From Auanema rhodensis (lineage: Eukaryota; Animalia; Nematoda), in NCBI GenBank assembly GCA_964057225.1, contig OZ059896.1, positions 4,898,001-4,962,000 of the forward strand: a DNA stretch of 64,000 nucleotides, written 5' to 3'. The translations under genes and the position numbers were made by a program. Shown here one piece after another: positions 1 to 64,000 of the stretch. Position 1 is the first letter of the stretch. Each line of letters begins with the position of its first letter. Below the pieces are notes generated by a model, which made no database searches, had not been told where the DNA came from, and was given only the letters and a program-made list of their open reading frames with translations.

Positions 1-3000
1 TAATTAGCATAAATTAAAGTTCACGTAAATTTCAAACTCATGGTTACCATGAACCAATATCAATAAAAATTTGTTTTTAGACTAATATGGACATGGAGAA
101 TCTAATTATGAAAACCGCATCTCTTTATCTTTCACGTGAAGCGAGTTACATACCAAGTGCACATCACGTGTACATTTAATTAGCATAAATTAAAGTTCAC
201 GTAAATTTCAAAGTCATGGTTACCATGCACCAATATCAATAAAATTTTGTTTTTAGACTAATATGGACATGGGGAATCTAATTTTGAAAACCGCATCTCT
301 TTATTCTTCACGTGAAGCGAGTTACATACCAAGTGCACATCACGTGTACATTTAATTAGCATAAATTAAAGTTCACGTAAATTTCAAAGTCATGGTTACC
401 ATGCACCAATATCAATGAAATTTTGTTTTTAGACTAATATGGACATGGGGAATCTAATTTTGAAAACCGCATCTCTTTATCTTTCACGTGAAGCGAGTTA
501 CATACCAAGTGCACATCACGTGTACATTTAATTAGCATAAATTAAAGTTCACGTAAACTTCAAACTCATGGTTACCATACACCAATATCAATAAAAATTT
601 GTTTTTAGAGTAATATGGACATGGAGAATCTATTTTTAAAAACCGCATCTCTTTATCTTTCACGTGAATCGAGTTACATACCAAGTGCACATCACGTGTA
701 CATTTAATTAGCATAAATTAAAGTTCACGTAAATTTCAAACTCATGGTTACCATGCACCAATATCAATAAAAATTTGTTTTTAGACTAATATGGACATGG
801 AGAATCTAATTTTGAAAACCGCATCTCTTTATCTTTCACGTGAAGCGAGTTACATACCAAGTGCACATCACGTGTACATTTAATTAGCATAAATTAAAGT
901 TCACGTAAATTTCAAACTCATGGTTACCATGCACCAATATCAATACAATTTTGTTTTTAGACTAATATGGACATGGGGAATCTAATTTTGAAAACCGCAT
1001 CTCTTTATCTTTCACGTGCGAGTTACATACCAAGTGCACATCACGTGTACATTTAATTAGCATAAATTAAAGTTCACTTAAATTTCAAAGTCATGGTTAC
1101 CATGCACCAATATCAATAAAAATTTGTTTTTAGACTAATATGGACATGGGGAATCTAATTTTCAAAACCGCATCTCTTTATCTTTCACGTGAAGCGAGTT
1201 ACATACCAAGTGCACATCACGTGTACATTTAATTAGCATAAATTAAAGTTCACTTAAATTTGAAAGTCATGGTTACCATGCAGCAATATCAATAAAATTT
1301 TGTTTTTAGACTAATATGGACATGGGGAATCTAATTTTGAAAACCGCATCTCTTTATCTTTCACGTGAAGCGAGTTACATACCAAGTGCACATCCCGTGT
1401 ACATTTAATTAGCATAAATTAAAGTTCACGTAAATTTCAAACTCATGGTTACCATGCACCAATATCAATAAAAATTTGTTTTTAGACTAATATGGACATG
1501 GGGAATCTATATTTGAAAAACGCATCTCTTTATCTTTCACGTGAAGCGAGTTACATACCAAGTGCACATCACGTGTACATTTAATTAGCATAAATCAAAG
1601 TTCACGTAAATTTCAAAGTCATGGTTACCATGCACCAATATCAATAAAATTTTGTTTTTAGACTAATATGGACATGGGGAATCTAATTATGAAAACCGCA
1701 TCTCTTTATCTTTCACGTGAAGCGAGTTACATACCAAGTGCACATCACGTGTACATTTAATTAGCATAAATTAAAGTTCACGTAAATTTCAAAGTCATGG
1801 TTACCATGCACCAATATCAATAAAATTTTGTTTTTAGACTAATATGGACATGGGGAATCTAATTTTGAAAACCGCATCTCTTTATTTTTCACGTGAAGCG
1901 AGTTACATACCAAGTGCACATCACGTGTACATTTAATTAGCATAAATTAAAGTTCACGTAAATTTCAAACTCATGGTTACCATACACCAATATCAATAAA
2001 AATTTGTTTTTAGACTAATATGGACATGGAGAATCTAATTTTAAAAACCGCATCTCTTTATCTTTCACGTGAAGCGAGTTACATACCAAGTGCACATCAC
2101 GTGTACATTTAATTAGCATAAATTAAAGTTCACGTAAATTTCAAAGTCATGGTTACCATGCACCAATATCAATAAAATTTTGTTTTTAGACTAATATGGA
2201 CATGGGGAATCTAATTTTGAAAACCGCATCTCTTTATCTTTCACGTGAAGCGAGTTACATACCAAGTGCACATCACGTGTACATTTAATTAGCATAAATT
2301 AAAGTTCACGTAAATTTCAAACTCATGGTTACCATGCACCAATATCAATAAAAATTTGTTTTTAGACTAATATGGACATGGAGAATCTAATTTTGAAAAC
2401 CGCATCTCTTTATCTTTCACGTGAAGCGAGTTACATACCAAGTGCACATCACGTGTACATTTAATTAGCATAAATTAAAGTTCACGTAAATTTCAAACTC
2501 ATGGTTACCATGCACCAATATCAATAAAAATTTGTTTTTAGAGTAATATGGACATGGAGAATCTATTTTTAAAAACCGCATCTCTTTATCTTTCACGTGA
2601 AGCGAGTTACATACCAAGTGCACATCACGTGTACATTTAATTAGCATAAATTAAAGTTCACGTAAATTTCAAAGTCATGGTTACCATGCACCAATATCAA
2701 TAAAATTTTGTTTTTAGACTAATATGGACATGGGGAATCTAATTTTCAAAACCGCATCTCTTTATCTTTCACGTGAAGCGAGTTACATACCAAGTGCACA
2801 TCACGTGTACATTTAATTAGCATACATTAAAGTTCACTTAAATTTGAAAGTCATGGTTACCATGCAGCAATATCAATAAAAATTTGTTTTTAGACTAATA
2901 TGGACATGGGGAATCTATATTTGAAAAACGCATCTCTTTATCTTTCACGTGAAGCGAGTTACATACCAAGTGCACATCACGTGTACATTTAATTAGCATA

Positions 3001-6000
3001 AATTAAAGTTCACGTAAATTTCAAAGTCATGGTTACCATGCACCAATATCAATAAAATTTTGTTTTTAGACTAATATGGACATGGGGAATCTAATTTTGA
3101 AAACCGCATCTCTTTATCTTTCACGTGAAGCGAGTTACATACCAAGTGCACATCACGTGTACATTTAATTAGCATAAATTAAAGTTCACGTAAATTTCAA
3201 ACTCATGGTTACCATGCACCAATATCAATAAAAATTTGTTTTTAGACTAATATGGACATGGAGAATCTAATTTTGAAAACCGCATCTCTTTATCTTTCAC
3301 GTGAAGCGAGTTACATACCAAGTGCACATCACGTGTACATTTAATTAGCATAAATTAAAGTTCACGTAAATTTCAAACTCATGGTTACCATGCACCAATA
3401 TCAATAAAAATTTGTTTTTAGAGTAATATGGACATGGAGAATCTATTTTTAAAAACCGCATCTCTTTATCTTTCACGTGAAGCGAGTTACATACCAAGTG
3501 CACATCACGTGTACATTTAATTAGCATAAATTAAAGTTCACGTAAATTTCAAACTCATGGTTACCATGCACCAATATCAATAAAATTTTGTTTTTAGACT
3601 AATATGGACATGGGGAATCTAATTTTGAAAACCGCATCTCTTTATCTTTCACGTGAAGCGAGTTACATACCAAGTGCACATCCCGTGTACATTTAATTAG
3701 CATAAATTAAAGTTCACGTAAATTTCAAACTCATGGTTACCATGCACCAATATCAATAAAAATTTGTTTTTAGACTAATATGGACATGGGGAATCTAATT
3801 TTGAAAAACGCATCTCATTATCTTTCACGTGAAGCGAGTTACATACCAAGTGCACATCACGTGTACATTTAATTAGCATAAATTAAAGTTCACGTAAATT
3901 TCAAAGTCATGGTTACCATGCACCAATATCAATAAAATTTTGTTTTTAGACTAATATGGACATGGGGAATCTAATTTTGAGAACCGCATCTCTTTATTTT
4001 TCACGTGAAGCGAGTTACATACCAAGTGCACATCACGTGTACATTTAATTAGCATAAATTAAAGTTCACGTAAATTTCAAACTCATGGTTACCATGCACC
4101 AATATCAATAAAAATTTGTTTTTAGACTAATATGGACATGGAGAATCTAATTTTAAAAACCGCATCTCTTTATCTTTCACGTGAAGCGAGTTACATACCA
4201 AGTGCACATCACGTGTACATTTAATTAGCATAAATTAAAGTTCACGTAAATTTCAAACTCATGGTTACCATGCACCAATATCAATAAAATTTTGTTTTTA
4301 GACTAATATGGACATGGGGAATCTAATTTTGAAAACCGCATCTCTTTATCTTTCACGTGAAGCGAGTTACATACCAAGTGCACATCACGTGTACATTTAA
4401 TTAGCATAAATTAAAGTTCACGTAAATTTCAAACTCATGGTTACCATGCACCAATATCAATAAAAATTTGTTTTTAGACTAATATGGACATGGAGAATCT
4501 AATTTTAAAAACCGCATCTCTTTATCTTTCACGTGAAGCGAGTTACATACCAAGTGCACATCACGTGTACATTTAATTAGCATAAATTAAAGTTCACGTA
4601 AATTTCAAACTCATGGTTACCATGCACCAATATCAATAAAAATTTGTTTTTAGACTAATATGGACATGGAGAATCTATTTTTAAAAACCGCATCTCTTTA
4701 TCTTTCACGTGAAGCGAGTTACATACCAAGTGCACATCACGTGTACATTTAATTAGCATAAATTAAAGTTCACGTAAATTTCAAACTCATGGTTACCATG
4801 CACCAATATCAATAAAAATTTGTTTTTAGACTAATATGGACATGGAGAATCTAATTTTAAAAACCGCATCTCTTTATCTTTCACGTGAAGCGAGTTACAT
4901 ACCAAGTGCACATCACGTGTACATTTAATTAGCATAAATTAAAGTTCACGTAAATTTCAAACTCATGGTTACCATGCACCAATATCAATAAAATTTTGTT
5001 TTTAGACTAATATGGACATGGGGAATCTAATTTTGAAAACCGCATCTCTTTATCTTTCACGTGAAGCGAGTTACATACCAAGTGCACATCACGTGTACAT
5101 TTAATTAGCATAAATTAAAGTTCACGTAAATTTCAAACTCATGGTTACCATGCACCAATATCAATAAAAATTTGTTTTTAGACTAATATGGACATGGAGA
5201 ATCTAATTTTAAAAACCGCATCTCTTTATCTTTCACGTGAAGCGAGTTACATACCAAGTGCACATCACGTGTACATTTAATTAGCATAAATTAAAGTTCA
5301 CGTAAATTTCAAACTCATGGTTACCATGCACCAATATCAATAAAAATTTGTTTTTAGACTAATATGGACATGGAGAATCTATTTTTAAAAACCGCATCTC
5401 TTTATCTTTCACGTGAAGCGAGTTACATACCAAGTGCACATCACGTGTACATTTAATTAGCATAAATTAAAGTTCACGTAAATTTCAAACTCATGGTTAC
5501 CATGCACCAATATCAATAAAAATTTGTTTTTAGACTAATATGGACATGGAGAATCTAATTTTGAAAACCGCATCTCTTTATCTTTCACGTGAAGCGAGTT
5601 ACATACCAAGTGCACATCACGTGTACATTTAATTAGCATAAATTAAAGTTCACGTAAATTTCAAAGTCATGGTTACCATGCACCAATATCAATAAAATTT
5701 TGTTTTTAGACTAATATGGACATGAGGAATCTAATTTTGAAAACCGCATCTCTTTATCTTTCACGTGAAGCGAGTTACATACTAAGTGCACATCACATGT
5801 ACATTTAATTAGCATAAATTAAAGTTCACGTAAATTTCAAACTCATGGTTACCATGCACCAATATCAATAAAAATTTGTTTTTAGACTAATATGGACATG
5901 GAGAATCTAATTTTGAAAACCGCATCTCTTTATCTTTCACGTGAAGCGAGTTACATACCAAGTGCACATCACGTGTACATTTAATTAGCATAAATTAAAG

Positions 6001-9000
6001 TTCACGTAAATTTCAAACTCATGGTTACCATGCACCAATATCAATAAAAATTTGTTTTTAGACTAATATGGACATGGAGAATCTATTTTTAAAAACCGCA
6101 TCTCTTTATCTTTCACGTGAAGCGAGTTACATACCAAGTGCACATCACGTGTACATTTAATTAGCATAAATTAAAGTTCACGTAAATTTCAAACTCATGG
6201 TTACCATGCACCAATATCAATAAAAATTTGTTTTTAGACTAATATGGACATGGGGAATCTAATTTTGAAAACCGCATCTCTTTATCTTCCACGTGAAGCG
6301 AGTTACATACCAAGTGCACATCAAGTGTACATTTAATTAGCATAAATTAAAGTTCACGTAATTTTCAAAGTCATGGTTACCATGCACCAATATCAATAAA
6401 ATTTTGTTTTTAGACTAATATGGACATGGGGAATCTAATTTTGAAAACCGCATCTCTTTATCTTCCACGTGAAGCGAGTTACATACCAAGTGCACATCAA
6501 GTGTACATTTAATTAGCATAAATTAAAGTTCACGTAAATTTCAAAGTCATGGTTACCATGCACCAATATCAATAAAATTTTGTTTTTAGACTAATATGGA
6601 CATGGGGAATCTAATTTTGAAAACCGCATCTCTTTATCTTTCACGTGAAGCGAGTTACATACCAAGTGCACATCACGTGTACATTTAATTAGCATAAATT
6701 AAAGTTCACGTAAATTTCAAACTCATGGTTACCATGCACCAATATCAATAAAAAATTGTTTTTAGACTAATATGGACATGGAGAATCTAATTTTGAAAAC
6801 CGCATCTCTTTATCTTTCACGTGAAGCGAGTTACATACCAAGTGCACATCACGTGTACATTTAATTAGCATAAATTAAAGTTCACGTAAATTTCAAACTC
6901 ATGGTTACCATGCACCAATATCAATAAAAATTTGTTTTTAGACTAATATGGACATGGAGAATCTATTTTTAAAAACCGCATCTCTTTATCTTTCACGTGA
7001 AGCGAGTTACATACCAAGTGCACATCACGTGTACATTTAATTAGCATAAATTAAAGTTCACGTAAATTTCAAACTCATGGTTACCATGCACCAATATCAA
7101 TAAAAATTTGTTTTTAGACTAATATGGACATGGGGAATCTAATTTTGAAAACCGCATCTCTTATCTTCCACGTGAAGCGAGTTACATATCAAGTGCACAT
7201 CACGTGTACATTTAATTAGCATAAATTAAAGTTCACGTAATTTTCAAAGTCATGGTTACCATGAACCAATATCAATGAATATTTGTTTTTTGACTAATAT
7301 GGACATGGGGAATCTAATTTTGAAAACCGCATCTATTTATCTTTCACGCGAAGCGAGTTACATACCAAGTGCACATCACGTGTACATTTAATTAGCATAA
7401 AGTAAAGTTCACGTAAATTTCAAACTCATGGTTACCATGCACCAATATCAATAAAAATTTGTTTTTAGACTAATATGGACATGGAGAATCTAATTTTGAA
7501 AACCGCATCTCTTTATCTTTCACGTGAAGCGAGTTACATACCAAGTGCACATCACGTGTACTTTTAATTAGCATAAATTAAAGTTCACGTAAATTTCAAA
7601 CTCATGGTTACCATGCACCAATATCAATAAAAATTTGTTTTTAGACTAATATGGACATGGGGAATCTAATTTTGAGAACCGCATCTCTTATCTTCCACGT
7701 GAAGCGAGTTACATACCAAGTGCACATCACGTGTACATTTAATTAGCATAAATTAAAGTTCACGTAAATTTCAAAGTCATGGTTACCATGCACCAATATC
7801 AATAAAATTTTGTTTTTAGACTAATATGGACATGGAGAATCTAATTTTAAAAACCGCATCTCTTTATCTTTCACGTGAAGCGAGTTACATACCAAGTGCA
7901 CATCACGTGTACATTTAATTAGCATAAATTAAAGTTCACGTAAATTTCAAACTCATGGTTACCATGCACCAATATCAATAAAATTTTGTTTTTAGACTAA
8001 TATGGACATGGGGAATCTAATTTTGAAAACCGCATCTCTTTATCTTTCACGTGAAGCGAGTTACATACCAAGTGCACATCACGTGTACATTTAATTAGCA
8101 TAAATTAAAGTTCACGTAAATTTCAAACTCATGGTTACCATGCACCAATATCAATAAAAATTTGTTTTTAGACTAATATGGACATGGAGAATCTAATTTT
8201 AAAAACCGCATCTCTTTATCTTTCACGTGAAGCGAGTTACATACCAAGTGCACATCACGTGTACATTTAATTAGCATAAATTAAAGTTCACGTAAATTTC
8301 AAACTCATGGTTACCATGCACCAATATCAATAAAAATTTGTTTTTAGACTAATATGGACATGGAGAATCTATTTTTAAAAACCGCATCTCTTTATCTTTC
8401 ACGTGAAGCGAGTTACATACCAAGTGCACATCACGTGTACATTTAATTAGCATAAATTAAAGTTCACGTAAATTTCAAACTCATGGTTACCATGCACCAA
8501 TATCAATAAAAATTTGTTTTTAGACTAATATGGACATGGAGAATCTAATTTTAAAAACCGCATCTCTTTATCTTTCACGTGAAGCGAGTTACATACCAAG
8601 TGCACATCACGTGTACATTTAATTAGCATAAATTAAAGTTCACGTAAATTTCAAACTCATGGTTACCATGCACCAATATCAATAAAATTTTGTTTTTAGA
8701 CTAATATGGACATGGGGAATCTAATTTTGAAAACCGCATCTCTTTATCTTTCACGTGAAGCGAGTTACATACCAAGTGCACATCACGTGTACATTTAATT
8801 AGCATAAATTAAAGTTCACGTAAATTTCAAACTCATGGTTACCATGCACCAATATCAATAAAAATTTGTTTTTAGACTAATATGGACATGGAGAATCTAA
8901 TTTTAAAAACCGCATCTCTTTATCTTTCACGTGAAGCGAGTTACATACCAAGTGCACATCACGTGTACATTTAATTAGCATAAATTAAAGTTCACGTAAA

Positions 9001-9899
9001 TTTCAAACTCATGGTTACCATGCACCAATATCAATAAAAATTTGTTTTTAGACTAATATGGACATGGAGAATCTATTTTTAAAACCCGCATCTCTTTATC
9101 TTTCACGTGAAGCAAGTTACATACCAAGTGCACATCACGTGTACATTTAATTAGCATAAATTAAAGTTCACGTAAATTTCAAACTCATGGTTACCATGCA
9201 CCAATATCAATAAAAATTTGTTTTTAGACTAATATGGACATGGAGAATCTAATTTTGAAAACCGCATCTCTTTATCTTTCACGTGAAGCGAGTTACATAC
9301 CAAGTGCACATCACGTGTACATTTAATTAGCATAAATTAAAGTTCACGTAAATTTCAAAGTCATGGTTACCATGCACCAATATCAATAAAATTTTGTTTT
9401 TAGACTAATATGGACATGAGGAATCTAATTTTGAAAACCGCATCTCTTTATCTTTCACGTGAAGCGAGTTACATACTAAGTGCACATCACATGTACATTT
9501 AATTAGCATAAATTAAAGTTCACGTAAATTTCAAACTCATGGTTACCATGCACCAATATCAATAAAAATTTGTTTTTAGACTAATATGGACATGGAGAAT
9601 CTAATTTTGAAAACCGCATCTCTTTATCTTTCACGTGAAGCGAGTTACATACCAAGTGCACATCACGTGTACATTTAATTAGCATAAATTAAAGTTCACG
9701 TAAATTTCAAACTCATGGTTACCATGCACCAATATCAATAAAAATTTGTTTTTAGACTAATATGGACATGGAGAATCTATTTTTAAAAACCGCATCTCTT
9801 TATCTTTCACGTGAAGCGAGTTACATACCAAGTGCACATCACGTGTACATTTAATTAGCATAAATTAAAGTTCACGTAAATTTCAAACTCATGGTTACC
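1..9899 (+). repeat. Satellite block 1, forward orientation (~56 monomers, subfamily A)
   Basis: Monomers read TAATTAGCAT...GTGTACATT on the + strand up to ...CTCATGGTTACC at 9899. Confidence 0.98.
4050..9899 (+). repeat. 21-monomer duplication (3694-bp period) containing a nested 4-mer (704 bp) duplication; mirrored at ~9900-16150
   Basis: CATGAGG variant at 5725 and 9419 (difference 3694 = 21x176-2, from two 1-bp deletions near 7160 and 7690); mirror copies at 10828 and 14522. A four-monomer variant pattern occurs twice at ~4050-5455 and again at ~7740-9150. Confidence 0.85.
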
Positions 9900-9910
9900 T
9901 CGCTTCACGT
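9890..9910. other. Orientation-switch junction J1 (forward to inverted)
   Basis: CATGGTTAC[C]TCGCTTCACGT: forward monomer position 47/48 is joined to the reverse complement of position 145/144. One C is shared (9899) and there are no inserted bases. Confidence 0.97.
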
Positions 9911-12900
9911 GAAAGATAAAGAGATGCGGTTTTCAAAATTAGATTCCCCATGTCCATATTAGTCTAAAAACAAAATTTTATTGATATTGGTGCATGGTAA
10001 CCATGACTTTGAAATTTACGTGAACTTTAATTTATGCTAATTAAATGTACACTTGATGTGCACTTGGTATGTAACTCGCTTCACGTGGAAGATAAAGAGA
10101 TGCGGTTTTCAAAATTAGATTCCCCATGTCCATATTAGTCTAAAAACAAAATTTTATTGATATTGGTGCATGGTAACCATGACTTTGAAAATTACGTGAA
10201 CTTTAATTTATGCTAATTAAATGTACACTTGATGTGCACTTGGTATGTAACTCGCTTCACGTGGAAGATAAAGAGATGCGGTTTTCAAAATTAGATTCCC
10301 CATGTCCATATTAGTCTAAAAACAAATTTTTATTGATATTGGTGCATGGTAACCATGAGTTTGAAATTTACGTGAACTTTAATTTATGCTAATTAAATGT
10401 ACACGTGATGTGCACTTGGTATGTAACTCGCTTCACGTGAAAGATAAAGAGATGCGGTTTTTAAAAATAGATTCTCCATGTCCATATTAGTCTAAAAACA
10501 AATTTTTATTGATATTGGTGCATGGTAACCATGAGTTTGAAATTTACGTGAACTTTAATTTATGCTAATTAAATGTACACGTGATGTGCACTTGGTATGT
10601 AACTCGCTTCACGTGAAAGATAAAGAGATGCGGTTTTCAAAATTAGATTCTCCATGTCCATATTAGTCTAAAAACAAATTTTTATTGATATTGGTGCATG
10701 GTAACCATGAGTTTGAAATTTACGTGAACTTTAATTTATGCTAATTAAATGTACATGTGATGTGCACTTAGTATGTAACTCGCTTCACGTGAAAGATAAA
10801 GAGATGCGGTTTTCAAAATTAGATTCCTCATGTCCATATTAGTCTAAAAACAAAATTTTATTGATATTGGTGCATGGTAACCATGACTTTGAAATTTACG
10901 TGAACTTTAATTTATGCTAATTAAATGTACACGTGATGTGCACTTGGTATGTAACTCGCTTCACGTGAAAGATAAAGAGATGCGGTTTTCAAAATTAGAT
11001 TCTCCATGTCCATATTAGTCTAAAAACAAATTTTTATTGATATTGGTGCATGGTAACCATGAGTTTGAAATTTACGTGAACTTTAATTTATGCTAATTAA
11101 ATGTACACGTGATGTGCACTTGGTATGTAACTCGCTTCACGTGAAAGATAAAGAGATGCGGTTTTTAAAAATAGATTCTCCATGTCCATATTAGTCTAAA
11201 AACAAATTTTTATTGATATTGGTGCATGGTAACCATGAGTTTGAAATTTACGTGAACTTTAATTTATGCTAATTAAATGTACACGTGATGTGCACTTGGT
11301 ATGTAACTCGCTTCACGTGAAAGATAAAGAGATGCGGTTTTTAAAATTAGATTCTCCATGTCCATATTAGTCTAAAAACAAATTTTTATTGATATTGGTG
11401 CATGGTAACCATGAGTTTGAAATTTACGTGAACTTTAATTTATGCTAATTAAATGTACACGTGATGTGCACTTGGTATGTAACTCGCTTCACGTGAAAGA
11501 TAAAGAGATGCGGTTTTCAAAATTAGATTCCCCATGTCCATATTAGTCTAAAAACAAAATTTTATTGATATTGGTGCATGGTAACCATGAGTTTGAAATT
11601 TACGTGAACTTTAATTTATGCTAATTAAATGTACACGTGATGTGCACTTGGTATGTAACTCGCTTCACGTGAAAGATAAAGAGATGCGGTTTTTAAAATT
11701 AGATTCTCCATGTCCATATTAGTCTAAAAACAAATTTTTATTGATATTGGTGCATGGTAACCATGAGTTTGAAATTTACGTGAACTTTAATTTATGCTAA
11801 TTAAATGTACACGTGATGTGCACTTGGTATGTAACTCGCTTCACGTGAAAGATAAAGAGATGCGGTTTTTAAAAATAGATTCTCCATGTCCATATTAGTC
11901 TAAAAACAAATTTTTATTGATATTGGTGCATGGTAACCATGAGTTTGAAATTTACGTGAACTTTAATTTATGCTAATTAAATGTACACGTGATGTGCACT
12001 TGGTATGTAACTCGCTTCACGTGAAAGATAAAGAGATGCGGTTTTTAAAATTAGATTCTCCATGTCCATATTAGTCTAAAAACAAATTTTTATTGATATT
12101 GGTGCATGGTAACCATGAGTTTGAAATTTACGTGAACTTTAATTTATGCTAATTAAATGTACACGTGATGTGCACTTGGTATGTAACTCGCTTCACGTGA
12201 AAGATAAAGAGATGCGGTTTTCAAAATTAGATTCCCCATGTCCATATTAGTCTAAAAACAAAATTTTATTGATATTGGTGCATGGTAACCATGAGTTTGA
12301 AATTTACGTGAACTTTAATTTATGCTAATTAAATGTACACGTGATGTGCACTTGGTATGTAACTCGCTTCACGTGAAAGATAAAGAGATGCGGTTTTTAA
12401 AATTAGATTCTCCATGTCCATATTAGTCTAAAAACAAAATTTTATTGATATTGGTGCATGGTAACCATGACTTTGAAATTTACGTGAACTTTAATTTATG
12501 CTAATTAAATGTACACGTGATGTGCACTTGGTATGTAACTCGCTTCACGTGGAAGATAAGAGATGCGGTTCTCAAAATTAGATTCCCCATGTCCATATTA
12601 GTCTAAAAACAAATTTTTATTGATATTGGTGCATGGTAACCATGAGTTTGAAATTTACGTGAACTTTAATTTATGCTAATTAAAAGTACACGTGATGTGC
12701 ACTTGGTATGTAACTCGCTTCACGTGAAAGATAAAGAGATGCGGTTTTCAAAATTAGATTCTCCATGTCCATATTAGTCTAAAAACAAATTTTTATTGAT
12801 ATTGGTGCATGGTAACCATGAGTTTGAAATTTACGTGAACTTTACTTTATGCTAATTAAATGTACACGTGATGTGCACTTGGTATGTAACTCGCTTCGCG

Positions 12901-15900
12901 TGAAAGATAAATAGATGCGGTTTTCAAAATTAGATTCCCCATGTCCATATTAGTCAAAAAACAAATATTCATTGATATTGGTTCATGGTAACCATGACTT
13001 TGAAAATTACGTGAACTTTAATTTATGCTAATTAAATGTACACGTGATGTGCACTTGATATGTAACTCGCTTCACGTGGAAGATAAGAGATGCGGTTTTC
13101 AAAATTAGATTCCCCATGTCCATATTAGTCTAAAAACAAATTTTTATTGATATTGGTGCATGGTAACCATGAGTTTGAAATTTACGTGAACTTTAATTTA
13201 TGCTAATTAAATGTACACGTGATGTGCACTTGGTATGTAACTCGCTTCACGTGAAAGATAAAGAGATGCGGTTTTTAAAAATAGATTCTCCATGTCCATA
13301 TTAGTCTAAAAACAAATTTTTATTGATATTGGTGCATGGTAACCATGAGTTTGAAATTTACGTGAACTTTAATTTATGCTAATTAAATGTACACGTGATG
13401 TGCACTTGGTATGTAACTCGCTTCACGTGAAAGATAAAGAGATGCGGTTTTCAAAATTAGATTCTCCATGTCCATATTAGTCTAAAAACAATTTTTTATT
13501 GATATTGGTGCATGGTAACCATGAGTTTGAAATTTACGTGAACTTTAATTTATGCTAATTAAATGTACACGTGATGTGCACTTGGTATGTAACTCGCTTC
13601 ACGTGAAAGATAAAGAGATGCGGTTTTCAAAATTAGATTCCCCATGTCCATATTAGTCTAAAAACAAAATTTTATTGATATTGGTGCATGGTAACCATGA
13701 CTTTGAAATTTACGTGAACTTTAATTTATGCTAATTAAATGTACACTTGATGTGCACTTGGTATGTAACTCGCTTCACGTGGAAGATAAAGAGATGCGGT
13801 TTTCAAAATTAGATTCCCCATGTCCATATTAGTCTAAAAACAAAATTTTATTGATATTGGTGCATGGTAACCATGACTTTGAAAATTACGTGAACTTTAA
13901 TTTATGCTAATTAAATGTACACTTGATGTGCACTTGGTATGTAACTCGCTTCACGTGGAAGATAAAGAGATGCGGTTTTCAAAATTAGATTCCCCATGTC
14001 CATATTAGTCTAAAAACAAATTTTTATTGATATTGGTGCATGGTAACCATGAGTTTGAAATTTACGTGAACTTTAATTTATGCTAATTAAATGTACACGT
14101 GATGTGCACTTGGTATGTAACTCGCTTCACGTGAAAGATAAAGAGATGCGGTTTTTAAAAATAGATTCTCCATGTCCATATTAGTCTAAAAACAAATTTT
14201 TATTGATATTGGTGCATGGTAACCATGAGTTTGAAATTTACGTGAACTTTAATTTATGCTAATTAAATGTACACGTGATGTGCACTTGGTATGTAACTCG
14301 CTTCACGTGAAAGATAAAGAGATGCGGTTTTCAAAATTAGATTCTCCATGTCCATATTAGTCTAAAAACAAATTTTTATTGATATTGGTGCATGGTAACC
14401 ATGAGTTTGAAATTTACGTGAACTTTAATTTATGCTAATTAAATGTACATGTGATGTGCACTTAGTATGTAACTCGCTTCACGTGAAAGATAAAGAGATG
14501 CGGTTTTCAAAATTAGATTCCTCATGTCCATATTAGTCTAAAAACAAAATTTTATTGATATTGGTGCATGGTAACCATGACTTTGAAATTTACGTGAACT
14601 TTAATTTATGCTAATTAAATGTACACGTGATGTGCACTTGGTATGTAACTCGCTTCACGTGAAAGATAAAGAGATGCGGTTTTCAAAATTAGATTCTCCA
14701 TGTCCATATTAGTCTAAAAACAAATTTTTATTGATATTGGTGCATGGTAACCATGAGTTTGAAATTTACGTGAACTTTAATTTATGCTAATTAAATGTAC
14801 ACGTGATGTGCACTTGGTATGTAACTCGCTTCACGTGAAAGATAAAGAGATGCGGTTTTTAAAAATAGATTCTCCATGTCCATATTAGTCTAAAAACAAA
14901 TTTTTATTGATATTGGTGCATGGTAACCATGAGTTTGAAATTTACGTGAACTTTAATTTATGCTAATTAAATGTACACGTGATGTGCACTTGGTATGTAA
15001 CTCGCTTCACGTGAAAGATAAAGAGATGCGGTTTTTAAAATTAGATTCTCCATGTCCATATTAGTCTAAAAACAAATTTTTATTGATATTGGTGCATGGT
15101 AACCATGAGTTTGAAATTTACGTGAACTTTAATTTATGCTAATTAAATGTACACGTGATGTGCACTTGGTATGTAACTCGCTTCACGTGAAAGATAAAGA
15201 GATGCGGTTTTCAAAATTAGATTCCCCATGTCCATATTAGTCTAAAAACAAAATTTTATTGATATTGGTGCATGGTAACCATGAGTTTGAAATTTACGTG
15301 AACTTTAATTTATGCTAATTAAATGTACACGTGATGTGCACTTGGTATGTAACTCGCTTCACGTGAAAGATAAAGAGATGCGGTTTTTAAAATTAGATTC
15401 TCCATGTCCATATTAGTCTAAAAACAAATTTTTATTGATATTGGTGCATGGTAACCATGAGTTTGAAATTTACGTGAACTTTAATTTATGCTAATTAAAT
15501 GTACACGTGATGTGCACTTGGTATGTAACTCGCTTCACGTGAAAGATAAAGAGATGCGGTTTTTAAAAATAGATTCTCCATGTCCATATTAGTCTAAAAA
15601 CAAATTTTTATTGATATTGGTGCATGGTAACCATGAGTTTGAAATTTACGTGAACTTTAATTTATGCTAATTAAATGTACACGTGATGTGCACTTGGTAT
15701 GTAACTCGCTTCACGTGAAAGATAAAGAGATGCGGTTTTTAAAATTAGATTCTCCATGTCCATATTAGTCTAAAAACAAATTTTTATTGATATTGGTGCA
15801 TGGTAACCATGAGTTTGAAATTTACGTGAACTTTAATTTATGCTAATTAAATGTACACGTGATGTGCACTTGGTATGTAACTCGCTTCACGTGAAAGATA

Positions 15901-18900
15901 AAGAGATGCGGTTTTCAAAATTAGATTCCCCATGTCCATATTAGTCTAAAAACAAAATTTTATTGATATTGGTGCATGGTAACCATGAGTTTGAAATTTA
16001 CGTGAACTTTAATTTATGCTAATTAAATGTACACGTGATGTGCACTTGGTATGTAACTCGCTTCACGTGAAAGATAAAGAGATGCGGTTTTTAAAATTAG
16101 ATTCTCCATGTCCATATTAGTCTAAAAACAAATTTTTATTGATATTGGTGCATGGTAACCATGAGTTTGAAATTTACGTGAACTTTAATTTATGCTAATT
16201 AAATGTACACGTGATGTGCACTTGGTATGTAACTCGCTTCACGTGAAAAATAAAGAGATGCGGTTCTCAAAATTAGATTCCCCATGTCCATATTAGTCTA
16301 AAAACAAAATTTTATTGATATTGGTGCATGGTAACCATGACTTTGAAATTTACGTGAACTTTAATTTATGCTAATTAAATGTACACGTGATGTGCACTTG
16401 GTATGTAACTCGCTTCACGTGAAAGATAATGAGATGCGTTTTTCAAAATTAGATTCCCCATGTCCATATTAGTCTAAAAACAAATTTTTATTGATATTGG
16501 TGCATGGTAACCATGAGTTTGAAATTTACGTGAACTTTAATTTATGCTAATTAAATGTACACGGGATGTGCACTTGGTATGTAACTCGCTTCACGTGAAA
16601 GATAAAGAGATGCGGTTTTCAAAATTAGATTCCCCATGTCCATATTAGTCTAAAAACAAAATTTTATTGATATTGGTGCATGGTAACCATGAGTTTGAAA
16701 TTTACGTGAACTTTAATTTATGCTAATTAAATGTACACGTGATGTGCACTTGGTATGTAACTCGCTTCACGTGAAAGATAAAGAGATGCGGTTTTTAAAA
16801 ATAGATTCTCCATGTCCATATTACTCTAAAAACAAATTTTTATTGATATTGGTGCATGGTAACCATGAGTTTGAAATTTACGTGAACTTTAATTTATGCT
16901 AATTAAATGTACACGTGATGTGCACTTGGTATGTAACTCGCTTCACGTGAAAGATAAAGAGATGCGGTTTTCAAAATTAGATTCTCCATGTCCATATTAG
17001 TCTAAAAACAAATTTTTATTGATATTGGTGCATGGTAACCATGAGTTTGAAATTTACGTGAACTTTAATTTATGCTAATTAAATGTACACGTGATGTGCA
17101 CTTGGTATGTAACTCGCTTCACGTGAAAGATAAAGAGATGCGGTTTTCAAAATTAGATTCCCCATGTCCATATTAGTCTAAAAACAAAATTTTATTGATA
17201 TTGGTGCATGGTAACCATGACTTTGAAATTTACGTGAACTTTAATTTATGCTAATTAAATGTACACGTGATGTGCACTTGGTATGTAACTCGCTTCACGT
17301 GAAAGATAAAGAGATGCGTTTTTCAAATATAGATTCCCCATGTCCATATTAGTCTAAAAACAAATTTTTATTGATATTGCTGCATGGTAACCATGACTTT
17401 CAAATTTAAGTGAACTTTAATGTATGCTAATTAAATGTACACGTGATGTGCACTTGGTATGTAACTCGCTTCACGTGAAAGATAAAGAGATGCGGTTTTG
17501 AAAATTAGATTCCCCATGTCCATATTAGTCTAAAAACAAAATTTTATTGATATTGGTGCATGGTAACCATGACTTTGAAATTTACGTGAACTTTAATTTA
17601 TGCTAATTAAATGTACACGTGATGTGCACTTGGTATGTAACTCGCTTCACGTGAAAGATAAAGAGATGCGGTTTTTAAAAATAGATTCTCCATGTCCATA
17701 TTACTCTAAAAACAAATTTTTATTGATATTGGTGCATGGTAACCATGAGTTTGAAATTTACGTGAACTTTAATTTATGCTAATTAAATGTACACGTGATG
17801 TGCACTTGGTATGTAACTCGCTTCACGTGAAAGATAAAGAGATGCGGTTTTCAAAATTAGATTCTCCATGTCCATATTAGTCTAAAAACAAATTTTTATT
17901 GATATTGGTGCATGGTAACCATGAGTTTGAAATTTACGTGAACTTTAATTTATGCTAATTAAATGTACACGTGATGTGCACTTGGTATGTAACTCGCTTC
18001 ACGTGAAAGATAAAGAGATGCGGTTTTCAAAATTAGATTCCCCATGTCTATATTAGTCTAAAAACAAAATTTTATTGATATTGGTGCATGGTAACCATGA
18101 CTTTGAAATTTACGTGAACTTTAATTTATGCTAATTAAATGTACACGTGATGTGCACTTGGTATGTAACTCGCTTCACGTGAAAGATAAAGAGATGCGGT
18201 TTTTAAAATTAGATTCTCCATGTCCATATTAGTCTAAAAACAAATTTTTATTGATATTGGTGTATGGTAACCATGAGTTTGAAATTTACGTGAACTTTAA
18301 TTTATGCTAATTAAATGTACACGTGATGTGCACTTGGTATGTAACTCGCTTCACGTGAAAAATAAAGAGATGCGGTTTTCAAAATTAGATTCCCCATGTC
18401 CATATTAGTCTAAAAACAAAATTTTATTGATATTGGTGCATGGTAACCATGACTTTGAAATTTACGTGAACTTTAATTTATGCTAATTAAATGTACACGT
18501 GATGTGCACTTGGTATGTAACTCGCTTCACGTGAAAGATAAAGAGATGCGGTTTTCATAATTAGATTCCCCATGTCCATATTAGTCTAAAAACAAAATTT
18601 TATTGATATTGGTGCATGGTAACCATGACTTTGAAATTTACGTGAACTTTGATTTATGCTAATTAAATGTACACGTGATGTGCACTTGGTATGTAACTCG
18701 CTTCACGTGAAAGATAAAGAGATGCGTTTTTCAAATATAGATTCCCCATGTCCATATTAGTCTAAAAATAAATTTTTATTGATATTGGTGCATGGTAACC
18801 ATGAGTTTGAAATTTACGTGAACTTTAATTTATGCTAATTAAATGTACACGGGATGTGCACTTGGTATGTAACTCGCTTCACGTGAAAGATAAAGAGATG

Positions 18901-21900
18901 CGGTTTTCAAAATTAGATTCCCCATGTCCATATTAGTCTAAAAACAAAATTTTATTGATATTGCTGCATGGTAACCATGACTTTCAAATTTAAGTGAACT
19001 TTAATTTATGCTAATTAAATGTACACGTGATGTGCACTTGGTATGTAACTCGCTTCACGTGAAAGATAAAGAGATGCGGTTTTGAAAATTAGATTCCCCA
19101 TGTCCATATTAGTCTAAAAACAAATTTTTATTGATATTGGTGCATGGTAACCATGACTTTGAAATTTAAGTGAACTTTAATTTATGCTAATTAAATGTAC
19201 ACGTGATGTGCACTTGGTATGTAACTCGCACGTGAAAGATAAAGAGATGCGGTTTTCAAAATTAGATTCCCCATGTCCATATTAGTCTAAAAACAAAATT
19301 GTATTGATATTGGTGCATGGTAACCATGAGTTTGAAATTTACGTGAACTTTAATTTATGCTAATTAAATGTACACGTGATGTGCACTTGGTATGTAACTC
19401 GCTTCACGTGAAAGATAAAGAGATGCGGTTTTCAAAATTAGATTCTCCATGTCCATATTAGTCTAAAAACAAATTTTTATTGATATTGGTGCATGGTAAC
19501 CATGAGTTTGAAATTTACGTGAACTTTAATTTATGCTAATTAAATGTACACGTGATGTGCACTTGGTATGTAACTCGATTCACGTGAAAGATAAAGAGAT
19601 GCGGTTTTCAAAATTAGATTCCCCATGTCCATATTAGTCTAAAAACAAAATTTTATTGATATTGGTGCATGGTAACCATGACTTTGAAATTTACGTGAAC
19701 TTTAATTTATGCTAATTAAATGTACACGTGATGTGCACTTGGTATGTAACTCGCTTCACGTGAAAGATAAAGAGATGCGGTTTTCAAAATTAGATTCTCC
19801 ATGTCCATATTAGTCTAAAAACAAATTTTTATTGATATTGGTGCATGGTAACCATGAGTTTGAAATTTACGTGAACTTTAATTTATGCTAATTAAATGTA
19901 CACTTGATGTGCACTTGGTATGTAACTCGCTTCACGTGGAAGATAAAGAGATGCGGTTTTCAAAATTAGATTCCCCATGTCCATATTAGTCTAAAAACAA
20001 AATTTTATTGATATTGGTGCATGGTAACCATGACTTTGAAATTTACGTGAACTTTAATTTATGCTAATTAAATGTACACGTGATGTGCACTTGGTATGTA
20101 ACTCGCTTCACGTGAAGAATAAAGAGATGCGGTTTTCAAAATTAGATTCCCCATGTCCATATTAGTCTAAAAACAAAATTTTATTGATATTGGTGCATGG
20201 TAACCATGACTTTGAAATTTACGTGAACTTTAATTTATGCTAATTAAATGTACACGTGATGTGCACTTGGTATGTAACTCGCTTCACGTGAAAGATAAAG
20301 AGATGCGGTTTTCATAATTAGATTCTCCATGTCCATATTAGTCTAAAAACAAATTTTTATTGATATTGGTTCATGGTAACCATGAGTTTGAAATTTACGT
20401 GAACTTTAATTTATGCTAATTAAATGTACACGTGATGTGCACTTGGTATGTAACTCGCTTCACGTGAAAGATAAAGAGATGCGGTTTTCAAAATTAGATT
20501 CCCCATGTCCATATTAGTCTAAAAACAAAATTTTATTGATATTGGTGCATGGTAACCATGACTTTGAAATTTACGTGAACTTTAATTTATGCTAATTAAA
20601 TGTACACGTGATGTGCACTTGGTATGTAACTCGCTTCACGTGAAAGATAAAGAGATGCGTTTTTCAAAATTAGATTCCCCATGTCCATATTAGTCTAAAA
20701 ACAAATTTTTATTGATATTGGTGCATGGTAACCATGAGTTTGAAATTTATGTGAACTTTAATTTATGCTAATTAAATGTACACGTGATGTGCACTTGGTA
20801 TGTAACTCGCTTCACGTGAAAGATAAAGAGATGCGGTTTTCAAAATTAGATTCCCCATGTCCATATTAGTCTAAAAACAAAATTTTATTGATATTGATGC
20901 ATGGTAACCATGACTTTGAAATTTAAGTGAACTTTAATTTATGCTAATTAAATGTACACGTGATGTGCACTTGGTATGTAACTCGCTTCACGTGAAAGAT
21001 AAAGAGATGCGGTTTTCAAAATTAGATTCCCCATGTCCATATTAGTCTAAAAACAAATTTTTATTGATATTGGTTCATGGTAACCATGAGTTTGAAATTT
21101 ACGTGAACTTTAATTTATGCTAATTAAATGTACACGTGATGTGCACTTGGTATGTAACTCGCTTCACGTGAAAGATAAAGAGATGCGGTTTTCAAAATTA
21201 GATTCCCCATGTCCATATTAGTCTAAAAACAAAATTTTATTGATATTGGTGCATGGTAACCATGACTTTGAAATTTACGTGAACTTTAATTTATGCTAAT
21301 TAAATGTACACGTGATGTGCACTTGGTATGTAACTCGCTTCACGTGAAAGATAAAGAGATGCGGTTTTTAAAATTAGATTCTCCATGTCCATATTAGTCT
21401 AAAAACAAATTTTTATTGATATTGGTATATGGTAACCATGAGTTTGAAATTTACGTGAACTTTAATTTATGCTAATTAAATGTACACGTGATGTGCACTT
21501 GGTATGTAACTCGCTTCACGTGAAAAATAAAGAGATGCGGTTTTCAAAATTAGATTCCCCATGTCCATATTAGTCTAAAAACAAAATTTTATTGATATTG
21601 GTGCATGGTAACCATGACTTTGAAATTTACGTGAACTTTAATTTATGCTAATTAAATGTACACGTGATGTGCACTTGGTATGTAACTCGCTTCACGTGAA
21701 AGATAAAGAGATGCGGTTTTCATAATTAGATTCCCCATGTCCATATTAGTCTAAAAACAAAATTTTATTGATATTGGTGCATGGTAACCATGACTTTGAA
21801 ATTTACGTGAACTTTGATTTATGCTAATTAAATGTACACGTGATGTGCACTTGGTATGTAACTCGCTTCACGTGAAAGATAAAGAGATGCGTTTTTCAAA

Positions 21901-22349
21901 TATAGATTCCCCATGTCCATATTAGTCTAAAAACAAATTTTTATTGATATTGGTGCATGGTAACCATGAGTTTGAAATTTACGTGAACTTTAATTTATGC
22001 TAATTAAATGTACACGGGATGTGCACTTGGTATGTAACTCGCTTCACGTGAAAGATAAAGAGATGCGGTTTTCAAAATTAGATTCCCCATGTCCATATTA
22101 GTCTAAAAACAAAATTTTATTGATATTGCTGCATGGTAACCATGACTTTCAAATTTAAGTGAACTTTAATTTATGCTAATTAAATGTACACGTGATGTGC
22201 ACTTGGTATGTAACTCGCTTCACGTGGAAGATAAAGAGATGCGGTTTTGAAAATTAGATTCCCCATGTCCATATTAGTCTAAAAACAAATTTTTATTGAT
22301 ATTGGTGCATGGTAACCATGACTTTGAAATTTACGTGAACTTTAATTTA

Positions 22350-25300
22350 TGCTAATTAAATGTACACGGGATGTGCACTTGGTATGTAACTCGCTTCACG
22401 TGAAAGATAAAGAGATGCGGTTTTCAAAATTAGATTCCCCATGTCCATATTAGTCTAAAAACAAAATTTTATTGATATTGGTGCATGGTAACCATGAGTT
22501 TGAAATTTACGTGAACTTTAATTTATGCTAATTAAATGTACACGTGATGTGCACTTGGTATGTAACTCGCTTCACGTGAAAGATAAAGAGATGCGGTTTT
22601 TAAAAATAGATTCTCCATGTCCATATTACTCTAAAAACAAATTTTTATTGAAATTGGTGCATGGTAACCATGAGTTTGAAATTTACGTGAACTTTAATTT
22701 ATGCTAATTAAATGTACACGTGATGTGCACTTGGTATGTAACTCGCTTCACGTGAAAGATAAAGAGATGCGGTTTTCAAAATTAGATTCTCCATGTCCAT
22801 ATTAGTCTAAAAACAAATTTTTATTGATATTGGTGCATGGTAACCATGAGTTTGAAATTTACGTGAACTTTAATTTATGCTAATTAAATGTACACGTGAT
22901 GTGCACTTGGTATGTAACTCGCTTCACGTGAAAGATAAAGAGATGCGGTTTTGAAAATTAGATTCCCCATGTCCATATTAGTCTAAAAACAAAATTTTAT
23001 TGATATTGGTGCATGGTAACCATGACTTTGAAATTTACGTGAACTTTAATTTATGCTAATTAAATGTACACGTGATGTGCACTTGGTATGTAACTCGCTT
23101 CACGTGAAAGATAAAGAGATGCGTTTTTCAAATATAGATTCCCCATGTCCATATTAGTCTAAAAACAAATTTTTATTGATATTGCTGCATGGTAACCATG
23201 ACTTTCAAATTTAAGTGAACTTTAATGTATGCTAATTAAATGTACACGTGATGTGCACTTGGTATGTAACTCGCTTCACGTGAAAGATAAAGAGATGCGG
23301 TTTTGAAAATTAGATTCCCCATGTCCATATTAGTCTAAAAACAAATTTTTATTGATATTCGTGCATGGTAACCATGACTTTGAAATTTACGTGAACTTTA
23401 ATTTATGCTAATTAAATGTACACGTGATGTGCACTTGGTATGTAACTCGCTTCACGTGAAAGATAAAGAGATGCGGTTTTTAAAAATAGATTCTCCATGT
23501 CCATATTACTCTAAAAACAAATTTTTATTGATATTGGTGCATGGTAACCATGAGTTTGAAATTTACGTGAACTTTAATTTATGCTAATTAAATGTACACG
23601 TGATGTGCACTTGGTATGTAACTCGCTTCACGTGAAAGATAAAGAGATGCGGTTTTCAAAATTAGATTCTCCATGTCCATATTAGTCTAAAAACAAATTT
23701 TTATTGATATTGGTGCATGGTAACCATGAGTTTGAAATTTACGTGAACTTTAATTTATGCTAATTAAATGTACACGTGATGTGCACTTGGTATGTAACTC
23801 GCTTCACGTGAAAGATAAAGAGATGCGGTTTTCAAAATTAGATTCCCCATGTCCATATTAGTCTAAAAACAAAATTTTATTGATATTGGTGCATGGTAAC
23901 CATGACTTTGAAATTTACGTGAACTTTAATTTATGCTAATTAAATGTACACGTGATGTGCACTTGGTATGTAACTCGCTTCACGTGAAAGATAAAGAGAT
24001 GCGGTTTTTAAAATTAGATTCTCCATGTCCATATTAGTCTAAAAACAAATTTTTATTGATATTGGTGTATGGTAACCATGAGTTTGAAATTTACGTGAAC
24101 TTTAATTTATGCTAATTAAATGTACACGTGATGTGCACTTGGTATGTAACTCGCTTCACGTGAAAAATAAAGAGATGCGGTTTTCAAAATTAGATTCCCC
24201 ATGTCCATATTAGTCTAAAAACAAAATTTTATTGATATTGGTGCATGGTAACCATGACTTTGAAATTTACGTGAACTTTAATTTATGCTAATTAAATGTA
24301 CACGTGATGTGCACTTGGTATGTAACTCGCTTCACGTGAAAGATAAAGAGATGCGGTTTTCATAATTAGATTCCCCATGTCCATATTAGTCTAAAAACAA
24401 AATTTTATTGATATTGGTGCATGGTAACCATGACTTTGAAATTTACGTGAACTTTGATTTATGCTAATTAAATGTACACGTGATGTGCACTTGGTATGTA
24501 ACTCGCTTCACGTGAAAGATAAAGAGATGCGTTTTTCAAATATAGATTCCCCATGTCCATATTAGTCTAAAAACAAATTTTTATTGATATTGGTGCATGG
24601 TAACCATGAGTTTGAAATTTACGTGAACTTTAATTTATGCTAATTAAATGTACACGGGATGTGCACTTGGTATGTAACTCGCTTCACGTGAAAGATAAAG
24701 AGATGCGGTTTTCAAAATTAGATTCCCCATGTCCATATTAGTCTAAAAACAAAATTTTATTGATATTGCTGCATGGTAACCATGACTTTCAAATTTAAGT
24801 GAACTTTAATTTATGCTAATTAAATGTACACGTGATGTGCACTTGGTATGTAACTCGCTTCACGTGAAAGATAAAGAGATGCGGTTTTGAAAATTAGATT
24901 CCCCATGTCCATATTAGTCTAAAAACAAATTTTTATTGATATTGGTGCATGGTAACCATGACTTTGAAATTTAAGTGAACTTTAATTTATGCTAATTAAA
25001 TGTACACGTGATGTGCACTTGGTATGTAACTCGCACGTGAAAGATAAAGAGATGCGGTTTTCAAAATTAGATTCCCCATGTCCATATTAGTCTAAAAACA
25101 AAATTGTATTGATATTGGTGCATGGTAACCATGAGTTTGAAATTTACGTGAACTTTAATTTATGCTAATTAAATGTACACGTGATGTGCACTTGGTATGT
25201 AACTCGCTTCACGTGAAAGATAAAGAGATGCGGTTTTCAAAATTAGATTCTCCATGTCCATATTAGTCTAAAAACAAATTTTTATTGATATTGGTGCATG

Positions 25301-28300
25301 GTAACCATGAGTTTGAAATTTACGTGAACTTTAATTTATGCTAATTAAATGTACACGTGATGTGCACTTGGTATGTAACTCGATTCACGTGAAAGATAAA
25401 GAGATGCGGTTTTTAAAAATAGATTCTCCATGTCCATATTACTCTAAAAACAAATTTTTATTGATATTGGTGTATGGTAACCATGAGTTTGAAGTTTACG
25501 TGAACTTTAATTTATGCTAATTAAATGTACACGTGATGTGCACTTGGTATGTAACTCGCTTCACGTGAAAGATAAAGAGATGCGGTTTTCAAAATTAGAT
25601 TCCCCATGTCCATATTAGTCTAAAAACAAAATTTCATTGATATTGGTGCATGGTAACCATGACTTTGAAATTTACGTGAACTTTAATTTATGCTAATTAA
25701 ATGTACACGTGATGTGCACTTGGTATGTAACTCGCTTCACGTGAAAAATAAAGAGATGCGGTTTTCAAAATTAGATTCCCCATGTCCATATTAGTCTAAA
25801 AACAAAATTTTATTGATATTGGTGCATGGTAACCATGACTTTGAAATTTACGTGAACTTTAATTTATGCTAATTAAATGTACACGTGATGTGCACTTGGT
25901 ATGTAACTCGCTTCACGTGAAAGATAAAGAGATGCGGTTTTCATAATTAGATTCTCCATGTCCATATTAGTCTAAAAACAAATTTTTATTGATATTGGTT
26001 CATGGTAACCATGAGTTTGAAATTTACGTGAACTTTAATTTATGCTAATTAAATGTACACGTGATGTGCACTTGGTATGTAACTCGCTTCACGTGAAAGA
26101 TAAAGAGATGCGGTTTTCAAAATTAGATTCCCCATGTCCATATTAGTCTAAAAACAAAATTTTATTGATATTGGTGCATGGTAACCATGACTTTGAAATT
26201 TACGTGAACTTTAATTTATGCTAATTAAATGTACACGTGATGTGCACTTGGTATGTAACTCGCTTCACGTGAAAGATAAAGAGATGCGTTTTTCAAAATT
26301 AGATTCCCCATGTCCATATTAGTCTAAAAACAAATTTTTATTGATATTGGTGCATGGTAACCATGAGTTTGAAATTTATGTGAACTTTAATTTATGCTAA
26401 TTAAATGTACACGTGATGTGCACTTGGTATGTAACTCGCTTCACGTGAAAGATAAAGAGATGCGGTTTTCAAAATTAGATTCCCCATGTCCATATTAGTC
26501 TAAAAACAAAATTTTATTGATATTGATGCATGGTAACCATGACTTTGAAATTTAAGTGAACTTTAATTTATGCTAATTAAATGTACACGTGATGTGCACT
26601 TGGTATGTAACTCGCTTCACGTGAAAGATAAAGAGATGCGGTTTTCAAAATTAGATTCCCCATGTCCATATTAGTCTAAAAACAAATTTTTATTGATATT
26701 GGTGCATGGTAACCATGAGTTTGAAATTTACGTGAACTTTAATTTATGCTAATTAAATGTACACGGGATGTGCACTTGGTATGTAACTCGCTTCACGTGA
26801 AAGATAAAGAGATGCGGTTTTCAAAATTAGATTCCCCATGTCCATATTAGTCTAAAAACAAAATTTTATTGATATTGGTGCATGGTAACCATGAGTTTGA
26901 AATTTACGTGAACTTTAATTTATGCTAATTAAATGTACACGTGATGTGCACTTGGTATGTAACTCGCTTCACGTGAAAGATAAAGAGATGCGGTTTTTAA
27001 AAATAGATTCTCCATGTCCATATTACTCTAAAAACAAATTTTTATTGATATTGGTGCATGGTAACCATGAGTTTGAAATTTACGTGAACTTTAATTTATG
27101 CTAATTAAATGTACACGTGATGTGCACTTGTTATGTAACTCGCTTCACGTGAAAGATAAAGAGATGCGGTTTTCAAAATTAGATTCTCCATGTCCATATT
27201 AGTCTAAAAACAAATTTTTATTGATATTGGTGCATGGTAACCATGAGTTTGAAATTTACGTGAACTTTAATTTATGCTAATTAAATGTACACGTGATGTG
27301 CACTTGGTATGTAACTCGCTTCACGTGAAAGATAAAGAGATGCGGTTTTCAAAATTAGATTCCCCATGTCCATATTAGTCTAAAAACAAAATTTTATTGA
27401 TATTGGTGCATGGTAACCATGACTTTGAAATTTACGTGAACTTTAATTTATGCTAATTAAATGTACACGTGATGTGCACTTGGTATGTAACTCGCTTCAC
27501 GTGAAAGATAAAGAGATGCGTTTTTCAAATATAGATTCCCCATGTCCATATTAGTCTAAAAACAAATTTTTATTGATATTGCTGCATGGTAACCATGACT
27601 TTCAAATTTAAGTGAACTTTAATGTATGCTAATTAAATGTACACGTGATGTGCACTTGGTATGTAACTCGCTTCACGTGAAAGATAAAGAGATGCGGTTT
27701 TGAAAATTAGATTCCCCATGTCCATATTAGTCTAAAAACAAAATTTTATTGATATTGGTGCATGGTAACCATGACTTTGAAATTTACGTGAACTTTAATT
27801 TATGCTAATTAAATGTACACGTGATGTGCACTTGGTATGTAACTCGCTTCACGTGAAAGATAAAGAGATGCGGTTTTTAAAAATAGATTCTCCATGTCCA
27901 TATTACTCTAAAAACAAATTTTTATTGATATTGGTGCATGGTAACCATGAGTTTGAAATTTACGTGAACTTTAATTTATGCTAATTAAATGTACACGTGA
28001 TGTGCACTTGGTATGTAACTCGCTTCACGTGAAAGATAAAGAGATGCGGTTTTCAAAATTAGATTCTCCATGTCCATATTAGTCTAAAAACAAATTTTTA
28101 TTGATATTGGTGCATGGTAACCATGAGTTTGAAATTTACGTGAACTTTAATTTATGCTAATTAAATGTACACGTGATGTGCACTTGGTATGTAACTCGCT
28201 TCACGTGAAAGATAAAGAGATGCGGTTTTCAAAATTAGATTCCCCATGTCCATATTAGTCTAAAAACAAAATTTTATTGATATTGGTGCATGGTAACCAT

Positions 28301-31300
28301 GACTTTGAAATTTACGTGAACTTTAATTTATGCTAATTAAATGTACACGTGATGTGCACTTGGTATGTAACTCGCTTCACGTGAAAGATAAAGAGATGCG
28401 GTTTTTAAAATTAGATTCTCCATGTCCATATTAGTCTAAAAACAAATTTTTATTGATATTGGTGTATGGTAACCATGAGTTTGAAATTTACGTGAACTTT
28501 AATTTATGCTAATTAAATGTACACGTGATGTGCACTTGGTATGTAACTCGCTTCACGTGAAAAATAAAGAGATGCGGTTTTCAAAATTAGATTCCCCATG
28601 TCCATATTAGTCTAAAAACAAAATTTTATTGATATTGGTGCATGGTAACCATGACTTTGAAATTTACGTGAACTTTAATTTATGCTAATTAAATGTACAC
28701 GTGATGTGCACTTGGTATGTAACTCGCTTCACGTGAAAGATAAAGAGATGCGGTTTTCATAATTAGATTCCCCATGTCCATATTAGTCTAAAAACAAAAT
28801 TTTATTGATATTGGTGCATGGTAACCATGACTTTGAAATTTACGTGAACTTTGATTTATGCTAATTAAATGTACACGTGATGTGCACTTGGTATGTAACT
28901 CGCTTCACGTGAAAGATAAAGAGATGCGTTTTTCAAATATAGATTCCCCATGTCCATATTAGTCTAAAAACAAATTTTTATTGATATTGGTGCATGGTAA
29001 CCATGAGTTTGAAATTTACGTGAACTTTAATTTATGCTAATTAAATGTACACGGGATGTGCACTTGGTATGTAACTCGCTTCACGTGAAAGATAAAGAGA
29101 TGCGGTTTTCAAAATTAGATTCCCCATGTCCATATTAGTCTAAAAACAAAATTTTATTGATATTGCTGCATGGTAACCATGACTTTCAAATTTAAGTGAA
29201 CTTTAATTTATGCTAATTAAATGTACACGTGATGTGCACTTGGTATGTAACTCGCTTCACGTGAAAGATAAAGAGATGCGGTTTTGAAAATTAGATTCCC
29301 CATGTCCATATTAGTCTAAAAACAAATTTTTATTGATATTGGTGCATGGTAACCATGACTTTGAAATTTAAGTGAACTTTAATTTATGCTAATTAAATGT
29401 ACACGTGATGTGCACTTGGTATGTAACTCGCACGTGAAAGATAAAGAGATGCGGTTTTCAAAATTAGATTCCCCATGTCCATATTAGTCTAAAAACAAAA
29501 TTGTATTGATATTGGTGCATGGTAACCATGAGTTTGAAATTTACGTGAACTTTAATTTATGCTAATTAAATGTACACGTGATGTGCACTTGGTATGTAAC
29601 TCGCTTCACGTGAAAGATAAAGAGATGCGGTTTTCAAAATTAGATTCTCCATGTCCATATTAGTCTAAAAACAAATTTTTATTTATATTGGTGCATGGTA
29701 ACCATGAGTTTGAAATTTACGTGAACTTTAATTTATGCTAATTAAATGTACACGTGATGTGCACTTGGTATGTAACTCGATTCACGTGAAAGATAAAGAG
29801 ATGCGGTTTTTAAAAATAGATTCTCCATGTCCATATTACTCTAAAAACAAATTTTTATTGATATTGGTGTATGGTAACCATGAGTTTGAAGTTTACGTGA
29901 ACTTTAATTTATGCTAATTAAATGTACACGTGATGTGCACTTGGTATGTAACTCGCTTCACGTGAAAGATAAAGAGATGCGGTTTTCAAAATTAGATTCC
30001 CCATGTCCATATTAGTCTAAAAACAAAATTTCATTGATATTGGTGCATGGTAACCATGACTTTGAAATTTACGTGAACTTTAATTTATGCTAATTAAATG
30101 TACACGTGATGTGCACTTGGTATGTAACTCGCTTCACGTGAAAAATAAAGAGATGCGGTTTTCAAAATTAGATTCCCCATGTCCATATTAGTCTAAAAAC
30201 AAAATTTTATTGATATTGGTGCATGGTAACCATGACTTTGAAATTTACGTGAACTTTAATTTATGCTAATTAAATGTACACGTGATGTGCACTTGGTATG
30301 TAACTCGCTTCACGTGAAAGATAAAGAGATGCGGTTTTCATAATTAGATTCTCCATGTCCATATTAGTCTAAAAACAAATTTTTATTGATATTGGTTCAT
30401 GGTAACCATGAGTTTGAAATTTACGTGAACTTTAATTTATGCTAATTAAATGTACACGTGATGTGCACTTGGTATGTAACTCGCTTCACGTGAAAGATAA
30501 AGAGATGCGGTTTTCAAAATTAGATTCCCCATGTCCATATTAGTCTAAAAACAAAATTTTATTGATATTGGTGCATGGTAACCATGACTTTGAAATTTAC
30601 GTGAACTTTAATTTATGCTAATTAAATGTGCACGTGATGTGCACTTGGTATGTAACTCGCTTCACGTGAAAGATAAAGAGATGCGTTTTTCAAAATTAGA
30701 TTCCCCATGTCCATATTAGTCTAAAAACAAATTTTTATTGATATTGGTGCATGGTAACCATGAGTTTGAAATTTATGTGAACTTTAATTTATGCTAATTA
30801 AATGTACACGTGATGTGCACTTGGTATGTAACTCGCTTCACGTGAAAGATAAAGAGATGCGGTTTTCAAAATTAGATTCCCCATGTCCATATTAGTCTAA
30901 AAACAAAATTTTATTGATATTGATGCATGGTAACCATGACTTTGAAATTTAAGTGAACTTTAATTTATGCTAATTAAATGTACACGTGATGTGCACTTGG
31001 TATGTAACTCGCTTCACGTGAAAGATAAAGAGATGCGGTTTTCAAAATTAGATTCCCCATGTCCATATTAGTCTAAAAACAAATTTTTATTGATATTGGT
31101 GCATGGTAACCATGAGTTTGAAATTTACGTGAACTTTAATTTATGCTAATTAAATGTACACGGGATGTGCACTTGGTATGTAACTCGCTTCACGTGAAAG
31201 ATAAAGAGATGCGGTTTTCAAAATTAGATTCCCCATGTCCATATTAGTCTAAAAACAAAATTTTATTGATATTGGTGCATGGTAACCATGAGTTTGAAAT

Positions 31301-34300
31301 TTACGTGAACTTTAATTTATGCTAATTAAATGTACACGTGATGTGCACTTGGTATGTAACTCGCTTCACGTGAAAGATAAAGAGATGCGGTTTTTAAAAA
31401 TAGATTCTCCATGTCCATATTACTCTAAAAACAAATTTTTATTGATATTGGTGCATGGTAACCATGAGTTTGAAATTTACGTGAACTTTAATTTATGCTA
31501 ATTAAATGTACACGTGATGTGCACTTGGTATGTAACTCGCTTCACGTGAAAGATAAAGAGATGCGGTTTTCAAAATTAGATTCTCCATGTCCATATTAGT
31601 CTAAAAACAAATTTTTATTGATATTGGTGCATGGTAACCATGAGTTTGAAATTTACGTGAACTTTAATTTATGCTAATTAAATGTACACGTGATGTGCAC
31701 TTGGTATGTAACTCGCTTCACGTGAAAGATAAAGAGATGCGGTTTTCAAAATTAGATTCCCCATGTCCATATTAGTCTAAAAACAAAATTTTATTGATAT
31801 TGGTGCATGGTAACCATGACTTTGAAATTTACGTGAACTTTAATTTATGCTAATTAAATGTACACGTGATGTGCACTTGGTATGTAACTCGCTTCACGTG
31901 AAAGATAAAGAGATGCGTTTTTCAAATATAGATTCCCCATGTCCATATTAGTCTAAAAACAAATTTTTATTGATATTGCTGCATGGTAACCATGACTTTC
32001 AAATTTAAGTGAACTTTAATGTATGCTAATTAAATGTACACGTGATGTGCACTTGGTATGTAACTCGCTTCACGTGAAAGATAAAGAGATGCGGTTTTGA
32101 AAATTAGATTCCCCATGTCCATATTAGTCTAAAAACAAAATTTTATTGATATTGGTGCATGGTAACCATGACTTTGAAATTTACGTGAACTTTAATTTAT
32201 GCTAATTAAATGTACACGTGATGTGCACTTGGTATGTAACTCGCTTCACGTGAAAGATAAAGAGATGCGGTTTTTAAAAATAGATTCTCCATGTCCATAT
32301 TACTCTAAAAACAAATTTTTATTGATATTGGTGCATGGTAACCATGAGTTTGAAATTTACGTGAACTTTAATTTATGCTAATTAAATGTACACGTGATGT
32401 GCACTTGGTATGTAACTCGCTTCACGTGAAAGATAAAGAGATGCGGTTTTCAAAATTAGATTCTCCATGTCCATATTAGTCTAAAAACAAATTTTTATTG
32501 ATATTGGTGCATGGTAACCATGAGTTTGAAATTTACGTGAACTTTAATTTATGCTAATTAAATGTACACGTGATGTGCACTTGGTATGTAACTCGCTTCA
32601 CGTGAAAGATAAAGAGATGCGGTTTTCAAAATTAGATTCCCCATGTCCATATTAGTCTAAAAACAAAATTTTATTGATATTGGTGCATGGTAACCATGAC
32701 TTTGAAATTTACGTGAACTTTAATTTATGCTAATTAAATGTACACGTGATGTGCACTTGGTATGTAACTCGCTTCACGTGAAAGATAAAGAGATGCGGTT
32801 TTTAAAATTAGATTCTCCATGTCCATATTAGTCTAAAAACAAATTTTTATTGATATTGGTGTATGGTAACCATGAGTTTGAAATTTACGTGAACTTTAAT
32901 TTATGCTAATTAAATGTACACGTGATGTGCACTTGGTATGTAACTCGCTTCACGTGAAAAATAAAGAGATGCGGTTTTCAAAATTAGATTCCCCATGTCC
33001 ATATTAGTCTAAAAACAAAATTTTATTGATATTGGTGCATGGTAACCATGACTTTGAAATTTACGTGAACTTTAATTTATGCTAATTAAATGTACACGTG
33101 ATGTGCACTTGGTATGTAACTCGCTTCACGTGAAAGATAAAGAGATGCGGTTTTCATAATTAGATTCCCCATGTCCATATTAGTCTAAAAACAAAATTTT
33201 ATTGATATTGGTGCATGGTAACCATGACTTTGAAATTTACGTGAACTTTGATTTATGCTAATTAAATGTACACGTGATGTGCACTTGGTATGTAACTCGC
33301 TTCACGTGAAAGATAAAGAGATGCGTTTTTCAAATATAGATTCCCCATGTCCATATTAGTCTAAAAACAAATTTTTATTGATATTGGTGCATGGTAACCA
33401 TGAGTTTGAAATTTACGTGAACTTTAATTTATGCTAATTAAATGTACACGGGATGTGCACTTGGTATGTAACTCGCTTCACGTGAAAGATAAAGAGATGC
33501 GGTTTTCAAAATTAGATTCCCCATGTCCATATTAGTCTAAAAACAAAATTTTATTGATATTGGTGCATGGTAACCATGACTTTGAAATTTAAGTGAACTT
33601 TAATTTATGCTAATTAAATGTACACGTGATGTGCACTTGGTATGTAACTCGCACGTGAAAGATAAAGAGATGCGGTTTTCAAAATTAGATTCCCCATGTC
33701 CATATTAGTCTAAAAACAAAATTGTATTGATATTGGTGCATGGTAACCATGAGTTTGAAATTTACGTGAACTTTAATTTATGCTAATTAAATGTACACGT
33801 GATGTGCACTTGGTATGTAACTCGCTTCACGTGAAAGATAAAGAGATGCGGTTTTCAAAATTAGATTCTCCATGTCCATATTAGTCTAAAAACAAATTTT
33901 TATTGATATTGGTGCATGGTAACCATGAGTTTGAAATTTACGTGAACTTTAATTTATGCTAATTAAATGTACACGTGATGTGCACTTGGTATGTAACTCG
34001 ATTCACGTGAAAGATAAAGAGATGCGGTTTTTAAAAATAGATTCTCCATGTCCATATTACTCTAAAAACAAATTTTTATTGATATTGGTGTATGGTAACC
34101 ATGAGTTTGAAGTTTACGTGAACTTTAATTTATGCTAATTAAATGTACACGTGATGTGCACTTGGTATGTAACTCGCTTCACGTGAAAGATAAAGAGATG
34201 CGGTTTTCAAAATTAGATTCCCCATGTCCATATTAGTCTAAAAACAAAATTTCATTGATATTGGTGCATGGTAACCATGACTTTGAAATTTACGTGAACT

Positions 34301-35850
34301 TTAATTTATGCTAATTAAATGTACACGTGATGTGCACTTGGTATGTAACTCGCTTCACGTGAAAAATAAAGAGATGCGGTTTTCAAAATTAGATTCCCCA
34401 TGTCCATATTAGTCTAAAAACAAAATTTTATTGATATTGGTGCATGGTAACCATGACTTTGAAATTTACGTGAACTTTAATTTATGCTAATTAAATGTAC
34501 ACGTGATGTGCACTTGGTATGTAACTCGCTTCACGTGAAAGATAAAGAGATGCGGTTTTCATAATTAGATTCTCCATGTCCATATTAGTCTAAAAACAAA
34601 TTTTTATTGATATTGGTTCATGGTAACCATGAGTTTGAAATTTACGTGAACTTTAATTTATGCTAATTAAATGTACACGTGATGTGCACTTGGTATGTAA
34701 CTCGCTTCACGTGAAAGATAAAGAGATGCGGTTTTCAAAATTAGATTCCCCATGTCCATATTAGTCTAAAAACAAAATTTTATTGATATTGGTGCATGGT
34801 AACCATGACTTTGAAATTTACGTGAACTTTAATTTATGCTAATTAAATGTACACGTGATGTGCACTTGGTATGTAACTCGCTTCACGTGAAAGATAAAGA
34901 GATGCGTTTTTCAAAATTAGATTCCCCATGTCCATATTAGTCTAAAAACAAATTTTTATTGATATTGGTGCATGGTAACCATGAGTTTGAAATTTATGTG
35001 AACTTTAATTTATGCTAATTAAATGTACACGTGATGTGCACTTGGTATGTAACTCGCTTCACGTGAAAGATAAAGAGATGCGGTTTTCAAAATTAGATTC
35101 CCCATGTCCATATTAGTCTAAAAACAAAATTTTATTGATATTGATGCATGGTAACCATGACTTTGAAATTTAAGTGAACTTTAATTTATGCTAATTAAAT
35201 GTACACGTGATGTGCACTTGGTATGTAACTCGCTTCACGTGAAAGATAAAGAGATGCGGTTTTCAAAATTAGATTCCCCATGTCCATATTAGTCTAAAAA
35301 CAAATTTTTATTGATATTGGTGCATGGTAACCATGAGTTTGAAATTTACGTGAACTTTAATTTATGCTAATTAAATGTACACGGGATGTGCACTTGGTAT
35401 GTAACTCGCTTCACGTGAAAGATAAAGAGATGCGGTTTTCAAAATTAGATTCCCCATGTCCATATTAGTCTAAAAACAAAATTTTATTGATATTGGTGCA
35501 TGGTAACCATGAGTTTGAAATTTACGTGAACTTTAATTTATGCTAATTAAATGTACACGTGATGTGCACTTGGTATGTAACTCGCTTCACGTGAAAGATA
35601 AAGAGATGCGGTTTTTAAAAATAGATTCTCCATGTCCATATTACTCTAAAAACAAATTTTTATTGATATTGGTGCATGGTAACCATGAGTTTGAAATTTA
35701 CGTGAACTTTAATTTATGCTAATTAAATGTACACGTGATGTGCACTTGGTATGTAACTCGCTTCACGTGAAAGATAAAGAGATGCGGTTTTCAAAATTAG
35801 ATTCTCCATGTCCATATTAGTCTAAAAACAAATTTTTATTGATATTGGTG
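22350..35850 (-). repeat. 25-monomer higher-order repeat (4397 bp), about 3 tandem copies; third copy is a 24-mer (4221 bp)
   Basis: Marker spacing is 4397 = 25x176-3: ORFs 22525/26922/31319 and 23405/27802/32199, CACGGG variant 22369/26766/31163, 3-bp deletion ~25034/~29431. It then drops to 4221 (29735 to 33956; 31319 to 35540). Confidence 0.92.
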
Positions 35851-38800
35851 TATGGTAACCATGAGTTTGAAGTTTACGTGAACTTTAATTTATGCTAATT
35901 AAATGTACACGTGATGTGCACTTGGTATGTAACTCGCTTCACGTGAAAGATAAAGAGATGCGGTTTCCAAAATTAGATTCCCCATGTCCATATTAGTCTA
36001 AAAACAAAATTTTATTGATATTGGTGCATGGTAACCATGACTTTGAAATTTACGTGAACTTTAATTTATGCTAATTAAATGTACACGTGATGTGCACTTG
36101 GTATGTAACTCGCTTCACGTGAAAGATAAAGAGATGCGGTTTTCATAATTAGATTCTCCATGTCCATATTAGTCTAAAAACAAATTTTTATTGATATTGG
36201 TTCATGGTAACCATGAGTTTGAAATTTACGTGAACTTTAATTTATGCTAATTAAATGTACACGTGATGTGCACTTGGTATGTAACTCGCTTCACGTGAAA
36301 GATAAAGAGATGCGGTTTTCAAAATTAGATTCCCCATGTCCATATTAGTCTAAAAACAAAATTTTATTGATATTGGTGCATGGTAACCATGACTTTGAAA
36401 TTTACGTGAACTTTAATTTATGCTAATTAAATGTACACGTGATGTGCACTTGGTATGTAACTCGCTTCACGTGAAAGATAAAGAGATGCGTTTTTCAAAA
36501 TTAGATTCCCCATGTCCATATTAGTCTAAAAACAAATTTTTATTGATATTGGTGCATGGTAACCATGAGTTTGAAATTTATGTGAACTTTAATTTATGCT
36601 AATTAAATGTACACGTGATGTGCACTTGGTATGTAACTCGCTTCACGTGAAAGATAAAGAGATGCGGTTTTCAAAATTAGATTCCCCATGTCCATATTAG
36701 TCTAAAAACAAAATTTTATTGATATTGATGCATGGTAACCATGACTTTGAAATTTAAGTGAACTTTAATTTATGCTAATTAAATGTACACGTGATGTGCA
36801 CTTGGTATGTAACTCGCTTCACGTGAAAGATAAAGAGATGCGGTTTTCAAAATTAGATTCCCCATGTCCATATTAGTCTAAAAACAAATTTTTATTGATA
36901 TTGGTTCATGGTAACCATGAGTTTGAAATTTACGTGAACTTTAATTTATGCTAATTAAATGTACACGTGATGTGCACTTGGTATGTAACTCGCTTCACGT
37001 GAAAGATAAAGAGATGCGGTTTTCAAAATTAGATTCCCCATGTCCATATTAGTCTAAAAACAAAATTTTATTGATATTGGTGCATGGTAACCATGACTTT
37101 GAAATTTACGTGAACTTTAATTTATGCTAATTAAATGTACACGTGATGTGCACTTGGTATGTAACTCGCTTCACGTGAAAGATAAAGAGATGCGGTTTTT
37201 AAAATTAGATTCTCCATGTCCATATTAGTCTAAAAACAAATTTTTATTGATATTGGTGTATGGTAACCATGAGTTTGAAATTTACGTGAACTTTAATTTA
37301 TGCTAATTAAATGTACACGTGATGTGCACTTGGTATGTAACTCGCTTCACGTGAAAAATAAAGAGATGCGGTTTTCAAAATTAGATTCCCCATGTCCATA
37401 TTAGTCTAAAAACAAAATTTTATTGATATTGGTGCATGGTAACCATGACTTTGAAATTTACGTGAACTTTGATTTATGCTAATTAAATGTACACGTGATG
37501 TGCACTTGGTATGTAACTCGCTTCACGTGAAAGATAAAGAGATGCGTTTTTCAAATATAGATTCCCCATGTCCATATTAGTCTAAAAACAAATTTTTATT
37601 GATATTGGTGCATGGTAACCATGAGTTTGAAATTTACGTGAACTTTAATTTATGCTAATTAAATGTACACGTGATGTGCACTTGGTATGTAACTCGCTTC
37701 ACGTGAAAGATAAAGAGATGCGGTTTTCAAAATTAGATTCCCCATGTCCATATTAGTCTAAAAACAAAATTTTATTGATATTGCTGCATGGTAACCATGA
37801 CTTTCAAATTTAAGTGAACTTTAATTTATGCTAATTAAATGTACACGTGATGTGCACTTGGTATGTAACTCGCTTCACGTGAAAGATAAAGAGATGCGGT
37901 TTTGAAAATTAGATTCCCCATGTCCATATTAGTCTAAAAACAAATTTTTATTGATATTGGTGCATGGTAACCATGACTTTGAAATTTACGTGAACTTTAA
38001 TTTATGCTAATTAAATGTACACGTGATGTGCACTTGGTATGTAACTCGCTTCACGTGAAAGATAAAGAGATGACGTTTTCAAAATTAGATTCCCCATGTC
38101 CATATTAGTCTAAAAACAAATTTTTATTGATATTGGTGCATGGTAACCATGACTTTGAAATTTACGTGAACTTTAATTTATGCTAATTAAATGTACACGT
38201 GATGTGCACTTGGTATGTAACTCGCTTCACGTGAAAGATAAAGAGATGCGGTTTTCAAAATTAGATTCCCCATGTCCATATTAGTCTAAAAACAAATTTT
38301 TATTGATATTGGTTCATGGTAACCATGACTTTGAAATTTACGTGAACTTTAATTTATGCTAATTAAATGTACACGTGATGTGCACTTGGTATGTAACTCG
38401 CTTCACGTGAAAGATAAAGAGATGACGTTTTCAAAATTAGATTCCCCATGTCCATATTAGTCTAAAAACAAATTTTTATTGATATTGGTTCATGCTAACC
38501 ATGACTTTGAAATTTACGTGAACTTTAATTTATGCTAATTAAATGTACACGTGATGTGCACTTGGTATGTAACTCGCTTCACGTGAAAGATAAAGAGATG
38601 CGGTATTCAAAATTAGATTCCCCATGTCCATATTAGTCTAAAAACAAAATTTTATTGATATTGATGCATGGTAACCATGACTTTGAAATTTAAGTGAACT
38701 TTAATTTATGCTAATTAAATGTACACGTGATGTGCACTTGGTATGTAACTCGCTTCACGTGAAAGATAAAGAGATGCGGTTTTGAAAATTAGATTCCCCA

Positions 38801-41800
38801 TGTCCATATTAGTCTAAAAACAAATTTTTATTGATATTGGTGCATGGTAACCATGACTTTGAAATTTAAGTGAACTTTAATTTATGCTAATTAAATGTAC
38901 ACGTGATGTGCACTTGGTATGTAACTCGCTTCACGTGAAAGATAAAGAGATGCGGTTTTCAAAATTAGATTCCCCATGTCCATATTAGTCTAAAAACAAA
39001 ATTGTATTGATATTGGTGCATGGTAACCATGAGTTTGAAATTTACGTGAACTTTAATTTATGCTAATTAAATGTACACGTGATGTGCACTTGGTATGTAA
39101 CTCGATTCACGTGAAAGATAAAGAGATGCGGTTTTTAAAAATAGATTCTCCATGTCCATATTACTCTAAAAACAAATTTTTATTGATATTGGTGCATGGT
39201 AACCATGAGTTTGAAATTTACGTGAACTTTAATTTATGCTAATTAAATGTACACGTGATGTGCACTTGGTATGTAACTCGCTTCACGTGAAAGATAAAGA
39301 GATGCGGTTTTCAAAATTAGATTCTCCATGTCCATATTAGTCTAAAAACAAATTTTTATTGATATTGGTGCATGGTAACCATGAGTTTGAAATTTACGTG
39401 AACTTTAATTTATGCTAATTAAATGTACACGTGATGTGCACTTGGTATGTAACTCGATTCACGTGAAAGATAAAGAGATGCGGTTTTTAAAAATAGATTC
39501 TCCATGTCCATATTACTCTAAAAACCAATTTTTATTGATATTGGTGTATGGTAACCATGAGTTTGAAGTTTACGTGAACTTTAATTTATGCTAATTAAAT
39601 GTACACGTGATGTGCACTTGGTATGTAACTCGCTTCACGTGAAAGATAAAGAGATGCGGTTTTCAAAATTAGATTCCCCATGTCCATATTAGTCTAAAAA
39701 CAAAATTTCATTGATATTGGTGCATGGTAACCATGACTTTGAAATTTACGTGAACTTTAATTTATGCTAATTAAATGTACACGTGATGTGCACTTGGTAT
39801 GTAACTCGCTTCACGTGAAAAATAAAGAGATGCGGTTTTCAAAATTAGATTCCCCATGTCCATATTAGTCTAAAAACAAAATTTTATTGATATTGGTGCA
39901 TGGTAACCATGACTTTGAAATTTACGTGAACTTTAATTTATGCTAATTAAATGTACACGTGATGTGCACTTGGTATGTAACTCGCTTCACGTGAAAGATA
40001 AAGAGATGCGGTTTTCATAATTAGATTCTCCATGTCCATATTAGTCTAAAAACAAATTTTTATTGATATTGGTTCATGGTAACCATGAGTTTGAAATTTA
40101 CGTGAACTTTAATTTATGCTAATTAAATGTACACGTGATGTGCACTTGGTATGTAACTCGCTTCACGTGAAAGATAAAGAGATGCGGTTTTCAAAATTAG
40201 ATTCCCCATGTCCATATTAGTCTAAAAACAAAATTTTATTGATATTGGTGCATGGTAACCATGACTTTGAAATTTACGTGAACTTTAATTTATGCTAATT
40301 AAATGTACACGTGATGTGCACTTGGTATGTAACTCGCTTCACGTGAAAGATAAAGAGATGCGTTTTTCAAAATTAGATTCCCCATGTCCATATTAGTCTA
40401 AAAACAAATTTTTATTGATATTGGTGCATGGTAACCATGAGTTTGAAATTTATGTGAACTTTAATTTATGCTAATTAAATGTACACGTGATGTGCACTTG
40501 GTATGTAACTCGCTTCACGTGAAAGATAAAGAGATGCGGTTTTCAAAATTAGATTCCCCATGTCCATATTAGTCTAAAAACAAAATTTGATTGATATTGA
40601 TGCATGGTAACCATGACTTTGAGATTTAAGTGAACTTTAATTTATGCTAATTAAATGTACACGTGATGTGCACTTGGTATGTAACTCGCTTCACGTGAAA
40701 GATAAAGAGATGCGGTTTTCAAAATTAGATTCCCCATGTCCATATTAGTCTAAAAACAAATTTTTATTGATATTGGTGCATGGTAACCATGACTTTGAAA
40801 TTTACGTGAACTTTAACTTATGCTAATTAAATGTACACGTGATGTGCACTTGGTATGTAACTCGCCTCACGTGAAAGATAACGAGATGCGGTTTTCAAAA
40901 TTAGATTCCCCATGTCCATATGAGTCTAAAAACAAATTTTTATTGATATTGGTTCATGGTAACCATGATTTTGAAATTTACGTGAACTTTACTTTATGCT
41001 AATTAAATGTACACGTGATGTGCACTTGGTATGTAACTCGCTTCGCGTGAAAGATAAATAGATGCGGTTTTCAAAATTAGATTCCCCATGTCCATATTAG
41101 TCTAAAAACAAATTTTTATTGATATTGGTTCATGGTAACCATGACTTTGAAAATTACGTGAACTTTAATTTATGCTAATTAAATGTACACGTGATGTGCA
41201 CTTGGTATGTAACTCGCTTCACGTGGAAGATAAAGAGATGCGGTTTTCAAAATTAGATTCCCCATGTTCATATTAGTCTAAAAACAAATTTTTATTGATA
41301 TTGGTGCATGGTAACCATGACTTTGAAATTTACGTGAACTTTAATTTATGCTAATTGAATGTACACGTGATGTGCACTTGGTATGTGACTCGCTTCACGT
41401 GAAAGATAAAGAGATGCGGTTTGCAAAATTAGATTCCCCATGTCCATATTAGTCTAAAAACAAATTTTTATTGATATTGGTTCATGGTAACCATGACTTT
41501 GAAATTTACGTGAACTTTAATTTATGCTAAATAAATGTACACGTGATGTGCACCTGGAATGTAACTCGCTTCACGTGAAAGATAAAGAGATGCGGTTTTC
41601 AAAATTAGATTCCCCATGTCCATATTAGTCTAAAAACAAATTTTTATTGATATTGGTTCATGCTAACCATGACTTTGAAATTTACGTGAACTTTAATTTA
41701 TGCTAATTGAATGTACACGTGATGTGCACTTGGTATGTAACTCGCTTCACGTGAAAGATAAAGAGATGCGGTTTTCGAAATTAGATTCCCCATGTCCATA

Positions 41801-42949
41801 TTAGTCTAAAAACAAATTTTTATTGATATTGGTGCATGGTAACCATGACTTTGAAATTTACGTGAACTTTAATTTATGCTAATTAAATGTACACGTGATG
41901 TGCACTTGGTATGTAACTCGCTTCACGTGAAAGATAAAGAGATGCGGTTTTCAAAATTAGATTCCCCATGTCCATATTAGTCTAAAAACAAATTTTTATT
42001 GATATTGGTTCATGGTAACCATGACTTTGAAATTTACGTGAACTTTAATTTATGCTAATTAAATGTACACGTGATGTGCACTTGGTATGTAACTCGCTTC
42101 ACGTGAAAGATAAAGAGATGCGGTTTTCATAATTAGATTCCCCATGTCCATATTAGTCTAAAAACAAAATTTTATTGATATTGGTGCATGGTAACCATGA
42201 CTTTGAAATTTACGTGAACTTTAATTTATGCTAATTAAATGTACACGTGATGTGCACTTGGTATGTAACTCGCTTCACGTGAAAGATAAAGAGATGACGT
42301 TTTCAAAATTAGATTCCCCATGTCCATATTAGTCTAAAAACAAATTTTTATTGATATTGGTGCATGGTAACCATGACTTTGAAATTTACGTGAACTTTAA
42401 TTTATGCTAATTAAATGTACACGTGATGTGCACTTGGTATGTAACTCGCTTCACGTGAAAGATAAAGAGATGCGGTTTTCAAAATTAGATTCCCCATGTC
42501 CATATTAGTCTAAAAACAAATTTTTATTGATATTGGTTCATGGTAATCATGACTTTGAAATTTACGTGAACTTTAATTTATTCTAATTAAATGTACACGT
42601 GATGTGCACTTGGTATGTAACTCGCTTCACGTGAAAGATAAAGAGATGCGGTTTTCAAAATTAGATTCACCATGTCCATATTAGTCTAAAAACAAATTTT
42701 TATTGATATTGGTGCATGGTAACCATGACTTTGAAATTTACGTGAACTTTAATTTATGCTAATTAAATGTACACGTGATGTGCACTTGGTATGTAACTCG
42801 CTTCACGTGAAATATAAAGAGATGCGGTTTTCAAAATTAGATTCCCCATGTCCATATTAGTCTAAAAACAAATTTTTATTGATATTGGTTCATGGTAACC
42901 ATGACTTTGAAATTTACGTGAACTTTAATTTATGCTAATTAAATGTACA

Positions 42950-45900
42950 CGTGATGTGCACTTGGTATGTATTTCGCTTCACGTGAAAGATAAAGAGATG
43001 CGGTTTTCAAAATTAGATTCCCCATGTCCATATTAGTCTAAAAACAAATTTTTATTGATATTGGTTCATGGTAACCATGACTTTGAAATTTACGTGAACT
43101 TTAATTTATGCTAATTAAATGTACACGTGATGTGCACTTGGTATGTAACTCGCCTCACGTGAAAGATAAAGAGATGCGGTTTGCAAAATTAGATTCCCCA
43201 TGTCCATATTAGTCTAAAAACAAATTTTTATTGATATTGGTTCATGGTAACCATGACTTTGAAATTTACGTGAACTTTAATTTATGCTAAATAAATGTAC
43301 ACGTGATGTGCACCTGGAATGTAACTCGCTTCACATGAAAGATAAAGAGATGCGGTTTTCAAAATTAGATTCCCCATGTCCATATTAGTCTAAAAACAAA
43401 TTTTTATTGATATTGGTGTATGGTAATCATGACTTTGAAATTTACGTGAACTTTAATTTATGCTAATTGAATGTACACGTGATGTGCACTTGGTATGTAA
43501 CTCGCTTCACGTGAAAGATAAAGAGATGCGGTTTTCGAAATTAGATTCCCCATGTCCATATTAGTCGAAAAACGAATTTTTATTGATATTGGTGCATGGT
43601 AACCATGACTTTGAAATTTACGTGAACTTTAATTTATGCTAATTAAATGTACACGTGATGTGCACTTGGTATGTAACTCGCTTCACGTGAAAGATAAAGA
43701 GATGCGGTTTTCAAAATTAGATTCCCCATGTCCATATTAGTCTAAAAACAAATTTTTATTGATATTGGTTCATGGTAACCATGACTTTGAAATTTACGTG
43801 AACTTTAATTTATGCTAATTAAATGTACACGTGATGTGCACTTGGTATGTAACTCGCTTCACGTGAAAGATAAAGAGATGACGTTTTCAAAATTAGATTC
43901 CCCATGTCCATATTAGTCTAAAAACAAATTTTTATTGATATTGGTGCATGGTAACCATGACTTTGAAATTTACGTGAACTTTAATTTATGCTAATTAAAT
44001 GTACACGTGATGTGCACTTGGTATGTAACTCGCTTCACGTGAAAGATAAAGAGATGCGGTTTTCAAAATTAGATTCCCCATGTCCATATTAGTCTAAAAA
44101 CAAATTTTTATTGATATTGGTTCATGGTAACCATGACTTTGAAATTTACGTGAACTTTAATTTATGCTAATTAAATGTACACGTGATGTGCACTTGGTAT
44201 GTAACTCGCTTCACGTGAAAGATAAAGAGATGACGTTTTCAAAATTAGATTCCCCATGTCCATATTAGTCTAAAAACAAATTTTTATTGATATTGGTTCA
44301 TGCTAACCATGACTTTGAAATTTACGTGAACTTTAATTTATGCTAATTAAATGTACACGTGATGTGCACTTGGTATGTAACTCGCTTCACGTGAAAGATA
44401 AAGAGATGCGGTTTTCAAAATTAGATTCCCCATGTCCATATTAGTCTAAAAACAAAATTTTATTGATATTGATGCATGGTAACCATGACTTTGAAATTTA
44501 AGTGAACTTTAATTTATGCTAATTAAATGTACACGTGATGTGCACTTGGTATGTAACTCGCTTCACGTGAAAGATAAAGAGATGCGGTATTCAAAATTAG
44601 ATTCCCCATGTCCATATTAGTCTAAAAACAAATTTTTATTGATATTGGTGCATGGTAACCATGACTTTGAAAATTACGTGAACTTTAATTTATGCTAATT
44701 GAATGTACACGTGATGTGCACTTGGTATGTAACTCGCTTCACGTGAAAGATAAAGAGATGCGGTTTTCGAAATTAGATTCCCCATGTCCATATTAGTCTA
44801 AAAACAAATTTTTATTGATATTGGTTCATGGTAACCATGATTTTGAAATTTACGTGAACTTTACTTTATGCTAATTAAATGTACACGTGATGTGCACTTG
44901 GTATGTAACTCGCTTCGCGTGAAAGATAAATAGATGCGGTTTTCAAAATTAGATTCCCCATGTCCATATTAGTCTAAAAACAAATTTTTATTGATATTGG
45001 TTCATGGTAACCATGACTTTGAAAATTACGTGAACTTTAATTTATGCTAATTAAATGTACACGTGATGTGCACTTGGTATGTAACTCGCTTCACGTGGAA
45101 GATAAAGAGATGCGGTTTTCAAAATTAGATTCCCCATGTTCATATTAGTCTAAAAACAAATTTTTATTGATATTGGTGCATGGTAACCATGACTTTGAAA
45201 TTTACGTGAACTTTAATTTATGCTAATTGAATGTACACGTGATGTGCACTTGGTATGTGACTCGCTTCACGTGAAAGATAAAGAGATGCGGTTTGCAAAA
45301 TTAGATTCCCCATGTCCATATTAGTCTAAAAACAAATTTTTATTGATATTGGTTCATGGTAACCATGACTTTGAAATTTACGTGAACTTTAATTTATGCT
45401 AAATAAATGTACACGTGATGTGCACCTGGAATGTAACTCGCTTCACGTGAAAGATAAAGAGATGCGGTTTTCAAAATTAGATTCCCCATGTCCATATTAG
45501 TCTAAAAACAAATTTTTATTGATATTGGTTCATGCTAACCATGACTTTGAAATTTACGTGAACTATAATTTATGCTAATTGAATGTACACGTGATGTGCA
45601 CTTGGTATGTAACTCGCTTCACGTGAAAGATAAAGAGATGCGGTTTTCGAAATTAGATTCCCCATGTCCATATTAGTCTAAAAACAAATTTTTATTGATA
45701 TTGGTGCATGGTAACCATGACTTTGAAATTTACGTGAACTTTAATTTATGCTAATTAAATGTACACGTGATGTGCACTTGGTATGTATTTCGCTTCACGT
45801 GAAAGATAAAGAGATGCGGTTTTCAAAATTAGATTCCCCATGTCCATATTAGTCTAAAAACAAATTTTTATTGATATTGGTTCATGGTAACCATGACTTT

Positions 45901-48580
45901 GAAATTTACGTGAACTTTAATTTATGCTAATTAAATGTACACGTGATGTGCACTTGGTATGTAACTCGCCTCACGTGAAAGATAAAGAGATGCGGTTTGC
46001 AAAATTAGATTCCCCATGTCCATATTAGTCTAAAAACAAATTTTTATTGATATTGGTTCATGGTAACCATGACTTTGAAATTTACGTGAACTTTAATTTA
46101 TGCTAAATAAATGTACACGTGATGTGCACCTGGAATGTAACTCGCTTCACATGAAAGATAAAGAGATGCGGTTTTCAAAATTAGATTCCCCATGTCCATA
46201 TTAGTCTAAAAACAAATTTTTATTGATATTGGTGTATGGTAATCATGACTTTGAAATTTACGTGAACTTTAATTTATGCTAATTGAATGTACACGTGATG
46301 TGCACTTGGTATGTAACTCGCTTCACGTGAAAGATAAAGAGATGCGGTTTTCGAAATTAGATTCCCCATGTCCATATTAGTCGAAAAACGAATTTTTATT
46401 GATATTGGTGCATGGTAACCATGACTTTGAAATTTACGTGAACTTTAATTTATGCTAATTAAATGTACACGTGATGTGCACTTGGTATGTAACTCGCTTC
46501 TCGTGAAAGATAAAGAGATGCGGTTTTCAAAATTAGATTCCCCATGTCCATATTAGTCTAAAAACAAATTTTTATTGATATTGGTTCATGGTAACCATGA
46601 CTTTGAAATTTACGTGAACTTTAATTTATGCTAATTAAATGTACACGTGATGTGCACTTGGTATGTAACTCGCTTCACGTGAAAGATAAAGAGATGACGT
46701 TTTCAAAATTAGATTCCCCATGTCCATATTAGTCTAAAAACAAATTTTTATTGATATTGGTGCATGGTAACCATGACTTTGAAATTTACGTGAACTTTAA
46801 TTTATGCTAATTAAATGTACACGTGATGTGCACTTGGTATGTAACTCGCTTCACGTGAAAGATAAAGAGATGCGGTTTTCAAAATTAGATTCCCCATGTC
46901 CATATTAGTCTAAAAACAAATTTTTATTGATATTGGTTCATGGTAACCATGACTTTGAAATTTACGTGAACTTTAATTTATGCTAATTAAATGTACACGT
47001 GATGTGCACTTGGTATGTAACTCGCTTCACGTGAAAGATAAAGAGATGACGTTTTCAAAATTAGATTCCCCATGTCCATATTAGTCTAAAAACAAATTTT
47101 TATTGATATTGGTTCATGCTAACCATGACTTTGAAATTTACGTGAACTTTAATTTATGCTAATTAAATGTACACGTGATGTGCACTTGGTATGTAACTCG
47201 CTTCACGTGAAAGATAAAGAGATGCGGTTTTCAAAATTAGATTCCCCATGTCCATATTAGTCTAAAAACAAAATTTTATTGATATTGATGCATGGTAACC
47301 ATGACTTTGAAATTTAAGTGAACTTTAATTTATGCTAATTAAATGTACACGTGATGTGCACTTGGTATGTAACTCGCTTCACGTGAAAGATAAAGAGATG
47401 CGGTATTCAAAATTAGATTCCCCATGTCCATATTAGTCTAAAAACAAATTTTTATTGATATTGGTGCATGGTAACCATGACTTTGAAAATTACGTGAACT
47501 TTAATTTATGCTAATTGAATGTACACGTGATGTGCACTTGGTATGTAACTCGCTTCACGTGAAAGATAAAGAGATGCGGTTTTCGAAATTAGATTCCCCA
47601 TGTCCATATTAGTCTAAAAACAAATTTTTATTGATATTGGTTCATGGTAACCATGATTTTGAAATTTACGTGAACTTTACTTTATGCTAATTAAATGTAC
47701 ACGTGATGTGCACTTGGTATGTAACTCGCTTCGCGTGAAAGATAAATAGATGCGGTTTTCAAAATTAGATTCCCCATGTCCATATTAGTCTAAAAACAAA
47801 TTTTTATTGATATTGGTTCATGGTAACCATGACTTTGAAAATTACGTGAACTTTAATTTATGCTAATTAAATGTACACGTGATGTGCACTTGGTATGTAA
47901 CTCGCTTCACGTGGAAGATAAAGAGATGCGGTTTTCAAAATTAGATTCCCCATGTTCATATTAGTCTAAAAACAAATTTTTATTGATATTGGTGCATGGT
48001 AACCATGACTTTGAAATTTACGTGAACTTTAATTTATGCTAATTGAATGTACACGTGATGTGCACTTGGTATGTGACTCGCTTCACGTGAAAGATAAAGA
48101 GATGCGGTTTGCAAAATTAGATTCCCCATGTCCATATTAGTCTAAAAACAAATTTTTATTGATATTGGTTCATGGTAACCATGACTTTGAAATTTACGTG
48201 AACTTTAATTTATGCTAAATAAATGTACACGTGATGTGCACCTGGAATGTAACTCGCTTCACGTGAAAGATAAAGAGATGCGGTTTTCAAAATTAGATTC
48301 CCCATGTCCATATTAGTCTAAAAACAAATTTTTATTGATATTGGTTCATGCTAACCATGACTTTGAAATTTACGTGAACTATAATTTATGCTAATTGAAT
48401 GTACACGTGATGTGCACTTGGTATGTAACTCGCTTCACGTGAAAGATAAAGAGATGCGGTTTTCGAAATTAGATTCCCCATGTCCATATTAGTCTAAAAA
48501 CAAATTTTTATTGATATTGGTGCATGGTAACCATGACTTTGAAATTTACGTGAACTTTAATTTATGCTAATTAAATGTAC
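42950..48580 (-). repeat. 16-monomer higher-order repeat (2816 bp), 2 tandem copies; partly mirrored at ~60465-64000
   Basis: Variants are spaced 2816 = 16x176: TATTTCGC ~42972/45788, TCACATG 43335/46151, GGTATTC 44589/47405, ACTATAAT 45565/48381. Confidence 0.9.
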
Positions 48581-51500
48581 ACGTGATGTGCACTTGGTAT
48601 GTAACTCGCTTCACGTGAAAGATGAAGAGATGCGGTTTTCAAAATTAGATTCCTCATGTCCATATTAGTCAAAAAACAAATTTTTATTGATATTGGTTCA
48701 TGGTAACCATGACTTTGAAATTTACGTGAACTTTAATTTATGCTAATTAAATGTACACGTGATGTGCACTTGGTATGTAACTCGCTTCACGTGAAAGATA
48801 AAGAGATGTGGTTTTCAAAATTAGATTCCCCATGTCCATATTAGGCTAAAAACAAATTTTTATTGATATTGGTGCATGGTAACCATGACTTTGAAATTTA
48901 CGTGAACTTTAATTTATGCTAATTAAATGTACACGTGATGTGCACTTGGTATGTAACTCGCTTCACGTGAAAGATAAAGAGATGCGGTTTTCAAAATTAG
49001 ATTCCCCATGTCCATATTAGTCTAAAAACAAATTTTTATTGATATTGGTTCATGGTAATCATGACTTTGAAATTTACGTGAACTTTAATTTATTCTAATT
49101 AAATGTACACGTGATGTGCACTTGGTATGTAACTCGCTTCACGTGAAAGATAAAGAGATGCGGTTTTCAAAATTAGATTCACCATGTCCATATTAGTCTA
49201 AAAACAAATTTTTATTGATATTGGTGCATGGTAACCATGACTTTGAAATTTACGTTAACTTTAATTTATGCTAATTAAATGTACACGTGATGTGCACTTG
49301 GTATGTAACTCGCTTCACGTGAAATATAAAAAGATGCGGTTTTCAAAATTAGATTCCCCATGTCCATATTAGTCTAAAAACAAATTTTTATTGATATTGG
49401 TTCATGGTAACCATGACTTTGAAATTTACGTGAACTTTAATTTATGCTAATTAAATGTACACGTGATGTGCACTTGGTATGTAACTTGCTTCACGTGAAA
49501 GATAAAGAGATGCGGTTTTCAAAATTAGATTCCCCATGTCCATATTAGTCTAAAAACAAATTTTTATTGATATTGGTTCATGGTAACCATGACTTTGAAA
49601 TTTACGTGAACTTTAATTTATGCTAATTAAATGTACACGTGATGTGCACTTGGTATGTAACTCGCCTCACGTGAAAGATAAAGAGATGCGGTTTGCAAAA
49701 TTAGATTCCCCATGTCCATATTAGTCTAAAAACAAATTTTTATTGATATTGGTTCATGGTAACCATGACTTTGAAATTTACGTGAACTTTAATTTATGCT
49801 AAATAAATGTACACGTGATGTGCACCTGGAATGTAACTCGCTTCACGTGAAAGATAAAGAGATGCGGTTTTCAAAATTAGATTCCCCATGTCCATATTAG
49901 TCTAAAAACAAATTTTTATTGATATTGGTTCATGGTAACCATGACTTTGAAATTTACGTGAACTTTAATTTATGCTAATTAAATGTACACGTGATGTGCA
50001 CTTGGTATGTAACTCGCTTCACGTGAAAGATAAAGAGATGACGTTTTCAAAATTAGATTCCCCATGTCCATATTAGTCTAAAAACAAATTTTTATTGATA
50101 TTGGTGCATGGTAACCATGACTTTGAAATTTACGTTAACTTTAATTTATGCTAATTAAATGTACACGTGATGTGCACTTGGTATGTAACTCGCTTCACGT
50201 GAAAGATAAAGAGATGCGGTTTTCAAAATTAGATTCCCCATGTCCATATTAGTCTAAAAACAAATTTTTATTGATATTGGTTCATGGTAACCATGACTTT
50301 GAAATTTACGTGAACTTTAATTTATGCTAATTAAATGTACACGTGATGTGCACTTCTTATGTAACTCGCTTCACGTGAAAGAAAAAGAGATGACGTTTTC
50401 AAAATTAGATTCCCCATGTCCATATTAGTCTAAAAACAAATTTTTATTGATATTGGTGCATGGTAACCATGACTTTGAAATTTACGTGAACTTTAATTTA
50501 TGCTAATTAAATGTACACGTGATGTGCACTTGGTATGTAACTCGCTTCACGTGAAAGATAAAGAGATGCGGTTTTCAAAATTAGATTCCCCATGTCCATA
50601 TTAGTCTAAAAACAAATTTTTATTGATATTGGTTCATGGTAACCATGACTTTGAAATTTACGTGAACTTTAATTTATGCTAATTAAATGTACACGTGATG
50701 TGCACTTGGTATGTAACTCGCTTCACGTGAAAGATAAAGAGATGACGTTTTCAAAATTGGATTCCCCATGTCCATATTAGTCTAAAAACAAATTTTTATT
50801 GATATTGGTTCATGCTAACCATGACTTTGAAATTTACGTGAACTTTAATTTATGCTAATTAAATGTACACGTGATGTGCACTTGGTATGTAACTCGCTTC
50901 ACGTGAAAGATAAAGAGATGCGGTTTTCAAAATTAGATTCCCCATGTCCATATTAGTCTAAAAACAAATTTTTATTGATATTGGTGCATGGTAACCATGA
51001 CTTTGAAATTTACGTGAACTTTAACTTATGCTAATTAAATGTACACGTGATGTGCACTTGGTATGTAACTCGCCTCACGTGAAAGATAAAGAGATGCGGT
51101 TTTCAAAATTAGATTCCCCATGTCCATATTAGTCTAAAAACAAATTTTTATTGATATTGGTTCATGGTAACCATGACTTTGAAAATTACGTGAACTTTAA
51201 TTTATGCTAATTAAATGTACACGTGATGTGCACTTGGTATGTAACTCGCTTCACGTGGAAGATAAAGAGATGCGGTTTTCAAAATTAGATTCCCCATGTT
51301 CATAGTAGTCTAAAAACAAATTTTTATTGATATTGGTGCATGGTAACCATGACTTTGAAATTTACGTGAACTTTAATTTATGCTAATTGAATGTACACGT
51401 GATGTGCACTTGGTATGTGACTCGCTTCACGTGAAAGATAAAGAGATGCGGTTTGCAAAATTAGATTCCCCATGTCCATATTAGTCTAAAAACAAATTTT

Positions 51501-53910
51501 TATTGATATTGGTTAATGGTAACCATGACTTTGAAATTTACGTGAACTTTAATTTATGCTAAATAAATGTACACGTGATGTGCACCTGGAATGTAACTCG
51601 CTTCACGTGAAAGATAAAGAGATGCGGTTTTCAAAATTAGATTCCCCATGTCCATATTAGTCTAAAAACAAATTTTTATTGATATTGGTTCATGCTAACC
51701 ATGACTTTGAAATTTACGTGAACTTTAATTTATGCTAATTGAATGTACACGTGATGTGCACTTGGTATGTAACTCGCTTCACGTGAAAGATAAAGAGATG
51801 CGGTTTTCGAAATTAGATTCCCCATGTCCATATTAGTCTAAAAACAAATTTTTATTGATATTGGTGCATGGTAACCATGACTTTGAAATTTACGTGAACT
51901 TTAATTTATGCTAATTAAATGTACACGTGATGTGCACTTGGTATGTAACTCGCTTCACGTGAAAGATAAAGAGATGCGGTTTTCAAAATTAGATTCCCCA
52001 TGTCCATATTAGTCTAAAAACAAATTTTTATTGATATTGGTTCATGGTAACCATGACTTTGAAATTTACGTGAACTTTAATTTATGCTAATTAAATGTAC
52101 ACGTGATGTGCACTTGGTATGTAACTCGCTTCACGTGAAAGATAAAGAGATGCGGTTTTCAAAATTAGATTCCCCATGTCCATATTAGTCTAAAAACAAA
52201 TTGTTATTGATATTGGTGCATGGTAACCATGACTTTGAAATTTACGTGAACTTTAATTTATGCTAATTAAATGTACACGTGATGTGCACTTGGTATGTAA
52301 CTCGCTTCACGTGAAAGATAAAGAGATGCGGTTTTCAAAATTAGATTCCCCATGTCCATATTAGTCTAAAAACAAATTTTTATTGATATTGGTTCATGGT
52401 AATCATGACTTTGAAATTTACTTGAACTTTAATTTATTCTAATTAAATGTACACGTGATGTGCACTTGGTATGTAACTCGCTTCACGTGAAAGATAAAGA
52501 GATGCGGTTTTCAAAATTAGATTCACCATGTCCATATTAGTCTAAAAACAAATTTTTATTGATATTGGTGCATGGTAACCATGACTTTGAAATTTACGTG
52601 AACTTTAATTTATGCTAATTAAATGTACACGTGATGTGCACTTGGTATGTAACTCGCTTCACGTGAAATATAAAGAGATGCGGTTTTCAAAATTAGATTC
52701 CCCATGTCCATATTAGTCTAAAAACAAATTTTTATTGATATTGGTTCATGGTAACCATGACTTTGAAATTTACGTGAACTTTAATTTATGCTAATTAAAT
52801 GTACACGTGATGTGCACTTGGTATGTAACTCGCTTCACGTGAAAGATAAAGAGATGCGGTTTTCAAAATTAGATTCCCCATGTCCATATTAGTCTAAAAA
52901 CAAATTTTTATTGATATTGGTTCATGGTAACCATGACTTTGAAATTTACGTGAACTTTAATTTATGCTAATTAAATGTACACGTGATGTGCACTTGGTAT
53001 GTAACTCGCCTCACGTGAAAGATAAAGAGATGCGGTTTGCAAAATTAGATTCCCCATGTCCATATTAGTCTGAAAACAAATTTTTATTGATATTGGTTCA
53101 TGGTAACCATGACTTTGAAATTTACGTGAACTTTAATTTATGCTAAATAAATGTACACGTGATGTGCACCTGGAATGTAACTCGCTTCACGTGAAAGATA
53201 AAGAGATGCGGTTTTCAAAATTAGATTCCCCATGTCCATATTAGTCTAAAAACAAATTTTTATTGATATTGGTTCATGCTAACCATGACTTTGAAATTTA
53301 CGTGAACTTTACTTTATGCTAATTAAATGTACACGTGATGTGCACTTGGTATGTAACTCGCTTCGCGTGAAAGATAAATAGATGCGGTTTTCAAAATTAG
53401 ATTCCCCATGTCCATATTAGTCTAAAAACAAATTTTTATTGATATTGGTTCATGGTAACCATGACTTTGAAATTTACGTGAACTTTAATTTATGCTAATT
53501 AAATGTACACGTGATGTGCACTTGGTATGTAACTCGCTTCACGTGAAAGATAAAGAGATGCGGTTTTCAAAATTAGATTCCCCATGTCCATATTAGTCTA
53601 AAAACAAATTTTTATTGATATTGGTTCATGGTAACCATGACTTTGAAATTTACGTGAACTTTAATTTATGCTAATTAAATGTACACGTGATGTGCACTTG
53701 GTATGTAACTCGCCTCACGTGAAAGATAAAGAGATGCGGTTTGCAAAATTAGATTCCCCATGTCCATATTAGTCTAAAAACAAATTTTTATTGATATTGG
53801 TTCATGGTAACCATGACTTTGAAATTTACGTGAACTTTAATTTATGCTAAATAAATGTACACGTGATGTGCACTTGGTATGTAACTCGCTTCACGTGAAA
53901 GATAAAGAGA

Positions 53911-53935
53911 TGCGGTTTTTAAAGCGAGTTACATA
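53911..53935. other. Orientation-switch junction J2 (inverted to forward)
   Basis: TGCGGTTTTTA[AA]GCGAGTTACATA: the inverted monomer ends at position 107-109 and the forward monomer resumes at 139-141, with a 2-nt AA overlap (53922-53923). Confidence 0.97.
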
Positions 53936-56900
53936 CCAAGTGCACATCACGTGTACATTTAATTAGCATAAATTAAAGTTCACGTAAATTTCAAAGTCAT
54001 GGTTACCATGCACCAATATCAATAAAAATTTGTTTTTAGACTAATATGGACATGGGGAATCTAATTTTGAAAACGTCATCTCTTTTTCTTTCACGTGAAG
54101 CGAGTTACATAAGAAGTGCACATCACGTGTACATTTAATTAGCATAAATTAAAGTTCACGTAAATTTCAAAGTCATGGTTACCATGAACCAATATCAATA
54201 AAAATTTGTTTTTAGACTAATATGGACATGGGGAATCTAATTTTGAAAACCGCATCTCTTTATCTTTCACGTGAAGCGAGTTACATACCAAGTGCACATC
54301 ACGTGTACATTTAATTAGCATAAATTAAAGTTCACGTAAATTTCAAAGTCATGGTTACCATGCACCAATATCAATAAAAATTTGTTTTTAGACTAATATG
54401 GACATGGGGAATCTAATTTTGAAAACGTCATCTCTTTATCTTCCACGTGAAGCGAGTTACATACCAAGTGCACATCACGTGTACATTTAATTAGCATAAA
54501 TTAAAGTTCACGTAAATTTCAAAGTCATGGTTACCATGAACCAATATCAATAAAAATTTGTTTTTAGACTAATATGGACATGGGGAATCTAATTTTGAAA
54601 ACCGCATCTCTTTATCTTTCACGTGAAGCGAGTTACATACCAAGTGCACATCACGTGTACATTTAATTAGCATAAATTAAAGTTCACGTAAATTTCAAAG
54701 TCATGGTTACCATGCACCAATATCAATAAAAATTCGTTTTTAGACTAATATGGACATGGGGAATCTAATTTCGAAAACCGCATCTCTTTATCTTTCACGT
54801 GAAGCGAGTTACATACCAAGTGCACATCACGTGTACATTCAATTAGCATAAATTAAAGTTCACGTAAATTTCAAAGTCATGATTACCATACACCAATATC
54901 AATAAAAATTTGTTTTTAGACTAATATGGACATGGGGAATCTAATTTTGAAAACCGCATCTCTTTATCTTTCACGTGAAGCGAGTTACATTCCAGGTGCA
55001 CATCACGTGTACATTTATTTAGCATAAATTAAAGTTCACGTAAATTTCAAAGTCATGGTTACCATGAACCAATATCAATAAAAATTTGTTTTTAGACTAA
55101 TATGGACATGGGGAATCTAATTTTGCAAACCGCATCTCTTTATCTTTCACGTGAGGCGAGTTACATACCAAGTGCACATCACGTGTACATTTAATTAGCA
55201 TAAATTAAAGTTCACGTAAATTTCAAAGTCATGGTTACCATGAACCAATATCAATAAAAATTTGTTTTTAGACTAATATGGACATGGGGAATCTAATTTT
55301 GAAAACCGCATCTCTTTATCTTTCACGTGAAGCGAGTTACATACCAAGTGCACATCACGTGTACATTTAATTAGCATAAATTAAAGTTCACGTAAATTTC
55401 AAAGTCATGGTTACCATGAACCAATATCAATAAAAATTTGTTTTTAGACTAATATGGACATGGGGAATCTAATTTTGAAAACCGCATCTATTTATCTTTC
55501 ACGCGAAGCGAGTTACATACCAAGTGCACATCACGTGTACATTTAATTAGCATAAAGTAAAGTTCACGTAAATTTCAAAGTCATGGTTAGCATGAACCAA
55601 TATCAATAAAAATTTGTTTTTAGACTAATATGGACATGGGGAATCTAATTTTGAAAACCGCATCTCTTTATCTTTCACGTGAAGCGAGTTACATTCCAGG
55701 TGCACATCACGTGTACATTTATTTAGCATAAATTAAAGTTCACGTAAATTTCAAAGTCATGGTTACCATGAACCAATATCAATAAAAATTTGTTTTTAGA
55801 CTAATATGGACATGGGGAATCTAATTTTGCAAACCGCATCTCTTTATCTTTCACGTGAGGCGAGTTACATACCAAGTGCACATCACGTGTACATTTAATT
55901 AGCATAAATTAAAGTTCACGTAAATTTCAAAGTCATGGTTACCATGAACCAATATCAATAAAAATTTGTTTTTAGACTAATATGGACATGGGGAATCTAA
56001 TTTTGAAAACCGCATCTCTTTATCTTTCACGTGAAGCGAGTTACATACCAAGTGCACATCACGTGTACATTTAATTAGCATAAATTAAAGTTCACGTAAA
56101 TTTCAAAGTCATGGTTACCATGAACCAATATCAATAAAAATTTGTTTTTAGACTAATATGGACATGGGGAATCTAATTTTGAAAACCGCATCTCTTTATA
56201 TTTCACGTGAAGCGAGTTACATACCAAGTGCACATCACGTGTACATTTAATTAGCATAAATTAAAGTTCACGTAAATTTCAAAGTCATGGTTACCATGCA
56301 CCAATATCAATAAAAATTTGTTTTTAGACTAATATGGACATGGTGAATCTAATTTTGAAAACCGCATCTCTTTATCTTTCACGTGAAGCGAGTTACATAC
56401 CAAGTGCACATCACGTGTACATTTAATTAGAATAAATTAAAGTTCAAGTAAATTTCAAAGTCATGATTACCATGAACCAATATCAATAAAAATTTGTTTT
56501 TAGACTAATATGGACATGGGGAATCTAATTTTGAAAACCGCATCTCTTTATCTTTCACGTGAAGCGAGTTACATACCAAGTGCACATCACGTGTACATTT
56601 AATTAGCATAAATTAAAGTTCACGTAAATTTCAAAGTCATGGTTACCATGCACCAATATCAATAACAATTTGTTTTTAGACTAATATGGACATGGGGAAT
56701 CTAATTTTGAAAACCGCATCTCTTTATCTTTCACGTGAAGCGAGTTACATACCAAGTGCACATCACGTGTACATTTAATTAGCATAAATTAAAGTTCACG
56801 TAAATTTCAAAGTCATGGTTACCATGAACCAATATCAATAAAAATTTGTTTTTAGACTAATATGGACATGGGGAATCTAATTTTGAAAACCGCATCTCTT

Positions 56901-59900
56901 TATCTTTCACGTGAAGCGAGTTACATACCAAGTGCACATCACGTGTACATTTAATTAGCATAAATTAAAGTTCACGTAAATTTCAAAGTCATGGTTACCA
57001 TGCACCAATATCAATAAAAATTTGTTTTTAGACTAATATGGACATGGGGAATCTAATTTCGAAAACCGCATCTCTTTATCTTTCACGTGAAGCGAGTTAC
57101 ATACCAAGTGCACATCACGTGTACATTCAATTAGCATAAATTAAAGTTCACGTAAATTTCAAAGTCATGGTTAGCATGAACCAATATCAATAAAAATTTG
57201 TTTTTAGACTAATATGGACATGGGGAATCTAATTTTGAAAACCGCATCTCTTTATCTTTCACGTGAAGCGAGTTACATTCCAGGTGCACATCACGTGTAC
57301 ATTTATTTAGCATAAATTAAAGTTCACGTAAATTTCAAAGTCATGGTTACCATTAACCAATATCAATAAAAATTTGTTTTTAGACTAATATGGACATGGG
57401 GAATCTAATTTTGCAAACCGCATCTCTTTATCTTTCACGTGAAGCGAGTCACATACCAAGTGCACATCACGTGTACATTCAATTAGCATAAATTAAAGTT
57501 CACGTAAATTTCAAAGTCATGGTTACCATGCACCAATATCAATAAAAATTTGTTTTTAGACTAATATGAACATGGGGAATCTAGTTTTGAAAACCGCATC
57601 TCTTTATCTTCCACGTGAAGCGAGTTACATACCAAGTGCACATCACGTGTACATTTAATTAGCATAAATTAAAGTTCACGTAATTTTCAAAGTCATGGTT
57701 ACCATGAACCAATATCAATAAAAATTTGTTTTTAGACTAATATGGACATGGGGAATCTAATTTTGAAAACCGCATCTATTTATCTTTCACGCGAAGCGAG
57801 TTACATACCAAGTGCACATCACGTGTACATTTAATTAGCATAAAGTAAAGTTCACGTAAATTTCAAAATCATGGTTACCATGAACCAATATCAATAAAAA
57901 TTTGTTTTTAGACTCATATGGACATGGGGAATCTAATTTTGAAAACCGCATCTCTTTATCTTTCACGTGAGGCGAGTTACATACCAAGTGCACATCACGT
58001 GTACATTTAATTAGCATAAGTTAAAGTTCACGTAAATTTCAAAGTCATGGTTACCATGCACCAATATCAATAAAAATTTGTTTTTAGACTAATATGGACA
58101 TGGGGAATCTAATTTTGAAAACCGCATCTCTTTATCTTTCACGTGAAGCGAGTTACATACCAAGTGCACATCACGTGTACATTTAATTAGCATAAATTAA
58201 AGTTCACGTAAATTTCAAAGTCATGGTTAGCATGAACCAATATCAATAAAAATTTGTTTTTAGACTAATATGGACATGGGGAATCCAATTTTGAAAACGT
58301 CATCTCTTTATCTTTCACGTGAAGCGAGTTACATACCAAGTGCACATCACGTGTACATTTAATTAGCATAAATTAAAGTTCACGTAAATTTCAAAGTCAT
58401 GGTTACCATGAACCAATATCAATAAAAATTTGTTTTTAGACTAATATGGACATGGGGAATCTAATTTTGAAAACCGCATCTCTTTATCTTTCACGTGAAG
58501 CGAGTTACATACCAAGTGCACATCACGTGTACATTTAATTAGCATAAATTAAAGTTCACGTAAATTTCAAAGTCATGGTTACCATGCACCAATATCAATA
58601 AAAATTTGTTTTTAGACTAATATGGACATGGGGAATCTAATTTTGAAAACGTCATCTCTTTTTCTTTCACGTGAAGCGAGTTACATAAGAAGTGCACATC
58701 ACGTGTACATTTAATTAGCATAAATTAAAGTTCACGTAAATTTCAAAGTCATGGTTACCATGAACCAATATCAATAAAAATTTGTTTTTAGACTAATATG
58801 GACATGGGGAATCTAATTTTGAAAACCGCATCTCTTTATCTTTCACGTGAAGCGAGTTACATACCAAGTGCACATCACGTGTACATTTAATTAGCATAAA
58901 TTAAAGTTAACGTAAATTTCAAAGTCATGGTTACCATGCACCAATATCAATAAAAATTTGTTTTTAGACTAATATGGACATGGGGAATCTAATTTTGAAA
59001 ACGTCATCTCTTTATCTTTCACGTGAAGCGAGTTACATACCAAGTGCACATCACGTGTACATTTAATTAGCATAAATTAAAGTTCACGTAAATTTCAAAG
59101 TCATGGTTACCATGAACCAATATCAATAAAAATTTGTTTTTAGACTAATATGGACATGGGGAATCTAATTTTGAAAACCGCATCTCTTTATCTTTCACGT
59201 GAAGCGAGTTACATTCCAGGTGCACATCACGTGTACATTTATTTAGCATAAATTAAAGTTCACGTAAATTTCAAAGTCATGGTTACCATGAACCAATATC
59301 AATAAAAATTTGTTTTTAGACTAATATGGACATGGGGAATCTAATTTTGCAAACCGCATCTCTTTATCTTTCACGTGAGGCGAGTTACATACCAAGTGCA
59401 CATCACGTGTACATTTAATTAGCATAAATTAAAGTTCACGTAAATTTCAAAGTCATGGTTACCATGAACCAATATCAATAAAAATTTGTTTTTAGACTAA
59501 TATGGACATGGGGAATCTAATTTTGAAAACCGCATCTCTTTATCTTTCACGTGAAGCAAGTTACATACCAAGTGCACATCACGTGTACATTTAATTAGCA
59601 TAAATTAAAGTTCACGTAAATTTCAAAGTCATGGTTACCATGAACCAATATCAATAAAAATTTGTTTTTAGACTAATATGGACATGGGGAATCTAATTTT
59701 GAAAACCGCATCTTTTTATATTTCACGTGAAGCGAGTTACATACCAAGTGCACATCACGTGTACATTTAATTAGCATAAATTAAAGTTAACGTAAATTTC
59801 AAAGTCATGGTTACCATGCACCAATATCAATAAAAATTTGTTTTTAGACTAATATGGACATGGTGAATCTAATTTTGAAAACCGCATCTCTTTATCTTTC

Positions 59901-62900
59901 ACGTGAAGCGAGTTACATACCAAGTGCACATCACGTGTACATTTAATTAGAATAAATTAAAGTTCACGTAAATTTCAAAGTCATGATTACCATGAACCAA
60001 TATCAATAAAAATTTGTTTTTAGACTAATATGGACATGGGGAATCTAATTTTGAAAACCGCATCTCTTTATCTTTCACGTGAAGCGAGTTACATACCAAG
60101 TGCACATCACGTGTACATTTAATTAGCATAAATTAAAGTTCACGTAAATTTCAAAGTCATGGTTACCATGCACCAATATCAATAAAAATTTGTTTTTAGC
60201 CTAATATGGACATGGGGAATCTAATTTTGAAAACCACATCTCTTTATCTTTCACGTGAAGCGAGTTACATACCAAGTGCACATCACGTGTACATTTAATT
60301 AGCATAAATTAAAGTTCACGTAAATTTCAAAGTCATGGTTACCATGAACCAATATCAATAAAAATTTGTTTTTAGACTAATATGGACATGAGGAATCTAA
60401 TTTTGAAAACCGCATCTCTTCATCTTTCACGTGAAGCGAGTTACATACCAAGTGCACATCACGTGTACATTTAATTAGCATAAATTAAAGTTCACGTAAA
60501 TTTCAAAGTCATGGTTACCATGCACCAATATCAATAAAAATTTGTTTTTAGACTAATATGGACATGGGGAATCTAATTTCGAAAACCGCATCTCTTTATC
60601 TTTCACGTGAAGCGAGTTACATACCAAGTGCACATCACGTGTACATTCAATTAGCATAAATTATAGTTCACGTAAATTTCAAAGTCATGGTTAGCATGAA
60701 CCAATATCAATAAAAATTTGTTTTTAGACTAATATGGACATGGGGAATCTAATTTTGAAAACCGCATCTCTTTATCTTTCACGTGAAGCGAGTTACATTC
60801 CAGGTGCACATCACGTGTACATTTATTTAGCATAAATTAAAGTTCACGTAAATTTCAAAGTCATGGTTACCATGAACCAATATCAATAAAAATTTGTTTT
60901 TAGACTAATATGGACATGGGGAATCTAATTTTGCAAACCGCATCTCTTTATCTTTCACGTGAAGCGAGTCACATACCAAGTGCACATCACGTGTACATTC
61001 AATTAGCATAAATTAAAGTTCACGTAAATTTCAAAGTCATGGTTACCATGCACCAATATCAATAAAAATTTGTTTTTAGACTAATATGAACATGGGGAAT
61101 CTAATTTTGAAAACCGCATCTCTTTATCTTCCACGTGAAGCGAGTTACATACCAAGTGCACATCACGTGTACATTTAATTAGCATAAATTAAAGTTCACG
61201 TAATTTTCAAAGTCATGGTTACCATGAACCAATATCAATAAAAATTTGTTTTTAGACTAATATGGACATGGGGAATCTAATTTTGAAAACCGCATCTATT
61301 TATCTTTCACGCGAAGCGAGTTACATACCAAGTGCACATCACGTGTACATTTAATTAGCATAAAGTAAAGTTCACGTAAATTTCAAAATCATGGTTACCA
61401 TGAACCAATATCAATAAAAATTTGTTTTTAGACTAATATGGACATGGGGAATCTAATTTCGAAAACCGCATCTCTTTATCTTTCACGTGAAGCGAGTTAC
61501 ATACCAAGTGCACATCACGTGTACATTCAATTAGCATAAATTAAAGTTCACGTAATTTTCAAAGTCATGGTTACCATGCACCAATATCAATAAAAATTTG
61601 TTTTTAGACTAATATGGACATGGGGAATCTAATTTTGAATACCGCATCTCTTTATCTTTCACGTGAAGCGAGTTACATACCAAGTGCACATCACGTGTAC
61701 ATTTAATTAGCATAAATTAAAGTTCACTTAAATTTCAAAGTCATGGTTACCATGCATCAATATCAATAAAATTTTGTTTTTAGACTAATATGGACATGGG
61801 GAATCTAATTTTGAAAACCGCATCTCTTTATCTTTCACGTGAAGCGAGTTACATACCAAGTGCACATCACGTGTACATTTAATTAGCATAAATTAAAGTT
61901 CACGTAAATTTCAAAGTCATGGTTAGCATGAACCAATATCAATAAAAATTTGTTTTTAGACTAATATGGACATGGGGAATCTAATTTTGAAAACGTCATC
62001 TCTTTATCTTTCACGTGAAGCGAGTTACATACCAAGTGCACATCACGTGTACATTTAATTAGCATAAATTAAAGTTCACGTAAATTTCAAAGTCATGGTT
62101 ACCATGAACCAATATCAATAAAAATTTGTTTTTAGACTAATATGGACATGGGGAATCTAATTTTGAAAACCGCATCTCTTTATCTTTCACGTGAAGCGAG
62201 TTACATACCAAGTGCACATCACGTGTACATTTAATTAGCATAAATTAAAGTTCACGTAAATTTCAAAGTCATGGTTACCATGCACCAATATCAATAAAAA
62301 TTTGTTTTTAGACTAATATGGACATGGGGAATCTAATTTTGAAAACGTCATCTCTTTATCTTTCACGTGAAGCGAGTTACATACCAAGTGCACATCACGT
62401 GTACATTTAATTAGCATAAATTAAAGTTCACGTAAATTTCAAAGTCATGGTTACCATGAACCAATATCAATAAAAATTTGTTTTTAGACTAATATGGACA
62501 TGGGGAATCTAATTTTGAAAACCGCATCTCTTTATCTTTCACGTGAAGCGAGTTACATACCAAGTGCACATCACGTGTACATTTAATTAGCATAAATTAA
62601 AGTTCACGTAAATTTCAAAGTCATGGTTACCATGCACCAATATCAATAAAAATTCGTTTTTCGACTAATATGGACATGGGGAATCTAATTTCGAAAACCG
62701 CATCTCTTTATCTTTCACGTGAAGCGAGTTACATACCAAGTGCACATCACGTGTACATTCAATTAGCATAAATTAAAGTTCACGTAAATTTCAAAGTCAT
62801 GATTACCATACACCAATATCGATAAAAATTTGTTTTTAGACTAATATGGACATGGGGAATCTAATTTTGAAAACCGCATCTCTTTATCTTTCATGTGAAG

Positions 62901-64000
62901 CGAGTTACATTCCAGGTGCACATCACGTGTACATTTATTTAGCATAAATTAAAGTTCACGTAAATTTCAAAGTCATGGTTACCATGAACCAATATCAATA
63001 AAAATTTGTTTTTAGACTAATATGGACATGGGGAATCTAATTTTGCAAACCGCATCTCTTTATCTTTCACGTGAGGCGAGTTACATACCAAGTGCACATC
63101 ACGTGTACATTTAATTAGCATAAATTAAAGTTCACGTAAATTTCAAAGTCATGGTTACCATGAACCAATATCAATAAAAATTTGTTTTTAGACTAATATG
63201 GACATGGGGAATCTAATTTTGAAAACCGCATCTCTTTATCTTTCACGTGAAGCGAAATACATACCAAGTGCACATCACGTGTACATTTAATTAGCATAAA
63301 TTAAAGTTCACGTAAATTTCAAAGTCATGGTTACCATGCACCAATATCAATAAAAATTTGTTTTTAGACTAATATGGACATGGGGAATCTAATTTCGAAA
63401 ACCGCATCTCTTTATCTTTCACGTGAAGCGAGTTACATACCAAGTGCACATCACGTGTACATTCAATTAGCATAAATTATAGTTCACGTAAATTTCAAAG
63501 TCATGGTTAGCATGAACCAATATCAATAAAAATTTGTTTTTAGACTAATATGGACATGGGGAATCTAATTTTGAAAACCGCATCTCTTTATCTTTCACGT
63601 GAAGCGAGTTACATTCCAGGAGCACATCACGTGTACATTTATTTAGCATAAATTAAAGTTCACGTAAATTTCAAAGTCATGGTTACCATGAACCAATATC
63701 AATAAAAATTTGTTTTTAGACTAATATGGACATGGGGAATCTAATTTTGCAAACCGCATCTCTTTATCTTTCACGTGAAGCGAGTCACATACCAAGTGCA
63801 CATCACGTGTACATTCAATTAGCATAAATTAAAGTTCACGTAAATTTCAAAGTCATGGTTACCATGCACCAATATCAATAAAAATTTGTTTTTAGACTAA
63901 TATGAACATGGGGAATCTAATTTTGAAAACCGCATCTCTTTATCTTCCACGTGAAGCGAGTTACATACCAAGTGCACATCACGTGTACATTTAATTAGCA
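53924..64000 (+). repeat. Satellite block 3, forward orientation (~57 monomers, subfamily B)
   Basis: Forward monomers resume at (AA)GCGAGTTACATACCAAG and run to the end of the window. Confidence 0.98.

Follow-up and report, generated by a model that had tools for sequence, protein, structure and literature searches.

What turns a homogeneous satellite array backwards, and then forwards again? The window, i.e. the whole 64,000-bp stretch of DNA that was analysed, is an unbroken array of a 176-bp satellite (32% GC), probably the terminal repeat of Auanema rhodense autosomes that is confined to the germline. Within the window, GC skew and strand-specific anchors both reverse at two sites, 9899/9900 (J1, forward to inverted) and 53922/53923 (J2, inverted to forward; C4:4,951,922). 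The first-pass annotation had interpreted this pattern as an inverted triplication of a segment of about 44 kb made by two inverted template switches, and not as a simple inversion. The growth of satellite arrays is usually ascribed to unequal exchange; here, a natural quadrupling of a block by strand reversal can be read at base resolution. We examined the window together with 100 kb of flank on each side (264 kb, containing no Ns).

Four alternating copies at the edge of the array

From left to right, the locus consists of a 351-bp satellite, the stub F0, junction J-1, copy R1, junction J0, copy F1, J1, copy R2, J2, copy F2 and the remaining array (positions are counted from the first base of the window, with negative values upstream). 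F0 is a forward stub of 1.3 kb between the 351-bp satellite and J-1, and the inverted copy R1 covers the 36.3 kb between J-1 (about -72.9 kb, or C4 about 4,825,090) and J0 (-36,610). Copy F1, placed on the plus strand by strand-specific anchors, extends over 46.5 kb from -36,610 to 9899 (C4:4,861,390-4,907,899); its distal 9.9 kb (1..9899) lie in the window and are 99.9-100% identical to R2, read in mirror order, and to F2, read directly. R2 occupies 9900..53922 on the minus strand (44.0 kb, 249 full monomers) and is the reverse complement of F2 54,947-101,782. F2 as a whole lies on the plus strand at 53,923-101,782 (47.9 kb), with its proximal 10 kb (53923..64000) in the window. Past F2, the forward array continues from 101.8 kb to at least 164 kb, and this part has no near-identical copy in the amplified blocks.

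A segment of about 45 kb is hence present in four copies, alternately backwards and forwards, at the edge of the 176-bp array, and the copy number along the unit steps 1, 2, 3, 4, 5, 3, 2, 1. This geometry is observed directly. With four copies, the F0 stub and four fold-back junctions, the locus is larger than a triplication: the forward-inverted-forward copies and the two fold-back junctions noted earlier are present, and to them are added the fourth copy (R1), the stub and two further junctions. F1, R2 and F2 are copies of the same segment of about 44-47 kb. These counts apply to the 264 kb covered; more copies may lie to the left inside the 351-bp satellite, and more strand switches to the right. 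A fold-back amplification is expected to lose sequence beyond the initial break and to end in a healing junction. At the left edge, the 351-bp satellite meets the 176-bp satellite at -74,256/-74,255; this boundary occurs nowhere else in the genome and may be such a junction.

The first-pass annotation had also predicted that the inverted block would be mirrored upstream of the window. Indeed, the remainder of the block has its mirror image in the upstream forward array out to -36.6 kb, with the zone of the 25-mer period first and B-type monomers from about -21.6 kb (predicted at about 20 kb upstream). Downstream, A-type monomers return in forward orientation from about 68.5 kb, where 68.3 kb had been predicted. 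Mirror identity stopping just outside the window had been named as an argument against the reading; with the 100-kb flanks, identity was found to continue well beyond it. A simple 44-kb inversion had rightly been set aside: it would not leave each flank a mirror image of the adjoining end of the inverted block, and here the mirror identity extends over the full block length both ways.

Copy identity and divergence

On both sides of J1, positions 639-9899 and 10348-19608 align without gaps and differ at 4 of 9,261 bp, after which a one-monomer register shift follows; this bears out the variant-by-variant mirroring over about 9 kb reported before. On both sides of J2, 4 mismatches were found in the 6 kb of 45045-51044 versus 58001-64000 and 4 more, after a one-monomer shift, nearer the junction (51306-53922 versus 54947-57563). 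The monomer types agree with the two subfamilies described earlier: A-type monomers flank J1 on both sides, and B-type monomers flank J2 on both sides.

F1, R2 and F2 all span unit positions 55.2-101.3 kb at 99.9% identity. When matched in 2-kb tiles, the copies are 99.8-100% identical, against usually 98-99.5% for other array segments compared with each other (a few young direct duplications reach 99.9-100%). The true anti-diagonals carry two to three times more 201-mers than any shifted anti-diagonal. Since copy identity lies above the array background and 201-mers are in excess on the true anti-diagonals, a chance match is excluded.

Pairwise divergence of the four copies is 0.04-0.12%, with R2 differing by 0.07% from F1 and by 0.08% from F2. 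Each copy has private substitutions (15 in R1, 9 in R2, 5 in F2 and 2 in F1) and has privately gained blocks of 5-18 monomers in tandem; across 238 kb of array, almost every variant monomer occurs only once. With substitutions and tandem gains of its own, each copy is a distinct locus and not a duplicated consensus. None of the 185 monomer columns present in all four copies has a 2:2 pattern; every difference is private, and the four-copy tree is star-shaped. The longest identical run between any two copies measures 6.9 kb. A marker 40-mer from the zone that R1 lacks has exactly three matches in the genome, namely F1, R2 and F2. Two other 40-mers, which have four copies locally, gave 7,058 and 595 genome matches and are uninformative about further copies of the unit.

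An apparent 20-monomer deletion common to F1 and R2 would have suggested a palindrome of a palindrome, with R1F1 mirroring R2F2. Inspection of the monomer identities revealed one private tandem duplication in F2 and another, different one in R1, and the shared deletion is for this reason an alignment artefact.

Junction sequences

Every junction is of the fold-back type: in a unit of about 47,000 bp, the positions of the two ends that meet differ by 34-1,024 bp. J1, aligned to both of its F2 parental sequences, shows 1 bp (C) of microhomology and a spacer of 448 bp. This spacer (9900..10347, minus strand, 2.5 monomers, mirror axis at 10,123.5) continues directly into R2 and has a counterpart in F2 (101,335-101,782), but is absent from F1; the 2-kb tile starting at 10001 is a 100% match to 99,682-101,681. 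J2 shows 2 bp (AA) of microhomology and a spacer of 1,024 bp (53923..54946, plus strand) contiguous with F2. The J2 spacer is single-copy, its best match elsewhere in the 264 kb being just 98.9%. The spacer lengths claimed earlier, 448 bp and about 1 kb, were thus accurate. The R2 arm differs from its mirror partner at 3 positions clustered at 53874..53920 (minus strand), within its final 49 bp, against only 1 mismatch in the preceding 2.6 kb (51,306-53,873); this cluster is a junction-proximal scar at J2.

The two junctions upstream of the window have shorter spacers and longer microhomologies. At J0, the turn between R1 and F1, the spacer is 176 bp (one monomer) and the microhomology 6 bp (CACGTG), and a 6-bp CGTACG insertion adjoins the junction. 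At J-1, the turn between R1 and F0, the spacer is 34 bp and the microhomology 6 bp (AAATTT). A pattern search gave one match for the J1 junction 40-mer in the 181-Mb genome, and the J2 junction 37-mer is likewise unique; on both strands, the junction words of J0, J1 and J2 each occur once in the genome.

These sequences bear on the proposal that a palindrome formed first and was then duplicated in tandem over roughly 90 kb by unequal crossover. The direct offsets (R1-R2 about 89.6 kb, F1-F2 about 91.4 kb) do give the locus a superficial resemblance to a repeated R-F unit. Such a duplication, however, requires J0 and J2 to be identical, and the two differ in breakpoint, spacer and microhomology, with both words unique in the genome; nor does it account for the separation of only 448 bp, in unit coordinates, between the ends that meet at J1. 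We give next to no credence to either the inversion or the tandem duplication, both of which the junction sequences already refute. The earlier claim that the array grew by a route other than unequal crossover survives.

The turning points on the left cluster in unit coordinates: F2 starts at 53,923, R2 ends at 54,947, F1 starts at 55,180 and R1 starts at 55,356, so that J0 lies 0.2-0.4 kb from the mirror position of J2. The chance of an unrelated break landing as close is under about 3%. J0 may be a remodelled or re-broken copy of J2.

Two other ideas about the junctions were rejected. CACGTG is not a recurrent fold-back site, as the palindromic 28-mer of the J0 axis was found genome-wide only at J0 with one mismatch allowed. 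Nor is J-1 a mirror copy of J1, which would have made R1 a shortened mirror of F1 plus J1; the two junctions are unlike in sequence, and the J1 word has no second match on either strand.

The inverted blocks could in principle have been created by the assembly, through hifiasm mis-joins in homogeneous satellite or through chimeric palindromic reads. Missing-adapter chimeric reads give spacerless perfect palindromes. The junctions described here are unlike these: their spacers are asymmetric and 34-1,024 bp long, and among them they show microhomology, an insertion of 6 bp and clustered mismatches. Every copy has private substitutions and private gains of monomer blocks, and the differences between copies are substitutions rather than homopolymer errors. 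Identity between copies never exceeds 6.9 kb, and typical HiFi reads are longer than this, which means that reads can separate the copies. The absence of Ns across the 264 kb also speaks against mis-joining. On the other side, no read or contig spanning any junction was found: no public runs were listed for two sampled words of a 60-bp query centred on J1, and a search of four runs from three studies with J2 +/- 1 kb, a stretch in which only 5.5% of 31-mers are locus-specific, returned Logan contigs of only about 60 bp, none bridging J2. Moreover, HiFi coverage of the germline-restricted repeats is only about 29-fold (preprint 10.64898/2026.08.27.747507). Weighing both sides, we regard an assembly artefact as very unlikely.

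Order of events and relation to known rearrangements

The alternating layout of four copies is the known scar of a DNA end, or of a copying strand, that has repeatedly folded back. Most probably, serial fold-back events amplified an ancestral stretch of about 48 kb, situated at the left margin of the array, to four alternating copies, with a net gain of about 128 kb; the direction, order and enzymology of these events we infer as follows. The ancestral array would have broken near 53.9 kb, and fold-back at the break (J2) would have produced R2. The new end at 101.8 kb would then have folded back (J1) to give F1. The next turn of copying or breakage (J0) would have fallen within 0.2-0.4 kb of J2, giving R1, and a final turn (J-1) would have left the 1.3-kb stub, joined to the 351-bp satellite. 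The turns could represent either successive cycles of breakage, fold-back and replication (BFB-like), which a holocentric chromosome might tolerate, or a single replication-based chain of template switches. A pure BFB cycle through J2 would need an extra remodelling step, because J0 is not an exact mirror of J2.

F2 is the original and best-preserved copy, since it alone has the J2 spacer and continues into unduplicated array. The J1 spacer, for its part, is present in R2 and F2 and not in F1. The private substitutions are unequally distributed (15 in R1 versus 2 in F1, p about 0.01), and this imbalance is not what a simple clock would predict, nor what uniformly error-prone copying would. Clock-like change would make R1 the oldest copy, in conflict with the order derived from the spacers.

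The first-pass annotation had attributed the locus to two template switches, as in DUP-TRP/INV-DUP rearrangements (reportedly described by Carvalho et al. in 2011) or the yeast ODIRA inverted triplication (reportedly from Brewer et al.). The core does resemble these products: one segment appears in forward-inverted-forward order with two strand-switch junctions, and the right-hand copy, F2, runs on into unamplified sequence. The attribution does not hold for the whole locus, which has four junctions, and four copies plus a stub instead of three copies. The left forward copy, F1, ends at J0 and is bounded by J0 and R1 rather than by unamplified upstream array, and the segment between the J2 breakpoints is single instead of duplicated. 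In contrast to DUP-TRP/INV-DUP, no pre-existing long inverted repeats are present at the junctions. An ODIRA amplicon contains a replication origin, and ODIRA junctions sit at short, closely spaced pre-existing inverted repeats; J0 (CACGTG, one-monomer loop) and J-1 (AAATTT, 34-bp loop) fit this junction pattern, but neither J1 (1 bp, 448 bp) nor J2 (2 bp, 1,024 bp) does.

A two-switch event of either kind might still have made F1-R2-F2, with a later break of F1 and fold-back producing J0, R1, J-1 and F0. The three copies share unit positions 55.2-101.3 kb, their private counts (2, 9 and 5) are compatible with a simultaneous origin, and the longer branch of R1 (15) would allow a separate origin for this copy. 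Yet the later break would have fallen within about 0.2 kb of the R2 end (55,180 versus 54,947), an unexplained coincidence. A later R1 copy of F1 should moreover share the changes of F1, and no pattern of R1=F1 versus R2=F2 was seen; the longer branch also suggests an older, not a younger, R1. We therefore consider this sequence of events unlikely, if a little less so than an assembly artefact.

Serial fold-back has close parallels in fold-back inverted duplications and BFB, as in human constitutional inverted duplications, cancer fold-back inversions and yeast hairpin-capped breaks. Common to these and to the present locus are head-to-head copies, short single-copy spacers, inverted microhomology of 1-6 bp, alternating orientation and stepped copy number; at all four junctions, a sequence runs into its own reverse complement from almost the same point. 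In human fold-back inverted duplications, spacers range from 766 bp to 70 kb and microhomology from 2 to 8 bp (PMC3907307), and the spacers found here lie at or below the short end of that range. Unlike these cases, the locus is embedded in homogeneous satellite of a nematode chromosome that is presumably holocentric; it is 4.9 Mb away from the end rather than at a terminal deletion, and its last end was joined to another satellite and not to a telomere. BFB would also predict exact mirror copies of earlier junctions, which are absent here.

Chromoanasynthesis/MMBIR offers a further comparison. Several junctions within 176 kb, microhomology, a small insertion, point changes next to junctions and an even number of strand switches that restores the original direction are all shared features. 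However, the switches at this locus reverse almost exactly over one template instead of jumping between dispersed ones, and the segments span tens of kilobases. A more far-reaching version would have a single copying strand zig-zag over one template of about 45 kb, turned near a fixed barrier at the array edge and adding about 130 kb per event, as the main mode of growth of germline-only satellite arrays, ahead of unequal crossover. We find this doubtful. If it were true, strand-reversing replication would be the chief driver of array expansion in DNA destined for elimination from the soma.

Serial fold-back belongs to a class of mechanisms that is already well known, and the value of this locus lies in the example and its context. 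Arrays that are discarded in body cells offer a possible system in which to study the repair of broken or stalled DNA in unselected, holocentric, germline-only chromatin. The four young copies also provide an internal clock: since the event they have accumulated about 31 substitutions, alongside about 10 changes in which 1-18 monomers were gained or lost in tandem, so that point change and monomer-block change can be compared directly as a ratio.

A strand flip within the 351-bp satellite, at -78,380, was considered as part of the same event and rejected. Its arms are 98.5% alike, against a background of 97.4-97.9%, and the flip is older or unrelated.

Alternating copies and their junctions

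The 176-bp satellite (32% GC) fills all 64 kb of the window without interruption. GC skew and strand-specific anchors each flip twice in the window, and long inverted k-mer matches cluster along two anti-diagonals with centres at 10,123.5 and 54,522.5. At base level, the first fold-back junction, J1, lies at 9899/9900 (forward to inverted, 1 bp (C) of microhomology) and the second, J2, at 53922/53923 (inverted to forward, 2 bp (AA)). At J1, 10348-19608 mirrors 639-9899 with 4 mismatches in 9,261 bp, and the unpaired spacer between the arms measures 448 bp (9900-10347, reverse orientation). The J2 arms are equally clean when a one-monomer register shift is allowed; their spacer of 1,024 bp (53,923-54,946, forward orientation) has a best match of 98.9% across 264 kb. 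J1 is flanked by monomers of the A-type subfamily and J2 by those of the B-type. The strand blocks, mirror arms, subfamily placement and spacers of 448 bp and about 1 kb reported for the window by the first-pass annotation are thus all borne out.

Strand and copy analysis was repeated on 264 kb, comprising the window and 100 kb per side (negative coordinates lie upstream of window base 1). Upstream, the predicted mirroring of the inverted block was found, with the 25-mer-period zone (a higher-order repeat of 25 monomers) first and B-type monomers from about -21.6 kb. Downstream, A-type monomers return at ~68.5 kb, as had been anticipated, and the forward array mirrors the inverted block to its far end. 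The assembly therefore does contain the proposed forward-inverted-forward copies: F1 (-36,610 to 9899, 46.5 kb), the inverted R2 (9900-53,922, 44.0 kb) and F2 (53,923-101,782, 47.9 kb). Beyond 101.8 kb, and as far as 164 kb at least, the array is all forward, without a near-identical counterpart in the amplified blocks.

The upstream end of F1 is not older array but a third junction, J0, at -36,610, where a fourth, inverted copy, R1 (-72,894 to -36,611, 36.3 kb), meets F1. Its axis lies inside a CACGTG site giving 6 bp of microhomology; the forward side carries one additional monomer, and a 6-bp insertion (CGTACG) is found ~18 bp off the axis. R1 is joined on its left to a forward stub, F0 (1.33 kb), by a fourth junction, J-1 (forward to inverted, AAATTT microhomology, 34-bp spacer). 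F0 in turn adjoins a sharp join between a 351-bp satellite and the 176-bp satellite at -74,256/-74,255 (C4:4,823,744/745), a candidate for the junction at which the amplification was healed. Uniqueness was counted in the whole genome (180,911,798 bp; the window is C4:4,898,001-4,962,000, on a 23.6-Mb contig). The words spanning the 351-bp/176-bp boundary, J0, J1 and J2 occur once each, and a 40-mer from the zone beyond the reach of R1 has exactly three matches, in F1, R2 and F2.

The J1 junction words matched no public sequencing run, the satellite-bearing runs existing as ~60-bp contigs that are too short to bridge junctions. Nevertheless, it is unlikely that the structure is an assembly artefact: the 264 kb contain 0 Ns, the asymmetric spacers come with microhomology and junction scars, and every copy has its own substitutions and monomer gains. 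Moreover, the longest identity between any two copies is 6.9 kb, and typical HiFi reads are longer than this.

Divergence among the copies

The array was split into 1,350 monomers (235 distinct sequences), and the copies were aligned monomer by monomer. Pairwise divergence of the four copies is 0.04-0.12%; for unrelated 2-kb array tiles, the best match is usually 98-99.5%. Every difference is private: in the 185 monomer columns that all four copies have, 0 differences are shared 2:2. Over the same 32.6 kb, R1 carries 15 private substitutions, R2 9, F2 5 and F1 2. With one exception the variants are substitutions, and nearly all variant monomers occur just once in the 238-kb array. Judged from their sequence, the private differences look like new mutations rather than conversions or homopolymer errors. 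Since all differences are private, the copies form a star tree, indicating that the four arose close together in time.

Each copy has accumulated ~2.4 x 10^-4 changes per site. If an assumed mutation rate of a few 10^-9 per generation holds, the amplification would date back, to an order of magnitude, 10^5 generations. It is recent relative to the 1-2% divergence among neighbouring array segments. The inverted copies carry 24 private substitutions versus 7 in the forward copies, and R1 has about three times as many as the others. Under a clock, the R1 count would imply that this copy is the oldest, at odds with the order obtained from the spacers. Error-prone copying, or a slightly different homologue as template, possibly caused these excesses; no tested model accounts for the unequal numbers among R1, F1, R2 and F2.

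Monomers were also gained privately in tandem (F1, +11 and +8; F2, +18 and +2; R1, +13; R2, +5). Private tandem duplications of 5-18 monomers lie, for example, at ~80.7-85 kb in F2, about -62 to -64 kb in R1, and about -28 and -17 kb in F1. Two different private duplications had produced, in the alignment, the false appearance of a deletion common to F1 and R2. Across the four copies, ~10 monomer-block changes have occurred since the amplification versus ~31 substitutions, a direct estimate of the relative rates in this satellite. In the downstream array, 104,001-106,000 recurs in direct orientation at 109,100-111,099, 5.1 kb away and with 100% identity, so ordinary tandem segment duplication is active too.

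Order of copies and mechanism

At every junction a copy gives way to reverse-complement sequence starting at almost the unit position where it stopped, the offset being 34-1,024 bp in 47,000. This geometry is the signature of fold-back, not of tandem duplication or inversion. Beside J2, the R2 arm has 3 mismatches to its mirror partner in the last 49 bp (53,874-53,920) versus 1 in the previous 2.6 kb, a cluster suggestive of copying at the switch that was error-prone or took several steps.

The J2 spacer is present in F2 alone, and only F2 continues into unduplicated array, indicating that F2 is the original. R2 and F2 contain the J1 spacer and F1 lacks it, which means that R2 preceded F1 or served as its template. 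Measured on F2, the copies turn on their left-hand side at 53,923 (F2), 54,947 (R2), 55,180 (F1) and 55,356 (R1). J0 thus lies 0.2-0.4 kb from J2 in the 47-kb unit, for which the chance is below about 3% if the later break was unrelated.

The first-pass annotation had attributed the structure to an inverted triplication by two template switches, as in DUP-TRP/INV-DUP or ODIRA. Both expect exactly three copies, a left copy continuous with unamplified sequence, and the stretch between the J2 breakpoints twice. This attribution fails here, as there are more than three copies, the left copy is bounded by J0, and the J2 spacer is single. That a triplication came first and a separate fold-back later is unlikely; it leaves the J0/J2 coincidence without explanation, and R1 has nothing specifically in common with F1.

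Under a four-copy fold-back amplification, the probable explanation, three routes could link J0 and J2. A breakage-fusion-bridge (BFB)-type cycle could have copied through J2, the mirror junction then being remodelled; the mirror junction could have been fragile and have undergone a second break and fold-back; or a replicative chain could have turned twice at one barrier, e.g. the broken end of the template. The star tree is compatible with rapid cycles as well as with a single event. A template-switch chain is in keeping with the even number of strand switches and with the terminal join to the 351-bp satellite, and BFB with the stepwise copy number (1-2-3-4-5-3-2-1).

Among known processes, fold-back inverted duplication and BFB amplification come closest, and multi-switch replicative rearrangement is also near. 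Spacers and microhomologies span ranges similar to those of published fold-back inverted duplications (PMC3907307). The mechanism class is already known, and the locus is a new, unusually clean example in what is very probably germline-restricted satellite; what is new is that four junctions belong to one four-copy amplification of a single unit.

Chromosomal setting

The locus sits in multi-megabase terminal tandem arrays adjoining a second satellite. In Auanema rhodense, ~61% of the genome, mostly terminal tandem arrays, is eliminated from somatic cells, and the germline assembly of strain APS4 (180.9 Mb) was built from PacBio HiFi reads with hifiasm (preprint 10.64898/2026.08.27.747507). 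Very probably, the array described here is part of this germline-restricted terminal satellite, on a chromosome that is presumably holocentric.

The adjoining 351-bp satellite itself flips strand at about -78,380 (C4:4,819,620), 4.1 kb before the 176-bp array. Its arms share 98.5% identity, compared with a background of 97.4-97.9%, which points to an older or unrelated fold-back. In one public-run contig, telomere repeats (GCCTAA)n are fused directly to the 176-bp satellite at the monomer phase of window position 54,816, the position in the array being ambiguous; this join could represent a chromosome end that occurs naturally, or satellite DNA onto which a telomere was newly added. Finally, a satellite 40-mer is found on the plus strand at C4:5,582-878,374 and on the minus strand at C4:5,985,704-6,135,855, indicating more strand switches on the chromosome outside the studied region.
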